The notes beneath the pieces are model-generated. The model worked only from the letters and a program-made list of their open reading frames with translations. It did not search any database and was not told the DNA's origin. The position numbers and the translations under genes are program-made. A stretch of 61,121 nt of DNA from Alphaproteobacteria bacterium (GTDB lineage Bacteria > Pseudomonadota > Alphaproteobacteria > Rickettsiales > SXRF01), in the NCBI GenBank assembly GCA_020054105.1, contig JAGVLW010000013.1, forward strand, positions 1-61,121. The letters are read 5' to 3'. This document shows, in pieces, positions 1 through 61,121 of the stretch. The stretch's first letter is position 1, and the number at the start of each line of letters is the position of its first letter.

Positions 1-35
1 AAGTAATATAAAACTATAATTGCATATAAGTATTT

Positions 36-902
36 TCAGGCAGAAACATAATCTAAAAATTCTTTCACACGCTCCTTTGAAGTAAATGTACCTTTTATTT
101 CGTCATTATTAGAAAACACTACTATCACTTCATATTTTTGAAAGTCACCTGCAACTTTGTCAGCTTTAAATCCATCGATAAACTGTAACGCCTCTCCAAT
201 AGAGCTAAAAGTATTGGAATCGCCAAATAAAGGTAGAACTACTACACGCTTAATTACTCTATCTAATTTCTTTCTAAGGCTTGTAAAAAAATCCTGAAAT
301 ATTTTTCCATTGGCATCAAACAAGTGCTGCTTAAGAGCATCTCTTTTTGGGTTTGTTAGGGATTCAATCTGGCAGATGCAGCGTGCAAACTCACGATCTG
401 CCGTCTCTTCATCAAAAGAAGCATTAATACCAACGGCCTTAAAAGCTTCGACGATAGTCTCGTATGGAAGGTAAACAACATCAAATCCGACAGATTTTAG
501 CTGATCCAAAGATCCCTTAGTGAACACACCAGCCAACACGGCTCCTAGAAACGGTTGATCGCATTCATATTTTTCTGCAATCGGCAGAATAGCGCCTTGA
601 ATTTCCTGCGCCTTGTTTCTGGAGTGTTTTGTATAGCGTCTCCATGCCGCTTCAATGAACGCAACAGGTCGTCCACGTTTTTCTACGGCACCATCTTTTT
701 CAATGACAAAATCAAGATCATGAGCATTGCCGTATTTATCTTCCCAGTTAACCTTTGCTCCCTTGCGAACATTTTTGCGTTCACCATGCCTATCTAAATA
801 TAATCCTCGTTCGTCACAAAATTTCAGCAACACAGGAAGTAGAATTTCTTCCAACAGATTGCCAATGATTTGTCCAAACCTATGTGAAGGAGACTCTGCC
901 AT
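36..902 (-). CDS. Putative type II restriction endonuclease (PD-(D/E)xK-like)
   Basis: 288 aa, AT-rich, 4 bp downstream of a DNA methyltransferase on the same strand. The segment DLDFVIE...AFIEAAW resembles a PD-(D/E)xK catalytic core. Specificity unknown. Confidence 0.6.
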   Translation of the reverse strand: MAESPSHRFGQIIGNLLEEILLPVLLKFCDERGLYLDRHGERKNVRKGAKVNWEDKYGNAHDLDFVIEKDGAVEKRGRPVAFIEAAWRRYTKHSRNKAQEIQGAILPIAEKYECDQPFLGAVLAGVFTKGSLDQLKSVGFDVVYLPYETIVEAFKAVGINASFDEETADREFARCICQIESLTNPKRDALKQHLFDANGKIFQDFFTSLRKKLDRVIKRVVVLPLFGDSNTFSSIGEALQFIDGFKADKVAGDFQKYEVIVVFSNNDEIKGTFTSKERVKEFLDYVSA

Positions 903-906
903 AATA

Positions 907-2226
907 TTATCTTTTTACCCAAAGATACCCTTCCTTGAGCGGTACACGATGTTTACGGTTCTTCCATTTGATATTCCGATCACGAATTTTCTCGAATGTC
1001 CAAGAGCTAAACCCTGCGTCAACGGCTAATTCACCAAGCCATCTTTCAGCAGGAACGTGAATACCATAAGGCGCAGAGTCACCAATTACAAAACATACTG
1101 CCGCATCATTGGTGCAAAGCGGCAATAATGCTTGCCATGTTTTTGCTAAATCAACGAAGTATGCGGCCACCATTGTATGGTAGGTTTTTTTCCCTCCTTT
1201 GGTCTCTCGTATGTCTTGAAGATCAGTGCATACTGCAGTCAATTCATGTCTGATCGCTCTCACAGCCGGATCAGCTAAGAGATCACCTAACACTAATTTT
1301 TCTGCGGCACTGTGTTGAGAACAAGACCTTATAAGGCGATGGCGTACGGATTTCTGTAAATCACCCCAACCTTTTATTTCACCCCAAAATGTCATTTCAA
1401 GTCGAGTTGCATCTGCATAATCATAATTATTTGGGTATGGAGGTGATGTAAGAACGAGTTTGACTCTGCCCTTTATACTGCTGAGGGAATTAAGGTCTCT
1501 TGCATCACAGAACTCTAGTCTTGTATCTGCAATCGAACGTTGTCGTTTGGTATTCTGAATATCTTCACAAAAAAGCTTTATTCTTGCCATAAAAGCGGTA
1601 AAGGGATCTATCACTCGGGCTTTGGTTTTATTTGGCAAAATATATTGCCATTGTGCGGTGCCTGCTCCGCTGCATTCGCGCAGGATAGCCGTAATAGCAA
1701 GCCAAAGCAGTTCATTTGAATTTTTTGTAGCGCCATATGTATCGAGATAAGCGTCTCTGAGTGCCTCTAATCTAGCCAATGCGACGGGATTATAGCATTT
1801 TATAATCAACTCCGATTCTGATGCAGGTGCAGCTTTTAATATGGATTTTGCCTTTTCCAATAATTCTTCTGCATCTGAGAAGAGTCTTTCAGTAGGGATA
1901 TTCCAAGATAATTTTGCCTTAGCGATTCTACATATAAACGGGTGATATTCTGTGCCAGCCGAATTGACCCCGACTGATTGGGCTGCCAATAAAGTGGTGC
2001 CGGAACCAGTGAAAGGATCAAAAACATAGTCATCTGGTTCAAGATTCTGTTCCAATATCGTGCGCTTAACCCATTCAGCGGAGAATCCTGCCGAATATCT
2101 AAACCAGCGATGTATTGGAAGAGACATATTATCAGTAAAAGTACCGGCACGAGCCAACCTTAACCCCGCCTTCTTTGGCAGAACAACCGTCTCTTCTAAA
2201 AAATCAAATGTAGACTGCTGAAACAT
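907..2226 (-). CDS. DNA methyltransferase, N4-cytosine type (SPPY), motif I before motif IV
   Basis: SAM-binding motif FDPFTGSGTT precedes the catalytic motif LTSPPY. SPPY is typical of m4C MTases. ATG at 2226 (the track uses TTG at 2229). AT-rich compared with the rest of the window. Confidence 0.85.
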   Translation of the reverse strand: MFQQSTFDFLEETVVLPKKAGLRLARAGTFTDNMSLPIHRWFRYSAGFSAEWVKRTILEQNLEPDDYVFDPFTGSGTTLLAAQSVGVNSAGTEYHPFICRIAKAKLSWNIPTERLFSDAEELLEKAKSILKAAPASESELIIKCYNPVALARLEALRDAYLDTYGATKNSNELLWLAITAILRECSGAGTAQWQYILPNKTKARVIDPFTAFMARIKLFCEDIQNTKRQRSIADTRLEFCDARDLNSLSSIKGRVKLVLTSPPYPNNYDYADATRLEMTFWGEIKGWGDLQKSVRHRLIRSCSQHSAAEKLVLGDLLADPAVRAIRHELTAVCTDLQDIRETKGGKKTYHTMVAAYFVDLAKTWQALLPLCTNDAAVCFVIGDSAPYGIHVPAERWLGELAVDAGFSSWTFEKIRDRNIKWKNRKHRVPLKEGYLWVKR

Positions 2227-2321
2227 CAATAAAATCCCCTTAATTTACGAGCATATACCAGCCATTTATTTTAACAAGCGCATATACCCCATTCTGTTAG
2301 AAAGATGAAAAAACAGCCAAC

Positions 2322-2382
2322 CTCATTTCCGGATGAGTAATTACCTCCGAAGGAGGTAATAAAATTGTCCGCCGACAATTTT
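2322..2382. other. Three back-to-back hairpins between the EVE gene and the MTase
   Basis: CTCAT-ttccgg-ATGAG (2322-2337), ATTACCTCC-gaa-GGAGGTAAT (2340-2360), AAAATTGTC-cgcc-GACAATTTT (2361-2382). Confidence 0.6.
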
Positions 2383-2406
2383 GACGGCGCAGGCCTTATT
2401 GCTGCC

Positions 2407-2826
2407 TTATTTTATTCCGCCCATCGCGCAAATAAATTGCCATTGCGCTTGCGTTACCGGTTGAACGGATAGGCGGGCGGAAGTTATAAGCGCCATTTTG
2501 GCCAGGCTCAGCTCGGCTTTGACATGGGCCAGCGTGACCGGCTTTGCCAGGGATTTTATCGCCTTGATATCGACTGCTACCCACGGCTCGCCGGCCTTGG
2601 CGGTGGGATCGGGATAATGCCCGCGAACGATCTCGACGATGCCGACAATTTCCTTGCCTTCATTCGAATGATAAAAAAATCCGCGGTCGCCGCGCTTCAT
2701 CGCCATCAAATTTTGTTTGGCAAGATGGTTACGCACGCCGCTCCAGAAAGTGCCATTGGAGCCGGCGGCCAACTGCATGTCCCATGACCAGCTGGAAGGT
2801 TCGGATTTAAAAAGCCAATATTTCAT
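2407..2826 (-). CDS. EVE domain-containing protein
   Basis: N-terminus MKYWLFKSEP and motifs WSGVRNHLA, GDRGFFYHS and RLSVQPVT are EVE (PUA-like) family signatures. ATGA overlap with the upstream gene. Confidence 0.92.
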   Translation of the reverse strand: MKYWLFKSEPSSWSWDMQLAAGSNGTFWSGVRNHLAKQNLMAMKRGDRGFFYHSNEGKEIVGIVEIVRGHYPDPTAKAGEPWVAVDIKAIKSLAKPVTLAHVKAELSLAKMALITSARLSVQPVTQAQWQFICAMGGIK

Positions 2827-3404
2827 GGTGTCGCCGGCGGGGTCGTGGGCGTGGCATTGAGAATGGTGGGCGGCTTGCGAAACAGCTTATATTGCACTTC
2901 GTCGCCGGGCGCAATGGCGAGCGATTCGCTGGCGCCGCCTTTTAGAAACAGGAAAGCCAGGATCGGGCTGGCGGGATAAATATCTTCCTGCAATTCCGAC
3001 AGGTTGATATTGGGCAGTATCTGCGTGATTTTGCCCTCGCGGTTGACAAATAATATATCCAGCGGCGAATATTGCGTCGCCGGCGAGATCGGCGCGACGG
3101 TAGGAACGGCGAAAACTATCAATATGCCGCTTTTTTCCGACGGGCTGCTTAAATTGAACCAGCCTTTCTGGTTGTAGAGGCTTGCCGCATCGCGTACTTC
3201 CACATCGAAAATCAGGTTCGCGTTTGCGGTTGCCTGTCCTTGCGGCAGCCACGGCAACACCGGCTGTGCCGGTTCGGATATGTGTTTTCTGGCAATGATG
3301 ATATGGGTGCGCGTATAGGTCAGCGGCAGGGATTCATCGGCCATCGCCGCGCCGGGAATGACCAGGGCCAGGAAAAGCAGGGCTTTTGAAACGACGCGCA
3401 TCAT
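2823..3404 (-). CDS. DUF192-like exported protein (divergent paralog)
   Basis: Start moved to ATG 3404 (ATGA overlap with the upstream stop). Signal peptide MMRVVSKALLFLALVIPGAAMA. PLDILFVNREGKI and LAIAPGDEV match the DUF192 motifs PLDMIFID..GKI and IKVGDRI of its neighbour. Confidence 0.7.
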   Translation of the reverse strand: MMRVVSKALLFLALVIPGAAMADESLPLTYTRTHIIIARKHISEPAQPVLPWLPQGQATANANLIFDVEVRDAASLYNQKGWFNLSSPSEKSGILIVFAVPTVAPISPATQYSPLDILFVNREGKITQILPNINLSELQEDIYPASPILAFLFLKGGASESLAIAPGDEVQYKLFRKPPTILNATPTTPPATP

Positions 3405-3862
3405 GGCTTGAAATACTCGCTGATTATCCGGTCGCCGACCTTGATGTGTTTCTCCGCCGCCGTGCCGGCGATAACCTCCAATACTCCGTGCGCGGGCTTT
3501 ATGGAAGAGATAACCGTTTTGGAATAGGGTTCGGTATTGGCCGCGATATGCACGATTTTCCCGGCGGCATCGATGAAAATCATATCCAACGGCAACTTCG
3601 TGTCTTGCATCCACATGGTGATTTCATGTTCGCCGGAAAATATGAACAGCATCCCGCGATCTTTTTCCAGTTGTTGGCGGTGCTTGAGCCCATATTGCTG
3701 CTGGCGGGGGGTAAGGGCGAGCTCGACATCGTAGGGGTAACTATACGCCGATGTTTTTATGGTGACCTTGCCGGTGGTGAATTGCGGGGGGGACGTATCG
3801 CCGCCAAGCCATATCAAGGCGACTACCATAGTCAATAACAGGAGCTTAATGATGATGCGCAT
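3401..3862 (-). CDS. DUF192 domain-containing protein
   Basis: YGLKHR, GMLFIF, MWMQDTKLPLDMIFID, VLEVIAG and IKVGDRI are DUF192 signatures. N-terminal hydrophobic anchor. Confidence 0.9.
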   Translation of the reverse strand: MRIIIKLLLLTMVVALIWLGGDTSPPQFTTGKVTIKTSAYSYPYDVELALTPRQQQYGLKHRQQLEKDRGMLFIFSGEHEITMWMQDTKLPLDMIFIDAAGKIVHIAANTEPYSKTVISSIKPAHGVLEVIAGTAAEKHIKVGDRIISEYFKP

Positions 3863-3944
3863 AATTATGACAGTTTGATGAATTTTACGGCGATTTCATG
3901 GAAAAAACTAGGACATCCCCTGGTTTTTATATATAATAAATTTC

Positions 3945-4967
3945 ATGAGCACGATACGTTTTTTTAGCGGGTCGAGAGAGTTGCGCAAGGGCGGCATCGC
4001 TTCCGAGCAAATGCGCTTTGAGATCCAGAAAAAGGGCAAGCTGCCCGCCGGCGAGCGTTACAAGCGCATGCTCAAGAAGAAGCTGGAAGAAAATAAGCAA
4101 AAAGTCTATGGCGGGCAGGGGCAGGGATTTTCCCTTTCGCAGCCGATCGTGCGCAAGATGTCCAAGCGCACCGAAAATACCCTGAAGGAAATAGCCGCCA
4201 GGAAAGCGGCCAAAGAAGCCAAGGCCATGCGCAAAATGGTGGTGGTGACGCCGCGCGTTTACCCTAACGGGCGCATCACGCAAAAGGGCCAAATATATGA
4301 CATGGTGGGTAATTCGGTCGCCAGGGTCAATACCAAAAACGGCAAGATCCAGACGCAATGGGGCACTTATATCGGCAAATACAAACCGAAATCCTATTTC
4401 ACCGACATCAATATCCAAAACGCCATCAACCTCCACAGCCCGTATTTTATCCAGCAGCGCCGGCTCCAACAGCAAGGCGTGAACCCGGTGCTGGTGCATG
4501 GGCCGATGGGAGCGGCGGAGACCGTCAACATCTACGGCAAGCAAAGCCAGGAAGCAGCGCCGCTTACCTATGAAAACACCTATGGCAGCAACCCGATCGG
4601 CCCGCGGCAGAACATTGGCGTGACCGCCTGGGGCGCCGCCAGCGACAACGTCTGGGGAACCTTCGCCGACAATGCCTGGGGCCAATCCGCCGATAACGTC
4701 TGGGGCACCAACAGCAGCGACGTTTGGGGCGGCATCGGCCCGGGCAACCTATGGGGCATGCGCGGCCCGCATATCTGGGGAACCGGCAGCGGCAAGAACT
4801 ATATCAAAGGCATCAGCAACGCCATCGCCGCCCTGTTCGGATTCTCCACCAAGAAGAACCGCGAATCGCTTGCCACCTACCGCGCCTCGCGTGGCTCCGG
4901 CGGCGGTGCACGGACCGCAGCCCCGGCAACGCGTGCGCCCAGCGCCCCGGCTCCTACCCGCCGCTAA
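3945..4967 (+). CDS. Hypothetical basic protein with tandem 8-residue WG repeats
   Basis: 340 aa ORF with host-like codon usage, Lys/Arg-rich N-terminus and 7 regularly spaced WG motifs (SDNVWG, ADNAWG, ADNVWG...). TATAAT at 3932-3937 lies 7 nt before the ATG. Confidence 0.8.
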   Translation: MSTIRFFSGSRELRKGGIASEQMRFEIQKKGKLPAGERYKRMLKKKLEENKQKVYGGQGQGFSLSQPIVRKMSKRTENTLKEIAARKAAKEAKAMRKMVVVTPRVYPNGRITQKGQIYDMVGNSVARVNTKNGKIQTQWGTYIGKYKPKSYFTDINIQNAINLHSPYFIQQRRLQQQGVNPVLVHGPMGAAETVNIYGKQSQEAAPLTYENTYGSNPIGPRQNIGVTAWGAASDNVWGTFADNAWGQSADNVWGTNSSDVWGGIGPGNLWGMRGPHIWGTGSGKNYIKGISNAIAALFGFSTKKNRESLATYRASRGSGGGARTAAPATRAPSAPAPTRR

Positions 4968-5731
4968 TTCTTTTTTTCGCGATGTACCGCAAACGGCGAG
5001 AAGGCCTGCTGCGTCGGCATGATTTCCACGCGGTTGATGTTCACATGCGCCGGTTGCGTCACCGTCCATAGAATAGTATTGGCGATGTCCTCGGCGGAAA
5101 GCGGCTGCATGCCGGCATAGACGCTTTCGGCTTTCGAAGCATCGCCGCGAAAGCGCACGGTGGAAAATTCCGTATCGCACATGCCCGGCTCGATATTGGT
5201 GACGCGGATGTTTTTGCCCAGCAGATCGGCGCGCAAATTCAGGGAAAATTGGGTGATGAACGCCTTGGTCGCGCCGTAGACATTGCCGCCGGGATAGGGA
5301 TAGGTGCCGGCGATAGAGCTTAGATTGACGATGTGGCCGCCATTGCGCGCGATCATGCCCGGCAGCAACGCATGGGTGCAATACAGCACGCCGTTGATGT
5401 TGGTTTCGACCATCGTTTCGACGTCGTCGAGCTTCTGTTTTTCATACGGCTCCAGCCCCAGCGCCAGCCCGGCATTGTTGATGAGAATGTCGATCTTGGA
5501 AAATGCCGCGGGCAGGGAGGCAATCGCTTTTTCCACTGCCGCCTTGTCGCGCACGTCGAGCATAACCACATGCACTGCGCCGCCCAATTCTTTTTGCAAC
5601 TCATCAAGCCGGTCGGCGCGCCTGCCGCTGGCCACAACCTTCGCGCCGTGCGACACGAACAGCTTCGCGCAGGCCAGCCCGAAACCGGCGGTTGCGCCGG
5701 TGATGAATACGATCTTTCCTGAAAGCATCAT
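4964..5731 (-). CDS. SDR family NADP-dependent oxidoreductase (YdfG-like)
   Basis: TGATAGFG nucleotide-binding motif, NNAGLA, catalytic YGATK, and RVTNIEPG. ATG at 5731. Confidence 0.9.
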   Translation of the reverse strand: MMLSGKIVFITGATAGFGLACAKLFVSHGAKVVASGRRADRLDELQKELGGAVHVVMLDVRDKAAVEKAIASLPAAFSKIDILINNAGLALGLEPYEKQKLDDVETMVETNINGVLYCTHALLPGMIARNGGHIVNLSSIAGTYPYPGGNVYGATKAFITQFSLNLRADLLGKNIRVTNIEPGMCDTEFSTVRFRGDASKAESVYAGMQPLSAEDIANTILWTVTQPAHVNINRVEIMPTQQAFSPFAVHREKKN

Positions 5732-5741
5732 ATGCAAGAAT

Positions 5742-5832
5742 AAGTCGTTAGTTGATAGTCGTTAGTCGTTAGTATATGCATGGGCACAGCAGAATAACAA
5801 GCTATAGACTAATGACTCACGACTAACGACTT
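5742..5832. repeat. Heptamer-built palindromic element (AGTCGTT family), copy 1
   Basis: Left arm agtcgtt-agttgat-agtcgtt-agtcgtt-ag. The right arm gactaatgactcacgactaacgactt is its imperfect reverse complement. Fills the divergent SDR/ccmC intergenic region. Confidence 0.85.
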
Positions 5833-5834
5833 TT

Positions 5835-6545
5835 ATGCATACATTCGCTTCCCCCTCCCGTTTCCTCCGCATTGCCGACAGGCTGTTGCCGTGGCTTGTA
5901 GCGGCGACGGTCGGGCTGCTGGCTTTCGGACTTTTACAGGCGCTCTTCATCTCGCCGCCGGATTACCAGCAGGGCGATAGCGTGCGCATCATGTATGTGC
6001 ATGTGCCGAGCGCCTGGATGAGCCTGATGATTTATTCGGTCATGGCGGCTTCGAGCGCGTCGTTTCTCATCTGGAAACATCCGCTGGCGGATATTGTCGC
6101 ACGCGTATCGGCGCCCATCGGCGCGGGCTTTACCCTGATTACGCTGGTGACCGGCTCGCTGTGGGGCAAACCGATGTGGGGCGCCTATTGGGTGTGGGAT
6201 GCGCGGCTGACTTCGGTGCTCATCCTGTTTTTTCTTTATATCGGCTATATCGCCCTGTCCGACGCCTATGCCACCATCGAGCGCGGCAAGAAAATCTGCG
6301 CCGTGCTGGCGCTGGTCGGGTTCGTCAATATTCCGGTCATCCGCTTTTCGGTGGATTGGTGGAATACGCTGCACCAGCCCGCCAGCATCGTCCGCTCAGG
6401 CGGCATCGCCATCGACCCGTCCATGCTGGCGCCGTTATTTAGCATGGGCGCGGCGTTTTTCTGCCTCTATGCGGTTTTGTTGATCGTCAGGGTCAAAACC
6501 GCCCTGCTGGAGCAGAAAATTCGGCGCTTGCAGTTTAGTCGTTAG
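5835..6545 (+). CDS. ccmC: Heme ABC transporter permease CcmC
   Basis: PPDYQQGDSVRIMYVHVP, WWD-domain motif WGKPMWGAYWVWDARLTS, and WWNTLHQ. Confidence 0.95.
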   Translation: MHTFASPSRFLRIADRLLPWLVAATVGLLAFGLLQALFISPPDYQQGDSVRIMYVHVPSAWMSLMIYSVMAASSASFLIWKHPLADIVARVSAPIGAGFTLITLVTGSLWGKPMWGAYWVWDARLTSVLILFFLYIGYIALSDAYATIERGKKICAVLALVGFVNIPVIRFSVDWWNTLHQPASIVRSGGIAIDPSMLAPLFSMGAAFFCLYAVLLIVRVKTALLEQKIRRLQFSR

Positions 6546-6621
6546 TTGCAAACCACATGAACACGCGATATATAGGCGGTCCGATTCATTCCTAACGACT
6601 AAGGACTAACGGCTAATGACT
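6535..6621. repeat. Heptamer-built palindromic element (AGTCGTT family), copy 2
   Basis: Left arm ttagtcgttagttg overlaps the ccmC stop. Right arm ctaacgactaaggactaacggctaatgact overlaps the fdxA ATG. Confidence 0.8.
6546..6574 (+). promoter_or_regulatory. Putative sigma70 promoter of fdxA
   Basis: TTGCAA-N17-TATATA, located between the arms of the heptamer palindrome. Confidence 0.55.
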
Positions 6622-6948
6622 TTCGTTGTCACCGACGCCTGCATCAAATGCAAATATACCGACTGTGTGGAAGTCTGCCCGGTGGACTGTTTCTATGAGG
6701 GCGAAAATATGCTCGTCATTAACCCCGACGAATGCATCGATTGCGGCGTGTGCGAGCCGGAATGCCCGGTGGAGGCCATTCTTCCGGAGTCTGACGAGAT
6801 GCTCAAATGGGTGGAGCTCAACCGCGAATATGCCGCCAAATGGCCCAATATCACCGTGAAGAAGCCCGGCCCGGCCGATGCCGACAGCCATAAGGGCGAG
6901 GCGGGCAAGTTCGAAAAATACTTCAGCCCGGCGCCCGGCGGCAGCTGA
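6616..6948 (+). CDS. fdxA: Ferredoxin FdxA (7/8Fe)
   Basis: [29 protein letters not shown] and [12 protein letters not shown]. Upstream of carD, as is usual in alphaproteobacteria. Confidence 0.95.
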
Positions 6949-7124
6949 TTCGACAAAAACCGGCCTTCCTACAACTAATTCCTTTTTTTTTCGTTAATTT
7001 TGTGGTATGTTGATGCTCGTTTTAACCAAGCACGCTACCTAATGGTGTGTTTTGTATAAACATATACCAGATGTAGTTAACCGATGCGTAATTTTGCATC
7101 ACTTCTACCATAAGGGATCAAACT

Positions 7125-7970
7125 ATGAGCAAGAAGTCAGCAAAGAAAAAAATAGCTAAAAAATCCGTAACGGGAAAAAAAGTCGCTGTAAAAGCGAAGA
7201 AAAAGGTTGTTAAGCCGTCGGTTAAGAAGAAAGCCATCGTGAAGCAGGTAAAGAAGCCCGCTCCGGCCAAGAAAATAGCCGCCAAAAAACCCGTCGCTAA
7301 AAAACCGATCGCCAAGCCGGTTGTCGTAAAAAGCAAAGTGAAAAACAAGGTGGTTGCCAAGCCCGTGGCAAAGCCGGTTGCAAAACCCGTCATTGCCAAG
7401 AAAGCGCCGGACCTCAAAGTCGTGGTCCAGCCGAAAATATTATACAAGGTCGGCAACTACGTGGTGTATCCGACGCACGGCGTCGGCAAGATCATGGCTG
7501 AAGAAACCCAGATGATCGGCGATATCGAGCTGCGCATGCTGGTCATCTCGTTCGAGAAAGACAAGATGACCCTACGCGTGCCGGTCTCGCGCGCCGGTGC
7601 TGCCGGTTTGCGTCCGATCAGCGGCGTCGAGCAGATGAAAAAAGTATTCATCACGCTGAGGAGCAAAGCCAAGATCAGCCGCGGCATGTGGTCGCGCCGT
7701 GCCCAGGAATACGAAACCAAGATCAATTCCGGCAACATCATCTTCATCTCGGAAGTCGTCCGCGACCTCCATCAGAATGTCGATCAGTCGGAACGCTCTT
7801 ATTCCGAGCGCATGATCTATGAATCGGCGCTCGCGCGCCTGGTAGGCGAATTGGCCGCTGCCGAAGGCACCGACCATAAAACCGCTACCGACAAGCTGAT
7901 GAAGCTCCTGCGCGCCAAGGTCGCGGCTGCGAATGCAGCGGCTGCCGAAGCGGCGAAAGAAGCGGCTTAA
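7125..7970 (+). CDS. carD: CarD/CdnL family transcription factor with long Lys/Ala/Pro-rich N-terminal extension
   Basis: CarD motifs YVVYPTHGVG, MTLRVP, WSRRAQEYETKINSG and SYSERMIYESA, preceded by about 100 aa of histone-H1-like low-complexity sequence. Confidence 0.9.
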   Translation: MSKKSAKKKIAKKSVTGKKVAVKAKKKVVKPSVKKKAIVKQVKKPAPAKKIAAKKPVAKKPIAKPVVVKSKVKNKVVAKPVAKPVAKPVIAKKAPDLKVVVQPKILYKVGNYVVYPTHGVGKIMAEETQMIGDIELRMLVISFEKDKMTLRVPVSRAGAAGLRPISGVEQMKKVFITLRSKAKISRGMWSRRAQEYETKINSGNIIFISEVVRDLHQNVDQSERSYSERMIYESALARLVGELAAAEGTDHKTATDKLMKLLRAKVAAANAAAAEAAKEAA

Positions 7971-7989
7971 GAAAAATCGAAATGACAAG

Positions 7990-8018
7990 AAAAAGCGGCC
8001 TTCGGGCCGCTTTTTTTT
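7990..8018 (+). terminator. Rho-independent terminator after carD (possibly bidirectional)
   Basis: AAAAA-GCGGCC-ttcg-GGCCGC-TTTTTTTT. Confidence 0.9.
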
Positions 8019-8034
8019 ACAAGTAAGATAGATT

Positions 8035-8601
8035 ATGAAAACAGCCGTGTTAAATAAAGCCTCTTTAACGAATTTCATTAAATATCTGCGTATTCTTGCA
8101 GGCGTAGGAGGATCTCCCAGTGAAAATTTTGAGCAGGATTTCTTTGCATTGCCTGCTGGAGAACAAAGAATTGCATGTATCGTAGCTCCTATTATGTCAA
8201 GAGCCTTCGATAAGGTTGCAACCACTCTTGAATCCAGGCAGACCCTAACGCATGGCGAGTTTGAATCAATGACAATGGCTGCGGTGAATGCTGAAACCAG
8301 GCAGTTTTCTTTAAATACAAGAAACGAAAAAATTCTAATTGAATTATCACGGTTGGTAAGAGAACAATCTCCTGAATCAAAAGCACTGTTAGAAGAAGGA
8401 GAAGCATATATACAGGAGCGATATCCTGATGCATCTATCCAACAAAGAGCCAGTCTAGCATTGGTACAAAAATCAGTAGGCGCGACTCGACAGATGTTTG
8501 ATAGTATTTCGAGCGTTTTTAATGAAATTGCCGGGGAGCAAGCTCATCAACCGCCCCCTGGCGACCACCCCTCAAGGACCCGTTTCAAGAAACGAAAATA
8601 A
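8035..8601 (+). CDS. Hypothetical protein (AT-rich orphan)
   Basis: 188 aa ORF with no recognisable motif and basic C-terminus RTRFKKRK. Confidence 0.65.
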   Translation: MKTAVLNKASLTNFIKYLRILAGVGGSPSENFEQDFFALPAGEQRIACIVAPIMSRAFDKVATTLESRQTLTHGEFESMTMAAVNAETRQFSLNTRNEKILIELSRLVREQSPESKALLEEGEAYIQERYPDASIQQRASLALVQKSVGATRQMFDSISSVFNEIAGEQAHQPPPGDHPSRTRFKKRK

Positions 8602-8729
8602 TTAGGCCGTTTTTTGTGGTTGTCATAATTCTTTCACATTACTTAGCCCCTGGAATGACTTATAATTAGCCCATGCTAAAGACATTGACGCTTTATCCCA
8701 AAGAAAAACCGACCATTCTCAACAAGTAG

Positions 8730-9239
8730 ATGGCCATAGGTGGTTTGCTCGGCTCCCTGTTCGGCCCAATTTTCGGGACGGCGGCGGGCATGATGATCGG
8801 CGGATTCATCGGCAAAAACCGCATGGAAGTCGAGACTACCCAGGGCCGTAAAGTCAGCGATACGCCCTCATTTTGGAATAAGGACACGTTGCTTGGCGGG
8901 CTTATCGGCCTGGTTTCGGGCGGACTGGTGGGAATGGTGATCGCCGCCGCCGGAATAGCGATTGCAGCCTCGGGAGGTCCGATAGCAGGGCTTTCGCTCG
9001 CGGCTGCCGGATTGCTCGCCGGAACCGCGGTGGCGACTTTTGCCGGCGCCGTCATCGGCGGCAAACACGGGCAAAAACGCCTGCTGGACGATTACCGCCA
9101 GGCGGCGTTGCAGGAGCAGCAACGGCAACCGGCAGCGACGCCGGATTTCAGCGTCGAGCTCGATATGCAACCCGGCAAAAGCTTCGCGCAAGACATCGAA
9201 CTTCAGCGCAAGCAAGCGGCAACGCAAAGAACGCTATAA
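8730..9239 (+). CDS. Hypothetical membrane protein with glycine-zipper-like helices; possibly starts at 8673 with an in-frame TAG
   Basis: Two Gly-rich hydrophobic repeats (GGLLGSLFG..., GGLIGLVSGG...). An in-frame upstream ATG at 8673 is separated from it by TAG 8727-8729. Confidence 0.7.
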   Translation: MAIGGLLGSLFGPIFGTAAGMMIGGFIGKNRMEVETTQGRKVSDTPSFWNKDTLLGGLIGLVSGGLVGMVIAAAGIAIAASGGPIAGLSLAAAGLLAGTAVATFAGAVIGGKHGQKRLLDDYRQAALQEQQRQPAATPDFSVELDMQPGKSFAQDIELQRKQAATQRTL

Positions 9240-9240
9240 C

Positions 9241-12150
9241 TCACGCCACCTTCCGGCCCTTTTTCAGCATCGGCTTCAAATATTCGCCGGTGACGCTTTC
9301 CTTGTGTTTGGCGATGTCTTCCGGCGTGCCGCTGGCGACGATCCGGCCGCCTTTATTGCCGCCGCCGGGGCCGATATCTAGTATCCAGTCGGAGGTCTTG
9401 ATGACGTCGAGATTATGCTCGATCACCAGCACCGTGTTGCCGGCATCGACCAGCGTATGCAGCACGCCAAGCAGCTTCTTGATGTCGTCGCTATGCAACC
9501 CGGTGGTCGGCTCGTCGAGAATATAGAGCGTGCGGCCGGTGGCGCGCTTGGACAGTTCCTTGGCAAGCTTGATGCGCTGCGCCTCGCCGCCGGAAAGCGT
9601 CGTCGCCGACTGGCCGATGGCTATATAGCCGAGCCCGACCTCCTGCAGCGCCACGAGCTTTTCGCGGATGGAAGTCTGCGCGGTGAAAAACGCCGCGCCC
9701 TCATCGACGGTCATCGCCAATACTTCGGAAATCGATTTGTCCTTATATTTGATGTCGAGCGTCTCGCGGTTATAGCGTTTGCCGTGGCAGACGTCGCATT
9801 TGACATAGACGTCGGGCAGGAAATGCATCTCGATTTTGATGAGCCCGTCGCCCTGGCAGGCCTCGCAGCGCCCGCCCTTGACGTTGAACGAGAAACGCCC
9901 GGCCTGATAGCCGCGCGCTTTGGCTTCGGGCAGCGCCGCGTACCAGTCGCGGATGGGGGTGAAGGCGCCGGTATAGGTGGCCGGGTTCGAGCGCGGCGTG
10001 CGGCCGATGGGCGACTGGTCGATCTCGATGATCTTGTCGATGAACTCGAGGCCCGAGATGCTGTCATGCGCGCCGGGCATGTCGCGGCTGCCATGCATGC
10101 GTTTGGCGATGGCCTTGTAGAGCGTCTCGATCACCAGCGACGACTTGCCGCCGCCGGACACGCCGGTGACGCAGGTGAAGGTCGCCAGCGGAATCTCGGC
10201 CTTGACGTTTTTGAGGTTGTTGGCGCGCGCGCCGTTGATGACGATTCTTTTTGTCTTGTGAATCGGGCGGCGCGTTTCCGGCACGGCGATGAATTTCGCG
10301 CCGCTTAGATATTGCCCGGTCAGGCTGTTCTTGGTGTTCATCACCTGCTGCGCCGTGCCCTGGGCGACGATATGCCCGCCATGAATGCCGGCGCCGGGGC
10401 CGATATCGATCAGATGGTCGGCATGGCGCATCGTGTCTTCGTCATGCTCAACGACGATTACGGTGTTGCCAAGGTCACGCAGGTGCCGCAGCGTGTGCAA
10501 CAGGCGCGCATTGTCGCATTGATGGAGGCCTATCGATGGTTCATCCAATACATAGAGCACGCCGGAAAGCCCGGAGCCGATCTGCGAGGCGAGGCGGATG
10601 CGCTGCGATTCGCCGCCTGAAAGCGTGCCGGCCTCGCGCGACAGCATCAGGTAATCGAGCCCGACATTCATCAGGAATTTGAGCCGCTCGCAAATTTCCT
10701 TGAGGATCTTCTCGGAAATCTGCTGGTGCTTTTTGGAAAGTTTTTTCTCCAGCCTGGCGAACCAGTCATGCGCGGCGGTGATGGTAAAATGCGTTACCTC
10801 GCCGATATGCAGCCCGTCGATCTTGACGCAAAGCGATTCCGGCTTGAGGCGAAAGCCCTTGCAGGTTTCGCAGGGATGCTCGTTCTGGTATTTGGCGAAT
10901 TCCTCGCGCACATTGTCGCTGGTCAGCTCGCGGTAGCGCCGCTCCAGGTTGGGGATGACGCCCTCGAACGGTTTTTGCACGGTAAAATGGCGCGAGCCGT
11001 CATTATAGGTCATGCGCACTTCTTCGTCGCCGGAGCCGTGGAGAATGATGTGCCGCACTTTTTCCGACAGCTCCTTAAACGGCGTATGCAGGCTGAACTG
11101 AAAATGCTTCGCCAGCGATGCCAGCGCATCCTGGAAAAACCGCGTATTGCCCGCCCACGGCATTCCGCCCCACGGCACGATGGCGCGGTCGGCCAGTGTC
11201 TTATTGCGGTCGGGAATAATCAAGTCGACGTCGAATGCCGATTGCGTTCCCAGCCCGTCGCAGGCCGGGCAGGCGCCATACGGGCTGTTGAAGGAAAACA
11301 GCCGCGGCTCGATCTCCGACAGGGTGAAGCCGCTTACCGGACAGGCAAACTTGCTGGACATGGTGAAGGTAACGGGTAACGGGTTACGGGTTACAGATTT
11401 ATTTTTATCTGTGTCCTGTTTTCCGTTACCTGTTACCTCTACTCGAACCAGTCCTTCTCCCAGCCCCAGCGCCGTCTCGATGGAATCCGCCAGCCGGTTG
11501 CCCAGTTCTTTATTGACCACGATGCGGTCGACGACCACTTCGATTTCGTGTTTCTTGTTTTTATCCAGTGTCGGCAATTCGTCGGCTTCGTAGAGCTTGC
11601 CGTTGATCTTGAAGCGTTGAAAACCCTTCTTTTTAAGCTCGGCGAATTCCTTGCGGTACTCGCCCTTATGGCCGCGCACTACCGGCGCCAGCAGCATGAG
11701 CTTCGTGCCTTCGGGCAATTCCATGACGCGGTCGACCATCTGCGACACGGTCTGGCTCTCGATAGGCAGGCCGGTGGCGGGCGAATAGGGAATGCCGATG
11801 CGGGCATAGAGCAGGCGCAGGTAATCGTAGATTTCGGTGACGGTGCCGACCGTCGAGCGCGGGTTGCGCGAGGTGGTTTTCTGGTCGATGGCAATGGCCG
11901 GCGAAAGCCCGTCGATGGATTCGACGTCGGGCTTGTCCTGGATGTTGAGGAACTGGCGGGCATAAGACGACAGCGACTCGACATAGCGGCGCTGGCCCTC
12001 GGCGTAAATCGTGTCGAACGCCAGGCTGGATTTGCCGGATCCGGACGGGCCGGTGATGACCACCAGCTTGTTGCGCGGAATCTCGACGTCGATATTCTTG
12101 AGGTTATGTTCCTTGGCGCCGCGGATGGTGATGTATTCGTCTTTTTTCAT
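9241..12150 (-). CDS. uvrA: Excinuclease ABC subunit UvrA
   Basis: Two ABC ATPase modules ([18 protein letters not shown]), LSGGESQR and LSGGEAQR signatures, zinc-finger Cys motifs. Confidence 0.98.
11368..11437. repeat. In-frame heptamer palindromic element inside uvrA (GGTAACR family)
   Basis: 70 nt: a 29-nt arm of 4 heptamers, a 12-nt AT-rich loop, and an inverted 29-nt arm. Encodes [23 protein letters not shown]. Confidence 0.85.
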
Positions 12151-12257
12151 GGATTCCCTTGTTTTTTTAAAGCGGCGGATGGTATCAAATAATCGCTGGC
12201 GTGTAACGTACTTTTACGCTTATATGGTGCGGAATTAATATTTTTTAAAGAGATCTA

Positions 12258-12704
12258 ATGCCGCCCACCGCCGCCATAGACAGAAACAGCATTATCGCTG
12301 AGCTAAGAACGCGCGGCAGGCAGCTTGGCCGTGAGGGAATGACCCTCCTGATTAATAAGGCAGGAGTAAGCGGCGGCGATCCAGGTTCTGAAATGCCGCC
12401 CGTCAATCATCAGGCAGGCGAGTTTGGAAGCTTTGAAATGTCCTGGCCTTTGGCGGGCGGCGGTTTGCCGGAAATGATTAGAGACTACCTGATGCAGGAA
12501 GGAATCATTACCAGCACCGTAGCCGCTACCAGCTACACTGGCCGTACGGCTTGCCTGCAGTTAAGCAGCCCGCAACAGGTTGCGGCGGTGAAGGCATTAT
12601 TTGAAGAGGCGGGGTTCTGGGAACATATCGCCATGGTGGATATTAACAGGTCGCGCATCCCCAACCTGCTTGAGAATCCCTTTGCCAGCAAAGCGAGAAA
12701 ATAA
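12258..12704 (+). CDS. Hypothetical protein
   Basis: 148 aa orphan between uvrA and ssb. No recognisable motif. Confidence 0.6.
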   Translation: MPPTAAIDRNSIIAELRTRGRQLGREGMTLLINKAGVSGGDPGSEMPPVNHQAGEFGSFEMSWPLAGGGLPEMIRDYLMQEGIITSTVAATSYTGRTACLQLSSPQQVAAVKALFEEAGFWEHIAMVDINRSRIPNLLENPFASKARK

Positions 12705-12743
12705 TACAACAACCGATACGATTAACCTAAGAGAGGACATAAT

Positions 12744-13202
12744 ATGGCAGGCAGCGTAAATAAAGTGATTCTGGTGGGAAATCTGGGACGCGACCCGGAA
12801 GTGCGCTCAACGCAAGACGGCCGCGAAATCGCCAACCTGGCGATCGCCACCTCGGAATCGTGGAAAGATAAAAGCACCGGCGAGCGCAAGGAAAAAACCG
12901 AGTGGCACCGCGTGGTGATCTTCTCGGAAGGGCTGGTTGGCATCGCCAAGAATTACCTGAAAAAAGGCTCGAAAGTCTATGTTGAAGGCCAGCTGCAAAC
13001 GCGCAAATGGACCGACAAGGAAGGCCAGGAGAAATATTCCACGGAAGTGGTGCTGCAAGGCTTCGGCGCGACGTTGACCATGCTCGATAGCAAAGGCAGC
13101 AGCGGTGGCAGCAACGATAATGCGAGCTACAACCAGGACCGCGCCCCGGCGCCCGCTTCCAAACCCGCCGCCGAACTGCTCGACGACGAGATTCCGTTTT
13201 AG
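12744..13202 (+). CDS. ssb: Single-stranded DNA-binding protein
   Basis: [30 protein letters not shown] and C-terminal DDEIPF. Confidence 0.98.
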
Positions 13203-13220
13203 TCTCTTTTTCGCCGGATT

Positions 13221-13997
13221 ATGAGCATCATCACGGATGTAAGAACGCTGGCGATCATGCTATCCGCCTTTGTTCTGGCCGTGCTATGCATTTTGCCCGG
13301 CACGCGTGAGATTTTTCCTTTCTGGCTTATCGCTTCGGGTATGCATATCGCAGGCACGCTGTTTCACGAGCTGGGGCATAGCCTGTTTTTCTGGCTGGCG
13401 GGCATGCCATCTATTCCCATGATTTTTACGCTCTTCGGCGCCGACCAGGCTGGCGGCATGGCCATGACGTTTGAGCGCAGCTGGCTGTTGCAATGGCTGA
13501 TGTTCGCGGCGCTCGGCGGTTTCTGTTACTGGATAAGGCATCATTGGGAGCGCATGTTCATTCCCGCCGTGCTTTTCTCGCTCGTCGTCGCGGCGCTGGC
13601 CTTTACGCCGTACTACAAGGTGCTGCCGCTTTTCATGGGCCATGGCAGCGCGATTGTCATGGGCGGATTTTTCCTGTTCAGGGCGTGGATTTACCTCGAT
13701 GCGAGAAACGCTTTCGAGCGTTGGCTGAACGCATTTTTCGGCGCGTTCCTGGTATTATACAACATGCATTTCAGCTATAAGCTCATCGCCGAAGACGGCG
13801 CGCTGGCGCGTTACAGCGAGCATGTGGCGTTCGGCATCGGCCATAATGACTTTGTGAAAATAACCCACATTCTTCCTGTAAGTGTCCAGGGCGTCGCCGC
13901 CATCGCCATCTGCTTATGTCTGGCGGCGCTTGTGTTGTCAGCATGGTTGGCCGTGTTGCTGCGCAACGATTTCCCCGACAGCTACGAAACGCTTTAG
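13221..13997 (+). CDS. Membrane metallopeptidase, M50-like
   Basis: HELGH zinc motif within a TM segment, several TM helices, and a distal NDF motif. Confidence 0.6.
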   Translation: MSIITDVRTLAIMLSAFVLAVLCILPGTREIFPFWLIASGMHIAGTLFHELGHSLFFWLAGMPSIPMIFTLFGADQAGGMAMTFERSWLLQWLMFAALGGFCYWIRHHWERMFIPAVLFSLVVAALAFTPYYKVLPLFMGHGSAIVMGGFFLFRAWIYLDARNAFERWLNAFFGAFLVLYNMHFSYKLIAEDGALARYSEHVAFGIGHNDFVKITHILPVSVQGVAAIAICLCLAALVLSAWLAVLLRNDFPDSYETL

Positions 13998-14461
13998 CGG
14001 TAGATGACTACCGTTCCAGCGATGTAATCGTGCAGCGCGCGTTTCCTGGGCGTAAAAGCCGCCATCACATAGCCCATCAATAAAATGAGAGTTGAAATGA
14101 GATGCCCAACCTCTCTAAAAATTGCTCGAAACAGCCCGACTCTCTCGTAATCTTTAGTGGCCACCATGATGCCTACCACCTTTTTGCCGAGCGTGCCCTG
14201 CATTGGGGAAGCTGTGAGGATAATGTTGTAAAGAATAAACAGAAGAGAAAACAATAAATTGATGAGGCTGTCGTCTTCCTTCGCAGTATCATTTTCCAAG
14301 CTTGCAGTCATTTCCTGCACAAAAGCAGCATCCGGGAATAATTTAATAATCAAGACGAAGAAAATAGTTCCCATGACTAGTAAAAAAATACCGTCCAGTA
14401 TCACGGCGGCTAATCTGATCCAAAAGCCCGCAGGGCGTGGCTGATACATAGTTGCATTCAT
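13994..14461 (-). CDS. RDD family membrane protein
   Basis: AGFWIRLAAVILD, GTLGKKVVGI, RAIFRE and ALHDYIAGTVV signatures. Confidence 0.9.
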   Translation of the reverse strand: MNATMYQPRPAGFWIRLAAVILDGIFLLVMGTIFFVLIIKLFPDAAFVQEMTASLENDTAKEDDSLINLLFSLLFILYNIILTASPMQGTLGKKVVGIMVATKDYERVGLFRAIFREVGHLISTLILLMGYVMAAFTPRKRALHDYIAGTVVIYR

Positions 14462-14570
14462 GGCAAACCCTTTCCATTGGTTATCGGATTTTCCGATTTA
14501 TAACAGCAAGGTATTGAGAAAGATTTAATGATTGCGGGCAGCGGTTACGCGCGTTCCTTAAGATGGACGG

Positions 14571-15122
14571 TCACGTCCTGCCGCGCTCGGCGAAGATCAT
14601 GGAAGATTGGCGGGCGCTTTGCCTGCAGATGTCTTTTATCGCCTGGACGGCGCCGTCTATGTGTTTGTTTTCGATGCTGTAGGTAAATACATAACGGCCG
14701 CCGAAGTAGTCTTTCATTTTCTCTTTGTCGAATGTCTGATTGAACCCTTCGCCATCCTCCGTTCGCCTGACTGCCTTCAATTGCCGTTTTTCCGCATTTT
14801 CAAACAGCTCATAGGCGCTATCGAGTGTGGAAGCGACGATACGAACGCCGTTTTTTATAAAAATCTGATCGAGCTGCTCTTTAAGTTGTGCCCTGTCTAA
14901 TGGCGCAAGATCTTCTTCCGCCAACGGCTGCACTTCTATTTTTATAGTAAAGATGGGCTTTTTTTTAAGTTCTTCTTTATTGATCGTGATTTCTACGTCT
15001 TCTTTTCCACCATCCTGAGAACGACGAACAACCTGCGTCCATTTCCGGTCTAAGAAACCCTTATTATTGACGACGCCACATTCAATGTCGCAATAGCAGT
15101 CGAAAAGCAGCATGGGAATCAA
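14571..15122 (-). CDS. Hypothetical protein
   Basis: About 180 aa orphan coupled to the upstream hydrolase (start TTG 15122 or ATG 15113). C-terminus FAERGRT. Confidence 0.6.
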   Translation of the reverse strand: MIPMLLFDCYCDIECGVVNNKGFLDRKWTQVVRRSQDGGKEDVEITINKEELKKKPIFTIKIEVQPLAEEDLAPLDRAQLKEQLDQIFIKNGVRIVASTLDSAYELFENAEKRQLKAVRRTEDGEGFNQTFDKEKMKDYFGGRYVFTYSIENKHIDGAVQAIKDICRQSARQSSMIFAERGRT

Positions 15123-15805
15123 TCTCTCGGCAGCTGCCGGCGTTTGCGGTCGGGGCGAACTTTGCGTTTCTGCTTGAAGTCGGCCAGGCGCTTGCCGACA
15201 TACTCGCTGACGACGTTGCCCATATCTTCCTCGACGCCGCGATAGTAATGATCGGCGCCGGCGATGAGCTGATAGTCGACCTGCGTGCCGAGCTTATGGG
15301 CGAGCTTGCTGACCACTTCTTCCGAAACTACATCGTCCTTATCGCCCTGGGTGATGAGGCCGGCGGCGGGGCAGGGGGAGAGAAAAGAAAAATCATAGAG
15401 ATTAGCGGGCGGCGAAACGGCGACGAAGCCTTCCAGTTCGGGGCGGCGCATCAGCAGTTGCAGCGAGATCCAGGCGCCGAAAGAAAATCCGGCGATCCAG
15501 CAGGTGGGCGCATCGGGATTTTGTTGTTGCAGCCAGTCCAGCGCGGTGGCCGCATCCGACAGCTCGCCGACGCCTTCGTCGTATTTTCCCTGCGATTTGC
15601 CGACGCCGCGGAAATTGAACCGCAGCACGGAAAAGCCGTTCTGGGCAAAAATATGATAGAGCCGGTAAACCAGCTTGTTATTCATGGTGCCGCCGTAAAG
15701 CGGGTGGGGATGCAGCACCAGCACGATCGGCGCGCCTTTATGATCGCTATGGTGATAACGGCCTTCGATGCGGCCTTCGGAACCGTTAATAATGATTTCT
15801 GGCAT
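15119..15805 (-). CDS. Alpha/beta hydrolase (isc-associated family)
   Basis: HPHPLYGGTMNN, RFNFRGVG, nucleophile elbow GFSFG, and GADHY. Divergent from cysE-iscR, as usual in alphaproteobacteria. Confidence 0.9.
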   Translation of the reverse strand: MPEIIINGSEGRIEGRYHHSDHKGAPIVLVLHPHPLYGGTMNNKLVYRLYHIFAQNGFSVLRFNFRGVGKSQGKYDEGVGELSDAATALDWLQQQNPDAPTCWIAGFSFGAWISLQLLMRRPELEGFVAVSPPANLYDFSFLSPCPAAGLITQGDKDDVVSEEVVSKLAHKLGTQVDYQLIAGADHYYRGVEEDMGNVVSEYVGKRLADFKQKRKVRPDRKRRQLPRD

Positions 15806-15865
15806 GGTGTGTACGTTTTTTACTTGTAATAGGAACGTTTACATTGATCGGAATGGCGCGATATA

Positions 15866-15890
15866 TTACCCTGACCTATCAATTAGGTGC
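15866..15890. promoter_or_regulatory. Possible IscR/Rrf2 operator upstream of cysE-iscR
   Basis: TTACCCTGACCTATCAATTAGGTGC contains the imperfect dyad ACCTA..TAGGT and resembles type-1 IscR sites. Resemblance only. Confidence 0.3.
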
Positions 15891-15915
15891 GTAGTTATAT
15901 TGAATTTGGTGGTCA

Positions 15916-16611
15916 ATGTTCAAGAGAATAATAGATGACGTCGATTCCGTTTTCGCCCGCGACCCGGCCGCCCGCTCGCGCCTGGAAATATTCCTGTGCT
16001 ATCCCGGCATCCACGCGCTAATATTTCATAGATTATCCAATTGGTTATGGAGGGGTGGCTTCAGGCTGTTCGGCCGGTTTATTTCCGGCATCGGCCGTTT
16101 TCTGACCGGCATCGAGATTCATCCCGGCGCGTCCATCGGCCGGCGATTTTTCATCGATCACGGCATGGGGGTGGTCATCGGCGAAACCTCGACCATCGGC
16201 GACGACGTTACCATTTATCATGGCGTGACGCTGGGCGGGACGTCGCTGCGCAAGGAAGTCCGCCATCCGCAGATCGGTAACGGCGTCATTATCGGGGCGG
16301 GGGCGAAACTGCTCGGGCCGATAAAGATCGGCGATTTCGCGCGGATCGGCAGCAATGCCGTGGTGGTCAAGGACGTGGAGCCCGACCAGACGGTGGTGGG
16401 CGTGCCGGCGCGCGCCGTGACCGCCCAAAGCGCCGTCCACGATCATGGGTTCGAGCCTTACGCCGCCTCGCCGGGCGAGGATACCGACCCGATGTTTAAA
16501 ATCATCAGCCAGATGCAGCAAACGGTCGACCTGTTGCAGCGGCGCGTGACGGAACTGGAAGGCGACGACGCCTCGCTGCTTGACAGCGCCAGAAAATGGG
16601 AACCCAAATGA
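15916..16611 (+). CDS. cysE: Serine O-acetyltransferase
   Basis: [32 protein letters not shown] and hexapeptide repeats. Confidence 0.95.
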
Positions 16612-17075
16612 TATTAGGAACCAAAGCGCGTTACGCGGTCATGGCCATGGTCGAGCTGGCCGGGCGCGATCCCGAAAAACCGGTGACGCTGGCGCAACTG
16701 GCCCTGTCGCAGGAAATCACCGTGCCCTATCTCGAGCAGATTTTCAGCAAATTGAAACATCGCGGGTTGGTCGTTTCGGTGCGTGGGCCGGGCGGCGACT
16801 ATGTGCTGGCGCATAGCGCCGACGATACCCGCATTTCCGACATTATCGAAGCGGTGGAAGAGCCGATCAAGATGACGCGCTGCGAGAACCATGCGGGCGA
16901 GGGTTGCCTGAGCAAAAAAACGCGCTGCCTGACGCACGATTTATGGGATGGGCTAGGCAAGCAAATTTACGGCTATCTGCACGGCATTTCTCTGGCCGAC
17001 GTGCGCAGCGGCAAGCTTAAGTCAGGCCGAGTTCCCGATTTTCAAGCGGCGCGGCCGTCATCGTCTCCAGCGTAG
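16608..17075 (+). CDS. iscR: Rrf2 family Fe-S cluster regulator (IscR-like)
   Basis: ATG 16608 overlaps the cysE stop (ATGA). [23 protein letters not shown] and Cys/His ligands C..C..CLTH are present. Confidence 0.85.
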
Positions 17076-17727
17076 AGAAAAAAAACGTCTGGTAAAGCCT
17101 GCCGTCGGTAATTTCGCTGCCCCAGCCCGCCGCGCCGCTATGCGGAACGCTGCCGCGATGCAGGATCAGCCGGTTATAGACGTTGGCGTAGCTATCGACC
17201 AATTGCCAGTTTTCCTTGGGCGTAAACCGCTCTTCGTTATTGCCCGATTTATTTTGCCAGGTGAACAGGCCGGTATTATGCGGCGCATGTTTATTGAGAT
17301 AAATAATCCCCGCCCAGCCATCGGCGCCCGCTGCGTTCCACGGATCACCTTCGGTGTGATTATGCACCGCTTCGCCCAGCTCTTGCGGATGGTGTTTGAC
17401 ATGGAAAGCGCAGTTCCACCAGGCGCTGCGCGGCTGTTTCTCATAGCCGGGGGCGGGCAGCCCCAGCGCATCGGTCGGAAAGCTCAGCTGCCATTTTTTC
17501 AGGTCGATGCGCTCGCCGGTGAGGAATTCGAGCTTGGCGATAAGCGCCTCCGACGATTTAAACGGGCATTGGGTTGCTTCCTTGAACCGGCTGGTGCGCC
17601 ATAAGATAGTATTTGGATTGTTGGGGGATTTATTGTACGGGGTACAATAATTTTGCGTCATGGCGTAGCGCGCCACCGCGTCGGGCTCGGCATAAAAATC
17701 GTCGGCAATGATGATGTTTCGTTTCAT
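17017..17727 (-). CDS. 2OG-Fe(II) oxygenase superfamily protein (DUF6445-like)
   Basis: IIIADDFYAEPDAV, H-T-E metal motif, WAGIIYLN, NVYNRLILHRG..PH, and RLYQTFFF. Confidence 0.7.
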   Translation of the reverse strand: MKRNIIIADDFYAEPDAVARYAMTQNYCTPYNKSPNNPNTILWRTSRFKEATQCPFKSSEALIAKLEFLTGERIDLKKWQLSFPTDALGLPAPGYEKQPRSAWWNCAFHVKHHPQELGEAVHNHTEGDPWNAAGADGWAGIIYLNKHAPHNTGLFTWQNKSGNNEERFTPKENWQLVDSYANVYNRLILHRGSVPHSGAAGWGSEITDGRLYQTFFFSTLETMTAAPLENRELGLT

Positions 17728-17769
17728 GACTATGTTCTATATAATAACCCGTTTGGATTTGAAATCACA

Positions 17770-18930
17770 ATGAGCAGCCCGATCTATCTCGACTATAACG
17801 CCACCGCACCCGTTCGCCCCGAGGTGCTGGCCGCCATGCACGAAATCTTGCAGCAACCGGCGAACCCGTCCTCGGTGCATCGTTTTGGCCGGGAAGCGAA
17901 GAAACACCTGGAAAACGCCAGAAAAACCATCGCCGATGCCGTCAGCGCCTTTGTCAACGAGGTCATTCTCACCGCCTCCGCCACCGAGGCGAATGCCCTG
18001 GCGCTGCGTGGGTTTCCTGGACGGCGCGTGCTGGTAAGCGCGGTGGAGCATAGTTCGGTACTTAAGGTAACGGGAAGCAGGAAACAGGACACGGAAAATG
18101 CATCATCACCTGTAACCTGCAATCTGTTACCTGTTACCTCGTTCGGCGTCGTTGATCTGAATGCGCTCAGGTTAATGCTTTCCGAAAACACGCAGCCGGC
18201 ATTGGTCTCGGTGATGCTGGCCAATAACGAAACCGGCGTTATACAGCCGATTGCCGAACTGGCGGCCATTTGCAAAAAATATGATGCGCTGCTGCATTGC
18301 GACGCCGTGCAGGGCTTGGGAAAAATCCCGGTAGATTTCGGGTTGCTCGGTTGCGATATGATGACGATTTCGCCTCATAAATGCGGCGGGCCGGTGGGCG
18401 CGGCAGCGTTGGTCATTAAGCAAAACCTGGCGATTGCGTCCTTGCTTACCGGCGGCGGCCAAGAGCTTGGACGACGGGCGGGAACGGAAAATTTGGCTGC
18501 CATTATCGGCTTCGCCAGGTCGGTTCAGTTAACTGACTTATCGCATATGAAACGCCTGCGCGGCTGGCTGGATGCGATGGAAACAGCCGTTGCCTCACAA
18601 GGCGGCATCGTATTCGGCAAAGCCGTTTCCCGCCTGCCCAATACCAGTTGTATCGCCATGCCGGGCGTGTCAAGCGAAGTTCAGCTGATGAATTTCGACC
18701 TTCAGAACATCGCCATTTCCGCCGGTTCCGCCTGCTCATCGGGAAGAATCGAGGTTTCCCATGTGCTTGCCGCCATGTGCATAGATAAGGGGTTGGCCGG
18801 CAGCGCTATTCGTGTCAGCGGCGGCTGGCAAACCACTCAGGAACATGTTAAAATATTTAGTGAAAACTGGCAAAACACCTATGCCAGGCTGGGAAAAGCT
18901 GATATAAGAATTTCCTCGGCTAATAGTTGA
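17770..18930 (+). CDS. Cysteine desulfurase family protein (NifS/IscS paralog)
   Basis: Start at MSSPIYLDYNAT. NNETG, DAVQ, PLP lysine in SPHKCGGP, catalytic SAGSACSSG. Confidence 0.92.
   Translation: MSSPIYLDYNATAPVRPEVLAAMHEILQQPANPSSVHRFGREAKKHLENARKTIADAVSAFVNEVILTASATEANALALRGFPGRRVLVSAVEHSSVLKVTGSRKQDTENASSPVTCNLLPVTSFGVVDLNALRLMLSENTQPALVSVMLANNETGVIQPIAELAAICKKYDALLHCDAVQGLGKIPVDFGLLGCDMMTISPHKCGGPVGAAALVIKQNLAIASLLTGGGQELGRRAGTENLAAIIGFARSVQLTDLSHMKRLRGWLDAMETAVASQGGIVFGKAVSRLPNTSCIAMPGVSSEVQLMNFDLQNIAISAGSACSSGRIEVSHVLAAMCIDKGLAGSAIRVSGGWQTTQEHVKIFSENWQNTYARLGKADIRISSANS
18066..18138. repeat. In-frame heptamer palindromic element inside the cysteine desulfurase gene (GGTAACR family)
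   Basis: 73 nt: two 29-nt inverted arms of 4 heptamers and a 15-nt loop. Encodes VTGSRKQDTENASSPVTCNLLPVT. Confidence 0.85.
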
Positions 18931-18961
18931 TTAAATTACTCGGACATACTATATTATTATC

Positions 18962-20197
18962 ATGAAAAACGCTGCCAACAGCAATTTGAAGTTCCCGATT
19001 TACCTGGATTATCAGGCCACCACGCCGATGGATCCGCGCGTGCTCGACAAAATGCTGCCTTATTTCACCGAAAAATTCGGCAATCCGCATTCGCGCAGCC
19101 ATAGTTACGGCTGGGAGACAGAGGCGGCTTGCGAGCTGGCGCGCAGCCAGGTTGCGCAGCTCATCGGCGCCACCGAGAAGGAAATCGTCTTCACCTCCGG
19201 CGCCACCGAGTCGAATAATATCGCGATTAAGGGCATGGCGCATTTCTACAAAGACAAGAAAAACCATATCATCACGCCGGTCACCGAGCATAAATGCGTG
19301 CTCGATTCGGCGCGCCATCTCGAGCAGGAAGGCTTCGAAGTCACCTACCTGCCGGTACAAAAAAACGGGTTGATCGATCTGGACGTCCTGCGCGCGGCGA
19401 TAAAGGAAAATACGCTGATGGTGTCGGTGATGGCAGTCAATAACGAGATCGGCGTCATCCAGCCGCTCGCCGAAATCGGCAAGCTCTGCCGCGAGAAAGG
19501 CGTGTTTTTCCATACCGACGCGGCGCAGGCTTTCGGCAAAATTCCGCTCGACGTCGAGGCGATGAATATCGATTTGATGAGCATCTCGGGACACAAGATT
19601 TACGGGCCCAAAGGCATCGGCGCGCTGTATGTGCGCCGCCGGCCGCGCATCCGCCTGGAAGCGATATTCTCCGGCGGCGGCCAGGAGCGCGGCTTCCGCT
19701 CGGGCACGCTGCCGACGCCGCTGGTCGTGGGTTTGGGCGAGGCGGCGCGCATTGCCAAGGAAGAAATGGGCAAGGACGCCCTGCATGTGCGCAAGCTCTA
19801 CAACAAATTCCTCACCGAGATTCTCGACGGCGTAAAAGACGTCTATCTCAACGGCGACCGCGAGGCGCGCTGGCCCGGCAACATCAATCTGAGCTTCGCT
19901 TACGTCGAAGGCGAATCGATGATCATGGCGATCAAAGACCTGGCCGTATCGAGCGGCTCGGCCTGCACGTCGGCGTCACTGGAACCGAGCTATGTATTGC
20001 GCTCGATCGGCGTCGGCGAAGAGCTGGCGCATACCTCCATCCGCTTCGGCGTCGGCCGGTTCACTACCATGGAAGAGGTGGAATTTGCGATCAATCTGGT
20101 TAAAAATTCCATCGACAAGCTGCGCGAAATGAGCCCTCTATGGGAAATGGTGCAGGAAGGCGTGGATATATCGAAGATTGAATGGGCGGGACATTAG
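18962..20197 (+). CDS. iscS: Cysteine desulfurase IscS
   Basis: [44 protein letters not shown] and C-terminal IEWAGH. Confidence 0.97.
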
Positions 20198-20209
20198 AAA
20201 GAGAGCACT

Positions 20210-20497
20210 ATGACGACAAAAGACCAATTAATTGAAGCGATAGGTAAAAAAATTGCAGCCTCACAAGATGCCTGCGAATTACTGGAAGAAGATGCACATG
20301 AAGGCGGAAAAGGGCATATTATAGCAGATGTTCGCATGGAGAGCGCTACTGAAAAACTGGCAAACGCCCTTATCGTGGCAGCGGGGGAAGCTGGCGCGAT
20401 GACGGCTTTGAATAGCATGTCCATTACCGATATTACGGCTGCCTTAGAAAGTGCTATGCACAATCGTCCTGTCTCATTTGGGGTAGGAGTAAAATAG
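20210..20497 (+). CDS. Hypothetical protein inserted between iscS and iscU
   Basis: 95 aa AT-richer ORF with its own RBS-like sequence. No known motif. Confidence 0.55.
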   Translation: MTTKDQLIEAIGKKIAASQDACELLEEDAHEGGKGHIIADVRMESATEKLANALIVAAGEAGAMTALNSMSITDITAALESAMHNRPVSFGVGVK

Positions 20498-20507
20498 GAA
20501 AAGAGTT

Positions 20508-20909
20508 ATGGCATATTCAGAAAAAGTAATCGATCATTACGAGAATCCGCGCAACGTGGGCTCGTTGGACAAGGGCGATAATTCCGTCGGTACCGGCCTG
20601 GTCGGCGCGCCGGCTTGCGGCGACGTGATGAAACTGCAAATCAAGGTTGACGAGAAAACCGGCATCATCCAGGACGCGAAGTTCAAGACCTTCGGCTGCG
20701 GCTCGGCCATCGCTTCGAGCTCGCTCGTCACCGAATGGGTCAAGGGCAAGACGGTGGATGAGGCGATGCAGATGAAAAACACCGAAATCGCCGAGCATCT
20801 CTCGCTGCCGCCGGTGAAGATTCATTGCTCGGTGCTCGCCGAAGACGCCATCAAGGCGGTGGTCGCCGATTATAAGAGTAAGCATGGAGCGAAGAGCGAC
20901 GCCGCTTAA
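20508..20909 (+). CDS. iscU: Fe-S cluster scaffold IscU
   Basis: YSEKVIDHYENPRNVGS, GAPACGD, GCGSAIAS and LPPVKIHCS. Confidence 0.98.
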   Translation: MAYSEKVIDHYENPRNVGSLDKGDNSVGTGLVGAPACGDVMKLQIKVDEKTGIIQDAKFKTFGCGSAIASSSLVTEWVKGKTVDEAMQMKNTEIAEHLSLPPVKIHCSVLAEDAIKAVVADYKSKHGAKSDAA

Positions 20910-20911
20910 CA

Positions 20912-20984
20912 AAGTCGTTAGTTGTGAGTCGTTAGTCTTTAGCGACTTACTTGACTAACGACTATCGACTAAGGACTAACGACT
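20912..20984. repeat. Heptamer-built palindromic element (AGTCGTT family), copy 3
   Basis: Left arm aagtcgttagttgtgagtcgttagtctttag, right arm gactaacgactatcgactaaggactaacgact. Fills the iscU-iscA spacer. Confidence 0.85.
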
Positions 20985-20987
20985 ATT

Positions 20988-21323
20988 ATGGCCACACCCG
21001 TCATTTCCATCTCAGATAATGCCATGTCGCGCATCCATGCGCTGCTCGACAAGCGCGGCAAGCCGTCGGCCGGCGTCAAGATCGGCGTGCGCACGCGCGG
21101 CTGCTCGGGGCTTGCTTATACGATCGAATATGCCGACGAGGTGAATAAGTTCGACGAGGTGGTGGAAAAAGACGGCGTAAAAGTGCTCATCGATCCCAAA
21201 GCGATCATGTTCCTCATCGGCACCGAAATGGATTATGTCGAGGAAAAACTCAAGAGCGGCTTCGTTTTTCGCAATCCCAATGAAAAAGGCCGCTGCGGCT
21301 GCGGCGAGTCCTTCCACGTTTAA
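20988..21323 (+). CDS. iscA: Fe-S cluster assembly protein IscA
   Basis: RGCSGLAY, FLIGTEMDY and CGCGESF. Confidence 0.95.
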   Translation: MATPVISISDNAMSRIHALLDKRGKPSAGVKIGVRTRGCSGLAYTIEYADEVNKFDEVVEKDGVKVLIDPKAIMFLIGTEMDYVEEKLKSGFVFRNPNEKGRCGCGESFHV

Positions 21324-21328
21324 ACACG

Positions 21329-21835
21329 ATGGCGTTTTCCGAATATTTCACCCTGCTTTCCATTTTGCCGGCGTTCGATCTTGATCTTACGATGCTCGAG
21401 ACCAACTATTTCGCCGCCCAGCGCCGCTTCCATCCCGACCGCTTTGTCGGAAAGCCTGAGGCGGAGCGCATCGCAGCGCTCGAGCAATCCACTTCCGTCA
21501 ACCAGGGCTACGAGACGTTAAAGGATCCCTATAAGCGCGCGCAATATCTCCTTCTGCTGCAAGGCATTTTCGTCGGCACCGAGAAGGATAACGTCAAGCC
21601 GTCCCATGAGCTGCTGACGGAAGTCATGGAGTTTCGGGAAAGCATGGAAGCAGCCAAAGCCGCGACGGAACTATATGCGCTGGCCGATGAGCTGGAGGAG
21701 ATGCATCAGAGGCTCCAGCGGTTGATTTCGGTTGCCTACGGCAAGGCGCAGTGGGATAAGATGGCGCAACTGGTGCTCAAGCTGGGCTATGTGCAAAAAA
21801 TCCAGCAAGATCTCACACTGCGAATGAAAAAATAG
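21329..21835 (+). CDS. hscB: Fe-S assembly co-chaperone HscB
   Basis: J-domain with HPD (FHPDRF) and NQGYETLKDP.RAQY. Position in the isc operon. Confidence 0.92.
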   Translation: MAFSEYFTLLSILPAFDLDLTMLETNYFAAQRRFHPDRFVGKPEAERIAALEQSTSVNQGYETLKDPYKRAQYLLLLQGIFVGTEKDNVKPSHELLTEVMEFRESMEAAKAATELYALADELEEMHQRLQRLISVAYGKAQWDKMAQLVLKLGYVQKIQQDLTLRMKK

Positions 21836-21838
21836 GCG

Positions 21839-23704
21839 ATGTCCCACCTGCTGCAAATACACGAACCCGGCCAGACGCCGCTGCCGCACGAGGATACGGC
21901 GGCCGTGGGCATCGATCTGGGCACCACCCATTCGGTCGTGGCGATCGCATCGGGCGAGCGCGCCGAGGTCGTCCATAACATCCACGGCCATGCGCTGGTG
22001 CCGTCGGTGGTGTATTACGGCGAAGACGGCCTCGTCGAGGTGGGCTACCCAGCCAAGAAACGTTACGAGGCCGGGCAAAAGGGCGCTATCGCCTCGATCA
22101 AGCGACTGATGGGCCGCGGCGTCGAGGACATCAAACCGTTGCTGGGCAACATGCCTTACGAAATCGCGCAGCAAGCAGGCATCGTGCGCATCAAGGCCGG
22201 CGGGCGCGAAGTCACTGCTGTCGAAGTGTCGGCGGAGATTCTGAAAGAATTGAAAAAAAATGCCGAGCGGGCGCTGGGAAAAGAGGTGACGAAAGCCGTC
22301 ATTACCGTCCCCGCCTATTTCGACGATGCCGCCCGCGCCGCCACCAAGGATGCAGCGAAATTGGCCGGGTTGGAAGTATTGCGCCTCATCAACGAACCGA
22401 CGGCGGCGGCGCTGGCTTACGGGCTGGATAAGGGCGCCCAAGGCATTTATGCGATTTACGATCTGGGCGGCGGCACGTTCGACATTTCGCTGCTGAAGCT
22501 GGAGCAGGGCGTGTTCCAGGTACTCTCCACCGGCGGCGATACGGCGCTCGGCGGCGACGATTTCGATCAGGCGATTGCCGCCTGGTTGCTGGCCGAACTC
22601 AAGCTGGGCGCTACGGCATTGCGTAGCGAAGAGGTAGGCGCGCTGGTGGCGCTGGCGCGCGAAGCCAAGCACCGGCTGAGCACGGAGGAAAGCACGCTTT
22701 TGCAATACCGCGAAAAATCCATCGCCATAACGCGGCGGCATTTCGACGATCTGATTACTTTATATGTCGATAAGACGATCGCCGTCTGCACGCAGGCGCT
22801 CGCCGATGCCAAATTATCGACGGCGGACATTAAAGGCGTCGTCATGGTCGGCGGCTCGACGCGCGTGAAGCTGGTCATCGAAAGAGTAGGGGAGTTCTTC
22901 AGCAAGCCGCCGCTGACCGACGTGAACCCGGACGAAGTGGTCGCGCTCGGCGCTGCGATCCAGGCATACGGCCTTACGCAAGGCTCGGATAATCTCTTGA
23001 TCGACGTCATTCCGCTGTCGCTCGGGCTGGAGACGATGGGCGGGCTTTGCGAAAAAATCATCGAGCGCAATACGCCGATTCCGGTGTCGGTATCGCAGGA
23101 ATTCACGACCTATCAGGACGGCCAGACCGGGATGCAGCTGCAAATCGTCCAGGGCGAGCGCGAAATGGTCGCCGATAACCGGTCGCTGGCCAAATTCGAG
23201 CTGGCGGGTATTCCGCCGCTGCCGGCCGGGATTGCGCGCATCAAGGTGACGTTTAGCGTCGATGCCGACGGGCTACTGACCGTCTCGGCGGAGGAAAAAA
23301 CCACCGGCGCGCGCCAATCCGTTCATGTCAAGCCGGCCTATGGGCTTGCACCGGAGCAGATCGAGAAAATGCTGCTCGATAGTATGCAAAACGCGCAAAA
23401 AGACATGAATGAGCGGTTGCTTGCCGAGGCGAGGGTAGAAGCCCGGCGCGCGGTCATCGAGCTGGAATCGGCGGTGAAACAGGATGGCGACCTGCTGAGC
23501 GATGCCGAGCGCAAGCAGGTCGAGCGCCAGATTGCCGTGGTGCACACCGCCGCGCAGGGCGATGACCGCGACTACATCGCCGCCGAGATGCAGGAGCTTG
23601 GCCGCATCGCCGCCGGCTTCGCCGAAAGAAGAATGGACAGGGCGATAGGCGTTGCGCTAAAAGGGGCGCATATAGACACTGTGGAGACCAAGAAACATGC
23701 CTAA
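21839..23704 (+). CDS. hscA: Fe-S assembly chaperone HscA
   Basis: [11 protein letters not shown] start, [26 protein letters not shown] and VGGSTR (Hsp70). Confidence 0.96.
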
Positions 23705-24035
23705 GGTAATTTTCGTTTCACCCGATGGGAAAGAGCAAACCTTCGACGTGCAAAACGGCGTTTCATTGCTGGAAGTGGCGCACCGCAACGGCGTGCCGCT
23801 GGAAGGCGCCTGCGAAGGATCGCTGGCCTGCTCGACCTGCCATGTCATCGTCGCGCCCGAATGGTTCGAGAAATTGAAGCCCAGCAGCGAGGACGAGGAA
23901 GACATGCTCGACCTGGCGTTCGGCCTGACGCATACGTCGCGGCTTGGCTGTCAGATCATGATGAGCGACGCGCTCGACGGCATTCGCGTGACGCTGCCCG
24001 CCGCCACGCGCAACATGATGGTGGATAAGAAGTAG
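23697..24035 (+). CDS. fdx: [2Fe-2S] ferredoxin, ISC type
   Basis: [14 protein letters not shown] and SRLGCQI. Confidence 0.95.
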
Positions 24036-24110
24036 CATAGATACTCTTTGCCTAATTTAAAAAAGCCGATAGTATCCGGTAATAGCTCTCTATTATCTCA
24101 GAAGGTTTTT

Positions 24111-25442
24111 ATGACATTGCGCAAAATGTTCGCCGCTTCCTATCCTTGGAACATCGTCGGCCTGGCGTTTCTCGCATTGGCGCTCGGGGTCGTTTTATTT
24201 TCCGGCACCTCGCCGATCAGCGAAGACACCATCAAGCAAAAACTGCAGGCGTTTTCCGAGCAGGTCGCAAGCGAAGCCATCCTGCGCGGCAAGGAAGCCA
24301 AATTCAGCTATGGCGACGTCGCCATTACCGGCTGGGGATATGACAAGCGGGCCGTCGTCACCGATGTCAGCCTGGAAATATCGGAAAAATCGACGATGGA
24401 GACCAACCGCTGGGGCATATCCACCGCGAAGATGGTGATTACGCCCGACCCGTCGGTTGCCGAGCGGTTGTTTTTTACCTTTCCGGAGCCGATGAACGTC
24501 ATTGCCAACAGCCAGCTCAAGAGCACGGTGAGCTTTTCGTCGCCGCTGCTTTATACTTTCTATGACGGCTCCTTGAAATCGCCGCGCGTGTTCGCGCATG
24601 AAATACGCCTGCCGGAAAAAATCATTTCCACGCCCGCCAGGAATGTCGATGCATCGGCTTCACCGGCAAAACCGCTGATTGTCACGCTGGATAAGGACTC
24701 GCTGATAAGCCTGCGCAGCCATCCCGATTCCGGCGCGCATGAAATCCGCTACGGGTTCAACAACGTCAACATCGTGTTCGAGGACAATTCGGAGATAAAC
24801 ATCGCCGCGCTTAACAGCACGCTCAACGAATCGCCGGCCCAAGGCAATCGCACGAACGGCGAATACACGCTTTCCGTTACCGATATCATTCATCGCGGCG
24901 CGACAACGAACAATCCGTATAGCATGCAAGTCGAGCTTTCCTACGAAAGCGACAGGCCGCAAGCCGGAAAGCCGCTTACGAGCATGGACATCAAGCTCGG
25001 CCGGTTCGCGATCATGAACGATGATTTCAAGCTGCAGGCCAAAGGCAACGTGTCGTTAACGGCTGACGATCCGCTGCCCTACGGCAATGTCGACATGGAA
25101 ATTATCAATGCCGGTAAATTCTTAGCCAGCGAGTTATTGCCGGATATGTTGCGGCCGGCCATCACCAGCCTGTTGGAAAAAACCAACGGCGCCGAGGCGG
25201 TGGCTGCCGGTCGGATTTCCGTGCCGCTCAAGCGCGAGAAAAATGGCGTGTTTTACATCGGCGACAGCACGTTCGAGGAGCTCACCGCCGCCATCGTCTC
25301 CGACCTGCTGAAGCCTCCGGCGGCAGCGCCGGCCGAGCCGGCAACTCCCATAACCGAAGAGCCGGAGATTTCAGTGCCGTCGGCGCCTGCCGCAGAGGAA
25401 GCGATACCGGAAACCCCAAAAGAACCGACCGATGTCAACTAA
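24111..25442 (+). CDS. Hypothetical exported/membrane-anchored protein (possibly DUF2125-like)
   Basis: N-terminal TM segment, beta-rich body, and Pro/Glu/Ala-rich tail. ATG 24111 follows GAAGG. Family assignment is tentative. Confidence 0.65.
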   Translation: MTLRKMFAASYPWNIVGLAFLALALGVVLFSGTSPISEDTIKQKLQAFSEQVASEAILRGKEAKFSYGDVAITGWGYDKRAVVTDVSLEISEKSTMETNRWGISTAKMVITPDPSVAERLFFTFPEPMNVIANSQLKSTVSFSSPLLYTFYDGSLKSPRVFAHEIRLPEKIISTPARNVDASASPAKPLIVTLDKDSLISLRSHPDSGAHEIRYGFNNVNIVFEDNSEINIAALNSTLNESPAQGNRTNGEYTLSVTDIIHRGATTNNPYSMQVELSYESDRPQAGKPLTSMDIKLGRFAIMNDDFKLQAKGNVSLTADDPLPYGNVDMEIINAGKFLASELLPDMLRPAITSLLEKTNGAEAVAAGRISVPLKREKNGVFYIGDSTFEELTAAIVSDLLKPPAAAPAEPATPITEEPEISVPSAPAAEEAIPETPKEPTDVN

Positions 25443-27198
25443 AGCCCATCCGCTGCCCGAATGGGATTTGGGAGATTTTTACAAGGAACCCAAATCGCCC
25501 GCAATCGTCAGGGATTTTGCCCAGGGCGAAAAACTCTGCGCCGATTTCAAGAAGCGCTATGAAGGCAAGATAGCCAAGCTCACCGGCGATCAGCTGGCGA
25601 CCGCAATCAAGGAATATGAAGCGATCCAGGAGCTGCTCGGCAAGCTCGGCTCCTATGCCTCGCTGCTCTTTGCCAAGAACATGACCGAGCCCACGCGCGC
25701 GCAGTTTTACCAGAATACGTCCGAGAAAATCACCACACTGTCGTCGCAGATTTTGTTTTTCACGCTCGACCTCAATAAGCTCTCCGACAAGGAGATGAAG
25801 GAAAAACTTTCTTCGCCTGCGCTCAAGAAATATGCGCCGTGGCTGCGTGATCTGCGCGCCTTCAAGCCCTACCAGCTTTCCGACGAGCTGGAGAAAATGC
25901 TGCACGAAAAATACGTGTCGGGCCGCGCGGCGTGGAACCGGCTGTTCGACGAGACCATCGCCGGCCTGCACTTTCCTTATGGCAAGGAAAGCCTCACTGA
26001 GCCGCAGATTTTCGAGAAGCTTTCCAGCACCGATGGAAGCGTGCGTAAAAAAGCGGCGTTGGCGATAGGCGAAGTGTTCAAGGAAAAAGCGCCGCTCTTT
26101 GCGCTCGTCACCAACACGCTGGCTAAAGATAAGGAGATCGAGGATAAGTGGCGCGGGTTCAAGCAGCCGATTTCCTCGCGTAATTTGAGCAACTATATCG
26201 AGGACGAGGTGGTGGATGCGCTGGTGGCGGCGGTGCGCAAGAGCTATCCCGACCTTTCTCACCGTTACTATAAATTGAAAGCCAAATGGTTTGGCAAGAA
26301 GCAGCTCGATTACTGGGACCGCAACGCGCCGGTGCCCGGCGACGACGACCGCAAATACGGCTGGGACGAATCGCGCGAGCTGGTGCTTTCGTCTTACGCG
26401 CAATTCTCGCCCGCGCTTGCCAAATGCGGCAAGATGTTCTTCGACAAGCCGTGGATCGATGCGGCGGTCACTCCCGGCAAGTCGCCGGGCGCGTTTGCGC
26501 ATCCGACCGTGCCTTCCGTGCATCCGTATCTGCTGGTCAATTTCCAGGGACGCTCGCGCGACGTGATGACGCTGGCGCATGAGCTGGGCCACGGCGTGCA
26601 CCAGGTATTCTCGGCCAAGCAAGGCGCGCTGCTGTGCGATACGCCACTGACCCTGGCCGAAACCGCCTCGGTATTCGGCGAGCAGCTTACCTTCCGCGAG
26701 ATGGTGCGGCGGGAAAAAAATCCCAAGGCGCGCAAACGCCTGATCGCCTCCAAGGTCGAGGACATGCTCAACACCGTCGTGCGCCAGATCGCTTTCTGCG
26801 ATTTCGAGCGCAAGCTGCACGCCGAGCGCCGTCAGGGCGAGGTCACGGTCGAGCGCATCTGCCAGATATGGATGGAGGCGCAGGCCGAAAGCTTAGGCCC
26901 GGCCATCAAGCTCGAAGGAAATTATAAATATTTCTGGACCTACATCCCGCATTTCATCCATACGCCGTTTTACGTCTACGCCTATGCGTTCGGCGATTGT
27001 CTGGTGAACTCGCTCTACGCGGTGTACCAGAAAGGCAAAGTCAAAGACTTCGAGAAAAAATACCTCGCCATGCTCGAAGCCGGCGGCACGTTGCGCCACA
27101 AGGAGCTGCTCGCGCCCTTCGGCCTGGACGCCAGCAACCCCGATTTCTGGCAGCAGGGGCTGGACATTATTTCGGCGATGATCGACGAGTTGGAGTAA
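25432..27198 (+). CDS. pepF: M3 family oligoendopeptidase F
   Basis: PEWDL start, GAFAH, TLAHELGHGVH, LAETASVFGE and HFIHTPFYVYAYAFG. Confidence 0.93.
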   Translation: MSTKAHPLPEWDLGDFYKEPKSPAIVRDFAQGEKLCADFKKRYEGKIAKLTGDQLATAIKEYEAIQELLGKLGSYASLLFAKNMTEPTRAQFYQNTSEKITTLSSQILFFTLDLNKLSDKEMKEKLSSPALKKYAPWLRDLRAFKPYQLSDELEKMLHEKYVSGRAAWNRLFDETIAGLHFPYGKESLTEPQIFEKLSSTDGSVRKKAALAIGEVFKEKAPLFALVTNTLAKDKEIEDKWRGFKQPISSRNLSNYIEDEVVDALVAAVRKSYPDLSHRYYKLKAKWFGKKQLDYWDRNAPVPGDDDRKYGWDESRELVLSSYAQFSPALAKCGKMFFDKPWIDAAVTPGKSPGAFAHPTVPSVHPYLLVNFQGRSRDVMTLAHELGHGVHQVFSAKQGALLCDTPLTLAETASVFGEQLTFREMVRREKNPKARKRLIASKVEDMLNTVVRQIAFCDFERKLHAERRQGEVTVERICQIWMEAQAESLGPAIKLEGNYKYFWTYIPHFIHTPFYVYAYAFGDCLVNSLYAVYQKGKVKDFEKKYLAMLEAGGTLRHKELLAPFGLDASNPDFWQQGLDIISAMIDELE

Positions 27199-27201
27199 TT
27201 T

Positions 27202-27603
27202 CTAACGGCCTCGCGGGGATTGACCGGGTTTATCGCCGCCCACCGCCGCTTCCGCCAGATGTTGCCTTAATGCCGCTACCAACGTCGGCTCGACGGGAAT
27301 AAGAAAAGGTTGAATCTCATCGAAAGTGGCACCTTTTTCATCATTTCCTAATCTGATTGCATTATAGGGCAGGCGGTGAATCATGATAGGCTCGAAGAGC
27401 TGGGCATCTATCGGCGTTTTTGAGCCGTCGGTGACTGCAACAGCCATGCTTAGCCCCGCAAACTGAGAACGGGGCAGGTGCGTAACAAAATGCGTAATGC
27501 GGTCGCCCTTGACGACAAATCCGTAATCCTCCGTTCCCCACATTTTGGAAGCATACATGATGGCGATCGCGCCATCGTCATGAGGATATTTTTTGATGGT
27601 CAT
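27202..27603 (-). CDS. Hypothetical protein (paralog of adjacent ORF)
   Basis: 133 aa. GFVVKGDRITH and LPRSQFAGL align with the neighbour. TAAATG stop-start coupling. Confidence 0.6.
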   Translation of the reverse strand: MTIKKYPHDDGAIAIMYASKMWGTEDYGFVVKGDRITHFVTHLPRSQFAGLSMAVAVTDGSKTPIDAQLFEPIMIHRLPYNAIRLGNDEKGATFDEIQPFLIPVEPTLVAALRQHLAEAAVGGDKPGQSPRGR

Positions 27604-28116
27604 TTATGTCCCCGGAAATTTGTATGTCGGCGGCGGATCATCTGGGCGGGCGCGCGATTGCCAGCTTCCGGGCGGTTTGCCTTGGTGCGTCAGGTAATCT
27701 TCAAGCGCGCGTATTCCTTCCTGTAACATTTGCTCTAACCCTATGCCGACTTCCGCAAAATCATGCCCCTTGGCTTCAAAATGCGTAAGTGCCTGCTCAG
27801 AATTCATGCCGCGGTTGAGCTCAATCAATTGCGCTATCGTCATGGGCTTGCGTAGCGGCGCGATCGTCCAGGTTCTTTCGTCAATCACCGTCTCTTCGGC
27901 ACATTCGAGCAGATAATTGAAATACGGCGTGTTGTCGCCTGCCTGTATGGCTGCGCGCAGACCCGTTATATACTTGCTTTGCGGATACTCGCCTAGAATG
28001 CGGTGCGTAACGTGGTCGCCATCCACAATGAAGCCGGACCTGCTTGCAGACGAATCTACATCGTAGAAAATAAAAGCGGTTTTGCCGTCTCCAAGATCGT
28101 GGCGTTCGATGGGCAT
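27604..28116 (-). CDS. Hypothetical protein (paralog of adjacent ORF)
   Basis: 170 aa, with GFIVDGDHVTH and YPQSKYITGL. Confidence 0.6.
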   Translation of the reverse strand: MPIERHDLGDGKTAFIFYDVDSSASRSGFIVDGDHVTHRILGEYPQSKYITGLRAAIQAGDNTPYFNYLLECAEETVIDERTWTIAPLRKPMTIAQLIELNRGMNSEQALTHFEAKGHDFAEVGIGLEQMLQEGIRALEDYLTHQGKPPGSWQSRARPDDPPPTYKFPGT

Positions 28117-28305
28117 GGGCTGCGTGCTCGTAAAGTGCTGTTTTACCGGAATCCATCATAGCGTTATTTGGTTAAAATATTAACAATTAACCGGCTGTAT
28201 CGCAAACGCTATTTTTCATAAAAAATCGCCTCTATTCTATTGATCCCTCGGCCTAATCTGCTACAAAAAGACATCCGATTAATCTGCCTTAAAAGAGAGC
28301 ATCCC

Positions 28306-31065
28306 GTGACCGACAATAACGCCATCAACAGCCAGGAACTTTTGCCCGTTTCCATCGAAGCGGAAATGAAAAAATCGTATCTCGATTACGCGATGAGCGT
28401 GATCGTCTCGCGCGCCATTCCCGACGTGCGCGACGGTTTGAAGCCCGTGCATCGGCGCATCCTGTTCGGCATGCTGGAGCTGGGCTGCGAATATAATAAG
28501 CCTTACAAAAAATCTGCGCGCATCGTCGGCGACGTGATGGGTAAATACCATCCGCATGGCGACTCGGCGATTTACGACGCGTTGGTGCGCATGGCGCAGC
28601 CATTCTCGATGGAGCTGATGCTGGTCGACGGCCAGGGCAATTTCGGCTCGATGGACGGCGATAATGCGGCGGCGATGCGCTATACCGAATCGCGCCTGTC
28701 GAAAGCCGCGCATGCATTGCTTGCCGACATCAATATGGATACGGTGGACTGGCAGGAAAATTATGACGGCTCCGAAAAAGAGCCGATCGTGCTGCCGGCG
28801 GCGTTTCCGAATATATTGGTCAATGGCGGCGGCGGCATCGCGGTCGGCATGGCCACCAACATTCCGCCGCATAATCTGGGCGAGGTGATCGACGCCTGCA
28901 CGATGGTGCTCGACAATCCCGACGTCACCATCGAGGAACTGATGGAAGTCTGCCCCGGCCCGGATTTCCCGACCGGCGGCACCATTCTAGGCCGCTCCGG
29001 CTGCCGTTCGGCGATGCTTACCGGCCGCGGCTCGGTGGTCATGCGCGGCAAAACCGAGATCGAAGAAATCCGCCCCGGCCGCTACGCGATCATCATCAGC
29101 GAAGTGCCCTACCAGGTCAATAAAGCCAAGCTCGTCGAACGCATCGCCGAGCTGGTGCGCGAGAAAAAAATCGAAGGCATTTCCGACCTGCGCGACGAAT
29201 CCGACAAATCGGGCGTGCGCGTGGTGGTGGAAGTCAAGAAAGAGGCGGTGCCCGACGTCGTGCTCAGCCAGCTTTACAGCTTCACGCCGCTGCAAACCAG
29301 CTTCGGCGTCAACATGCTGGCGCTCAACAACCATCGCCCGGAACTGATGAACCTGAAACAGGTGCTCGTCGCCTTCATCGCATTCCGCGAGGAAGTCATC
29401 ACCCGCCGCACCGCTTTCATGCTCGGCAAGGCGCGCGACCGCGCGCATGTGCTGGTCGGGCTGGCCATCGCTGTGGCCAATATCGACGAAGTCATCGCCG
29501 TCATCAAAGCCTCCGCCGACCCCAACGTGGCGCGCGAAGAGCTGATGCGCCGCAACTGGCCGGCCGAAGACGTATTATCGCTGCTGCAGCTGGTGGAAGA
29601 TTCCGGCAACCGCGTCAACGGCGGCAAAATTCAATTCACCGAAGCGCAGGCCCGCGCCATTTTGGAATTGCGCCTGCAACGCCTGACCGGCCTCGAGCGC
29701 GAGAAAATCGACGAGGAAATGAAAGAGCTGGCGGCGGAAATCTCCGAATATCTCTCCATCCTCGGCAACCGCGACCAGCTTTACGGCATCCTGAAAACCG
29801 AGCTGCTCGCCGCCAGGGAACAATTCGCCGTGCCCCGCCGCACGACCATCGAGCTGTCCGAATTCGAAGCCGATATCGAAGACCTCATTCAGAAAGAAGA
29901 CATGGTCGTCACCGTGACTTCCGGCGGCTACATCAAGCGCACGGCGCTTTCTGGCTACCGCGCGCAACGCCGCGGCGGCAAAGGCAAATCGGCGATGAAC
30001 GTGCGCGACGAGGACATCACCACCGAGCTGCTCGTCGTCAACACCCATACGCCGGTGCTGTTCTTCTCCAGCCACGGCAAGGTTTACAAGCTCAAAGTAT
30101 ACCGCCTGCCGCTGGGCGCCGCCAACACGCGCGGCAAGGCGCTGGTCAACATTTTCCCGCTGGTCGAAGGCGAAACCATCACCACTTTCATGCCGCTTCC
30201 GGAAGACGAAACGCTGTGGGATTCGATGCATATTTTCTTCTCCACCAGCAAAGGCAACGTCCGCCGCAACGATCTGTCGGATTTCCACGACATCCGCGCC
30301 AACGGCAAGATTGCCATCCGCCTCGACGAGGGCGACAAGCTGGTCGGCGTCAAAGTCTGCCATGAAAACGATCATATCCTGCTCGCGGCCAAGGGCGGAA
30401 AATGCATCCGCTTCCCGGCCTCCGACGTGCGCGTGTTCAAAAGCCGCACCTCCGACGGCGTGCGCGGCATGAAGCTCGCCGAGAAAGACGAAGTGGTGTC
30501 GATGAGCATCCTAAACGGCATCGAAACCACGCTCGACGAGCGCTACAGCTACCTGAAAATGGCGGCCGCCAAACGCCGCGCCGCGGGCATCGCGCAGGAT
30601 GACGAGGCGATCAGCATCAGCGACGGGCATGATAGCGAACTCAAGGAAGTGACGCTCTCCGAAGAACGCTTCCGCGAAATGGAAGCCGCCGAGCAGTTCA
30701 TCCTCACCGTCACCAAAAACGGCTATGGCAAACGCTCGTCGGCCTATGAATACCGCCTCATCGGCCGCGGCGGCTCGGGCATCGTCAACATCATCACTTC
30801 CGAGCGCAACGGCCAGGTCGTCGCCAGCCAGCCGGTCGCGCGCAGTGGCCAGATCATGCTGATGACCGACCGCGCCACGCTCATACGCTGCCCGATCGAT
30901 GACATCCGCATCGCCGCCCGCAACACCCAGGGCGTCACCATCCTCAAAACCGGCGACGGCGAGAAAGTCGTGTCGGTGGTAACCGTGCCGGAGGGGGAGG
31001 CGGGCATAAATGGTGATGACATCGGCGACCTGCCGGAAGAACCCATCGTGCAGGAAAACGGCTAA
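28306..31065 (+). CDS. gyrA: DNA gyrase subunit A
   Basis: [21 protein letters not shown], catalytic AAMRYTE, GyrA box QRRGGKG. Probable GTG start at 28306 after AGAGAG. Confidence 0.97.
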
Positions 31066-31067
31066 AT

Positions 31068-31565
31068 ATGCGCACAGGCGTTTATCCCGGTACGTTCGAC
31101 CCGATCACGGTCGGGCATATGGACATCATCAAGCGGGCGCTCAATGTCGTCGACCGGCTGGTGATCGCGGTGGCGCTCGATACCGGCAAGGCGCCGGTTT
31201 TCGACATGGCGACGCGCGCAAGATTGGTGGAGCAGGATGTGGCGGCGCTGGGAGAAATCAGCACGCGCATCCAGGTCAAAACCTTTTCCGGCCTGCTGGT
31301 CAATTTCGCCGAGGAACACCATGCCGGGCTGCTCATCCGCGGCCTGCGCGCCGTGTCGGATTTCGAATACGAGTTCCAGATGGCCTGCATGAATTCGCGG
31401 CTCAAGCCCGATATCGAGACGGTGTTCCTGACCGCCTCCGAGGATACGCATTTCATCTCGTCGCGCTTCGTAAAGCAGATCGCTCGCCTCAGCGGCGATA
31501 TTTCCAGCTTCGTGTCAAGCAACGTGGCGCAGCATCTGCGCGCGCATTTTGCAGGGATGAATTAG
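31068..31565 (+). CDS. coaD: Phosphopantetheine adenylyltransferase
   Basis: YPGTFDPITVGH, IRGLRAVSDFEYE and ISSRFVK. Confidence 0.97.
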   Translation: MRTGVYPGTFDPITVGHMDIIKRALNVVDRLVIAVALDTGKAPVFDMATRARLVEQDVAALGEISTRIQVKTFSGLLVNFAEEHHAGLLIRGLRAVSDFEYEFQMACMNSRLKPDIETVFLTASEDTHFISSRFVKQIARLSGDISSFVSSNVAQHLRAHFAGMN

Positions 31566-31592
31566 AAAGGATGGAGATTGGTTGAACAGTCC

Positions 31593-31683
31593 CCCTACGC
31601 TCCGAAAGGAGCTTCGGAGGACACTCCTACGCCCAAGGTCGGCCTTCAGGTGGCGTAAGCCACCCGAAGCCGAAGGCGTAGGG
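31593..31683. repeat. Composite REP-like palindrome at the 3' end of tRNA-His
   Basis: Hairpin CTCCGAA/TTCGGAG, plus a nested hairpin CCTACGCC...GGCGTAGG with inner GGTGGC-gtaa-GCCACC. Confidence 0.65.
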
Positions 31684-31761
31684 TGGGGCGAGTGACGGGG
31701 GTCGAACCCGCGACATCCAGAATCACAATCTGGCGCTCTAACCAACTGAGCTACACCCGCC
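31684..31761 (-). tRNA. tRNA-His(GUG) with encoded G-1, C73 and CCA
   Basis: Minus strand reads G-GCGGGTG-TA-GCTC AGTTGGTTA GAGC-G-CCAGA TT GTG AT TCTGG-ATGTC-GCGGG TTCGACC CCCGT-CACTCGC-C-CCA. All stems pair. Confidence 0.97.
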
Positions 31762-31830
31762 ATAGTTAGGAATTGGGCTTTAGGGATTAAGGATTAGACG
31801 GTAAAAAGTCAATATAAATGACGGATTAAC

Positions 31831-32277
31831 ATGAAAAAACTCACGCAACTCGGCAAATCGGCCCGCTTGACCGCGTCGCCCGCGAAAGCGGTCATCGAAA
31901 AAGTACGCAACCCGCACAAGGGCACGGCTTACTGCGTGCGCTTCGCCTGCCCGGAATTCACGTCGATCTGCCCGATCACCGGCCAGCCGGATTTCGCGCA
32001 TCTGGTGATTGATTATGTGCCCAAGGATTTCCTGGTGGAAAGCAAGTCGCTCAAGCTGTTCTTGGGATCGTTTCGCAATCACGGCGCCTTTCACGAGGAT
32101 TGCACGGTGGCGATCGCGCTTAGGCTGATTGCCGAGATCAAGCCCGTCTGGCTGCGCATCGGCGGCTATTGGTATCCGCGCGGCGGCATTCCCATCGACG
32201 TGTTTTACCAGACCGGAGAAGCGCCGAAAGACGTGTGGATTCCGCCGCAGGAAGTTCCGGCGTACCGCGGGCGATAA
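31831..32277 (+). CDS. queF: NADPH-dependent 7-cyano-7-deazaguanine (preQ0) reductase
   Basis: [30 protein letters not shown] and [10 protein letters not shown]. Confidence 0.96.
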
Positions 32278-33645
32278 TCAGGCCGCCTGCTCGCTGTCGA
32301 TGTTGAGGTCGGCGATCCACGGCTCGCCGGGAATGACTTCCTGCCTGCCGATGGAGACGTAATGGAAGCCGTATTTCTGCATGTCCTGACGCTTATAGAT
32401 ATTGCGCAGATCGACGATCAGCGGCGTTCTCAGTAGGGTCTTCACTTTCTTCAAATCGAGGCTGCGAAACTCGTTCCATTCGGTAAGTATCGCCAGCGCG
32501 TCGGCATTTTCCATCGCGGCCACTGCGGTGTCACACCAGGCAATATCGCCGCGAAGCAGCTTCGCCGCTTCCTTCATGCCTTGCGGGTCATAAGCGCGGA
32601 TTTTCGCGCCGGCGGCAAGCAGGGCAGGGAGAATGACCAGACTGGCGCTTTCGCGCATGTCGTCGGTGCCGGGCTTGAATGTCAGGCCGAGTATACCGAT
32701 GGTTTTTCCGGCGACGCTGCCGCCGCAAGCGGCGATAATTTTTTCCGCCATCCGCGCCTTGCGCGCATCGTTGCTGGCGACGGTGGCTTCGACAAGGCGG
32801 CTCGGCGCGCCGGTATCGGCGGCGATGCGGCGAAGCGCACGCGTGTCTTTAGGAAAACACGAGCCGCCATAGCCCGGCCCGGCCTGCAGGAATTTATCGC
32901 CGATGCGTTTATCGAGCCCGACGCCGCGGGCGACGTCGCGTATGTTGGCGCCGACACGCTCGCAGATATCGGCCATTTCGTCGATGAAGGCAATGCGCAT
33001 CGCCAGCATGGTGTTGGCGGCGTATTTTATCATCTCGGCGCTTTCGAACGTCGTAAAGAGCAGCTTGGCGCCGTTGAGGCAGATCGGTTCGTAGAGCTTA
33101 TTCATCAGCGTTTTCGCGCGCGCGGAATCGATGCCGACCACCACGCGGTCAGGCGACATGAAGTCGGCGATCGCCGTGCCTTCGCGCAGAAATTCCGGGT
33201 TGGAGGCGACGTCGAAATCGGCATTCGGGTTGGCCTTGGCGATCATCTTGGCAATGGCGCGGTTGCTGCCTACCGGCACGGTCGATTTGATGACCACCAG
33301 CGTGTATTTGGCGATGGCGATGGCAACTTGCGCAACGACGGCGTCAAGCGCATCGGTATCAGGCAGGTCGCCGCTAGCGTCCGAAGGCGTGCCCACAGCG
33401 ACGAATACGATGTCGGCTTGCGCCACCGCGGCTGCCAGGCCGGTGGTAAAGGACAACCGCCCCGCCTGGCGATTTTTTGCCACCATCGTCTCGAGGCCTG
33501 CCTCGTAAATCGACATGATGCCTTGCTGCAGGCCGGCAATTTTATCGGCGTCGTTATCGACGCAGGTGACATTAAAGCCGAACTCCGAAAAACACACGCC
33601 GGACACCAGCCCGACATATCCCGTCCCGATCACTGCGATTTGCAT
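32278..33645 (-). CDS. ugd: UDP-glucose 6-dehydrogenase
   Basis: Start MQIAVIGTGYVGLV. SNPEFLREG, catalytic GGSCFPKD, and LTFKPGTDDMRES. Confidence 0.95.
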   Translation of the reverse strand: MQIAVIGTGYVGLVSGVCFSEFGFNVTCVDNDADKIAGLQQGIMSIYEAGLETMVAKNRQAGRLSFTTGLAAAVAQADIVFVAVGTPSDASGDLPDTDALDAVVAQVAIAIAKYTLVVIKSTVPVGSNRAIAKMIAKANPNADFDVASNPEFLREGTAIADFMSPDRVVVGIDSARAKTLMNKLYEPICLNGAKLLFTTFESAEMIKYAANTMLAMRIAFIDEMADICERVGANIRDVARGVGLDKRIGDKFLQAGPGYGGSCFPKDTRALRRIAADTGAPSRLVEATVASNDARKARMAEKIIAACGGSVAGKTIGILGLTFKPGTDDMRESASLVILPALLAAGAKIRAYDPQGMKEAAKLLRGDIAWCDTAVAAMENADALAILTEWNEFRSLDLKKVKTLLRTPLIVDLRNIYKRQDMQKYGFHYVSIGRQEVIPGEPWIADLNIDSEQAA

Positions 33646-33647
33646 AA

Positions 33648-34553
33648 TTATTTTTTCACTCCACTGCGTTCCAGCACCGCGTCCAGTTCCTTTATGACCT
33701 GCCCGCGCAGGTCTTTGCGTTCCAGCGCATAGGCGACGTTGGCCGCCACGAAGCCGGAGAGCGAGCCGCAATCGTAGCGCGTGCCTTCGAAGCGGTAGCC
33801 GTAAATATCCTGCATCCTTGCAATCGCGTCGGTCAGCTGGATTTCGCCGCCGGCGCCGGGCTGTTGCTTATCGAGCAGGGTGAATACTTCCGGCTGGAGA
33901 ATATAGCGGCCGATGATCGAAAGCGTCGACGGCGCCTTGTCGGGCGCGGGTTTTTCCACCAGCCCCTTGGCCGCGACCAGCCGCTTATCCGCCGGTTTTT
34001 TCTTGTCGTCGATATCGACGATGCCGTAGCTGGCGGTCTGCGCGCGCGGTATGTCCATGACGCCGAGGATATTGCCGCCGACCTGAGCGTACGCTCCGGC
34101 CATCTGCTGGAGGCAGGGCGTTTTCGACAGCACCATGTCGTCGGCCAGTATCACCGCGAATGGCTCGTCGCCGACCAGATGGCGGGCGCACCATACCGCG
34201 TGTCCCAGGCCGAGCGGCTCCTGCTGGCGCACGAAAATCACGTTACCGGCTTCGGGCAGCCAGTCGCTGGTCAGCTCCAGCTCTTTGCGCTTGTTGCGCG
34301 CGCCCAGCACGCTTTGCAGTTCATAGACATTGTCGAAATGGTCGTTGATGGCGTGCTTGTTGCGGCCGGTGACGAAAATAAACTGCTCGACCCCGGCGGC
34401 CTTTGCTTCCTCAAACGCATAATGAATCAATGGCTTGTCTACCACCGGCAGCATTTCCTTGGGCATGGACTTGGTGGCCGGCAAAAAGCGCGTGCCCAGC
34501 CCGCCGACCGGGAACACCGCCTTGCGAATTTTAGTATTTTTGTGGCTTTTCAT
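33648..34553 (-). CDS. galU: UTP--glucose-1-phosphate uridylyltransferase
   Basis: PVGGLGTRFLPATK..PKEMLP, RQQEPLGLGHAV and GEIQLTDA. Confidence 0.96.
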   Translation of the reverse strand: MKSHKNTKIRKAVFPVGGLGTRFLPATKSMPKEMLPVVDKPLIHYAFEEAKAAGVEQFIFVTGRNKHAINDHFDNVYELQSVLGARNKRKELELTSDWLPEAGNVIFVRQQEPLGLGHAVWCARHLVGDEPFAVILADDMVLSKTPCLQQMAGAYAQVGGNILGVMDIPRAQTASYGIVDIDDKKKPADKRLVAAKGLVEKPAPDKAPSTLSIIGRYILQPEVFTLLDKQQPGAGGEIQLTDAIARMQDIYGYRFEGTRYDCGSLSGFVAANVAYALERKDLRGQVIKELDAVLERSGVKK

Positions 34554-34732
34554 AGGTTTTTCATCGAATCAGGCTGGAGATAAGCCATAAATGCGGCAAA
34601 AGTCAAACATTATGAATTAACAAAATACTGGCGTATTTTTACGCTGCCTACGGCGCGGCCAGCGCGGCTTTCGGCCGGCGCTGGCATAGCAAGATCAAGG
34701 AATCTTGCTATAGTTCGCATGGGTATTTATGC

Positions 34733-34760
34733 TTGACAGCGGGCGTTGCATCGTTATGTT
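34733..34760 (+). promoter_or_regulatory. Putative sigma70 promoter of rpmG
   Basis: TTGACA-N16-TATGTT. Confidence 0.55.
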
Positions 34761-34794
34761 ACTTCGCTCATTGTTTTATGTAGGAATTACAATT

Positions 34795-34962
34795 ATGGCA
34801 AAGAAGAATATTGTTCTCATTAAGCTCGTTAGCTCGGCGGATACCGGGTTTTATTACGTGGCGAAAAAGAACCCGAAAACCAAGACCGAAAAACTGGCCT
34901 TCAAGAAGTACGATCCGGTCGTGCGCAAGCACGTGGTTTTCAACGAAGCCAAGATTAAATAA
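34795..34962 (+). CDS. rpmG: 50S ribosomal protein L33 (zinc-free form)
   Basis: [21 protein letters not shown]...[19 protein letters not shown]. Confidence 0.97.
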
Positions 34963-34965
34963 TTC

Positions 34966-35370
34966 ATGTCCGATTTCATCACTAATGCGCTAGCCGCTGA
35001 AAAGCCCGCGCCCGCAGCCGTGCAATCGGCGACGGAAGTGCCCGCGGAATTGCCGCCGCATCTGTCTGCCGACAAAATGCTGCTCGACAATCTGATGATT
35101 CTCGGCGCGCTATTCTTCATTTTCTATTTCATCCTCATCCGCCCACAGCAAAAACGCCTCAAATTCCACCAGGCGATGCTCAAGGGCCTGGCCAAAGGCA
35201 ACAAGGTCATCACCTCCGGCGGCCTGATCGGCACGATCACGAAATTCGAAGGCAACGACATCGCCATCATCGAAGTCGCCCAGGGCGTGAAAGTCCGGGT
35301 GGCCAAATCGGCGATCACCGAAACAGTCGACGATAAAAACGCCGGCGGCGAAAGCGCCAATGACAATTGA
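34966..35370 (+). CDS. yajC: Preprotein translocase subunit YajC
   Basis: FYFILIRPQQKR and GNKVITSGGLIGTI. Confidence 0.94.
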   Translation: MSDFITNALAAEKPAPAAVQSATEVPAELPPHLSADKMLLDNLMILGALFFIFYFILIRPQQKRLKFHQAMLKGLAKGNKVITSGGLIGTITKFEGNDIAIIEVAQGVKVRVAKSAITETVDDKNAGGESANDN

Positions 35371-35406
35371 CGGTAAGCCTTAGCGGCTTCGCCGCTTGAG
35401 GGCCCC

Positions 35407-35520
35407 GTCATCCCGTGGAAGCCGTCAGCAGACGGCTGAGCACGGGATCCAGAAAAGCTAAAAGTCAGTAGACTTTTAGCGTCTATTTAAAGACTGGATC
35501 CCGGCTTTCGCCGGGATGAC
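35407..35520. repeat. Nested palindromic element resembling RPE/REP-type repeats
   Basis: GTCATCCCG...CGGGATCCAG ... CTGGATCCCGGCTTTCGCCGGGATGAC, with internal hairpins AGCCGTC/GACGGCT and GCTAAAAGTC/GACTTTTAGC. Confidence 0.8.
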
Positions 35521-35533
35521 AAAAAGGATAGCC

Positions 35534-37111
35534 ATGCTCCACTTCCCCCGCTGGAAAATCATTCTTATCGTCGGCACCTGCCTGCTATTCGTGGTGTTTG
35601 CCATTCCCAGTTTTTTAAGCGAACAAACGCGTGAGGCATTGCCGAAATGGTTGCCGCACCGCGCCGTTAGCCTTGGACTTGACCTGCAGGGCGGCTCGCA
35701 TCTGCTGCTCGAAGTTGATTTCGAGGCCTATCTGCGCGAGCAGCTGGTCAATGCCGTCGACGACGTGCGTGGCGTATTGCGCGAAAATAAAATCGGCTAT
35801 CGGGGCCTAAGCGCCGGCGACGGAAGGATCATATTTGCCTTGCGCGAGGAGAGCAGCGCCGACGTAAAACAACTCCTCTATAAACTCAACCCCGATCTCG
35901 ACGTTGCGCAGGACGGATTGAATTATACGCTAAGCTTTAATGATAAATGGCAGCAGGCCAGCCGCCAGCGCGTGCTTGAGCAGTCGCTCGAAATCGTCAG
36001 CCGCCGCGTCAACGAGACCGGCACCAAGGAGCCGATCATCCAGCGCCAGGGCGATAAGCGCATCGTGCTGCAAGTGCCCGGCCTTTCCGATCCGGAGCAT
36101 CTGAAAAACCTGCTGGGCCGCACCGCCAAAATGACTTTTCATCTGCTCGACGAGACGGTGGGCTATGAGGACATCGAGCGCGGCATCGCCCCGGCGGGCA
36201 CGCGGATTATTGTCGGCGACGATCACGACAAGCGCAGCGAGCGCCCGAACAAATACGCTGTTTTAAGCAAGGTGATGCTTTCGGGCGACCTGCTGGTCGA
36301 TGCGCATACCAGCTATGACGGGCAGACCGGCGAGCCGGTCGTCGCTTTCCGCTTCAACAATGCCGGCGCACGCAAGTTCGGTGAGATCACTGCCGCCAAT
36401 GTCGGCAAGCCTTTTGCCATCGTGCTCGATAATAAAGTCATCACCGCGCCGGTCATCCGCTCGCCGATCATCGGCGGCAGCGGCATCATCAGCGGCAATT
36501 TCACCGTGGAATCGTCCAACGATCTTTCGCTGCTGCTGCGCGCCGGCGCGCTGCCGGCGCCGCTGAAAATCATCGAGGAACGCTCGGTCGGCCCGAGCCT
36601 AGGCGCCGATTCGATTGCCGCCGGCGTGAAAGCCTCGATCATCGGCATCGCGCTGGTCATCACGTTCATGGTGGTATTTTACGGGCTGTTCGGCATGTTC
36701 GCCAACATCGCGATGCTCGTCAACGCCTTCATGACGCTCTCTCTGCTTGCCATGTTCGAGGCGACACTGACGCTGCCGGGCATCGCCGGCATTGTGCTGA
36801 CGGTCGGCATGGCGGTCGATGCCAACGTGCTTATTTACGAGCGCATGCGCGAGGAAATTCGCAACGGCAAATCGCCCTATGCAGCGGTGGAAGACGGTTT
36901 CCGCCTGGCTTTCGGCACGATCTTCGACAGCCACGTCACCACGCTGGTGGCGGCGCTGATCCTGTTCCAGTTCGGCACCGGCACGGTCAAGGGCTTTGCG
37001 GTGACGCTGGCGATCGGCATCGTCTGCTCGCTCTTTACCGCCGTTTTGGTCACGCGGCTGATGGTGGTGAGCTGGCTGAAATGGAAACGCCCGAAGACGC
37101 TGGCGATTTAG
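35534..37111 (+). CDS. secD: Protein translocase subunit SecD
   Basis: Start MLHFPRWK. LGLDLQGG, RRVNETGTKEP, LRAGALPAP, VGPSLG and DANVLIYER. No fused SecF half. Confidence 0.96.
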   Translation: MLHFPRWKIILIVGTCLLFVVFAIPSFLSEQTREALPKWLPHRAVSLGLDLQGGSHLLLEVDFEAYLREQLVNAVDDVRGVLRENKIGYRGLSAGDGRIIFALREESSADVKQLLYKLNPDLDVAQDGLNYTLSFNDKWQQASRQRVLEQSLEIVSRRVNETGTKEPIIQRQGDKRIVLQVPGLSDPEHLKNLLGRTAKMTFHLLDETVGYEDIERGIAPAGTRIIVGDDHDKRSERPNKYAVLSKVMLSGDLLVDAHTSYDGQTGEPVVAFRFNNAGARKFGEITAANVGKPFAIVLDNKVITAPVIRSPIIGGSGIISGNFTVESSNDLSLLLRAGALPAPLKIIEERSVGPSLGADSIAAGVKASIIGIALVITFMVVFYGLFGMFANIAMLVNAFMTLSLLAMFEATLTLPGIAGIVLTVGMAVDANVLIYERMREEIRNGKSPYAAVEDGFRLAFGTIFDSHVTTLVAALILFQFGTGTVKGFAVTLAIGIVCSLFTAVLVTRLMVVSWLKWKRPKTLAI

Positions 37112-37399
37112 ATGACTGGATAACCGGATGACTAGATGACTAAGAAATTATCGTGTAAAATACCTTGGTCATCTAATCATCTATTCATCTATTTTATGGG
37201 GCGATTTAGATGACTGGATAACCGGATGACTAGATGACTAAGAAATTATCGTGTAAAATACCTTGGTCATCTAATCATCTATTCATCTACTCTATGGGGC
37301 CATTTAGATGACTGGATAACCGGATGACTAGATGATTAAGAAATTATCGTGTAAAGTACCTTGGTCATCTAATCATCTATTCATCTAGTCATCTACTTT
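37103..37399. repeat. Three tandem 98-bp copies of an octamer-built palindromic element
   Basis: Copies start at 37103, 37201 and 37299. Each has degenerate TAGATGAC x4, a 27-nt loop, and degenerate GTCATCTA x3-4. The copies differ at a few positions. Confidence 0.92.
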
Positions 37400-37771
37400 A
37401 TGGACCTCAACCCTACCATCAGCAGCGGTAAAACACTGATTTCCGGCTATGGCGGCGGCGGGTTTAAAATCGGTCATGAGCGCAAGGAAGGCTCGATCAT
37501 GCTATTCGCCGGAAGCTGCCTGGCCTGGCCAGTAAACGCCGCCGGCGATATCACCGTCGCATCGCTGCAACCGCTCTGGGAAATGCCAGGCATTGAGCTG
37601 CTATTGATCGGCACGGGCATTACAATGGAGCCTATCGACGACGCCATCCACGCCCATTGCAAAAGCCGCAATATCGCCCTCGACAGCATGGATACCGGCG
37701 CCGCCTGCCGCACCTTCAATGTGCTCGCCAGCGAGGAACGCCGGGTCGCGGCAGCGGTGGTGGCGATTTAA
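37400..37771 (+). CDS. Mth938-like domain protein (NDUFAF3/AAMDC family)
   Basis: ISGYGGGGF, LLLIGTG, MDTGAACRTFNVLASEERRVAA. Confidence 0.92.
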   Translation: MDLNPTISSGKTLISGYGGGGFKIGHERKEGSIMLFAGSCLAWPVNAAGDITVASLQPLWEMPGIELLLIGTGITMEPIDDAIHAHCKSRNIALDSMDTGAACRTFNVLASEERRVAAAVVAI

Positions 37772-37867
37772 GCTATTGATATTTAATAATCCCATTTATG
37801 GAATTGTCACAGAAGCTTCATACTTGAGAGTATTTCTTTCTGCTAGAATCGGTAGGAATTATTTTTA

Positions 37868-38395
37868 ATGGTATCAAAAATGGCTGATAAAATGTCCCCG
37901 ACGTCTTCAGATGACAATATTGATCTGGGCCCTGCAAGAGAGGCCCGTATTCAGGAAATTCTTACCAAGCATCGTGGAGAGCTTGAAAGTCATTCCACGC
38001 AAGGACGCGCCAATTTACGGGCGTCTGCAGAAGCTTATACAACCTGGTACAAGGCGAATCACGCAAAGTATGATTCCTACGTTAATGAATTGATAGAGGC
38101 TATTGCAGTGTCGAATGTGAATCGTGGCACACTGGATGACGGGGACGTAAGTCCAATATTCGCTCAATTAAGTGCGCTTGTGAGCCACAGGGTCATGCGT
38201 AATTTTGTAAGTGATGATGCCAAGAATGGAGTGAATTATGCCCTACGCTCTGCCGAGCAGGAACTCCAAGACACATTCGCTCGCCAATTGGGAATAACCG
38301 AAGACGCAGCTACATTACGCGTCAATGCCATTAACGACATTGTCGACCGCAGAATGAAGCGTGTTATCGGCTATAACGGCCAGCACCACCGCTAA
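37868..38395 (+). CDS. Hypothetical protein (AT-richer orphan)
   Basis: 175 aa, apparently helical, no recognisable motif, basic C-terminus. Confidence 0.65.
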   Translation: MVSKMADKMSPTSSDDNIDLGPAREARIQEILTKHRGELESHSTQGRANLRASAEAYTTWYKANHAKYDSYVNELIEAIAVSNVNRGTLDDGDVSPIFAQLSALVSHRVMRNFVSDDAKNGVNYALRSAEQELQDTFARQLGITEDAATLRVNAINDIVDRRMKRVIGYNGQHHR

Positions 38396-39099
38396 CCCTG
38401 CAAATTCCTCTCCGCGAATTCCCAATTGACCAGCTTGTCTAGAAACGTCGCGATGTAATCCGGGCGTTTGTTCTGGTAATCGAGATAATAGGCGTGCTCC
38501 CACACATCCATAGTCAATAAAGCTTTCTGGCCGTGCGCCATCGGCAGGTCGGCGTTGGGGGTTTTGGTAACTTTGAGCTTGCCGCCATCGAGCACGAGCC
38601 ACGCCCAGCCGCTGCCGAACTGCGTTGCGCCCGCCTGTTTGAAAGCTTCCTTGAACTGGTCGTAGCCACCGAAATCGGGGTCGATGCGCTTGGCGATATC
38701 GTCTTTGGGCGCGCCGCCGCCGTTTGGCTTCATCGAATGCCAATAAAACGTATGGTTCCAGATTTGCGCGGCATTGTTGAAAATGCCTGCCTTCGCCGGA
38801 TCTTTCGCCGATTCCATGATAACCTGCTCCAGGCTCGCGCTTGCCAGCGGCGTATCTTTCACCAGGTTATTGAGGTTGGTCACATAAGCCTGATGGTGCT
38901 TGCCGTGATGGAACGAAAGCGTGTTGGCGCTGATATGCGGCTCGAGGGCGTTTTGCGCGTAGGGCAGTTCGGGCAGGGTAAAAGGCATGGATCCTCCGGC
39001 GGCGGGTTGGGTTGCGGCGAATGCTTTCGACATAAAATTTCCTCCTAAGATGGATGCGGCGGCGAATGTTTGGCAGAATTGGCGTCTGGTGGTTTTCAC
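38392..39099 (-). CDS. sodB: Fe superoxide dismutase with Tat-like N-terminal leader
   Basis: HHGKHH, NNAAQIWNHTFYW, QFGSGWAW and DVWEHAYY (Fe-type residues). Leader TTRRQF...AFA. Confidence 0.93.
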   Translation of the reverse strand: MKTTRRQFCQTFAAASILGGNFMSKAFAATQPAAGGSMPFTLPELPYAQNALEPHISANTLSFHHGKHHQAYVTNLNNLVKDTPLASASLEQVIMESAKDPAKAGIFNNAAQIWNHTFYWHSMKPNGGGAPKDDIAKRIDPDFGGYDQFKEAFKQAGATQFGSGWAWLVLDGGKLKVTKTPNADLPMAHGQKALLTMDVWEHAYYLDYQNKRPDYIATFLDKLVNWEFAERNLQG

Positions 39100-39157
39100 A
39101 GGAATATATTATCTATGCTATTTCGAGCTAGTTATCAATGTCTGGTATAAAAAATCA

Positions 39158-39661
39158 ATGAGTAAGCCATCATACTGCGCCGGCCTGGTCAAGGCAAACG
39201 ACCATGACCGGTTCTTGCAATGCCTGTTCGTGCCGCCGGCCTGCCGCGAGGCGATGCTGGCGCTCTGCGCGCTGGATTGCGAACTTGCGCATGTGCATCA
39301 CGCGGTCAGCGAGGAGATGATCGGCCATATACGTTATGCCTGGTGGGACGAGGGGGTGCAGGAGCTCTATGCGGGCAAGCAACCGCGCGCGCATCCGGTG
39401 TTGCAGGCATTGGCGCCGGTGATTGCCCAACCGGATATGGCGAGATTGATCGCTGCCTACCGCGAAGCCTTTCCCGAAATGCCGCCAAAGCGCGGGATTA
39501 TCATTGAGCAGCTTTGCTTACAGCTTCTTGCGGCCATGTGCCCGCAAGCCATCGCGGGCTGGCAAAAGGCGGGGGCTATCATCGCCGGGCATCGCACGCG
39601 CTATGGCAACAAATCAAATGCCAGGCTGCATCTTAAATTACTGTGGGCCGGTATTACCTAA
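39158..39661 (+). CDS. Squalene/phytoene synthase-like protein (NDUFAF6-like), short form
   Basis: VKANDHDRFL, ALCALDCELA, VSEEMIGHIRYAWW and HPV. Only 167 aa. Confidence 0.75.
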   Translation: MSKPSYCAGLVKANDHDRFLQCLFVPPACREAMLALCALDCELAHVHHAVSEEMIGHIRYAWWDEGVQELYAGKQPRAHPVLQALAPVIAQPDMARLIAAYREAFPEMPPKRGIIIEQLCLQLLAAMCPQAIAGWQKAGAIIAGHRTRYGNKSNARLHLKLLWAGIT

Positions 39662-39673
39662 ACTGTAACAAGT

Positions 39674-40426
39674 TCAACACAACGATAAAATGGAAAGCGC
39701 CTTCGCATGCAACTCCTTCGTTGCTGCCGCCAGCACGCTGCCGTCGGAATGCAGCGTCAGCGGTTTGCCCTGCCAATCGCTGATGACGCCGCCGGCGGCT
39801 TCGACCACCGGCCGCAGCGCGCAGAAATCATAGGGTTTCATGCCCGCATCGGCCACCAGGTCGATATGGCCGGAAGCCAGCATGCCATAGGAATAGGCGT
39901 CGCCGCCGAGCACGCAATTGCCGCATTGCTTTTGCAGCGCCGCAAACGCCGCCGATTGCGCGGCGGTGAAATAATGCGTCGAGGTGGTGGCTATCGTCGC
40001 CTGCGACAATGCGGATATTCTACTCACCGTGTTTTTTGCCGCGGCGGATACCCATCGCTCGCCTGAAATCGGCTGGTCGATAATCCCTAGAACGGGCAGT
40101 CCATTTTTGCACAGGGCGATAAGCGTCACGAAGGTGGGCAATCCGGCGATGAAAGCACGCGTCCCGTCGATGGGGTCGAGCACCCATTGAAACTCCGCTT
40201 CGCCGCGCACAGCGCCGAACTCCTCGCCTATAATGCCGTGATCGGGGAAGCTTTCTTCAATCAGCGCGCGCATGGCCTTTTCGATGGCGCGGTCGGCCAA
40301 CGTCACCGGGCTGGCGTCGTTCTTATTTTCCACGGCGACGCCCTTGCGAAAATACTGTTTCGCGATGATACGGGCTTCGTCGGCCATGTGGTTTGCAAGT
40401 GCATGCAGGCGGTTGTCAAAATCCAT
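39674..40426 (-). CDS. hisN: Inositol monophosphatase family, histidinol-phosphatase HisN-like
   Basis: SPVTLADRAIE, HGIIGEEFG, WVLDPIDGTRAF and YDFCAL. ATG 40426. Confidence 0.8.
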   Translation of the reverse strand: MDFDNRLHALANHMADEARIIAKQYFRKGVAVENKNDASPVTLADRAIEKAMRALIEESFPDHGIIGEEFGAVRGEAEFQWVLDPIDGTRAFIAGLPTFVTLIALCKNGLPVLGIIDQPISGERWVSAAAKNTVSRISALSQATIATTSTHYFTAAQSAAFAALQKQCGNCVLGGDAYSYGMLASGHIDLVADAGMKPYDFCALRPVVEAAGGVISDWQGKPLTLHSDGSVLAAATKELHAKALSILSLC

Positions 40427-40447
40427 AATCCATGTACACTCGCGGTT

Positions 40448-41047
40448 ATGATCACCGACATTCATGCCGCAATCGACACGTTTTTGCAACAAAACTCCGT
40501 GATTTCCCTGGTGGGAAACCCCGATGGCTTTTCGCCGGATAGTTATTTAAAGGCGGGCGTCGTGCCGTTTATCCGCCATGAGGGCGGCTACCGTTTCTAT
40601 GTGATGAAGCCACAAGGCCGCATTCCGGCGCTCGGGCACCCGCCGTTCCAGCTTTGCAAAGGCACGCGCATGCAGCTTACTCCCAACGGCGGCTGGCAGG
40701 ATATGCGCGAAAACAGCGACGAGGACACCATCAAGGAAACGCTGGTGCAGACGGCGCTGCGCGAAGGCATCGAGGAGCTGGGGCTAAAACTTCCCAACAT
40801 CGCCGGCCTGTACGATCTGGGCCCGTATGAATTCGCCTCGGCGACCACGGGCAAATCCAAGCGCATGTGGCTGTTCGCGGCGAAAATTGTCGACAGCAAC
40901 GACATGCTGCCCGACGAGGCGGTGGTGGAGACGACCGACGAGCGCCAATGGCTGAGCGCCAACGAATTCGCGGTTGTCGGCCGGGAGGACCACCGTTATA
41001 TCCTCGACGATATGGAGATTCGGCTCGGTAGTTTGCTCAAGGAGTGA
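40448..41047 (+). CDS. NUDIX-domain hydrolase
   Basis: ETLVQTALREGIEELGL is the C-terminal half of a Nudix box. KAGVVPF strand present. ATG 40448. Confidence 0.75.
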   Translation: MITDIHAAIDTFLQQNSVISLVGNPDGFSPDSYLKAGVVPFIRHEGGYRFYVMKPQGRIPALGHPPFQLCKGTRMQLTPNGGWQDMRENSDEDTIKETLVQTALREGIEELGLKLPNIAGLYDLGPYEFASATTGKSKRMWLFAAKIVDSNDMLPDEAVVETTDERQWLSANEFAVVGREDHRYILDDMEIRLGSLLKE

Positions 41048-41056
41048 TGATGATAC

Positions 41057-41125
41057 TGTCACCCCGCACTTGTTGCGGGGTCTCCCGAAAATTTCTGGAG
41101 ATGCCGCAATAAATGCGGCATGACA
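41057..41125. repeat. RPE-like double-hairpin palindromic element
   Basis: TGTCA-CCCCGCA-cttgt-TGCGGGG-TCTC ... GAGA-TGCCGCA-ataaa-TGCGGCA-TGACA. Confidence 0.8.
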
Positions 41126-43434
41126 ATTTGATATTTCAAGGAGTGACCGCCATCAAACCGTTCGAAAACAATCCGCAATTTTCTAATCCGCTCGTCAATT
41201 CCGCCAGCCCTTATTTGCGCCAGCATGCGCATAACCCGGTATTTTGGTATCCGTGGGGCAAAGAGGCGATAGAAAAAGCGCGCGCCGAAAACAAGCCCAT
41301 CCTGCTCTCAATCGGCTATTCGACCTGCTACTGGTGCCACGTCATGGAGCGTGAAGTGTTCGAGAATGTGTCGATCGCGTCGCTGATGAACCGGCATTTC
41401 ATCAACATCAAAGTCGACCGCGAGGAGCACCCCGAGCTTGACGACATATACATGACGGCGCGGCAAATGCTGACCCATGAGGGCGGCTGGCCCAACAATG
41501 TATTTCTGACGCCCGAACTGAAACCGTTCTATGCCGGCGGAACTTACGCGCCCGATGAGTCTTATGGAAAGCCGGCCTTTCCGCGCCTGCTCGAATGGCT
41601 GCATTTCTCCTGGTCGACCAAGCCGGAGGAAGCAAAGCAGGCGGCGCAGCAGATATTCGAGTCGATGCAAAATTATCTGGTGCATCCGACAACTGAATCA
41701 ACGCAGCGCGATATGCCGACCCTCGCCGGGGCGTTGCTTAATGACCTGAAGAATCATCATGACGAACGTTCGGGCGGTTTTTTCCAGGCGCCGAAATTTC
41801 CGCATGAAACCTATCTTAGCTACCTGCTGACCCATTATGAGCATACCGGCGACATCGTCGCGCTCGACATGGCGGCGCACAGCCTGGGGAAAATGGCGGT
41901 GGGCGGCATTTACGACCATGTCGGTTGCGGCTTCCACCGCTATGCCGTCGATAAGGAATGGTACATCCCGCATTTCGAAAAAATGCTCTACAATCAGGCG
42001 ATGCTGGCGCGCGTCTATACCGACGCGGCGCGCCTGACCGGTAACGCCTGGTTTGCCGACATCGCCAAAAGCATTCTCGATTTCACCGCCGGGCCGATGC
42101 GCTCGGGAACCGGCGGGTTTTACGCGGCTATCGACGCAGAAACCGACGGCGTCGAAGGCGCCTATTACGCCTGGACGTCGCAGGAGATCGAAGCCTTGCT
42201 GACGCAAGACGAGACGGCGTTTTTCGTCGCGGTCTATGCGCTGGCCGACATTCCGGCCTTTCCTGGACATAAGCACGCGCAGGGCCAGGCGATCATCGCC
42301 CGCAAGCCACTCGATCTGGCGGCGCGTGAGATGGGCATGCCCTACGAGCAAATGGCCGCGATGACCGGTGCGGTGATGAACAAGCTGCTGGCTGTGCGCA
42401 ACGGCCGCAAGCCGCCCAACCTCGACGACAAAATCATCGTCGGCTGGAACGGGCTGATGATCGACGCGTTTGCCCATGCCGGCAGCGTGTTCTCCATCGA
42501 ACGCTACACAACAATCGCCGCCGATGCCGCGAATTATTTATTGGAACACGCCATCGATAACGAAGGCCGCCTGAAACGCATTAGCGGGCAAACGCGCATC
42601 GACGCGACGCTGGAAGATTACGCCTATTTGTGCAAAGGTTTGCTGTCGCTTTGGCGCACGACCGGGCAAAAAAATTGGATGGAATCGGCGCAGTCTCTGA
42701 TGGATGCTGCCGAGGAATTATTCGCCGATAAAAATGCGCCGGGCTATTTTTATACGCAGCCCTCGGCGTATACTTTGCTGCAAATCAAAAGCGGCGACGA
42801 CTCGACATTGCCCAATGCTAACGCCGTCATGCTGGAAAATATGGTTGCGTTATCGGCCGCGAATAAAAATACCGCTTATAAGAAAAAAGCGCAGGCGATG
42901 GCGGATTATTTCCTGGGCGACTCGCCGAAAATGCTGGTCGAATATGCCGCCATGATGGAAGCGGCGTTAAAACTGGAAAGCGCCTCGACCGGCAAAAAAT
43001 TGGCCACTGAAAAGAAATTCGCCGCGCAGGAATCGCCGGTGGCGCCCGACGACATCGTGGCGGTGAGCGCCTCGCTGTTCCCGTCCGACGCCAAGCCGGG
43101 CGAGCGTTGCGAGCTGATCGTGACCCTTGCCGTCAAGGAAGGCTGGCACATCAATGCAAGCAAACCGGCGCAGGCTTTTTTAATTCCCACGCAAGTCACC
43201 GTCAGCGGGCAGGGGGTGGAATCCGCCGGCACGATCTATCCCGAGCCACTGCGCCGCAGCGACCCATATCAGGACAATCCGCTGCTGGTATATGAAGGCG
43301 AAATCCACGTCACCGCCCGGCTGCGGCTGCTTCCCAAAGCCGGCGAGCGGCCGCCGCTCAAGCTCATGGTGCGTTTCCAGCCCTGCAGCGGCGCGACCTG
43401 CCATAAAACCCGCGATATATCGCTAACCGTCTGA
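41113..43434 (+). CDS. Thioredoxin-domain protein (DUF255/SPATA20/YyaL) with C-terminal DsbD-N-like domain
   Basis: [37 protein letters not shown] and [10 protein letters not shown]-terminal GWHINA...YEG...QPCSGATC. Exact start uncertain (alternatives 41128 and 41143). Confidence 0.88.
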
Positions 43435-43454
43435 TAATTATTGCCACTATTGCT

Positions 43455-43483
43455 TTGACAGCATGGTGGTAAATTGGTATAGT
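43455..43483 (+). promoter_or_regulatory. sigma70 promoter of rpsU
   Basis: TTGACA-N17-TATAGT. Confidence 0.75.
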
Positions 43484-43542
43484 TATAGTTCGTCTGCTAT
43501 TTATAAATCACACACATAATTCGGAATTGGGGGTATATTTTT

Positions 43543-43746
43543 TTGGTTGAAGTAGTTGTACGCGATAACAATGTTGACCAGGCACTGCGCGCATTGAAGA
43601 AAAAGATGCAGCGCGAAGGCCTTTTCCGCGAAATGAAAATGCGCCGTCATTACGAGAAACCATCCGAAGCGCGCGTCCGTCAGGCCGCAGAAGCGCAGCG
43701 CCGGGCCCGCAAGCTCGCCCGCAAGCAGTCGGATCGTAACGACTAA
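43543..43746 (+). CDS. rpsU: 30S ribosomal protein S21
   Basis: [23 protein letters not shown]...[12 protein letters not shown] start. Confidence 0.96.
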
Positions 43747-43766
43747 CCCCTTTTTATTCCCAAAAT

Positions 43767-43812
43767 AAAAAACGCATGGCAGGCCCCGCAAGGCTTTCTG
43801 TGCGTTTTTTTT
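43767..43812 (+). terminator. Probable intrinsic terminator after rpsU
   Basis: AAAAAACGCA...TGCGTTTTTTTT imperfect hairpin with a U-tract. Confidence 0.55.
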
Positions 43813-43874
43813 ATTAACAATTTTTAGCATTTCTGTTACTCTGCCCTGCATGTAAACTGCGAAATGAGCAACCG

Positions 43875-44915
43875 ATGATTGTCGATGATGCGCTGGAGAT
43901 GCTAAGGCGGGTAAAAACCGCCGTCAGGCAAAATGCGCCAAAGGTGCAAGCGCCTGATCCACAAGATAACGCCTCGACAAAAATAGGCTTGGAGCTAGAA
44001 GTCGAGACACTATGTAAAAGCGCAAAAGAATTAAAAGAAGCTTTCCTTGAAGCTTTAAGCGTTGATCAACGCGCCGCGTGGGATGCCTATTGGAAAATGC
44101 ATCTCAAAAATCAGAGAATAGGTTACCCCGATAATCCGCTCTACGATAGCACGGCGGAAAGACGGCTAAAAAAAATCTTCAAAGAATCTCTTCTTCCAAC
44201 GCAAAGAGAGGAGGCGCATGAAGTAGACATCGCTTATGCAACATTTAGGAAAAAAGAAACGCGTCTTTATGGTATAGAAAATCGCGATGCACTTTATGGA
44301 GAGGAATTGAGCGACGTAAAAGAAATAGCCACGGTTTTCTTCCCGGAAAATTTTTCAAGAGGAAAGCAATGGGCTATAATTGACATGTTTAGATGCTTGG
44401 CCTATGCACTGGGTCAGATCGTGGGGCATGAAGTCAAATTTTATTCTGTCGATAATGCTAAACAGCAGCAAGTTGGCCTTAGGCTTGAGGTGCGTAAAAA
44501 AATAGACGCTCAAGAACTAAATGATTGTCTGGATGTGATCGGCGATGCCGTCTCCTTGTTGCGCCAAAATTTGTCGGAGGCGGAACGTTGGGAAAAGGTC
44601 AAAACATCGAAAGGCACGGGCTATCGTTATATAGAACAAGAAAGATATGGACATAAGGATGTTTATTTTGAAACAGCATCTTCCCTTGCAACAGATTATT
44701 TGGATAACAGGCAGGTACTTTGGAAAAAAGGGAAAAGATTTCTTACACAAGAACAATTTGATTTAGAAAAAGAAAGAACAATAGGTCAAGGGAAACCTCT
44801 CTCACAAGCTTGGGGATGCATCGTCCTCACCGGAAAAGCGGCGGAACAAATACTCGGAAACGAATTTGGCATTGATTTGAAAGAGATAAAGGAAGCGCGG
44901 GAGACTAAACGATAA
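43875..44915 (+). CDS. Hypothetical protein (AT-rich orphan); possible remote amidoligase/GCS-fold
   Basis: 346 aa. KIGLELEVE near the N-terminus, otherwise unrecognised. Confidence 0.7.
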   Translation: MIVDDALEMLRRVKTAVRQNAPKVQAPDPQDNASTKIGLELEVETLCKSAKELKEAFLEALSVDQRAAWDAYWKMHLKNQRIGYPDNPLYDSTAERRLKKIFKESLLPTQREEAHEVDIAYATFRKKETRLYGIENRDALYGEELSDVKEIATVFFPENFSRGKQWAIIDMFRCLAYALGQIVGHEVKFYSVDNAKQQQVGLRLEVRKKIDAQELNDCLDVIGDAVSLLRQNLSEAERWEKVKTSKGTGYRYIEQERYGHKDVYFETASSLATDYLDNRQVLWKKGKRFLTQEQFDLEKERTIGQGKPLSQAWGCIVLTGKAAEQILGNEFGIDLKEIKEARETKR

Positions 44916-44933
44916 AATTACAGATAAAATCTG

Positions 44934-44962
44934 TTAACAACCGCGGCATTCCTTGCTATAAT
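44934..44962 (+). promoter_or_regulatory. Putative strong sigma70 promoter with extended -10
   Basis: TTAACA-N17-TATAAT with TG two bases upstream of the -10 (TGcTATAAT). Confidence 0.65.
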
Positions 44963-44992
44963 GGCTCCGGTATTAAAGATAAGGAGAGAGTT

Positions 44993-45214
44993 ATGCGCCG
45001 TCGTCCGCAAGCTGCCGTTTTAAAACCCACCCCGCAAAATGCTTTACTGCTCGCCGCCTATTCGGCCGCGAATTTCGGGGCGCTCATGCTCAACCTGATG
45101 TATGGCACGCCGGAGCGCACGCGCCTGACGTTGGTGTTTTGCGCCGCGCTGCTGATGCTGGGCTATTCCATGTCTGCCGGTGACTCGCAGGCCATGGCCG
45201 TCTGCCCGGTTTAG
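44993..45214 (+). CDS. Small hypothetical membrane protein
   Basis: 73 aa with two hydrophobic segments. Preceded by a clear promoter and the RBS AAGGAG. Confidence 0.55.
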   Translation: MRRRPQAAVLKPTPQNALLLAAYSAANFGALMLNLMYGTPERTRLTLVFCAALLMLGYSMSAGDSQAMAVCPV

Positions 45215-46074
45215 TTCCTCGCCAACCAATCTTCGATCAAAGCGATCTGCGCCTCGTCCATGAGCGATGGCGCGTGTCCGGCGCCGGCGATTTGCTGGTA
45301 GCCAAGACGCGGATGCAGCGATTGCATCTGCAAAGCGGTGTCGTGCAGCAATATATCCGACTGCTCGCCGCGAATCAGCAGGGTAGGGACTTTGCTCACC
45401 CCGTCCCACGTCGCCCATAGATTGACGTCGGCAATCTCGCCGACGGGCGCAACGCCGCTGACGATCGCCGGATCGTAGGCCAGACGGAAGCTGCCATCAT
45501 CGGCTTTGACGATGCTATGCGCAAAAAGATGCTGCCAATGCATTTCCGACGGAATGGCGAAGGGCCGGCAGTTTTCGCGCAGCGCCGCCTGCGCTTCTTC
45601 GAGCGTCGCAAACTGCATTCTCACGCCGGCATAAGAAAGAATACGTTTAAGCCCCGCCGCCGGGATCACGCAGCCGACATCGTTGAGCGTCAACGTTTGC
45701 AGCAGGCCGGGCGCGGCGTTGGCCATCATCATGCCGAGAATACCGCCCATCGACGTGCCAACCCAATGCAGCCTTGGAATCGCCAGCACCGCCAGCAGAA
45801 ATTGCAAATCGGCGATGTAGGTCGCGTAGTTATAGAGCGTCGCCTCGGGCAGCCACTGGCTTTTTCCGCGTCCCGGCATGTCGACGCTGATGACGTGGTA
45901 GCGGCTGGAAAGCCGCTGCGCCAGAAAATCGAAATCGCGGCCGTTGCGCGTCAGCCCGTGCACGCAAAGCACGGTTTCTTGCGCATCGGGATTACCCCAG
46001 TGATAATAGGAAAGGCGATGCGGCGGCGCGGCCGCATGGGTAATGTCGATATAGGCCGCGACGGTTTCCATCAA
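45211..46074 (-). CDS. Alpha/beta fold hydrolase
   Basis: CVHGLTRNGRDF, DMPGRGKS, nucleophile GTSMGG, LIRGEQSD and AGHAP. Confidence 0.92.
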   Translation of the reverse strand: MMETVAAYIDITHAAAPPHRLSYYHWGNPDAQETVLCVHGLTRNGRDFDFLAQRLSSRYHVISVDMPGRGKSQWLPEATLYNYATYIADLQFLLAVLAIPRLHWVGTSMGGILGMMMANAAPGLLQTLTLNDVGCVIPAAGLKRILSYAGVRMQFATLEEAQAALRENCRPFAIPSEMHWQHLFAHSIVKADDGSFRLAYDPAIVSGVAPVGEIADVNLWATWDGVSKVPTLLIRGEQSDILLHDTALQMQSLHPRLGYQQIAGAGHAPSLMDEAQIALIEDWLARN

Positions 46075-46787
46075 CAGGAAATCCTAAACAGCCGAAATAG
46101 CAGCCAGTAAATCAGGCGGCGCAGCAGGAAGGTGGTCAGCGCGATGAGCAGAAATGTACCGACGACATCGGCCGGAAAATGCGCGCCCAGCGACACGCGC
46201 GACCAGCCCACCGCAAAAATCAGCAAGACGCCGACAAAAGACATATTGGCCGAAAGCACCGGCCACAAAGCGACGACGATCAGCGTAACAAAAGCGACAT
46301 GGCCGCTGGGGAAGCTGCGATTGGCATCTTCCGGAGATTTTTCTTCCAATAGATGGACTTTTTCATCGGGATTTTCCAGCAACGGCGACACAGGCATCAG
46401 CGCAACATAAGGCCGCGGCAAGGCATAATAATCTTTGAGCGCCGCGACCATCGGCCTGTTGACCAGTGCGGCGATGGCGATTACTACAAATACCCCTACC
46501 CAACGCAGCACATATTGCTTCATCCCGGCGCGATGTTGGATTTTTTTTATCAGAAACCCAATGATGGCACAAACCAGAAGCCCGCACAGCACATAGAGGA
46601 AATGTTTGTGATCGCCCAACCGCGTGAGCGCCACCATGATATGGTCGTAAGTATTGCCACGGATATGGTTGATGGCTAGGAAAAGCCATTTATTGAACCC
46701 CAGCCAATCGTAAAATAGCTCGCCGCTGGTAATGAGCTGGCCGAACTGCTCATAGACCTGCTCGATTGTCATATGTTCGCGGTTCAT
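46071..46787 (-). CDS. PAP2 family phosphatase
   Basis: K...LPRP, SFPSGH and SRVSLGAHF motifs, with TM helices. Confidence 0.9.
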   Translation of the reverse strand: MNREHMTIEQVYEQFGQLITSGELFYDWLGFNKWLFLAINHIRGNTYDHIMVALTRLGDHKHFLYVLCGLLVCAIIGFLIKKIQHRAGMKQYVLRWVGVFVVIAIAALVNRPMVAALKDYYALPRPYVALMPVSPLLENPDEKVHLLEEKSPEDANRSFPSGHVAFVTLIVVALWPVLSANMSFVGVLLIFAVGWSRVSLGAHFPADVVGTFLLIALTTFLLRRLIYWLLFRLFRISC

Positions 46788-48034
46788 TTTTTATCTCCTA
46801 ATGTAAGGCCGAGCGTCATGATTTCCGGCGTTTTTCCTTCCATAATGTCGGCGACGATTGCGGCGCTGCCCGCCGCCTGCGTCCAGCCCAGCGTGCCACG
46901 ACCGCTATTGAGAAATAAATTGGGATACCGTGTTCTGCCGAGAATGGGCGCACCGGTTGGAGTCGACGGGCGCAGACAGGCCCATTTTTTGATTTCCTGT
47001 TGCCAGTCGGCCTTGGGGAAAAGTTTTTTCGCGGCGGCCATGATGGGGGTAATGCGCCCTTCGTTGATTTTAGTGTTATAGCCGGCGAACTCGGCCGTAC
47101 CGGCGATGCGCAAGCGGTCGCCCAGGCGGCTATAGACGATTTTATAAGTGCCGTCGGTGATGCTCATATTCGGGCAATGCTCATTGGCGTTAAGGGTGAG
47201 GCTGTAACCTTTCATCGGGTAAATCGGCAGGTCGATGCCTATCTGGCGCAGGTAAAGCGGCGCATAGGATCCCATCGCCATCACGAAAGCGTCGGCGGTG
47301 ACGTCGCCTTGCGACGTTTTGACCGCGGCCATGCGGTTCTGCTCGGTTACCAGCCGGTCAATCGAAACGCCATATCGGAATTGCACGCCGTATTTTTCGG
47401 CGATATGCGCGGCAAGGTTATTGCAAAACATATAAGCGTCGCCGCATTCATCCATATCGGCATGCATGCCGCCGATGAGAATGCGGTCGGTATACGCCAG
47501 CGTCGGCTCCATCTCCAGACATTGCTCGCGTGTGAGTACCTTCTGGTTGCAGCCGAACTTCGCCTGAAAATCATTCTGGCGCCTGGCATGCTCGAATTCA
47601 TGCTGAGTACTGAAAATATGCAAAACGCCGGTAGCGGAAAAATCGAATGCGATGTTGGTGGCGGCGCGCAGCTGCGCCATCTTCTGGCGGCTATAGAGCC
47701 CCAGGCGCAGCATGTTGACGCAATTCGAATCGGCGCGCGCGGGCGTGCAATTGCGCAAAAAACCAAGCCCCCAGCGCATCATCTGCCAATCGGCGCGGGG
47801 ACGCAGTACCAGTGGCGCGTCGGAACGCAGCATCCAGCCCGGTAATTTGGGCAGCACCGCCGCATTCGCCCACGGCTCGGCATGGCTGTAGCTTAGCTGG
47901 CCGCCATTGGCGTAGCTCGTTTCGGCGCCGCTGGTGGATTGCCGGTCGAGCACCACGACTTCGGCGCCGCGTCGCGCCAACTCATAGGCCGTTGTTACGC
48001 CAAGCAAGCCGGAGCCAAGAATCGCTATTTTCAT
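46784..48034 (-). CDS. dadA: D-amino acid dehydrogenase
   Basis: GSGLLG FAD motif, ETSYANGGQLSYS, IYPMKGYS, LRIAGTAE, WACLRP and LGWT. Confidence 0.9.
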   Translation of the reverse strand: MKIAILGSGLLGVTTAYELARRGAEVVVLDRQSTSGAETSYANGGQLSYSHAEPWANAAVLPKLPGWMLRSDAPLVLRPRADWQMMRWGLGFLRNCTPARADSNCVNMLRLGLYSRQKMAQLRAATNIAFDFSATGVLHIFSTQHEFEHARRQNDFQAKFGCNQKVLTREQCLEMEPTLAYTDRILIGGMHADMDECGDAYMFCNNLAAHIAEKYGVQFRYGVSIDRLVTEQNRMAAVKTSQGDVTADAFVMAMGSYAPLYLRQIGIDLPIYPMKGYSLTLNANEHCPNMSITDGTYKIVYSRLGDRLRIAGTAEFAGYNTKINEGRITPIMAAAKKLFPKADWQQEIKKWACLRPSTPTGAPILGRTRYPNLFLNSGRGTLGWTQAAGSAAIVADIMEGKTPEIMTLGLTLGDKK

Positions 48035-48231
48035 TATAATACAGCATGTTGAATTAATAAAAAGGCATGACCGGAAAATGTTCGGATATTTTTCGGTTCA
48101 TTGCCTACAACTATTATGGCGACTGCCATAAAACTGCAACAAAACTATGCTACCATGTGTGAGATAAGAATTTCGTTCATTGTTTCTTAAACAACCTATT
48201 GTAAACGTTAATTTCTCTAAGGAGTCGCTTC

Positions 48232-48534
48232 ATGTCAGGTTCCGGCCGCCTTCAATCCGATCCGTTGTTCCAGGGGCTTACCCGCCCGACCATGATTCTC
48301 GGCGTCAGCTACATGTATTTCGTCATCAATGCGGCGGTATGTTTGATTTTCTTCATCAACATGCAAAGCTTCAAGGTGCTGTTCATCGTCGGCCCGGTCG
48401 TGCATCTCATCGGCTACCTGATTTGCCTCAAGGAGCCGCGCGCCATCGAACTGTTCATACTGAAAATCCAGAAGGGCTATAAATGCGTCAACCGCGGCTA
48501 TCATGGCTTCACCAACTCCTATGACCCCTATTAA
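48232..48534 (+). CDS. virB3: Type IV secretion protein VirB3
   Basis: DPLFQGLTRPTMILGVS, two TM segments, directly upstream of virB4. Confidence 0.92.
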   Translation: MSGSGRLQSDPLFQGLTRPTMILGVSYMYFVINAAVCLIFFINMQSFKVLFIVGPVVHLIGYLICLKEPRAIELFILKIQKGYKCVNRGYHGFTNSYDPY

Positions 48535-48542
48535 TTGAGACT

Positions 48543-50972
48543 ATGAAACACACCTTCCAACGCCGCAAAACGCAAAAAGCCGCCTATTCGAAGCTCGAGA
48601 TTCCGGCTTCGACGTTCATTCCCTACCATCATCACTGGGACAGGGAGACCATCGTCACGCACAAGAAAGAATTTTTGCAGATCATCAAACTTGATGGGTT
48701 CTCGTTCGAGACGGCCGACGACGAAGACGTCGACATGAAAAAGATGGTGCGCAATTCGCTGCTCAAGAGCATGGCCGACGGCACGTTCGCTGTCTGGTTC
48801 CATTGCATCCGCCGCCGCCAGAGCGCCTATCCCGGTGGCAAGCAGCCGCCAGGATTCGCCGCCTATGTCGATAAATTATGGCGCGACAAGCACCATTCCA
48901 AAGATTCTTACATCAACGAGTTGTACATCACCGTCGTGCGCACCGCCGACACCAAAGGCGCCGCGAAAGTGCAGCATTTCCTGCAAAAAGCCAACGAGGC
49001 GGCCAATAAAGCTGCGCAGATCGAAGCGATGCGCGAAACGCAGAAAGAGCTTTCGGAAGCGGTCAACCGGCTGGTGGCGACGCTGAAGGATTACGGCGCG
49101 CGCCTGCTCACCACATACGAAAACGAGCATGGCGTGTTTTCCGAGCCGATGGAGTTCCTGGCGCGGCTGGTCAATTGCGGCTTCACCCAGCCCATCCGCT
49201 ACAGCGCGACCAACATCGCCCAGACGCTGCCGATCTATCGCCTGTATTTCGGCGCGCGCGCCATCGAGGTCTCCGGCGCTACGAAAAAACGCTATGCCGG
49301 CATCATCAGCATCAAGGAATATGCGCCGGCCACCGCCGCCGGGCTGCTCGACGGATTCTTGCAATTGCCGTTCGAATTCATCATCTCGCAATCCTACAAA
49401 TTCACCAACCGCAGCGCCAAGATCAGCAACATGCAGATCAAACAGCGGCGCATGATGGCGGCGGAAGACGCAGCCATCTCGCAGATCGCCGAAATCAGCG
49501 ACGCACTCGACATGCTGATGAGCGGCCATGTCGGCATCGGCCCGCACCAGCTGACCGTGCTGTGCTACGAGGAGTCACTGCCGGAACTGGAAAAAATCCT
49601 TTCCCAGGCCATCGCCGAGCTCGTCAATATCGGTATCAACCCCGTGCGCGAAAAATTCGTGATGGAGCAGGCCTACTGGGCGCAATTGCCCGCCAATTTC
49701 GATTTGATCGGACGCGGCGCCGACATCAGCACGATGAACCTGGCCGGCTTCGCCAGCCTGCATAACTATCCGACCGGCAAGATCGACGGCAACCATTGGG
49801 GCGACGCGGTGACGGTGTTCGACACCTCATCGGGCACGCCGTATTTCTTCAACTTCCACAACCGCGACGTCGGCCATACCACCATCATCGGCCCGACCGG
49901 CGCCGGTAAAACCGTGCTGCTCAACTTCCTGTGCGCGCAAGCGCAGAAATTCAACTGCCGGACGTTCTTCTTCGACAAGGATCGCGGCGCCGAGATTTTC
50001 ATCCGCGCCATCGGCGGCAAATTTACTATTATCGAGCCGGGCAAGAAATGCCATTTCAACCCACTGCAACTGCCCGACACGCCGGAAAACCGGACGTTCC
50101 TCGCCGAATGGCTGCATGTGCTGGTCACAGTAAATGACGAGCCGTTTACCGCCGAGGACATGGACCGCATCAACGAGGCGGTGGCCGGCAATTACAAGCT
50201 GCATAAAAAAGACCGCGTCTTGCGCAACATTGCCGCCTTCATGGGCATCGAAGGGCCGGGCACGCTGGCCGGGCGATTGAGAATGTGGCACAGCAGCGGG
50301 CCCTATGCCGGACTGTTCGACAATGACACCGACATCATCGATTTCTCGATGGGCAACGGTTTCGGCTTCGAGATGGGCGAGGTGCTCAAGGAGCGCGTCA
50401 GCCTGGAGCCGACGCTGCTGTATTTATTCCACCGCATCAGCCTGTCGCTCGACGGCACGCCGACTATTATCGTCCTCGACGAAGCCTGGGCTCTGATCGA
50501 CAATAAAATATTTTCCGGCCGCATCCGCGACTGGCTCAAGACGCTGCGTAAGCTCAACGGCATGGTGGTGTTCGCCACGCAGAGCGTCGAGGACGCAACC
50601 AACAGCGCCATCAGCGAAACGCTTATCCGGCAGACCGCTACGCAGATTTTCCTGCCCAACCCGAAAGCCACCGAAGGCTACAAAAAAGCCTTCATGGTCA
50701 GCGACCGCGAGTTCAACCTGCTCAAGACCACCGATCCCGGCAGCCGCTATTTCCTGGTCAAGCAGGGCAAGCATGTCGTGGTTGCGCGCATCGATTTGAG
50801 CGACATGGACGACGTCATCAACGTGCTCTCCGCCCGCGCCGAAACCATCAGCATCCTCGATACGGTACGCAGCGAAGTCGGCGACGCGCCGGAAGCATGG
50901 ATGCCGATTTTCCAGGAAAATGTCAGGTTAGAAAGAGAAAAATTTGCCGCCAAAGAAACAAAAAAATACTAG
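48543..50972 (+). CDS. virB4: Type IV secretion ATPase VirB4 (Rickettsiales RvhB4a-like)
   Basis: GFSFETADDED, Walker A GPTGAGKT, FDKDRG, Walker B LDEAW, and RKLNG..VFATQS. Confidence 0.96.
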   Translation: MKHTFQRRKTQKAAYSKLEIPASTFIPYHHHWDRETIVTHKKEFLQIIKLDGFSFETADDEDVDMKKMVRNSLLKSMADGTFAVWFHCIRRRQSAYPGGKQPPGFAAYVDKLWRDKHHSKDSYINELYITVVRTADTKGAAKVQHFLQKANEAANKAAQIEAMRETQKELSEAVNRLVATLKDYGARLLTTYENEHGVFSEPMEFLARLVNCGFTQPIRYSATNIAQTLPIYRLYFGARAIEVSGATKKRYAGIISIKEYAPATAAGLLDGFLQLPFEFIISQSYKFTNRSAKISNMQIKQRRMMAAEDAAISQIAEISDALDMLMSGHVGIGPHQLTVLCYEESLPELEKILSQAIAELVNIGINPVREKFVMEQAYWAQLPANFDLIGRGADISTMNLAGFASLHNYPTGKIDGNHWGDAVTVFDTSSGTPYFFNFHNRDVGHTTIIGPTGAGKTVLLNFLCAQAQKFNCRTFFFDKDRGAEIFIRAIGGKFTIIEPGKKCHFNPLQLPDTPENRTFLAEWLHVLVTVNDEPFTAEDMDRINEAVAGNYKLHKKDRVLRNIAAFMGIEGPGTLAGRLRMWHSSGPYAGLFDNDTDIIDFSMGNGFGFEMGEVLKERVSLEPTLLYLFHRISLSLDGTPTIIVLDEAWALIDNKIFSGRIRDWLKTLRKLNGMVVFATQSVEDATNSAISETLIRQTATQIFLPNPKATEGYKKAFMVSDREFNLLKTTDPGSRYFLVKQGKHVVVARIDLSDMDDVINVLSARAETISILDTVRSEVGDAPEAWMPIFQENVRLEREKFAAKETKKY

Positions 50973-52554
50973 CTTTCTGCGCGTCCTGACCCTGCTTGCC
51001 CTGGCATGGTTGCCTGCGATGTTGTGGGCGCAACCCGCCAGCGCCTACGATTTTACCACTCGGATAGATGCCACCAGCTGGTGGACGGGTAGGGTATGCC
51101 CTATCAATAGAGCGCTGGAAGGTGCCTATCCCGAACAGAATATTATCAATTACGGCCTGACCAAACGCATTGTCATTTGCGTGAAAGAAAACGTTGTGCA
51201 GGCCGTCTACAAATTTCTGGTGCCGTTTTCCGCATTTCTTTCCAGCACGATTGCCGCCGCGCTTACCCTGGCCGTCGCTTTCTGGGGCGTAGGCATGATG
51301 ACCGGCAGGCAGGACGCGCCGGTGCGCGGCATGTTTGTGCTTGCCGTCAAGATCGGCGCGGTGGTGATGTTTACCGCCAGCTTCGGCGCATCTTATTTCC
51401 TGTCGTTTGAAGGTGGCCTTTTCGGCGCGCTGCTGGACGCCATGGAATGGCTGCTTACCGTAGTCACTTCTTATATCTGCGCTTCCCAGGCCATCAGCTG
51501 CCCCGTCGGATCAGGCAGCCTGGTGGTGTGGGACAGCATCGACTATACTCTTGAAAGCCTGATCGGCGGGATTTTTCCACTCAACGGCAGCGCGCCCGGA
51601 TTCACATTATCTTTTGGCCTGACCGGCTTTTTGCTCACCTGCTTGTTTTCCGGCACCATCGGTATTTTTATCGCCCTGCTTGGGTTTTACCTGGTGATTA
51701 AATTCATTTTCGCGCTGATCCGCGCGATGTATATTTTCATCATTGCCTATATTGCGTTCTCGCTGATGATTCTTGTTTCGCCAATTTTTATCACGCTGAT
51801 CCTGTTCCGCCCGACCAAGGCCTATTTCGAAAAATGGTACAGGCTGACCTTCAGCTTCGCGCTGCAGCCGGTGCTTCTGTTCGCTTATCTCGCCATGCTC
51901 GTCGCTGCGTTCGACACGGTGGTCTATACCGGCGACCGGTCGCTTTACCGGGCACTCGCCGGCGATCATTTCAGTGATCCCAATTTTCAGCTCGGCGCGT
52001 CGCTCATCGGCGCACAAGCGAATGGGAAATATGCTATTGTCGAAAATGCGCAGGGTGAATTCGCGGTCAAGCTCGACCCCGAGCAAGTCGCCAAAGATTT
52101 GCATATCGGCACCGTCGATACCGGCGTGGCCGGCGTCATCGGCGAAGTCATCACGACCGATGCCGACTGGACCGGTCCCGGCGGCATTTTCGGATTTTTG
52201 AATCGCGACCCCAACACCGGGCAGACGACAAAGAATTTCTTCAAGGTCGACGTACCGACAAAAGTGGTGGATTGGGAGACGCTGGCCGCTTGGAGCGGGG
52301 CGAGCAACGTGACCTCTTACCTGGTCAACCTGCTGCTGACGCTGATTATGGCGGTGATTACCGCCTACATATTCTTTACCATGCTGGATTACCTGCCGTT
52401 CATCGGCAGCGGTATCGCTGGCGATTCCGGCACAACGATGCCGATATTCGGTGTCAATTCGCGCGGCAATAACCTCGGCGTGCCGGGCAGCAGTTCCTTC
52501 ACGAAACTCAGGGATAATCTCTCGCGGAGATTTGGCGTGGGGGGAGGGCAATAA
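50944..52554 (+). CDS. virB6: VirB6/TrbL family inner-membrane protein, copy 1
   Basis: Signal peptide, multi-TM core with SPIFITLILF..TKAYFEKW...LQP. Follows virB4. Start uncertain. Confidence 0.8.
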   Translation: MPPKKQKNTSFLRVLTLLALAWLPAMLWAQPASAYDFTTRIDATSWWTGRVCPINRALEGAYPEQNIINYGLTKRIVICVKENVVQAVYKFLVPFSAFLSSTIAAALTLAVAFWGVGMMTGRQDAPVRGMFVLAVKIGAVVMFTASFGASYFLSFEGGLFGALLDAMEWLLTVVTSYICASQAISCPVGSGSLVVWDSIDYTLESLIGGIFPLNGSAPGFTLSFGLTGFLLTCLFSGTIGIFIALLGFYLVIKFIFALIRAMYIFIIAYIAFSLMILVSPIFITLILFRPTKAYFEKWYRLTFSFALQPVLLFAYLAMLVAAFDTVVYTGDRSLYRALAGDHFSDPNFQLGASLIGAQANGKYAIVENAQGEFAVKLDPEQVAKDLHIGTVDTGVAGVIGEVITTDADWTGPGGIFGFLNRDPNTGQTTKNFFKVDVPTKVVDWETLAAWSGASNVTSYLVNLLLTLIMAVITAYIFFTMLDYLPFIGSGIAGDSGTTMPIFGVNSRGNNLGVPGSSSFTKLRDNLSRRFGVGGGQ

Positions 52555-53942
52555 TGGTATTCCGCCTCCGCTTCGTCACAATAAGCATCACGGTATTGGC
52601 AACCCTATTATTTTGCTTGCCGTCGAATGGCCATGCAGCGCCTCCGCCAGACGACTGGCAGCCGATCGATTCTCCCCATTTCGACATTACGACCTGTGCC
52701 AGCAACCCGCAAAACTATCAGGGGCTAGCCATTCTCGATCATAACTTCACAACCAAGATCATTACTTGCATCAAGGGCACGATTCAGGCCGCCATGCACA
52801 ATTTACTGGTAGGAATTTCAGAATTCATGCTGCCGATCACCGGCGCCGTATTCACATTGGCGGTTGCCGTTTTCGGCATTCGCATCATGGGCGGTGAGAG
52901 GCAGCTCATGCCCAAGGCCATAGGATTCCTGATCCGTATGGGGCTGATCGTGATATTCAGCTACAACCTGGGAAATCTGGACGGATGGATATTGGCAATA
53001 TTCGACGAATTAAGCGTCATGGGCACACCGAACGGGTTTAGCCCGTGGGAAAGCATCGACGAATATTTAGGGATTTTTCTCGGTTTTGCTTCAGGCTATT
53101 CGCTGGTGACCGGCTTTATCGGCCTGCTGACCGGCGCGCTCTTCTCATCGACCACCGGCATATTGCTGTTCCTCTCCGGGTTGCTGGCCATCGCCAATGT
53201 ATTATTTTTTGTGGTGCGCATTATTTTTACCTATTTGAGCGCCTATCTGATTGTGGCGTTCATGATCGTTATTTCGCCGTTTATCATACCGCTTGCGATG
53301 TTTTTCTGGACCGAGCGTTATTTCACCAAATGGCTGCATATTTTATTTTCGGCGATGCTGACCCCCATGCTGCTCTTTGCCTTCCTGGCCATGTTCATGG
53401 GCATTTTCTCCCATCTTATCGGAGAGGTTTTTTGCGTGATCGGCTTTAGGATAACCGCATTATTCAACGCCGGCTTGAATTTACCGGCGGCGTGCGATGG
53501 GCTGCCGGCCGATGCGCCGCTCGATTTCCGCGCTTTCTTCAAGCTGAATCAGCCGCTATTTTCCTGGCTCATGCCGGCAGATCCGGGCGCCGATTCGGAC
53601 TTGCGTGTCATGTCGAACCCCAATGCGCTGGGCGATCCGGCAATCCAATCGAATATTGCTCCGCTATTCAGACGGGCGCAGGATACGGGCACGTTCAACC
53701 TGCCGGGCATCAGCTTCGGCACACACGATGTGCAGATTACGCAGACCTTGATTTTCGCTTTCGTCAAGCTCTGGGTTTTTGCCACGCTCATGATGTCGAT
53801 CGTCAGGAAGATACCGGCCATCGCAAGCGATATCGCCGGTGTCAGCACGGTGGTGAGCATGGGGCCGACCTCGTATGAGACCGGAACCAAGAACCTACTC
53901 AACGAAACAAGAAATAAATTTGCGGATGGGCTGGCAAAATGA
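52554..53942 (+). CDS. virB6: VirB6/TrbL family inner-membrane protein, copy 2
   Basis: SPFIIPLAMF..TERYFTKW core and KIPAIASDIAG tail. Confidence 0.8.
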   Translation: MVFRLRFVTISITVLATLLFCLPSNGHAAPPPDDWQPIDSPHFDITTCASNPQNYQGLAILDHNFTTKIITCIKGTIQAAMHNLLVGISEFMLPITGAVFTLAVAVFGIRIMGGERQLMPKAIGFLIRMGLIVIFSYNLGNLDGWILAIFDELSVMGTPNGFSPWESIDEYLGIFLGFASGYSLVTGFIGLLTGALFSSTTGILLFLSGLLAIANVLFFVVRIIFTYLSAYLIVAFMIVISPFIIPLAMFFWTERYFTKWLHILFSAMLTPMLLFAFLAMFMGIFSHLIGEVFCVIGFRITALFNAGLNLPAACDGLPADAPLDFRAFFKLNQPLFSWLMPADPGADSDLRVMSNPNALGDPAIQSNIAPLFRRAQDTGTFNLPGISFGTHDVQITQTLIFAFVKLWVFATLMMSIVRKIPAIASDIAGVSTVVSMGPTSYETGTKNLLNETRNKFADGLAK

Positions 53943-55363
53943 TGTTACGTTCAAATATGCACTCATCGTCTACCAAGCGTTTCTGGCCATTGCTGTGCCT
54001 GGCGCTTTTATTCCTCGTCATGTCGCCCGACCTTGCTTTCGCGCAAGCGGCGACGCCGGACGGCACCTGCACGACTGATCCGCAATTCATTATTCCCGAT
54101 GTGCCGGCGGGGCAGGGACTGCTTTCGACCATCGTGACGGACATTCAAGATACGCTGAGCGGCATTTCGCAAGCCATGTTCCAGACGATTGCCGGCGACG
54201 GCGGCTTTCAACAAATCGCACGGGCGGTGCTGACGCTCTACATTGCCGTCTACGGCATTTTATTCACTTTCGGCATGGTGCAATTGACGCTGTTCGATTT
54301 CGGCGTGCGCATGATCAAAGTCGGCATCATCGTTACCTTATTATCTCCCGGGGCATGGGGATTCTTCAACAACAATGTGGTAACGTTTTTTAACGACGGC
54401 ACCGACGAGATCATCGCCGAAGTCACGAGCATATCCGTAGGTGGTATCAGCGTTCCTTACGACCCGCAAAGCGGCAATGCCTATCCTTTCGCCGCGCTCG
54501 ACGGTGTTATTGCCAAGGCCGTATCGGCAAAAATGTGGATTACCTTGCTTGCGATCGTGTTCACCGGCCCGTACGGCGTGATTTTTGCCCTGCTGCTCGG
54601 TTTTGCGCTGCGGGCGCTCATCGCCGCGCTGTTGACCGCCATGTGGGTCTATTTGATGTCACTGGTGATCAAAACGCTGCTGTTCGGCCTGGCGCCCATA
54701 TTCTTAGTGTGCATTTTATTCAACCGAACGCGCCATATTTTCGACGGCTGGCTGAACCAGGTGGTCAATGCCTGCCTGCAGCCGATCCTGTTATTCGTGT
54801 TCTTCGCATTCTTCATCAAGCTGATGGAAGGCTCCATCGATAATATCATTACCTACGATTCGCCCTCGAACCCGCCGCCGGTCTGCTGGACGGAAGCCGC
54901 CGACAGCGTTCGCGGCACGCCGTTCGAGAAGCATTACTGGCGGTTTAACATTCGCAATTCCGCCGGCGAATACGAGCAATATGGCGGCCTATGGTCGTGG
55001 ACGGGCCCGGAAGTGGACAGCAATGGCCAGACGTTGCCGGTCTTCCCGCTCGACCTGCTCAACATTCTCATCTTCCTGATGCTGGCCGAGCTTGCCACCC
55101 GCTTTAACAGCGTCGTGATACAAATCGCGAAGGATCTCGCCGGCGCCAGCACCGACCTGATGAGTATGCAAGGCTCGCTATCGCAATGGTTCTCGCCCGC
55201 CGGCGGCAGGCAGGGCTCGCTGACGCAATCGCTTTCTGGTATTGGCAGCCGCGGTGTTCCCGGTAGTAGTAGTGAGGCGCAACGAAGTATAAACGATATT
55301 CAAAATAAAGGCGCGGTGCAAAAGCTAACCGATCAACTCAGCAACATGAGTAATCAACGTTAG
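53939..55363 (+). CDS. virB6: VirB6/TrbL family inner-membrane protein, copy 3
   Basis: APIFLVCILFNRTRHIFDGWLNQ...LQP core, typical of Rickettsiales VirB6. Confidence 0.85.
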   Translation: MMLRSNMHSSSTKRFWPLLCLALLFLVMSPDLAFAQAATPDGTCTTDPQFIIPDVPAGQGLLSTIVTDIQDTLSGISQAMFQTIAGDGGFQQIARAVLTLYIAVYGILFTFGMVQLTLFDFGVRMIKVGIIVTLLSPGAWGFFNNNVVTFFNDGTDEIIAEVTSISVGGISVPYDPQSGNAYPFAALDGVIAKAVSAKMWITLLAIVFTGPYGVIFALLLGFALRALIAALLTAMWVYLMSLVIKTLLFGLAPIFLVCILFNRTRHIFDGWLNQVVNACLQPILLFVFFAFFIKLMEGSIDNIITYDSPSNPPPVCWTEAADSVRGTPFEKHYWRFNIRNSAGEYEQYGGLWSWTGPEVDSNGQTLPVFPLDLLNILIFLMLAELATRFNSVVIQIAKDLAGASTDLMSMQGSLSQWFSPAGGRQGSLTQSLSGIGSRGVPGSSSEAQRSINDIQNKGAVQKLTDQLSNMSNQR

Positions 55364-55424
55364 TAATATTGCTTTCTTGGTATTCCTATTGTAAAGTTAG
55401 CCCTGAATTTTGAAGGAAACGCTT

Positions 55425-55556
55425 ATGAAAAAATGGATTTTACTTGGACTGCTGGCGATCGCTGCAACCGGTTGCGCCAGCAAGCAGCCGGATCTTAAGA
55501 GCCCGTGCGTCGGCGCTGAAGGCAGCCCCTGCGAGCGCCGCACCGTCAATACTTAG
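55425..55556 (+). CDS. virB7: Small lipoprotein, VirB7 (RvhB7/DUF2706-like); missing from the ORF track
   Basis: MKKWILLGLLAIAATGCASKQPDLKSPCVGAEGSPCERRTVNT: lipobox ATGC, KSPCV..SPC.RR.VN motif, RBS GAAGGA. Confidence 0.8.
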   Translation: MKKWILLGLLAIAATGCASKQPDLKSPCVGAEGSPCERRTVNT

Positions 55557-55562
55557 CGTTGA

Positions 55563-57224
55563 TTACAACCGGCCTTCCAGCCTTGCCTCTTCGGCGAGCT
55601 TTTCTATTTCTTCCGGCGATAAATTGGCATTGCGCACGCCGTCATGGCCGGGCAGCCAGATAAGCTGCAACCGGCGCGGGTCGCGCGCGAACACGCGCTC
55701 TTCCGATACCATGCCCAGATTGGGCGGGATGTTATTTTTGGCCAACCCGGCGATGGTGTAAGGCCCGTCGCGGAACATGCCGATGATAACGCGCGGGCGG
55801 TCGACGAACACCTGCGATCCGCGCAGCATGTCGAGCACCTCGGCGGCAGAAGTAGGGTGCGCGCCTTTTTGCAAATGATGCACGACGACGACTGCGGTGT
55901 TTTTCGAGATGGCGAATTCCTCGACCGTTTCGAAGAAATCGTTGACGGCGTTGGAATCTTCCTCGCCGCCGCTTAAATATTTGCGCGCCGGGTCGATGAC
56001 CATGATCGGTATGTCGGGAATCCGATGCAGGCGTTCCAGATGTTTGCGAAACGCTATGCCATCGCCGAAATCGGTGCGCTGGAACATCAGGCGGCGCGCG
56101 CGGCCTTTCGGGTCGAAGATCGAGGCGCGTGCATTGATGATCGGCGGACCGTCCTCGCCCGAGAAATAAATGCAGACGCCTTTGCATTTTTCGATGGCAA
56201 CACGCTGCCCGAGCCAGCGCGGCGCTTCCTCGCCCGGCTCGTAATCGGTGGCGGCGAGCACGCAAAGCTGGTGCGCCAGGCTGCTTTTGCCGGAGCCGCC
56301 GGTTCCGGCCAGCAGCGTGACGCTGCCGCGCGGCACCAGGCCCGGCACGATGAATTCGAACATCTCGTCGGCGTCCTTGCGCATCGGGCCGGTGGCGTCG
56401 AACAGCTCGATGTCTCGGGCGACCAGGGTGAAAAATCCCATATTGTTCGGCACGTCTTCCGGGTCGGTGCCGAATTTCTGGTAAAGCGAATGGTGATGTT
56501 CGTAGGCTTTCCAGCAATAGGCAGCATCGAGGATTTTCTGCACATTGACGGCGGATTCCTGGGCGATCTTGTCCATGTCGGCGGTCTCGCTCAGCACGCC
56601 TTTCGGGAAAAGCTCGGCGATGTCGTCGTGATGGAACAAGCCGTTATTGCTGAGATAGGTGATGCCGGACAGCAGGTAAAATTGCGCATATTGCGGGCTA
56701 TTGATGTAGGCGAGCTCGTACAGCTCGCGGCAACCGGTGATGGTTTTACCGTCCGCAGCCACAGGCTGCGCCTGATCGCAGATGGCGATGATTTTAAGCC
56801 CCGCTTGGTTGTTCTCGCCGCGATAGAACGTGCTGGCCAGCCCGCCCAGCTCCCAGATGCGCTCGGCGGAATTCTTGTTCAGAACTTCAACGCCCAGGCA
56901 TAAAGACGTCGCCCAGATAATGCCGGAGCCCAGCGGCGTATAGCTGCCGTCGTCGTTTTTGCGGTGCACGACCGGGTTGAGCAGCAGCGACGTGTTGGGA
57001 AGCATCCCGCGATTGAAGTGATGCAGCACGAGCTGCACGGCTTCCTGCGTATTTTCCGGCGAAAACCAAAAAGCGATGCCCGGCTCGCGCGAGCGAAACG
57101 GCACCTGCTCCGGCAGCGAATAAAGGCACATATAGCCTTCAAGCCCCGCCGACCGGTGCGCCGCCCACAGCAGCGCCAGCTCGGCCTGGAGCACTTTATG
57201 GATGCTATCGACGGGGATGTTCAT
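55563..57224 (-). CDS. AAA_25/RepA-DnaB-like (SF4-type) helicase domain fused to an unrecognised N-terminal domain
   Basis: GLVPRGSVTLLAGTGGSGKS (Walker A), YFSGED, MVIDP (Walker B), VVVHHLQK and RGSQ. Confidence 0.8.
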   Translation of the reverse strand: MNIPVDSIHKVLQAELALLWAAHRSAGLEGYMCLYSLPEQVPFRSREPGIAFWFSPENTQEAVQLVLHHFNRGMLPNTSLLLNPVVHRKNDDGSYTPLGSGIIWATSLCLGVEVLNKNSAERIWELGGLASTFYRGENNQAGLKIIAICDQAQPVAADGKTITGCRELYELAYINSPQYAQFYLLSGITYLSNNGLFHHDDIAELFPKGVLSETADMDKIAQESAVNVQKILDAAYCWKAYEHHHSLYQKFGTDPEDVPNNMGFFTLVARDIELFDATGPMRKDADEMFEFIVPGLVPRGSVTLLAGTGGSGKSSLAHQLCVLAATDYEPGEEAPRWLGQRVAIEKCKGVCIYFSGEDGPPIINARASIFDPKGRARRLMFQRTDFGDGIAFRKHLERLHRIPDIPIMVIDPARKYLSGGEEDSNAVNDFFETVEEFAISKNTAVVVVHHLQKGAHPTSAAEVLDMLRGSQVFVDRPRVIIGMFRDGPYTIAGLAKNNIPPNLGMVSEERVFARDPRRLQLIWLPGHDGVRNANLSPEEIEKLAEEARLEGRL

Positions 57225-57312
57225 GGAATTCGGTCATTATGCTTGTTGCAACAAACGATAGGCAGTAAGGTAAACTGTAGATTATTTATACATTTCTACC
57301 GGTTAAAATATC

Positions 57313-60234
57313 ATGAATTCAGCCCTACAGTGTACAACAATCGCCGCCGGGCAGAATTTTGCGCAGCTGCTGGCCCAGTGGTTAATTGCGCGCTACGGGC
57401 AGGATAAGGCGCAATTTGTTAATACACTGATATTGCTGCCTAATCGCCGCGCCTGCCGGACCTTGCGCGAGGCATTTTTGCGGCAAAATAACGGCATGCC
57501 GATGCTGCTTCCGCGCATCAGCCCGATCGGCGACATGGAAGAAGACCCGCTGACGCTGTGGAATACGGCAAGCGAGCCGCCATTGCCCGCCATTTCTCCG
57601 ATGCGCCGCCATCTGCTGCTGACGCGACTGGTCATGCAGTTCGAACAGCAACAGCCGGGACGTATTTATTCGATGGCGCAGGCCGCCGAGCTCGCGCGGC
57701 AGCTTGCCGATTTTCTCGATGAGGTCGCGCGCCACGGTGCGCATTTTGAAACGCTTTCCGCATTGGCGCCGGAAGCACTCGCCGCACATTGGCAGCAGAC
57801 GGTCGATTTCCTGCGCATCGTTTCCCATCACTGGCCGAAAATTCTAGAAAAGGAGGGCGTGAGCGACCCGGTTGAGCATCGCAATGCCCTACTGCTGGCA
57901 ACCGCGAAAAGCTGGCAAGATACCCCGCCGGGGTATCCCGTCATTGCCGCCGGCTCGACCGGCAGCCAGCCGGCTACCGCCAAATTGCTGGCAACCATCG
58001 CGCGCATGCCATTGGGCATGGTCGTGTTGCCGGGGCTGGATGCGCCTATCGAAGATAAAGCCTGGGAGCTGCTCGAGCCCACCCATCCGCAATACGGAAT
58101 CAAGCAATTGCTGGAAGCTATGCACTGCAAAAGATCGCAGGTAAAACTGCTCGGCGACCACGAAGATGTGCAGCGCGCGCGCGGCGATTGCCTGCGCCGA
58201 ATCTTCGACCCGCCAGCCATGACCGCGCATTGGTCAACGGCCAACGCACCGCTGGCGGAAGGGTTTCGCGATATCAGAATGGCAACCGCCGATACGCTGC
58301 TGGCGGAGGCGCGCGTCATCGCGATTGCCATGCGCGAGGCGCTGGAAACGCCTGGAAAAACGGCATCGCTGGTCACGCCCGACCGCAGCCTGGCGCGCAT
58401 GGTGACAGCGCAAATGCAACGCTTCGGCATCGCCATCGACGATTCCGCCGGCATGCCGCTTTCGGCAACGCCACCTGCGATATTCCTGCGGCTTGCCGTC
58501 GAGCTGGCGCAATCCGCCGCGGCGCCCAATGCACTGCTGGCATTGCTGCGTCATCCGCTGGCGGCGGCGGGCGTCGATGCGGCGCAATGCCGCGCGTTTT
58601 CGCGCCTGCTTGATAAGCATCTGCTGCGCGGCATCCGCCATGCCAGCGGCATCGCGCCTTTACGCAAAGCGGCAGCGGGCCATCCGGAGCTGGCAAAATT
58701 TCTGGGCAATCTGCTGCCGCATTACGAAACGTTCGCCCGTTATTTCAGCGATAAAAAACCGGTGGCATTTTCTGAATTGCTGGCTGCGCACATTGCCTTT
58801 GCGCAATATATGGCGTCCACTGCCGCGCAAAACGGCGAGCAATTATTATGGTCGGGACATGCCGGCAACCAGCTGGCGGCGTTCCTCGGCGACATCGCCG
58901 CCCATGCCGATTTGCTGCCGCCGATCGATCCGCTGACCTATCCCGGCCTGCTCGAAACGCTGCTGGCCGGGCAAATCTACCGCCCGGCATTCGGCCAGCA
59001 TCCGCGGCTTTCCATCGTAAGCCCGATGGAGGCGCGCCTGCAGCAATTCGACCTGGTCATACTCGGCAGTCTCAATGAAGGCAGCTGGCCGGGCGCGCCG
59101 GGGGCCGATCCGTGGATGAGCCGGCCGATGCGCGAGGCGTTCGGCCTGCCGGCGCTGGAGCGCGAAATCGGCCAGAGCGCGCATGATTTCCATGTGCTGT
59201 GCCATGCGAAAGAAGTGCTGCTGACGCGTGCGCGTAAGGTCGCCGGAACGCCAACTATTCCCTCGCGCTGGCTGACGCGCCTTACTACATTTGTCGGCGG
59301 TCACGATGCCGGGCTGCTCGCGCGGATGGACGTTTCCGCCGATTATGCGCATGGCGCAAAACTTTTCGATGCGCCGAAAATCATGTCGCCGCTAGCGCCG
59401 CCCGCGCCGACGCCGCCGGTTTCCGCCCGGCCGCGCAACATGCGGGTGACGGCCATCGACACCTGGCTGCGCGATCCGTATATGATTTACGCGCAATATA
59501 TTCTCGGACTGAAAAAACTTGCGCCGCTCGACGAAGATCCCGACGCCGCCGATTTCGGCACGCTGATTCACGCCGCCATCGAATCTTTCGGCAAACGCTG
59601 GCTTGGGCAGCTTCCGCCCGATGCCTATGCGGCGTTGCTCGATTGCGGACGCGAATGTTTCGCCGCTTTCGCCGACCGGCCGGCGGTCGCCTGCCTGTGG
59701 TGGCCGCGCTTCGAGGCCATCGGCACATGGTATATCGAGCAGGAGATGCAGCGCCGCAGTCTATGTTCGCAGGTTTATAGCGAGCGCAAAGGCCGCTGGG
59801 AATTCGCTATCGGCGGCAAGCCGTTTGCGCTGTCGACGCGCATCGACCGGCTGGAAGCGCGCCATGATGGGTCGCTGGTCATCGCCGATTACAAAACCGG
59901 CAGCCTTCCCGAGAAAAAAGACATCGAGCACGGCCTGGCCAATCAATTGGGGCTGGAAGCATTGGTTGCCATGCATGGCGCGCTCAATCCGCCCATACCC
60001 CACGCGGGTACCATAGCGCAGATGGAATATTGGAAGCTTTCGGGCAACCGCGAGCAATACGAGATCGTGCCGATCGTTATGGACTTAGAAGCAACGCGGC
60101 AGCGGCTCGAGGCACTGGTGATGCAATTCGACAACCCCGATCAGCCGTATTTTGCGCAAACCAATGGCAGGATGCTCACGCGCTATAACGACTACGCGCA
60201 TCTGACGCGGCGGCAGGAATGGGAGGAAGTCTAA
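57313..60234 (+). CDS. addB: Double-strand break repair protein AddB
   Basis: LILLPNRRACR, AGSTGSQPAT, LEARL, PWMSRPMR, RDPY..YA, and nuclease RIDRL...IADYKTG. Confidence 0.95.
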   Translation: MNSALQCTTIAAGQNFAQLLAQWLIARYGQDKAQFVNTLILLPNRRACRTLREAFLRQNNGMPMLLPRISPIGDMEEDPLTLWNTASEPPLPAISPMRRHLLLTRLVMQFEQQQPGRIYSMAQAAELARQLADFLDEVARHGAHFETLSALAPEALAAHWQQTVDFLRIVSHHWPKILEKEGVSDPVEHRNALLLATAKSWQDTPPGYPVIAAGSTGSQPATAKLLATIARMPLGMVVLPGLDAPIEDKAWELLEPTHPQYGIKQLLEAMHCKRSQVKLLGDHEDVQRARGDCLRRIFDPPAMTAHWSTANAPLAEGFRDIRMATADTLLAEARVIAIAMREALETPGKTASLVTPDRSLARMVTAQMQRFGIAIDDSAGMPLSATPPAIFLRLAVELAQSAAAPNALLALLRHPLAAAGVDAAQCRAFSRLLDKHLLRGIRHASGIAPLRKAAAGHPELAKFLGNLLPHYETFARYFSDKKPVAFSELLAAHIAFAQYMASTAAQNGEQLLWSGHAGNQLAAFLGDIAAHADLLPPIDPLTYPGLLETLLAGQIYRPAFGQHPRLSIVSPMEARLQQFDLVILGSLNEGSWPGAPGADPWMSRPMREAFGLPALEREIGQSAHDFHVLCHAKEVLLTRARKVAGTPTIPSRWLTRLTTFVGGHDAGLLARMDVSADYAHGAKLFDAPKIMSPLAPPAPTPPVSARPRNMRVTAIDTWLRDPYMIYAQYILGLKKLAPLDEDPDAADFGTLIHAAIESFGKRWLGQLPPDAYAALLDCGRECFAAFADRPAVACLWWPRFEAIGTWYIEQEMQRRSLCSQVYSERKGRWEFAIGGKPFALSTRIDRLEARHDGSLVIADYKTGSLPEKKDIEHGLANQLGLEALVAMHGALNPPIPHAGTIAQMEYWKLSGNREQYEIVPIVMDLEATRQRLEALVMQFDNPDQPYFAQTNGRMLTRYNDYAHLTRRQEWEEV

Positions 60235-60662
60235 TGAACGGATTTTTTCATCTGCTCGTCGAGGCGCATCACGCGCTCATAGAGCTCAAAGCTGCGGTCG
60301 AGCAGGAAGCATACATAGCTGGGCAGCACGCCGCGCAGCATGCGGTTATCGACCATGCAGATATCGCGGAAATCGAGGCCGTAGCGGCTGGCGGCTTCTT
60401 CGCTGGCGATCTTGCCGGAGAACACCGCGCGCTGCACCATGATCCATGCCATGATCGACGACAAGCGCAAGGTGATGCGCGACATCTCGCAGGAATAAAG
60501 CGTTTTAAGGTCGGCGTTGATGCGTGCCTGGTCGTCTTCGCCGAACAGGTAAAAATATTCGTGCGCGTCTTTGAGCAGCTGCATAGTCTCGTTGAACAGT
60601 CCCGGCATGAACAGGACGTTCGGCGCGGTGCCGGTCGTGTGGGTTTGTATTTGCATCGTCAT
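60231..60662 (-). CDS. rcdA: DUF1465 protein, regulator of CtrA degradation RcdA-like
   Basis: FNETMQLL.DA..YF, YSCEMSRITLRLSSIMAW..QRAV.SG and LYERVMRLD match the RcdA three-helix bundle. Confidence 0.8.
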   Translation of the reverse strand: MTMQIQTHTTGTAPNVLFMPGLFNETMQLLKDAHEYFYLFGEDDQARINADLKTLYSCEMSRITLRLSSIMAWIMVQRAVFSGKIASEEAASRYGLDFRDICMVDNRMLRGVLPSYVCFLLDRSFELYERVMRLDEQMKKSVH

Positions 60663-60734
60663 ACACCTATTTTACCGCAGATTTCCTTGATTTTACATTA
60701 ATCTTTTATGAAGGTTTCGATAAAAAACCCTGAA

Positions 60735-61121
60735 ATGAGCGCACAAAACGCACCTCCTTTATATGCTGCGTTCAACCCGCAAGCGTCGGTGTTCGTGTCG
60801 GCGAATGCCGGGGCGGGAAAAACCAATCTGCTTACAAATCGGGTGCTTAGCCTGCTTTTGCATGGCGTGCCGCCGGCAAAAATCCTCTGCCTGACCTTCA
60901 CCAACGCTGCCAGCGCCGAAATGCAAAGCCGCCTATTGCGCGAGCTTGGGCGCTGGGTGATGGCCGATGCGGCATCGCTGCAACATACCCTGGGGGGGCT
61001 TATCGGGCATACCCCCGATGCCAGGCTGATGAGCCGCGCGCGCAGCCTGTTTGCCGAGGTGCTCGATGCGCCGGAAGGCGTGCGCATACAAACCATCCAC
61101 GGGCTCAGCCAATCGCTTTTG
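60735..61121 (+). CDS. addA: Double-strand break repair helicase AddA (5' partial; runs off the window)
   Basis: SVFVSANAGAGKT, RVLSLLL.G, ILCLTFTNAASAEM and RIQTIHG. Confidence 0.92.
   Translation, partial: MSAQNAPPLYAAFNPQASVFVSANAGAGKTNLLTNRVLSLLLHGVPPAKILCLTFTNAASAEMQSRLLRELGRWVMADAASLQHTLGGLIGHTPDARLMSRARSLFAEVLDAPEGVRIQTIHGLSQSLL

Follow-up and report, generated by a model that had tools for sequence, protein, structure and literature searches.

What a strongly basic bacterial protein does with seven Trp-Gly (WG) motifs set in a nearly strict octapeptide register is the question raised by one open reading frame in a 61,121-nucleotide contig of an alphaproteobacterium of the order Rickettsiales (hereafter the window, that is, the whole stretch of DNA that was analyzed). 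The original prediction regarded the product of this reading frame, here denoted P0001, as an orphan and offered two interpretations: an effector translocated by a type IV secretion system (T4SS) that would target host Argonaute (AGO), or a self-assembling nucleic-acid-binding protein. The results reported here tentatively favor a form of the latter.

The P0001 gene and its product

The open reading frame, taken from the list of reading frames and their translations, codes for 340 amino acids and is laid out with its surroundings in Table 1. It is present in a single copy in a 2.2-Mb genome, and its codon usage is native (CAI 0.61, GC3 0.76), resembling that of core genes. The codon adaptation of P0001 is middling, with a value that mostly tracks GC3 and shows only nativeness; it was dropped as a proxy for abundance, giving no sign that the protein is abundant. 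The net charge of the whole protein is +33, and ranges from +23 to +36 across all 36 aligned homologues; the array itself has a net charge of -3 and is flanked by basic blocks. Neither a signal peptide nor a transmembrane segment was found in P0001, the highest 19-residue Kyte-Doolittle mean being 0.62. The descriptive part of the original prediction is thus largely upheld, namely the reading frame, the Lys/Arg-rich N-terminus, the basic C-terminus ending in RR and the missing signal peptide, together with the array and the beta repeats considered below; the supposed orphan status is the part that failed.

Table 1. Features of the P0001 locus, with positions in the window
Feature	Position	Strand	Evidence or remark
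Two tandem DUF192 (PF02643) genes with N-terminal hydrophobic segments; conserved divergent neighbors	2823..3862	-	Pfam E 5.5e-31, 8.8e-7
Pho-box-like 16-bp direct repeat TTCATCAAACTGTCAT	3867..3882	-	62 nt upstream of the WG-gene ATG, 5 nt before the DUF192a ATG
Predicted sigma-70-type promoter AGGACA-16-TATAAT	3910..3937	+	Promoter scan, 10/12 matches
Coding sequence of the 340-aa WG-array protein P0001, stop codon included	3945..4967	+	Reading frame list, translation, 134 homologues
Conserved peptide M-x-x-x-R-F-F-x-G-x-R, then three Lys/Arg-rich helices (residues 1-97, net +18)	3945..4235	+	AlphaFold, conservation
Three beta-hairpins and two helices, core of the N-terminal domain of the family (residues 98-178)	4236..4478	+	pLDDT 90-98
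Variable, indel-rich linker (residues 179-222)	4479..4610	+	24% mean identity, many gaps, pLDDT <50
Seven-unit octapeptide array, consensus T-x-A-D-N-V-[W/H]-G, fitting phi-x-G-x5 (residues 223-283)	4611..4793	+	
Conserved G-x-N-Y-L...L-F-G amphipathic helix (residues 284-300)	4794..4844	+	AlphaFold helix 286-297
Arg/Ala/Pro/Ser-rich basic tail, net +8, ending RR (residues 301-340)	4845..4964	+	

An unnamed family with aromatic-glycine tails

Far from being an orphan, P0001 has 134 homologues at E<=0.01, none of them named (37-63% identity among the 120 listed), and a profile search of 1.84 billion proteins recovered 163 representatives. P0001 and its relatives make up an unnamed family of very basic proteins found in flagellated Rickettsiales-like bacteria from the environment. 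A taxonomic check located the family in 32 of the 151 sampled genomes of one Rickettsiales-like order, including 7/7 genomes sampled from family f1, 6/7 from f9, and 4/5 each from f8 and f30. FlhA is encoded in all 32 family-positive genomes, but also in 58 negative ones; the flagellar link of the P0001 family is weak and confounded by phylogeny. The lineage of P0001 resembles basal, possibly free-living Rickettsiales (PMC9352585).

Comparison of the homologues distinguishes long forms, such as P0001, from short forms in which irregular Gly/aromatic tails replace the octapeptide array. Aromatic-Gly motifs (for example, ...SIWG...GFWG...GGWW) are found in the tails of nearly all short forms, across about 10 GTDB families, and the tails of family f30 carry NPF motifs in place of WG. 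Alignments show that across the order the presumed N-terminal domain of the family precedes a low-complexity tail with aromatic-glycine motifs (in nearly all short forms), and that in the clade of P0001 this tail consists of a fixed array of seven octapeptides, then a predicted amphipathic helix and an Arg-rich end. The helix has a hydrophobic moment of 0.40-0.43 and an invariant N285, and the final residue is basic in 34/36 long-form homologues. Short forms, including a genus of the same GTDB family, lack the basic C-terminal tail and end in ...WGNQI or ...GGWW.

Synteny of the P0001 gene is conserved and comprises DUF192, an SDR gene, ccmC, fdxA, carD and uvrA. DUF192 is the divergent neighbor at nearly every long-form locus and at many short-form loci of other families. 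It occurs in 81/151 genomes, is absent from family f30, which carries the WG family, and lies beside other neighbors in families that have DUF192 and lack the WG family. Because the distributions differ, DUF192 was dropped as a partner by phylogenetic profile, leaving synteny as the sole link.

A predicted N-terminal domain

AlphaFold modeled the N-terminal ~180 residues of P0001 confidently (pLDDT 85.7, pTM 0.69), and the model shows residues ~1-180 as a folded domain, without known relative, made of basic helices (18-28, 35-56 and 74-97 in the N-terminus) and three beta-hairpins. The latter correspond to the G-x-I-Y-D-type beta repeats that had been predicted; they are of the G-x-I-x-D type and form six short strands at residues 104-145 (pLDDT >90). 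Conservation of R5 and F7 reaches at least 90% across long and short forms, and G109, G115 and G133 are invariant among 50 family sequences.

In fold searches, the confident N-terminal model matched nothing in PDB or BFVD at E<=0.001, and Foldseek with the full-length model found nothing in PDB at the same threshold. P0001 has no meaningful match in Pfam, NCBIfam, PDB sequences, PHROGs (best match, E 0.05) or PADLOC (zero matches to anti-phage defense profiles), and PDB sequences searched with a profile of 50 relatives gave none. No nucleic-acid-binding fold or motif was recognized in P0001 by the sequence libraries, the PDB-sequence profile search or the fold search.

A weak likeness exists to DUF3659 (PF12396) and the beta-flower (PF21784, PF21785), which share the recurring hairpin unit G-x-I-x-D-x-x-G-N-x-V-G. 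Weak DUF3659 matches occur in 21/50 family members (best of the 50 relatives, E 0.0033), an hhalign comparison of the family with DUF3659 aligned 33 columns at 58% probability, and for P0001 itself no DUF3659 match appeared at E<=10. Membership was rejected because all scores lie under the Pfam gathering threshold; unlike those domains, the P0001 family has only three hairpins, set between helices. We know of no function for DUF3659 itself.

The octapeptide array

The array Trp residues (229, 237, 245, 253, 261, 270 and 278) are spaced 8, 8, 8, 8, 9 and 8 residues apart, exactly as originally reported, with six of the seven units eight residues long and one of nine; an eighth Trp, residue 139, lies outside the array and also precedes Gly. 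This arrangement is far beyond chance, with eight WG reached in 0 of 200,000 shuffles of the protein. At the DNA level, TRF detected a repeat of period 24 at 4628-4709 (3.4 copies, 67% matches), four 33-nt copies in the array region are offset by 24 nt from each other, and the autocorrelation of the array is 0.56 at lag 24 versus 0.18 at lag 8, in agreement with the degenerate 24-bp repeat noted earlier near 4627-4781.

The array is the best-conserved segment of P0001 (66% mean identity in the alignment of homologues); among the 36 aligned long-form homologues, it always keeps seven units and is nearly free of indels. N235, N243 and the Gly following each of the first five Trp are invariant, and at units 1-4, Trp is replaced by His in 2-8 of the 36 homologues per position, so that Asn and Gly are better kept than Trp. 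As far as can be read from conservation, the scarcity of indels and the constant number of units point to a structure that is defined or to an interface that is templated. The composition is G 23%, W 11%, N 10%, A 10%, S 8% and D 7%, with L, I and M together at 9% and Y and C absent. In the AlphaFold monomer model, the array was left unmodeled (pLDDT 31-45).

Among known repeats, the prion-protein octapeptide PHGGGWGQ (PF03991) is similar in its eight-residue unit with W-G, and His stands at the Trp position in some homologues of P0001; three family members match PF03991 at E ~0.02, under threshold. The array differs in lacking the H-G-G-G metal-binding core, and the context is unrelated. The RTX/beta-roll nonapeptide (GGxGxDxUx) was rejected, the period being 8 rather than 9, with no HemolysinCabind Pfam match.

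Promoter and Pho-box-like site

The predicted -10 box ends 7 nt 5' of the P0001 ATG; the mRNA is therefore probably leaderless. Of 21 orthologous loci, 18 have a -10 box whose end lies 6-8 nt 5' of the ATG.

The Pho-box-like site has 26 genomic copies at <=2 mismatches, versus 1 for the reversed control, and lies upstream of the WG gene in 15/21 orthologous loci, in five of which it is canonically oriented and lies 33-36 nt away from the ATG. It resembles PhoB/Pho-box promoters in being a direct repeat with an 11-bp register (GTCAY-N-AAA-CTGTCAY) and in its placement 18-24 nt upstream of the -10 box at many promoters, including that of virB2. It departs from them at the P0001 gene, where, in the genome of P0001, the box is inverted, centered near -70 and pointing to DUF192. 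Genes adjoining the sites include motB, fliE, virB2, GGDEF and STAS genes, as well as ppc and rpe; no phosphate-uptake gene was seen adjoining one. Eight OmpR-family regulators are encoded in the genome, all of them candidates for this site. Similar regulator-box-tagged secretion regulons are known from the PmrA boxes of Legionella and Coxiella. No Pfam match was obtained for 18 of 30 tested proteins adjoining the sites; none of the other box-linked genes lacking a Pfam match has the basic or WG features of P0001.

A proposed polyanion-binding scaffold and its alternatives

The best explanation, which we hold tentatively, is that P0001 serves as a scaffold that binds polyanions and assembles through an aromatic tail and, jointly with this, that its gene is a vertically inherited core gene of a flagellated environmental Rickettsiales-like clade with genomes of 1.5-2.5 Mb. 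Within the bacterium, the basic domain and tail would keep P0001 bound to a polyanion, RNA or DNA being the likeliest, and the aromatic array would act as an assembly or interaction module, presenting multivalent "stickers" on a flexible chain or, alternatively, folding with other chains into an intertwined VxGxxxxx-type beta-structure. P0001 would then work as a nucleic-acid-bound scaffold, like glycine/aromatic-tailed RNA-binding proteins or SSB-type tails. Its mRNA would be leaderless and, in sister lineages, controlled by a Pho-box-like activator site; motB, fliE, virB2 and a GGDEF gene carry such a site as well, which suggests that P0001 acts when the cell is motile or transmissive.

Counted in favor of this scaffold are the charge, the fold of the N-terminal domain, the aromatic-Gly tails, the conservation of the array, the core-gene behavior, the conservation of promoter and box, and FlhA in 32/32 genomes; counted against it are the lack of a recognized nucleic-acid-binding fold, the direction of the box, which in this genome points to DUF192, the middling codon adaptation, and the extreme basicity, which would be just as fitting in a protein delivered to another cell. 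Glycine/aromatic-tailed nucleic-acid binders include glycine-rich RNA-binding proteins, proteins with FUS-type low-complexity tails, and bacterial SSB, whose tail has an acidic-aromatic tip (DDDIPF). P0001 shares with them a folded basic domain followed by a Gly-rich tail with spaced aromatics, and the short-form tip DDNxGGWW, acidic-plus-aromatic, resembles that of SSB. It differs in that the N-terminal domain is neither an RRM nor an OB fold, and such tails fall far short of the long-form array in regularity and conservation. Of the two interpretations offered originally, it is the self-assembling nucleic-acid-binding protein that would agree with the charge of +33 and the architecture; the AGO/T4SS argument fared worse, as detailed below.

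An unlikely alternative treats the array not as free hooks but as a structural repeat whose folding requires an oligomer, such as a triple-stranded beta-helix like that of T4 gp5, or else a ligand or metal to fold around. The gp5 helix is built of VxGxxxxx octapeptides and forms a self-folding trimer (PMC4576200). Every unit of the array fits phi-x-G-x5 (VWGTFADN, AWGQSADN, VWGTNSSD, ...), equivalent to that pattern (PMC4576200), with V/A/L/I, then W/H, G and x5. P0001 might accordingly contain a short, rigid trimeric module with a surface Trp/His ladder, possibly as part of something exported or displayed on the cell surface and linked to the flagellar or secretion regulon. The strict eight-residue register, the invariant Gly and Asn, the seven units, the near-zero indels and the top conservation are all consistent with this, as is an unrelated S8-peptidase fragment with ~19 "x-x-N-I-L-W-G-T" octapeptides, and the D/N residues of the array could form a regular polar ladder as in gp5. 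Because a monomer run cannot build an intertwined trimer, the low pLDDT of the array beside a confident N-terminal domain from the same 36-sequence alignment would also be explained. However, the Foldseek matches to the gp5 and phi92 spikes (1wth, 3pqh) are at noise level (E ~3) and come from the low-confidence full-length model, Asp would be among the residues facing inward in the gp5 register, and seven units would make only ~3.4 nm of helix. The irregular Gly-rich tails of short-form relatives cannot form such a helix, and P0001, having no signal peptide, has no evident export route. Further differences from gp5 are the absence of sequence homology and of OB-fold, lysozyme or gp27-type partner domains, and W/H at the second position instead of N/D.

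We are equally doubtful that P0001 is T4SS cargo, with the Arg-rich C-terminus as export signal, basic clusters as nuclear or nucleic-acid targeting, and WG motifs (NPF in the sister family) as mimics of eukaryotic short linear motifs. The presence of a T4SS, from which translocation had been argued, has no discriminating power: VirB4 occurs in 150/151 genomes of the order and the family in only 32, so that co-occurrence is uninformative as a test and carries no weight. What speaks for cargo is that the last 40 residues are unstructured and net +8, with a basic end in nearly all long forms, and that the tails are remodeled among lineages; the Pho-box-like site common to the P0001 gene and virB2, with many box-adjoining proteins lacking a Pfam match, points the same way. 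On the other side, the basic tail is missing from short forms, even within the same GTDB family, the gene, native in its codon usage, behaves like a core gene in its single copy and its synteny, and the box regulon includes flagellar and metabolic genes too. The lineage, moreover, resembles basal Rickettsiales that are considered free-living, with an rvh system directed at bacteria (PMC9352585, PMC11077975). That a box regulon with a T4SS pilin gene and 18/30 Pfam-less proteins also fits secreted cargo is an observation we counted against the scaffold.

Binding of host Argonaute, a special case of cargo, is highly improbable. AGO hooks prefer W and G, followed by N, S, A and D, and are depleted of L, I, M, Y and C, with conservation limited to the W/G residues and overall composition (PMC2910046); the array composition equals this preference, and there is a bacterial precedent in HopT1-1, which binds AGO1 via GW motifs (10.1101/215590). 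P0001 thus shares with Ago-hook proteins (GW182/TNRC6, plant NRPE1, SPT5L, potyviral P1 and Pseudomonas syringae HopT1-1) several W-G in a G/N/S/A/D-rich, L/I/M/Y/C-poor stretch left unmodeled by the structure predictor. In the hook proteins, however, flanks are free and unit number and spacing drift, whereas the P0001 array has a fixed register, 66% identity and always seven units, keeps Asn and Gly better than Trp, and often has His for Trp. Such conservation of the whole octapeptide is unlike AGO hooks (PMC2910046), so that of the hook originally proposed only the composition fits, and the array looks more like an assembly or interaction module, on the evidence of its conservation pattern. 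The broader conjecture that P0001 is an rvh type IV cargo co-regulated through Pho-box-like promoters, with a tail displaying lineage-specific linear-motif mimics, that is, a "Trp-hook" effector capturing proteins with a Trp pocket, Argonaute-like or other, in a protist host, is very unlikely. Nothing among the results shows a host-directed function of P0001.

Finally, it is scarcely credible that the array arose by chance or slippage as a low-complexity stretch without a function of its own, such as a translated member of the 7-8-nt hairpin repeats of this genome, in which translated short-unit repeats are indeed numerous: the shuffles speak against it, the array DNA has neither an 8- or 16-nt periodicity nor an inverted repeat, for which reason an origin from the hairpin repeats was rejected, and the peptide is kept in 36/36 homologues, with position-specific residues retained in each repeat, though the DNA copies are only 62-76% alike, a conservation that refutes this reading.

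Implications

The analysis defines an unnamed family that combines a predicted N-terminal domain without Pfam or PDB relative with a family-wide aromatic-glycine tail. The Trp/His-Gly octapeptide array is unusual, being over-conserved for a typical disordered hook, yet unmodeled as a monomer. Should it prove to be a self-folding trimer module, the VxGxxxxx beta-helix would be extended beyond phage and secretion spikes; should it be a sticker array on a nucleic-acid-binding domain, P0001 would be a counterpart in bacteria to the low-complexity scaffolds of eukaryotes. A Trp-hook effector, if that conjecture were true, would be the first outside plant pathogens, and would come from the lineage nearest to where rickettsial association with hosts began. 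For the biology of these bacteria, the family appears as a core gene in flagellated, larger-genome Rickettsiales-like lineages near the transition from free-living to host-associated life, and the link of P0001 to a Pho-box-like regulon that also takes in flagellar and T4SS genes offers a concrete handle on that regulon.

The WG array and the family that carries it

The WG gene encodes a protein in which each of the eight tryptophans is directly followed by glycine, seven of them lying within residues 229-278 at spacings of 8, 8, 8, 8, 9, and 8. The seven periodic WG motifs of the original prediction are therefore present, and they exceed chance expectation: when the protein was shuffled 200,000 times, eight WG dipeptides were never reached. 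The degenerate 24-bp repeat proposed to encode them was recovered by TRF (4628-4709, period 24, 3.4 copies, 67% matches) and as four 33-nt copies, 24 nt apart, with 73-76% identity. A 7-8-nt hairpin repeat could be ruled out because autocorrelation of the array DNA is 0.56 at lag 24 versus 0.18 at lag 8, and no inverted repeats were found in it. An overlapping ORF on the opposite strand was treated as a shadow frame, the conserved homologues corresponding to the forward frame. The remaining predicted features were likewise observed: the N-terminus is rich in K/R (net +18 over residues 1-97), beta repeats occupy the middle of the protein, the basic C-terminal tail has RR as its last residues, and a signal peptide is absent; there is no transmembrane segment either (top 19-residue hydropathy, 0.62).

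The description of this protein as an orphan was mistaken. A word-indexed search retrieved 134 proteins at E<=0.01 with near full-length alignments, the 120 homologues listed being 37-63% identical to the WG protein. All are unnamed or "hypothetical", and their source MAGs bear the label Rickettsiales or Alphaproteobacteria bacterium. Among 1.84 billion cluster representatives, a profile search detected only 163 matches; the family is thus genuine but of narrow extent. Of 151 genomes sampled from the GTDB order to which the window belongs, 32 contain a match. Every sampled genome of the window's family is positive (7/7), as are 6/7 in f9, 4/5 in f8, and 4/5 in f30, three other families of the order; none was found in the sampled small-genome families (for example, 0/7 in f19). 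Beyond the window's clade, which has the long form with the seven-unit array, the match is confined to the first ~170 residues of proteins of 190-270 amino acids (short forms). In another genome, G010, the family profile did not pick up a 207-residue ORF (L062:1000-1623, reverse strand) that is divergent from a DUF192 gene and ends in KKDDNGWW; this ORF probably represents a highly diverged member, making 32/151 a lower bound.

All 32 family-positive genomes are 1.5-2.5 Mb in size and carry flhA, a flagellar export gene that 90 of the 151 genomes overall possess. The genome of the window is 2.2 Mb with 57% GC, and the genome profile of its lineage matches that of the basal, flagellated, higher-GC Rickettsiales, regarded as possibly free-living or extracellular (PMC9352585).

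Genomic context and upstream region

The WG gene is single-copy in its genome, shows native codon usage (CAI 0.61, GC3 0.76, the values for the neighbouring type II restriction-modification genes being 0.25 and 0.34), and lies in conserved housekeeping surroundings that include an SDR gene, ccmC, fdxA, carD, uvrA, and ssb. At almost every locus, two tandem DUF192 genes, whose products have hydrophobic segments at the N-terminus, are divergent from it. DUF192 is more widespread, occurring in 81/151 genomes, and where the WG family is missing it stands beside other genes, so we regard this link as synteny only. Elsewhere in the same genome, extra ORFs between rplC and rplN appear to interrupt the ribosomal-protein S10/spc cluster (contig C40:1-16000).

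Features of the WG gene, its protein and their surroundings (nucleotide positions in the window, or residues of the WG protein; identities are means to the WG protein per segment in the 36-sequence alignment)
Feature	Location	Strand	Details
Type II restriction enzyme and methyltransferase genes	36-2229	-	PADLOC E 3.9e-70 and 6.5e-125; foreign composition
EVE-domain gene	2407-2826		adjoins restriction-modification pair; 4-nt overlap with second DUF192 gene
Pho-box-like 16-bp direct repeat	3867-3882		TTCATCAAACTGTCAT; 11-bp register
Predicted sigma-70-type promoter	3910-3937		AGGACA-16-TATAAT; ends 7 nt before ATG of WG gene
Overlapping 252-codon ORF	3927-4685	-	treated as shadow frame
WG gene	3945-4967	+	340 residues
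WG array DNA	4611-4793	+	diverged 24-nt repeat
CarD gene	7125-7970	+	~100-residue N-terminal extension rich in Lys, Ala, Val, Pro; histone-H1-like; second very basic low-complexity segment of the window
Second Pho-box-like site	37795-37810
175-aa ORF	37868-38395	+	58 nt downstream of second site; no Pfam match; GC3 0.46, CAI 0.34
N-terminal segments	residues 1-56, 73-178		mean identity 52-60%
WG array	residues 223-283		mean identity 66%
Two linkers and C-terminal tail			mean identity 24-30%

In 18 of 21 orthologous loci, a -10 box lies 6-8 nt before the ATG, which suggests that the mRNAs of the WG gene and its long-form orthologues are probably leaderless; most short-form genes of other families have a normal AGGAG ribosome-binding site instead. 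The Pho-box-like repeat (GTCAY-N-AAA-CTGTCAY) has 26 copies at <=2 mismatches in the genome of the window, against one for the reversed control, and a looser pattern has 36, almost all intergenic (for example, C12:27264, C90:46142, and C103:17326). Downstream of most copies, at a distance of 18-24 nt, is a -10-like box. Adjoining genes include motB, fliE, a virB2 pilin gene, GGDEF and STAS genes, ppc, rpe, and two peptidase genes, with no phosphate-uptake gene seen among them; 18 of 30 box-adjacent proteins tested have no Pfam family. The box precedes the WG gene in 15/21 orthologous loci: five have it in canonical orientation at 33-36 nt from the ATG, and ten, including the window, have it inverted at 51-62 nt. 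A perfect copy also occurs at one short form of another family. The genome encodes eight OmpR-family regulators.

A folded basic domain and an aromatic-glycine tail

The WG protein had no matches in Pfam, NCBIfam, PDB sequences, PHROGs, or PADLOC. An AlphaFold model of the full protein, built on the 36-sequence alignment, has pLDDT >90 for residues 100-175, helices within 18-97 and 286-316, and pLDDT of 31-45 for 190-283. When residues 1-180 were modelled with 50 relatives, long and short (mean pLDDT 85.7, pTM 0.69), three basic helices were followed by three beta-hairpins (104-145) and two further helices; Foldseek found no match in PDB or BFVD at E<=0.001. The one resemblance, a faint one, lies in the hairpin unit, G-x-I-x-D-x-x-G-N-x-V-G, which recalls DUF3659 and beta-flower repeats (sub-threshold matches in 21 of 50 family members; hhalign probability 58% over 33 columns). 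The net charge is +33, and +23 to +36 in the 35 aligned homologues; the array itself, at -3, is flanked by basic blocks.

The second hallmark of the family is an aromatic-glycine tail. Short forms from about 10 GTDB families have tails rich in Gly, Ser, and Asn that contain phi-W-G, F-Y-G, or I-Y-G motifs, and in many the last residues form a tip that is acidic and aromatic (for example, DDNKGGGFWG and DDNNGGWW). One genus of the window's family has five D-phi-W-G-R units, also of 8-residue period, and f30 tails (loci L040, L044, L047, and L051) contain NPF motifs, for example DNPF...KFNPF, in place of W-G; the f30 genomes with such tails are without DUF192. The N-terminal peptide, which reads M-S-R-G-F-F-G-G in the short forms and M-x-x-x-R-F-F-x-G-x-R in the WG protein, belongs to the aromatic-glycine type too.

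In the long form, the array has exactly seven units in 36/36 aligned homologues, with indels nearly absent. N235, N243, and the Gly following each of the first five Trp are invariant, and flanking residues specific to each unit are kept across species. His replaces Trp at units 1, 2, 3, and 4 in 2, 6, 8, and 3 of 36 sequences, respectively, and Phe or Tyr does so at units 6-7.

Functional interpretation

We tentatively favour, at well short of even odds, a resident core protein in which the basic parts would bind a polyanion and the aromatic array would assemble the protein with itself or with a conserved partner. This reading draws on a basicity that is both extreme and uniform, on the basic domain being folded, on the aromatic-glycine tail found throughout the family, and on the gene's vertical inheritance among housekeeping neighbours. 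Such a mode of action would resemble that of glycine/aromatic-tailed RNA-binding proteins or SSB tails, although the WG protein belongs to neither of these families.

It is rather unlikely that the array is a structural, oligomeric beta-helix. Every unit fits phi-x-G-x5, equivalent to the motif VxGxxxxx in the triple-stranded beta-helix of T4 gp5. This helix can form solely as an intertwined trimer (PMC4576200), and modelling the array as a monomer is blind to such a fold. The array may instead consist of flexible stickers. A beta-helix could also be one possible assembly mechanism for the polyanion-binding protein. Similar units occur elsewhere in bacteria: P0254, a metagenomic fragment, consists of the C-terminal end of a presumably secreted subtilase (Peptidase_S8) and about 19 near-identical octapeptides, S/D-N-I-L-W-G-T-S, an array of bacterial W-G-T octapeptides independent of the WG family.

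Translocation as type IV secretion system cargo is similarly improbable. The Arg-rich C-terminus of long forms, the Pho-box-like site common to the WG gene and virB2, and the lineage-specific tail motifs are consistent with it, but short forms lack the basic tail, the array's conservation pattern argues against it, and host association of the lineage is uncertain. The presence of a secretion system, on which the original prediction relied, carries no weight because VirB4 is found in 150/151 genomes of this Rickettsiales-like order, mostly as the two copies that are the rvh hallmark, and the WG family in 32; for basal, flagellated Rickettsiales, rvh action against other bacteria has been proposed (PMC11077975). 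Argonaute binding by such cargo is very improbable: array composition fits the Ago-hook preference, but Ago hooks conserve only W/G residues and composition (PMC2910046), whereas here whole units, their number, and register are conserved and Trp is swapped for His, which is not the Ago-hook mode of evolution. The proposed orphan Argonaute-hook effector is unsupported.

The array that prompted the prediction is real, and its gene merits naming as a new family.

Follow-up and report, generated by a model that had tools for sequence, protein, structure and literature searches.

The six short-unit palindromic loci of the window, by which we mean the whole 61,121-nucleotide stretch of DNA analysed here, belong to a genome-wide set of about 150 foldback elements that are probably gene-less miniature relatives of IVP cassettes. 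Such a cassette would be a small selfish unit in which two arrays, inverted to each other and each with some 4.4 tandem units of 7 or 8 nt, flank a gene for an Avd-related PF05635 protein (a four-helix bundle of about 105-140 aa). Each cassette lineage would possess its own unit word with an invariant 4-6-nt core and 2-3 free positions, and one plan with changing units would be seen because several cassette lineages coexist in one genome. To our knowledge, the heptamer repeats of bacteria have no accepted origin or function, and the PF05635 "intervening-sequence" proteins are unexplained outside of the diversity-generating retroelements. The genome under study, a small alphaproteobacterial genome of 2.2 Mb and 99.6% completeness (hereinafter G000), joins both puzzles in that it couples five paralogues to five repeat words, with the pairing kept across genera, and has many gene-less copies. 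What is new here is the tie of heptamer repeats to PF05635 genes, the architecture itself having already been published (Rehm et al., 2015).

The six loci and their genome-wide population

All six loci singled out by a sequence-only reading of the window as inverted short-unit repeats are present where it placed them (Table 1). The plan it ascribed to them, about four tandem units followed by inverted ones, holds in general, the arms being built of roughly 4.4 tandem 7- or 8-mers; however, hairpin 2 is partial, hairpin 4 is degenerate, and hairpin 6 is an octamer hairpin present in three tandem copies. The loops of the six loci measure 10-42 nt and contain no gene; hence, we file these loci as gene-less relatives and not as cassettes. 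Five of the six fold, as DNA, far more stably than their shuffles (z from -3.6 to -7.8), the exception being hairpin 2.

Table 1. Hairpin elements of the window and the genes that host two of them
Feature	Span	Strand	Unit family	Anatomy and setting	DNA fold
Hairpin 1	5743..5831		AGTCGTT	left arm 5743-5773 (x4.4), 33-nt loop, right arm 5807-5831 (inverted x3.6)	-18.6 kcal/mol, z -5.1
Hairpin 2	6535..6621		AGTCGTT/AGTTGC, partial	left arm about 2 units (TTAGTCGTTAGTTGC), right arm 4.3 units	z -1.3
uvrA	9241..12150	-		969-aa open frame; host of hairpin 3, in frame	
Hairpin 3	11366..11438		GGTAACR	inside uvrA; translated on - strand, 23 residues	-20.9 kcal/mol, z -7.8
nifS/iscS-like cysteine desulfurase gene	17653..18930	+		host of hairpin 4, in frame, after VEHSSVLK	
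Hairpin 4	18065..18140		GGTAACR, degenerate	inside nifS/iscS-like gene; + strand translation VTGSRKQDTENASSPVTCNLLPVT	z -3.6
Hairpin 5	20913..20985		AGTCGTT	between iscU stop (20907-20909) and iscA start (20988)	-17.9 kcal/mol, z -5.1
Hairpin 6	37109..37395		octamer [TC][AG]GATGAC	copies 37109-37193, 37207-37291, 37305-37395	z -5.6

An SDR gene (start 5737, - strand) and ccmC (start 5835) are divergently oriented, and hairpin 1 fills the spacer that separates them. The left arm of hairpin 2 contains the stop codon of ccmC (6543-6545) and its right arm the start codon of fdxA (6616). In hairpin 6, the hairpin and a 15-nt spacer form a 98-bp unit that is repeated three times in tandem with 97% identity; also within this unit are 7 nt from the end of secD and 4 nt from the beginning of the DUF498 gene, and secD terminates at the TAG of the first repeat unit (37109-37111). 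The insert in uvrA lies between the motifs VEV and FTMSSKF, where relatives show a variable loop, and that in the nifS-like gene is absent from most of 30 relatives.

The genome-wide scan for period-7/8 tandem and inverted repeats that the sequence-only reading had proposed revealed many further copies, with 116 clear hairpin elements and about 150 by a sensitive scan (533 arrays, 300 of them partnered, against 3 in the control). Among the arrays detected by TRF, an inverted partner within 170 nt is found for 138/280 of period 7 and 65/98 of period 8; the same search yielded 0 pairs in the reversed sequence and close to none for other periods. When partners within 180 nt are considered, 199 of the 378 period-7/8 arrays have an inverted one and merely 6 a direct one. 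Tandem arrays as such are likewise concentrated at these periods (348 of period 7 and 172 of period 8, as against 89 and 85 for periods 10 and 11, respectively). The inverted pairing is thus not due to chance. Heptamer arms have a median length of 31 nt and octamer arms one of 34 nt, while the loops have a median of 19 nt with 68% A+T. Array length is nearly fixed at about 4.4 units, with few exceptions (6.7 units in C26, 12 in C47 and 7.6 in C84), and copies of the AGTCGTT family start exactly with AGTC and end exactly with GACT, i.e. (AGTCNNN)x4+AGT.

While 87 of the 116 elements are not spanned by a long ORF, the remaining 29 lie within long ORFs and give rise to family-specific peptides, such that about a quarter of the elements, including those in uvrA and the nifS-like gene of the window, are in frame inside genes. 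Palindromic DNA is thereby seen to live inside essential genes (uvrA, nifS, leuS) without breaking them, a point of relevance to annotation and to any use of these repeats for marking strains.

The repeat words are more diverse and, at the same time, more closely related than the three unrelated units originally recognised. At least eight unit families are found, and the units are linked by single-base steps, with 73 of 79 heptamer elements falling in one network: the 37 distinct heptamer consensus units form 7 clusters, as against 28 expected for random words. In five families the unit cores are 95-100% conserved and the free positions 43-82%, a contrast that is equal in intergenic and in-gene copies. 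The GATGAC octamer family, which includes hairpin 6, has 15 copies. AGTCGTT, GGTAACR and TAGATGAC have no G-tracts and lack the capacity to form G-quadruplexes; such tracts are found only in the small GGGGATT family.

Dispersed copies with inverted ends, whose presence varies between related genera, might be taken as ordinary non-autonomous transposons of the MITE or REPIN type, moved by a transposase or RAYT encoded elsewhere. One trio would fit this explanation: its three elements have both their arms and a 45-nt loop in common, with unrelated left flanks, and represent one case of whole-element copying. However, apart from this trio the loops are unrelated in 3238 pairs of copies, and the 26 elements assigned to the AGTCGTT family have flanks without direct repeats that might represent target-site duplications. 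There is also no PF01797 (RAYT/IS200 Y1) match in the 99.6% complete G000, while control genomes do match. Hence, the initial observation that no transposase or terminal direct repeats are visible was correct, while the suggested correlation with RAYT/HUH genes fails, as does that with reverse transcriptases, since the single reverse transcriptase shows no correlation. Further, at least eight families would require several transposases in a 2.2-Mb genome, and the gene found between such arms is PF05635 and not a transposase. We accordingly regard this explanation as very improbable.

PF05635 genes enclosed by the same arrays

G000 codes for five PF05635 ("23S rRNA intervening-sequence protein", Avd-like) proteins, and all five genes are enclosed by inverted 4-unit arrays, each of a different family (C26, AGTCGTT; C40, CGTGGCT; C4, GGGGATT; C13, GGTNACN; C19, GAANTGRR). 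These cassettes are flanked by protein-coding junctions and do not lie within 23S rRNA (helix 25 or 45). As many as 78 of the 116 gene-less elements are within one mismatch of the five resident cassette words, whereas words drawn from foreign cassettes (1000 draws) match 16.7 on average and 67 at most. Five of the six window loci, namely those of the AGTCGTT and GGTAACR families, match the words of the C26 and C13 cassettes; the GATGAC octamer family, with hairpin 6, has no resident cassette in G000. With five paralogues matched one-to-one to five unit families, the PF05635 protein emerges from these sequence comparisons as a candidate partner for the long-unexplained bacterial heptamer repeats.

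The association extends to other genomes. Of the 53 PF05635 genes in 23 related genomes, 49 likewise have periodic inverted arrays on both sides, with cassettes lying between iscS and iscU in G014, G012, G003 and G031. In the PF05635 protein tree, a heptamer clade is separated with 100/100 support from a clade in which octamers predominate, and sister proteins of different genomes have common units. When proteins are compared with their nearest counterpart from a different genome, the unit distance is 2.08 vs 3.27 after label shuffling (0/2000 shuffles reach 2.08). This co-variation of tree and unit could reflect merely the joint inheritance of gene and arms. Farther afield, heptamer-armed cassettes are found in the cyanobacterium Chroococcidiopsis (GAGGAGT) and in a JGI metagenome contig (AGGGATT), and a Planctomycetes contig has a cassette with a clear right arm (CCCCAGY) and a degenerate left arm; CCCCAGY is presumably the STRR1 word.

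With respect to the gene-less hairpins, those of G014 use the word of its own cassette, while the AGTCGTT family of G013 has no cassette in that genome. Gene-less pairs are found in 6 of 9 PF05635-bearing genome samples as opposed to 0 of 4 PF05635-free ones (Fisher p = 0.07, the genomes not being independent). G012 has 7 PF05635 genes, yet no gene-less pair in 200 kb; a prediction set beforehand, that PF05635 copy number predicts hairpin density, failed on this genome. Of the options that had been offered for the origin of the elements, a trans-acting partner encoded elsewhere gains support from the PF05635-bearing copy of each main family and from the tree that tracks the unit.

Possible origins and persistence of the arrays

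A different account would dispense with a protein partner altogether, with the arrays arising by slippage and their inverted partners by intrastrand template switching (quasi-palindrome correction). They would spread by ectopic template switching or gene conversion, and the PF05635 genes would be passengers settling in existing hairpin loops. A slippage model for heptamers based on the polymerase footprint is in the literature, as quoted in PMC4692102. The single-step network of heptamer units is consistent with this account, as is the occurrence of exact (AGTCGTT)x3 in at least 120 contigs of many phyla, among them contigs of Acidobacteriota, Gemmatimonadota, Gallionella and cyanobacteria. 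These arrays comprise 3-20 units, in which variant units form blocks, and 24 of 80 have an inverted partner. That one arm can expand alone is illustrated by C47:25101 with its 12 units. Moreover, the loop is native sequence in some cases, with the arms bracketing conserved coding DNA (C104:1357) or, in hairpin 2, a TATATAG box that is kept in relatives whose site is empty. Plain descent from a cassette by gene loss fails to explain these cases, while native loops together with the large excess of inverted over direct partners are the product expected of fold-back arm copying. Nevertheless, we consider it unlikely that polymerase errors suffice: over 100 loci have drawn on the same small set of words, with exact ends and a fixed number of about 4.4 units; conservation of the cores exceeds that of the free positions 5-10 times, outside genes too; and the two arms of a hairpin do not match each other almost perfectly, as those of a recent fold-back copy would. 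The tie to PF05635 and the tree co-variation would also need an extra assumption. As a generating process, slippage and template switching, which the sequence-only reading had also entertained, probably contribute.

The placement of the elements raises the possibility that the host benefits from them as punctuation, with hairpins selected as RNA or DNA structures at junctions, e.g. as RNase III sites, mRNA stabilisers, insulators with stops in all frames or devices for stop/start coupling. The stop codon of the upstream gene is found between -9 and +7 nt relative to the first arm at 27 of 45 co-directional junctions, stop and start codons in the window are located in the outermost units or directly at them, fold stability is very high, and occupancy of the ccmC-fdxA junction and the uvrA site persists across genera; the Xanthomonas repeats likewise adjoin stop codons. 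However, the gene junctions of G000 are very short, such that any junction insert adjoins both a start and a stop codon. Coding sequence contains a quarter of the copies, and close relatives manage with compact, empty junctions, as at iscU-iscA, which is occupied in G000 and G013 only. Nor is selection for RNA structure, another of the earlier proposals, supported, there being no sense-strand excess of G:U over A:C (34 vs 81 in genes, 42 vs 66 in co-directional junctions) and little compensatory pairing, with variable-position pairing barely exceeding the between-element control. We therefore judge this explanation to be quite unlikely, even more so than an origin from polymerase errors.

Returning to the cassettes, we suggest that the hairpins derive from them or are propagated together with them. 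The PF05635 protein may recognise the periodic cores, one per subunit, on DNA or RNA in single-stranded form, and the arms may be renewed and mirrored through replication slippage and intrastrand template switching; copies would persist only at sites tolerating a self-folding insert. The PF05635 protein has a match in the PDB to entry 2GSC, from Xanthomonas campestris (E 3.6e-25), and the solved relatives 2GSC and 2RLD have five chains per entry. X. campestris, the source of 2GSC, is also a species with described inverted GGGAATC arrays. We know of no catalytic activity of PF05635 proteins. It is conceivable, although we hold it only tentatively and think it somewhat doubtful, that Avd-like PF05635 pentamers are sequence-specific readers of nucleic acid with a 7-8-nt period, one core per subunit, which together with host replication drive transposase-free mobile foldback elements. 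If this were true, the heptamer repeats of many phyla (STRR, Xanthomonas GGGAATC, AGTCGTT arrays) would be footprints of PF05635 cassettes.

Relationship to known repeat systems

The Rickettsia palindromic elements (RPEs), which comprise 100-150-bp families with a conserved whole-length consensus, were reportedly found by Ogata and colleagues in 2000 to lie in frame in housekeeping genes at tolerant protein loops, as well as between genes. The G000 elements resemble them as palindromic inserts in frame at variable loops of conserved genes (uvrA, nifS-like), but their copies share the periodic arms only and differ in their loops. Cyanobacterial STRR heptamers have been known since 1990, and heptamers are said to be over-represented among the long simple sequence repeats surveyed by Mrazek in 2007. 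Together with the TAACTGA repeats of Beggiatoaceae, of which BOGUAY has 169 direct sets and one inverted (MacGregor, 2015; PMC4679880), these are likewise dispersed heptamers, mostly intergenic beside start or stop codons and sporadic across phyla. However, STRR-type repeats are mainly direct arrays of variable length, whereas the G000 arrays have a fixed number of about 4.4 units and nearly always form inverted pairs.

Parallel to the cassettes, the 23S rRNA intervening sequences with an ORF have a PF05635 gene in the loop of a long stem formed by inverted flanks; unlike them, the G000 cassettes lie between protein genes, their stems are periodic 7/8-mer arrays, and the window loci are without a gene. 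The PF05635 family, termed functionally uncharacterised (bioRxiv 10.1101/2024.02.27.582315), is structurally related to Avd, the accessory protein of diversity-generating retroelements (PMC10053308), but no reverse transcriptase is linked to the G000 cassettes. The REP/REPIN elements with their RAYT (Bertels and Rainey, 2011; PMC3116915) are similarly dispersed hairpins of two inverted modules. Their sequences are specific to the family and form networks centred on master sequences, and modules of the same kind flank a protein gene present in a single copy. In G000, however, the modules are tandem arrays and not imperfect palindromes, there is no RAYT gene, and the candidate partner is a small helical protein without a known nuclease or transposase fold. 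The elements also differ from MITEs in having neither target-site duplications nor internal sequence common with a transposase-bearing parent.

The closest precedent, in which the fixed plan was already described, is the report of about four heptamers followed by about four inverted ones in Xanthomonas (Rehm et al., 2015, PLoS One; PMC4692102). That work described inverted GGGAATC heptamer pairs in X. campestris and X. axonopodis, and GGGGA(T/C)T in Nostoc. The Xanthomonas repeats are written as (GGGANTN)n, with a conserved core and free positions and four units in most arrays; there are 70-75 convergent, stem-loop capable pairs per genome, 89-93% of them intergenic, near or overlapping the upstream stop codon, with no link to insertion sequences (PMC4692102). 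The G000 elements share with them the units of core and free positions, the modal four units, the convergent pairs and the mostly intergenic location at an upstream stop. The Xanthomonas work dealt with one G-rich unit, read as a G-quadruplex motif, and proposed no protein partner, whereas G000 has at least eight families, including octamers, most of which are unable to form quadruplexes. Also unlike that description, G000 has a quarter of its copies translated in frame and a PF05635-bearing copy for each main family.

Anatomy and abundance of the hairpin elements

TRF and inspection recovered all six loci at which the sequence-only reading had recognized a common plan of tandem units, loop and inverted units (see table). 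The window corresponds to contig C64 in a 2.22 Mb genome (G000; 57% G+C, 113 contigs), and its genes (ccmC, fdxA, uvrA, nifS/iscS-iscU-iscA and secD) are alphaproteobacterial in look; an Rfam search of it matched a tRNA alone. Five loci form single-stranded DNA folds far more stable than those of their dinucleotide shuffles (z -3.6 to -7.8), the exception being the locus at 6535 (z -1.3).

Coordinates of hairpin loci, PF05635 cassettes and neighbouring features (C-numbers, contigs of G000)
Feature	Location	Unit	Observation
Hairpin	window 5743-5831	AGTCGTT	4.4 + 3.6 units (TRF)
Hairpin	window 6535		left arm of only ~2 units
Hairpin	window 11368	GGTAACG	TRF
Hairpin	window 18065-18139		degenerate array pair (TRF)
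Hairpin	window 20913-20985	AGTCGTT	4.3 + 4.7 units (TRF)
Hairpin array	window 37102-37387	octamer	98-bp repeat, 2.9 copies, 97% identity; one whole hairpin per copy (TRF)
PF05635 cassette	C26:2870-3300	AGTCGTT	
PF05635 cassette	C40:3528-4003	CGTGGCT	
PF05635 cassette	C4:2926-3362	GGGGATT	
PF05635 cassette	C13:11096-11524	GGTNACN	
PF05635 cassette	C19:7614-8060	GAANTGRR (octamer)	
Lone array	window 31769-31796	heptamer (GGGCTTTAGGGATTAAGGATTA)	unpaired; adjoins tRNA gene 31687-31760
Orphan ORF	window 20210-20497		95 aa, no Pfam match; between iscS and iscU
Spacer and ORF	window 37772-38395		A+T-rich spacer, then 175-aa ORF without Pfam match; directly downstream of DUF498 gene
Lopsided element	C47:25101-25245	octamer	one arm grown to 12 units
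Lopsided element	C26:2025-2240		6.7 units paired; 134-nt loop with different palindrome (TCATCCCTGCGAAAGCAGGGATC type)
Reverse transcriptase gene	C109:11422-12771 (L187)		stand-alone, 450 aa; adjoins pseudopilin-like gene

A genome-wide scan for tandem and inverted repeats yielded many further copies. Arrays of period 7 (348) and period 8 (172) are both over-represented in G000, and an inverted partner lies within 170 nt of 138 of 280 period-7 and 65 of 98 period-8 arrays; the reversed sequence gave none and other periods almost none. The partner is inverted in 199 cases vs direct in 6. Merging left 116 clear elements, and a more sensitive scan returned 533 arrays, 300 of them partnered (3 in the control), which amounts to ~150 elements. 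The median arm measures 31 nt in heptamer and 34 nt in octamer elements, that is, four units and the first bases of a fifth, around loops of 2-134 nt (median 19 nt) with 68% A+T.

Each family, defined by the unit sequence or word of its arms, combines a core of 4-6 nt (95-100% conserved) with two or three free positions (43-82%). This pattern is equal in intergenic and in-gene copies, so it is not accounted for by coding constraint; the idea that the free positions result from stop-codon avoidance is rejected on the same ground. At the free positions, arms of one element pair only marginally better than arms of different elements, indicating that what unites the two arms is a common word family, not compensatory base pairing. 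Copies of the AGTCGTT family have the exact termini AGTC (start) and GACT (end) and lack target-site duplications. The units, previously taken for three unrelated sequences, turned out to be otherwise: the 37 distinct heptamer consensus words are connected by one-base steps into a single network (single linkage; rotation allowed, polarity kept), which holds 73 of the 79 heptamer elements, with 7 clusters vs 28 for random words.

Two modes of multiplication are visible. Whole-element copying is seen in three elements with common arms and a 45-nt loop and unrelated left flanks; save for this trio, loops are unrelated between copies, and MITE-like common loops were accordingly rejected. The same ~90-nt repeat, belonging to another dispersed family and containing a GTCCTCC...GGAGGAC palindrome, follows on the right flank of two of the trio (C29:13778 and C81:806). 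Tandem duplication is seen in the window (37102-37399), where the triplicated 98-bp unit extends into both neighbouring genes: it comprises the final 7 nt of secD (GGCGATT), the hairpin and the opening 4 nt of the DUF498 gene (ATGG). Since it spans both gene ends, the inner junctions each read ATGGGGCGATTTAG, a mini-ORF of four codons, and the near-identity of the copies points to a recent event, at GG microhomology.

Placement in genes and at sites shared with relatives

By a crude long-ORF map of G000, about three quarters of the elements are intergenic, while the non-coding share of the genome is about a tenth. The upstream stop codon lies -9 to +7 nt from the first arm in 27 of 45 co-directional junctions. 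In the window, the stop codons of ccmC and secD fall inside the first unit of their hairpins and the start codon of fdxA inside the last, and the iscU-iscA hairpin starts 3 nt past the stop and ends 2 nt ahead of the start. A long open frame spans 29 of the 116 elements; these are read in family-specific frames, giving peptides such as VTGxxKQ...PVT, VVSRKSLV...LTT, ELKNWRNEE...SSIPQF and VTRDSRLV...TSHE, and alignment with relatives maps them to variable protein loops. At one in-gene element (C104:1357) the arms bracket native DNA, the 82-nt loop being conserved coding sequence. Selection for RNA structure was rejected: on the sense strand G:U does not outnumber A:C either in genes (34 vs 81) or in co-directional junctions (42 vs 66), so the data do not point to selection acting on a sense RNA stem, and covariation between arms is weak.

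The closest genomes compared come from different genera, at 66-78% protein identity. At the uvrA site, heptamer hairpins with differing words stand in G000 (GGTAACA), G018, G001 (GGGATTC), G002 (GGTGACG) and G013 (AGTCGTT/AGTGGTT), with decayed hairpins in G006 and G023 and many other genomes empty; the occupied genomes fall in two clades of the UvrA tree. The nifS site is empty in most relatives. After VEHSSVL in a nifS-like gene, G012 (locus L010) and G018 (L030) carry a different palindrome family, of the GTCATTGCGAGG...CGCAATGAC type, in the same protein loop, and G008 (L012) has yet another, with two inverted CCCTCTCCC...GGGAGAGGG modules flanking ~60 nt of native coding sequence.

The iscU-iscA junction is occupied only in G000 and the distant G013, in both by AGTCGTT elements ending GACTATTATG, and is compact and empty in nearer relatives; this pattern implies two gains at one site or, failing that, numerous losses. 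At the ccmC-fdxA junction, left arms of the AGTTGNN type recur in six genera, which points to long persistence with a drifting word. The loop of this hairpin contains a TATATAG box that relatives with an empty site conserve as well; the arms thus bracket native sequence.

Paired arrays number 30 per 281 kb in G000 and, in samples of ~200 kb, 9 in G001, 6 in G018, 5 in G014 and 3 each in G013 and G024, with none in those of G005, G009, G016, G012, G030, G032 and G036. Exact-protein look-ups for closer relatives, in which strain-level turnover might be seen, gave no match, and a metagenome scan reached at best 84% IscU identity, with only 1-2 hairpins in 389 kb.

PF05635 cassettes and other candidate partners

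G000 encodes five PF05635 genes, all enclosed by inverted four-unit arrays 12-40 nt from the gene, with a different unit family for each, and the proteins share only 30-48% identity. The five cassette words cover 78 of the 116 gene-less hairpins with at most one mismatch, as against a mean of 16.7 and a maximum of 67 when sets of five foreign cassette words are used instead. Inverted arrays of this kind also surround 49 of the 53 PF05635 genes whose flanks could be read in 23 related genomes. At the iscS-iscU junction, G014, G012, G003 and G031 have a PF05635 cassette in place of the orphan ORF of G000.

The PF05635 protein tree divides with full support into mainly-octamer and heptamer clades. 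Words are shared by sister proteins of different genomes; the unit distance to the most similar protein of another genome is 2.08 vs 3.27 with shuffled labels, a value reached in 0 of 2000 shuffles. Simple joint inheritance of gene and arms might produce this match, which nonetheless shows the two to travel as one unit. Outside the relatives, three sites with homologues (53-61% identity) were inspected: the gene lies between heptamer arms in Chroococcidiopsis (GAGGAGT) and on a JGI metagenome contig (AGGGATT), and a Planctomycetes contig has a clear CCCCAGY array as right arm and a degenerate left arm. The protein matches PDB 2GSC, Xanthomonas campestris XCC0516, with five chains in the entry. 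Published accounts describe the family as a structural relative of Avd, the DGR protein (PMC10053308), and as functionally uncharacterised (bioRxiv 10.1101/2024.02.27.582315).

RAYT/HUH and reverse transcriptase genes, proposed earlier as correlates, both failed. The former were rejected as partner, G000 having no PF01797 match. The single G000 reverse transcriptase was rejected as generator, as its orthologues (in G001, G005, G014 and G017) mismatch the hairpin-bearing genomes; it has no relation to the hairpins. Other cargo between distant inverted arrays was likewise rejected, such cases being adjacent hairpins around small native genes (rpsO, thiS, relE-like).

Proposed coexistence of cassette lineages, and known repeats

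One plan with changing words is most simply explained if G000 houses several PF05635 cassette lineages side by side. Each would be marked by an arm word of its own and accompanied by a cloud of copies lacking the gene, the PF05635 protein might read the periodic cores, and slippage with fold-back template switching may renew and mirror the arms; the latter would account for the network of words, for direct pairs being almost absent and for arms placed around native DNA. Several observations count against the cassette account. Hairpin density, predicted in advance to track PF05635 copy number, failed to do so in G012, which has seven cassettes and no gene-less pair in 200 kb. The GATGAC octamer family (including the window locus at 37103) and the AGTCGTT family of G013 lack a resident cassette in G000 and G013, respectively, and the dissimilarity of the loops likewise speaks against it. 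Gene-less pairs were present in 6 of 9 PF05635-bearing vs 0 of 4 PF05635-free genome samples, a difference of only p = 0.07, the genomes being related to one another.

Exact (AGTCGTT)x3 occurs on at least 120 contigs from many phyla, against 0.3 expected by chance on our own estimate, with an inverted partner in 24 of the 80 contigs examined. A Gemmatimonadetes MAG contig (L146, JAABRY010000212.1, ~1787-1930) carries a nested double hairpin, with outer (AGTCGTT)x3 ... (ACGACCT)x3 around inner (GGTGAAA)x3 ... (TTTCACC)x3.

Among described repeats, MacGregor 2015 (PMC4679880) reports TAACTGA direct repeats and reviews work on long simple sequence repeats. The (GGGANTN)n heptamers of Xanthomonas (Rehm et al. 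2015, PMC4692102) are conserved at positions 1-4 and 6, clearly prefer four units, form 70-75 convergent pairs per genome, and are 89-93% intergenic, beside stop codons and of unknown function. The G000 elements closely match these features; hence the plan has already been published, for one word. The cassette with its gene-less cloud, in turn, can be likened to the transposon/MITE and RAYT/REPIN pairs.

Follow-up and report, generated by a model that had tools for sequence, protein, structure and literature searches.

Two unrelated proteins encoded in the same stretch of DNA contain what looks like the same translated palindrome, and the question is what kind of element this is and how it came to lie within both. 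The window, a stretch of 61,121 nucleotides from the genome of an uncultured alphaproteobacterium (G000), carries one hairpin in uvrA and another in a gene for a NifS-like cysteine desulfurase (Table 1). An earlier note, made from the sequence alone, had given both element sequences, and we reproduced them exactly at the positions in Table 1. In the sense orientation, the uvrA copy reads GGTAACA GGTAACG GAAAACA GGACACA G, then the loop ATAAAAATAAAT, then CTGTAAC CCGTAAC CCGTTAC CCGTTAC C. The desulfurase copy reads GGTAACG GGAAGCA GGAAACA GGACACG G, then AAAATGCATCATCA, then CCTGTAA CCTGCAA TCTGTTA CCTGTTA CC. Both comprise four GGTAACN units, a loop (12 and 14 nt, respectively) and four inverted units, with arms of 29–30 nt. 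The predicted fold of the uvrA copy over 108 nt is −36.6 (sense) and −50.1 (antisense) kcal/mol, and that of the nifS element −27.8. With up to two mismatches allowed, GTTACCNGTTACC matched the window 10 times, where 1.28 matches were expected; none of 100 shuffles reached 10, ruling out chance. Rfam covariance models run over positions 5000–40000 returned only a tRNA above threshold, with no match at the hairpins.

Table 1. Positions of the hairpin elements, their host genes and other repeat arrays in the window
Feature	Position	Strand	Description
uvrA	9241..12150	-	969 aa, intact; Pfam UvrA_inter, UvrA_DNA-bind, ABC_tran
Hairpin element in uvrA, GGTAACN family	11368..11437	-	70 nt; inverted repeat; in sense orientation G-rich arm 11437-11409, loop 11408-11397, C-rich arm 11396-11368
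NifS-like class-V aminotransferase/cysteine desulfurase	17770..18930	+	386 aa from MSSPIYLDY, intact; Aminotran_5 residues 5-363
Hairpin element in NifS-like gene, GGTAACN family	18066..18138	+	73 nt; left arm 18066-18094, loop 18095-18108, right arm 18109-18138
iscS paralogue, repeat-free	18962..20197	+	Comparison for native TYLPVQ strand
Intergenic hairpin, AGTCGTT unit family, same superfamily	5742..5832	.	Inverted repeat
AGTCGTT-family array, CTAACGACT...	6592..6632	.	One array; direct and inverted repeat
Intergenic hairpin, AGTCGTT family	20913..20984	.	Inverted repeat
Octamer (AGATGACY) hairpin	37102..37395	.	Three tandem 98-nt copies; direct repeat

The two copies belong to one repeat family, as had been claimed: their left arms are identical at 22 of 27 positions and their right arms at 23 of 29, and both peptides were confirmed. 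The uvrA copy encodes UvrA residues 241–263 (pattern VTGNGKQDT...PLPVT) and the NifS-like copy encodes VTGSRKQDTENASSPVTCNLLPVT (pattern VTGSRKQDT...LLPVT). Elsewhere in the genome, the nearest relative of the uvrA copy lies at C49:12658 and that of the nifS copy at C58:19543; as the closest relative of each is some other copy, they are two members of a family and not a recent duplicate pair. The match between the peptides is a consequence of the heptamer array. Because 7 equals 1 modulo 3, all three frames give one peptide with a seven-residue period, and because the element is palindromic both strands read alike, so that V-T-G-N/D-R/G-K-Q and then ...P-V-T result in any frame on either strand. 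The shared reading frame, which the earlier note had singled out, is therefore no special feature and shows no insertion preference; at least 20 in-gene copies behave alike. An in-frame TAA or TGA arises in every third unit, and in-gene copies are mutated there (GGAAAC, K; GGTGGC, W; GGTATC, Y). A genome search for further inserts, which that note had suggested, found the GGTAACN family within genes at least 20 times, with the peptide VTG[DN][RG]KQVT...SVT[RC][NH]P[LS]PVT. Their hosts include UvrA, NifS, GpmI, a UbiG-like protein, HisF, Xth, MurD, PurK and others, and their loops are unrelated in sequence.

Mapping onto protein structures placed both inserts in loops, as had been expected: a hairpin turn in UvrA and a low-confidence loop in the NifS-like protein. 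In UvrA, the insert follows the UvrB-interaction domain (Pfam 133–239) and precedes the Cys pair SSKFACP; it adds 17 residues to the turn between VIGEGE and LLF by comparison with the Geobacillus UvrA structure (2r6f). The NifS-like protein, which keeps the PLP-lysine motif HKCGGP and SAGSACSSG, is only ∼13 residues longer in the ortholog alignment although the element spans 24 residues, bearing out the suggestion that native sequence was replaced and not merely added to. Here, the final units CTG TTA CCT GTT encode an L-L-P-V strand. The AlphaFold model has pLDDT values under 50 at residues 108–114 and a strand at residues 118–122, formed by right-arm residues N118–L120 and V122 where orthologues have [IL]-P-V; the right arm takes the place of the native I-P-V strand. 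The TYLPVQ sequence that had been pointed out in the neighbouring iscS is present. Orthologues of either protein without the repeat lack the peptide. Among 27 NifS orthologues the insert is found in G000 alone, and the closest homologue among 5.8 billion proteins is only 68% identical.

Strict arrays of 7- or 8-nt units numbered 256 in the genome (216 of period 7 and 40 of period 8); like heptamer SSRs/STRRs, they are tandem units dispersed in many copies, and the uvrA and nifS copies have four units per arm. Arrays with an inverted partner above the 99% null were called as hairpins; 196 of the 256 passed, collapsing to 125. The genome contains at least this number of hairpins of 7/8-nt units, ∼42 of them inside a spanning ORF. 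The five unit families with a PF05635 member account for 93 of the 125.

The earlier note did not connect the elements with PF05635 (23S-rRNA intervening-sequence protein, S23p/Avd-like). They correspond to a cassette of the intervening-sequence (IVS) type that carries this gene, in a form from which the gene is absent. Inverted arrays flank all five PF05635 genes in G000, and the unit differs from gene to gene. The cassette on contig C13 (ORF at G000:C13:11154-11477; units GGTAACG/GGTAGCA/GGACACA) is the full-length copy of the GGTAACN family and the only one in this family with an ORF; no PF05635 ORF is present in the loops of the uvrA and NifS-like copies. The nifS left arm is identical to the C13 arm at 23 of 27 positions (85%) and the uvrA arm at 22 of 29 (76%), with alignment scores of the two copies to the other four cassettes of 7 or less. 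In five related genera, 14 of 14 full-length PF05635 genes are likewise flanked by inverted arrays, and closely related PF05635 proteins have units in common.

The association extends to many phyla. Homologues of the C13 protein in other bacteria have inverted arms in 74 of 74 cases (median score 25 versus 8 in control flanks), with a best arm period of 7 in 56 and 8 in four. Fifty-two of the 74 are located in 23S rRNA helix 45 and are true intervening sequences with heptamer stems (for example, TTCAGAT GACAGAT), whose proteins are up to 68% identical to the C13 protein. The flanks examined around the five G000 cassettes are not 23S-like, the G000 assembly contains no 23S gene, and the 23S genes of two relatives (G005 and G018) have no large insert.

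The elements share features with several known systems. The 23S IVS of Coxiella has a 28-bp terminal stem, an S23p ORF and RNase III excision, and its stem region contains tandem GACAGAT heptamers whose number differs among strains (PMC4990558). IVSs with an S23p ORF (Coxiella burnetii and Leptospira; PMC4990558) resemble the elements here in their terminal inverted repeats, ∼28 bp stem and tandem heptamers, and resemble the full-length cassettes in size (430–480 nt with the ORF) and in having the same loop protein family. In contrast, our two copies are ORF-less, lie in protein genes and not in helix 25 or 45 of 23S rRNA, and are apparently read through by the ribosome instead of being excised by RNase III; furthermore, there are ∼125 copies in several unit families, and the full-length cassettes of G000 also lie outside rRNA. 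The likeness to Rickettsia palindromic elements (RPEs; PMC10969869) that had been drawn before holds, as these are also in-frame palindromes with a conserved peptide at tolerated positions in many unrelated housekeeping genes. Both host groups are alphaproteobacterial, the one here with a Rickettsiales-like type IV secretion system. By description, RPEs are set apart as ∼100–150 bp sequences with a family consensus and not short tandem units (PMC10969869), whereas those here are 70–73 nt and heptamer-built, their peptide follows from the 7-nt unit, and one form of them carries PF05635; RPEs have no known associated protein gene.

A heptamer-built equivalent, which the earlier note did not recognise, is already published, both in the Coxiella 23S IVS (PMC4990558) and in Xanthomonas (PMC4692102). 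Xanthomonas GGGAATC and Nostoc GGGGAYT (STRR) repeats are tandem 7-nt units with a four-unit preference, and Xanthomonas has ∼70 convergent (inverted) pairs (PMC4692102). GGGGATT and GGGATTC families are likewise present among the arrays described here. These are intergenic, under-represented in coding regions and read as G-quadruplex or regulatory sites, with no PF05635 link or in-frame translation reported there, unlike here (PMC4692102). TAACTGA repeats (PMC4679880) are direct and not inverted. REP/BIME and REPIN sequences with RAYT (Y1) transposases (PMC3333891, PMC3116915) are likewise short, abundant palindromes flanking a single associated gene, but they are extragenic and not heptamer-built, and the PF05635 protein, unlike RAYT, is not known to catalyse any reaction and folds as a four-helix bundle. 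We rejected a REP/REPIN-RAYT identity, with no PF01797 (Y1) match in G000 (99.6% complete), and a MITE identity, with no direct repeats at the junctions examined by eye and PF05635, not a known transposase, as the only associated gene.

We consider it probable that both segments (unit GGTAACN/GGTGACN) belong, as members without the gene, to a family of selfish palindromes of the 23S-rRNA IVS type, whose spread is unit-specific and tied to PF05635. An element of this kind has two arms of about four 7-nt units each, inverted relative to each other and separated by a loop (stem ∼28 bp), and in the full form this loop holds the gene for the Avd-like four-helix-bundle protein. A copy would survive within a gene if its net length were a multiple of three, the TAA/TGA of each third unit were mutated and the site were a tolerant loop. 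Copies may spread, or be overwritten, by unit-specific copying tied to resident PF05635 elements. The loops, being unrelated, run counter to simple cut-and-paste or copy-and-paste of the entire hairpin, and we found no target-site duplication, transposase or within-species presence/absence polymorphism as signs of transposition. Copying may instead act on the arms, which would explain both the unrelated loops and the arrangement in murD, where 83 nt of native coding sequence separate the two arms.

Related genomes bear on the tie to PF05635. The uvrA site is empty in five of five genomes without PF05635 and holds an insert or remnant in eight of 10 genomes with it; a sample of 400 kb from four PF05635-less genomes yielded no arrays, versus 17 in 400 kb from four PF05635-bearing genomes. 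Against such a tie, the uvrA inserts of G001, G018 and G013 are built of units that no resident PF05635 cassette matches, and G012 has seven PF05635 cassettes yet few arrays.

Another explanation, which we regard as improbable though deserving of attention, is that each hairpin originated a single time where it now stands, a short inverted repeat native to the site being one possible source, with no movement between loci; replication slippage would turn the units over and template-switch correction would keep the arms complementary. The same uvrA and murD sites in related genera carry hairpins of different units (at uvrA, GGTAACN, GGTKATC, GGGATTC, GGTGACG and AGTSGTK), and in murD the same native 83-nt segment is enclosed by 30–34 long-range pairs in each of four genera, whose four units are unrelated to one another. 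Such differences at one site could reflect in-place evolution instead of repeated arrival. The dissimilar loops and the strain-variable heptamer number in Coxiella (PMC4990558) agree with this, as does the native NifS site, already unit-like in relatives (GTA ACG ... CCG GTG in G007; ATT CCT GTC ACC in G001). However, in-place origin predicts locus-specific units, whereas most hairpins fall into the five genome-wide families, and sites within one genome share a family, GGTRAC at uvrA, nifS and murD of G000 and GGGATT at uvrA and murD of G001. The restriction of the NifS insert to G000 and the lack of arrays in relatives without PF05635 also count against it.

It is very unlikely that the host keeps the peptide or the mRNA stem because it serves both enzymes in one role, a binding tag for instance, or controls their expression. 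One peptide does recur in many enzymes, the stems are strong and rnc (RNase III) is present in G000. Yet the insert is a low-confidence loop, most orthologues manage without it, relatives have unrelated peptides at the same site, and the peptide is a mechanical outcome of the DNA unit. The sense-strand stems are also the degraded ones: in 31 of 36 in-gene copies (p=1e-6) the hairpin of the sense strand is less stable than its antisense counterpart, and in-gene stem mismatches comprise 79 A.C versus 27 G.U, with A+C at 55.6%, which argues against selection for mRNA structure. For the selfish element favoured above, selection on the host protein may drive the sense strand toward A and C, giving hydrophilic codons and a weaker mRNA duplex that would otherwise be an RNase III substrate; the inserts would be translated in vivo and the stems would be open to RNase III cleavage. 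Repeat-induced misjoins in this metagenome-assembled, 113-contig draft genome, with one PF05635 element at the end of contig C13, are a scarcely credible source of both copies, as both genes are in frame and full length with copy-specific, stop-purged units, the flanks on either side continue the same gene, and independent assemblies of related genera (some of 1–10 contigs) have hairpins in the corresponding positions of uvrA and murD.

More tentatively, IVS/S23p elements may be widespread self-propagating palindromes whose PF05635 protein recognises and copies (or overwrites) 7-nt-unit arms in a unit-specific manner, making them a recurrent source of protein loops across phyla. Arm copying could bracket any loop, be it an AT-rich spacer, a PF05635 gene, an rRNA helix tip or, as in murD, a native protein segment. 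The origin and means of spread of the 23S IVS and its S23p gene have been open questions since about 1990, and Xanthomonas and cyanobacterial heptamers have so far been read as quadruplex or regulatory sites. G000 ties these heptamers to the 23S IVS and adds a third setting, with the same stems in frame within dozens of housekeeping enzymes. It also provides a testable system, with a cognate unit family for each of the five cassettes, arms that flank native sequence, and sites at which orthologous genes of sister genera hold an insert, none or a different one. This system bears on how palindromes are copied, on the role of the PF05635 protein and on the evolution of repeats into protein loops, for which NifS is one existing case, where the structural model indicates that repeat DNA has come to encode a strand in the enzyme's structure.

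Both repeat segments described in the earlier note are present in the window exactly as claimed, one within uvrA and the other within the gene for a NifS-like cysteine desulfurase, and their translations match the peptides given there. In the sense orientation, the uvrA copy has the arms GGTAACA GGTAACG GAAAACA GGACACA G and CTGTAAC CCGTAAC CCGTTAC CCGTTAC C around a 12-nt loop. The NifS-like copy reads GGTAACG GGAAGCA GGAAACA GGACACG G, followed by a 14-nt loop and an inverted arm with the end CTGTTACCTGTTACC. The unit pattern has 10 matches in the window versus 1.28 expected, far above chance, and the hairpins match no family in Rfam.

Coordinates of the genes, hairpins and related loci in the source genome
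Feature	Sequence	Position	Strand	Remark
uvrA (ORF)	window	9241-12150	minus	full-length enzyme by Pfam
Hairpin in uvrA	window	11368-11437	minus	70 nt
NifS-like gene	window	17770-18930		full-length enzyme by Pfam
Hairpin in NifS-like gene	window	18066-18138	plus	73 nt
Intergenic hairpins/arrays, AGTCGTT family	window	5742-5832, 6592-6632, 20913-20984
Octamer-unit hairpin (AGATGACY)	window	37102-37395		three tandem 98-nt copies, 90-100% identical
In-frame hairpins in polA	contig C41	~20878-20978, 21157-21243, 22661-22747		three different unit families
PF05635 cassette with GGGGATT unit	contig C4	2925-3365		right arm extends into purK start
Split palindrome in murD	contig C104, locus L199	1357-1500 (of L199)
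Reverse transcriptase	contig C109 (loci L078/L220)	11422-12771		matches defence-type (DRT/UG) models best, but weakly

The two copies are not a special pair. A period scan of the entire draft of the source genome (2.22 Mb, 113 contigs, GC 57%) found 216 arrays of period 7 and 40 of period 8. An inverted partner no more than 700 nt away, above the 99th percentile of the null, was found for 196 arrays, and the collapsed set comprises 125 hairpins, mostly 55-120 nt long. An ORF with at least 40 codons on either side and normal codon-position GC traverses 42 of these. The genome holds 73 canonical heptamers, with five unit families accounting for 93 of the 125 hairpins. For one of these, the GGTRAC family (units GGTAACN or GGTGACN), a targeted search returned at least 20 in-gene copies, with hosts including UvrA, NifS, GpmI, UbiG-like methyltransferase (two), HisF, exonuclease III (two), MurD (two) and PurK, and further hosts, recognised by eye, in PolA, PurL, RNase R and a GltD-like protein. 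All in-gene copies of this family encode VTG[DN][RG]KQVT[DE]-loop-SVT[RC][NH]P[LS]PVT or the same pattern shifted in phase. The three hairpins of the single DNA polymerase I gene on C41 encode GIRDQASGIRE...SPNPQSPIPN, VTGDGIRVTE...SPLPVTCHLSP and ELKKKESIVPQFLNSSIPQF.

The earlier note also held that the same element is translated in the same frame in both proteins. The shared element stands, but the frame does not indicate an insertion preference, since every frame gives the same periodic peptide. Because 7 equals 1 modulo 3, three heptamer units make seven codons, and an array yields the same 7-residue periodic peptide from all three frames, offset by one unit. As the element is a palindrome, its two strands read alike, and the mirrored antisense frame of the uvrA copy is also open. 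GGTAAC contains TAA and GGTGAC contains TGA, with a stop falling in frame once per three units, and it is precisely this stop-bearing unit that is altered in the in-gene copies, to GGAAAC (K), GGTGGC (W) or GGTATC (Y). Given equivalent frames, a palindrome and stop-mutated units, the shared peptide is inherent to the unit and is not evidence for frame-specific insertion. Stop content may also account for the proportion of each family that is coding, which is 14/23 hairpins for the GGTAAC family, with its stop-free C-rich arm, and 4/21 for the AGTCGTT family, with TAG and TAA in both arms; the latter is probably rare inside ORFs for this reason.

The suggestion that the element replaces native desulfurase sequence, and is not only inserted, is favoured by both the length of the protein and its predicted structure. 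The net gain is ~13 residues for a 24-residue element in NifS and 17-18 residues for a 23-residue element in UvrA, which implies that part of the native codons has been replaced or lost. AlphaFold models the NifS-like protein with a mean pLDDT of 89, and in this model insert residues 100-117 form a low-confidence loop, with pLDDT below 50 at 108-114. The final units of the right arm encode N118-L120 and V122, which the model places in the native strand, [IL]-P-V in orthologues; V122 is at least 90% conserved. The DNA of relatives at this site resembles the unit (GTA ACG CCC ATT CCG GTG in G007 and ATT CCT GTC ACC in G001), which may reflect insertion or conversion at microhomology, and may equally reflect survival only of those copies that preserve P-V.

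The in-gene copies are asymmetric between strands. In 31 of 36, the RNA hairpin formed by the sense strand is the weaker of the two (Wilcoxon p ~1e-6), the sense strand is enriched in A+C (55.6%), and the stems contain 79 A.C mismatches versus 27 G.U. Codons rich in A and C are hydrophilic, and an A.C mismatch disrupts an mRNA duplex that RNase III, which is present in the genome, would otherwise cut. Selection after arrival may act for hydrophilic codons, for duplex-breaking mismatches, or for both. Transcription-linked C-to-T deamination predicts sense-strand G.U pairs, the opposite of what is seen.

Comparison with related genomes places the UvrA insert after the UvrB-interaction domain and before the cysteine pair of SSKFACP, where it adds 17 residues in a hairpin turn relative to Geobacillus UvrA (2r6f). 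The site is short (GGER-ITF) and free of insert in G004, G005, G007, G009 and G011, and is also without a hairpin in G012 and the outgroups. Hairpins of other units occupy it in G018 (GGTKATC), G001 (GGGATTC), G002 (GGTGACG) and G013 (AGTSGTK), and decayed remnants in G006, G010 and G014. In the UvrA tree, the source genome, G018 and G001 share one clade with the empty-site G007 (100/99 support). In five loci from G016 and from further families within the order (L006, L015, L017, L018 and L019), uvrA has a K/D-rich insert, for example SLPDTDGKKKSKKDKDEDAAHKKGD, lying a few residues before the hairpin site. Among 27 NifS orthologues, the heptamer hairpin is found only in the source genome; the protein collection held no close strain with an empty site, the best homologue having 68% identity. 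In distant metagenomic NifS homologues (alignment A1), two positions, one following residue 99 and the other around residue 276, are hot spots for peptides of the sort that other palindromic repeats would encode (such as SLRGSE..AIQ..NWIAS and PLPxGEG/GRG types), and the loop is thus a general tolerant spot.

The distribution appears to follow that of PF05635, the 23S-rRNA intervening-sequence protein (S23p, Avd-like). The uvrA site is empty in 5/5 family members without PF05635 and holds an insert or remnant in 8/10 with it. No arrays were found in 400 kb from four PF05635-less genomes (100-kb samples), versus 17 in 400 kb, likewise sampled, from four PF05635-bearing genomes; the density in the source genome is 11.5 per 100 kb. 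This co-occurrence, counted among kin genomes, is suggestive.

How the hairpins spread is constrained by their loops, by murD and by unit usage. From copy to copy the loops show no relationship, and in the sense strand they are AT-rich and K-rich. The murD arms (GGTGACG GGTGGCG ... / ...CCACCTGTCACC) stand on either side of a native coding segment of 83 nt common to all orthologues, and per-sequence folds of murD from four genera (G000, the source genome, with G001, G012 and G008) give 30-34 long-range pairs at the same two positions, from four unrelated units (GGTGRCG, GGGATTR, GGCATTA and AGYTGGC). The pairing registers are shifted, and a covariation count found no column pair common to the four sequences. 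G004 is without arms and G007 has a decayed pair. Within one genome, the same family recurs at different sites, with GGTRAC in uvrA, nifS and murD of the source genome and GGGATT in uvrA and murD of G001, and murD of G012 has the unit of its resident cassette (a PF05635 gene between inverted arrays). Together, the unrelated loops, split arms and units shared per genome argue against whole-hairpin transposition and against purely local evolution, and they fit a spread in which arms would be copied or overwritten at sites in a unit-specific way.

Three lines concerning mobilisation were rejected. A reverse transcriptase as partner of the Avd-like protein shows no co-occurrence with hairpins among relatives: the lone DRT-like enzyme of the source genome, unlinked to PF05635 or hairpins, has a homologue in 5/31 relatives, being present in PF05635-less G005 and missing from hairpin-rich G018, G012, G002 and others. 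Identical multi-copy cassettes in Testudinibacter and in deltaproteobacterial genomes are no proof of transposition, since they belong to the several copies of the rRNA operon and are not scattered insertions, and a Y1/RAYT transposase (PF01797) is not in the genome.

All five PF05635 genes of the source genome lie between inverted arrays, each with a different unit: AGTCGTT (contig C26), GTGRCTC, GGGGATT, GGAAWTGA and, on contig C13, GGTAACG/GGTAGCA/GGTGACA/GGACACA. The AGATGACY octamer family has no cassette in this genome. Identity to the C13 cassette arm is 23/27 for nifS and 22/29 for uvrA, and both give background scores against the other four cassettes. In five related genera, 14/14 full-length PF05635 genes are likewise bracketed, with other units; closely related PF05635 proteins have units in common, and so gene and arms diverge together. 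The C4 cassette arm that enters purK (N-terminus ...LPPIPNPQSPIPP...) shows that cassette arms can overlap gene ends.

When one genome per species was scanned with a six-protein alignment, the C13-type protein turned up at 74 full loci, distributed over Alpha-, Beta-, Gamma- and Deltaproteobacteria, Nitrospira and Patescibacteria. Inverted arms flank the gene in 74/74 (median score 25 vs 8 for outer-flank controls), with a best period of 7 in 56 and 8 in 4, and a common CAG[AG] core. Within helix 45 of 23S rRNA lie 52 of the 74, as classical intervening sequences. The Coxiella intervening sequence, which RNase III excises, has the same anatomy, with a 28-bp terminal stem, tandem GACAGAT heptamers, whose number differs among strains, and an S23p ORF (PMC4990558). 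PF05635 is homologous to Avd, the accessory protein of diversity-generating retroelements (PMC10053308). The source assembly has no 23S gene in which to look for an intervening sequence, and the 23S genes of G005 and G018 have no large insert.

In-frame palindromic repeats are known in Rickettsia (PMC10969869), as are intervening sequences with S23p in rRNA (PMC4990558). The earlier note recognised no heptamer-built equivalent, but inverted pairs of heptamer repeats are published for Xanthomonas (PMC4692102). The literature searched yielded no account of protein genes colonised by stems of the intervening-sequence type, and none of a link between heptamer repeats and PF05635. Since their arms match the C13 cassette, and C13-type loci lie largely in helix 45 of 23S rRNA, the uvrA and nifS copies are gene-less, non-rRNA members of the intervening-sequence element type.
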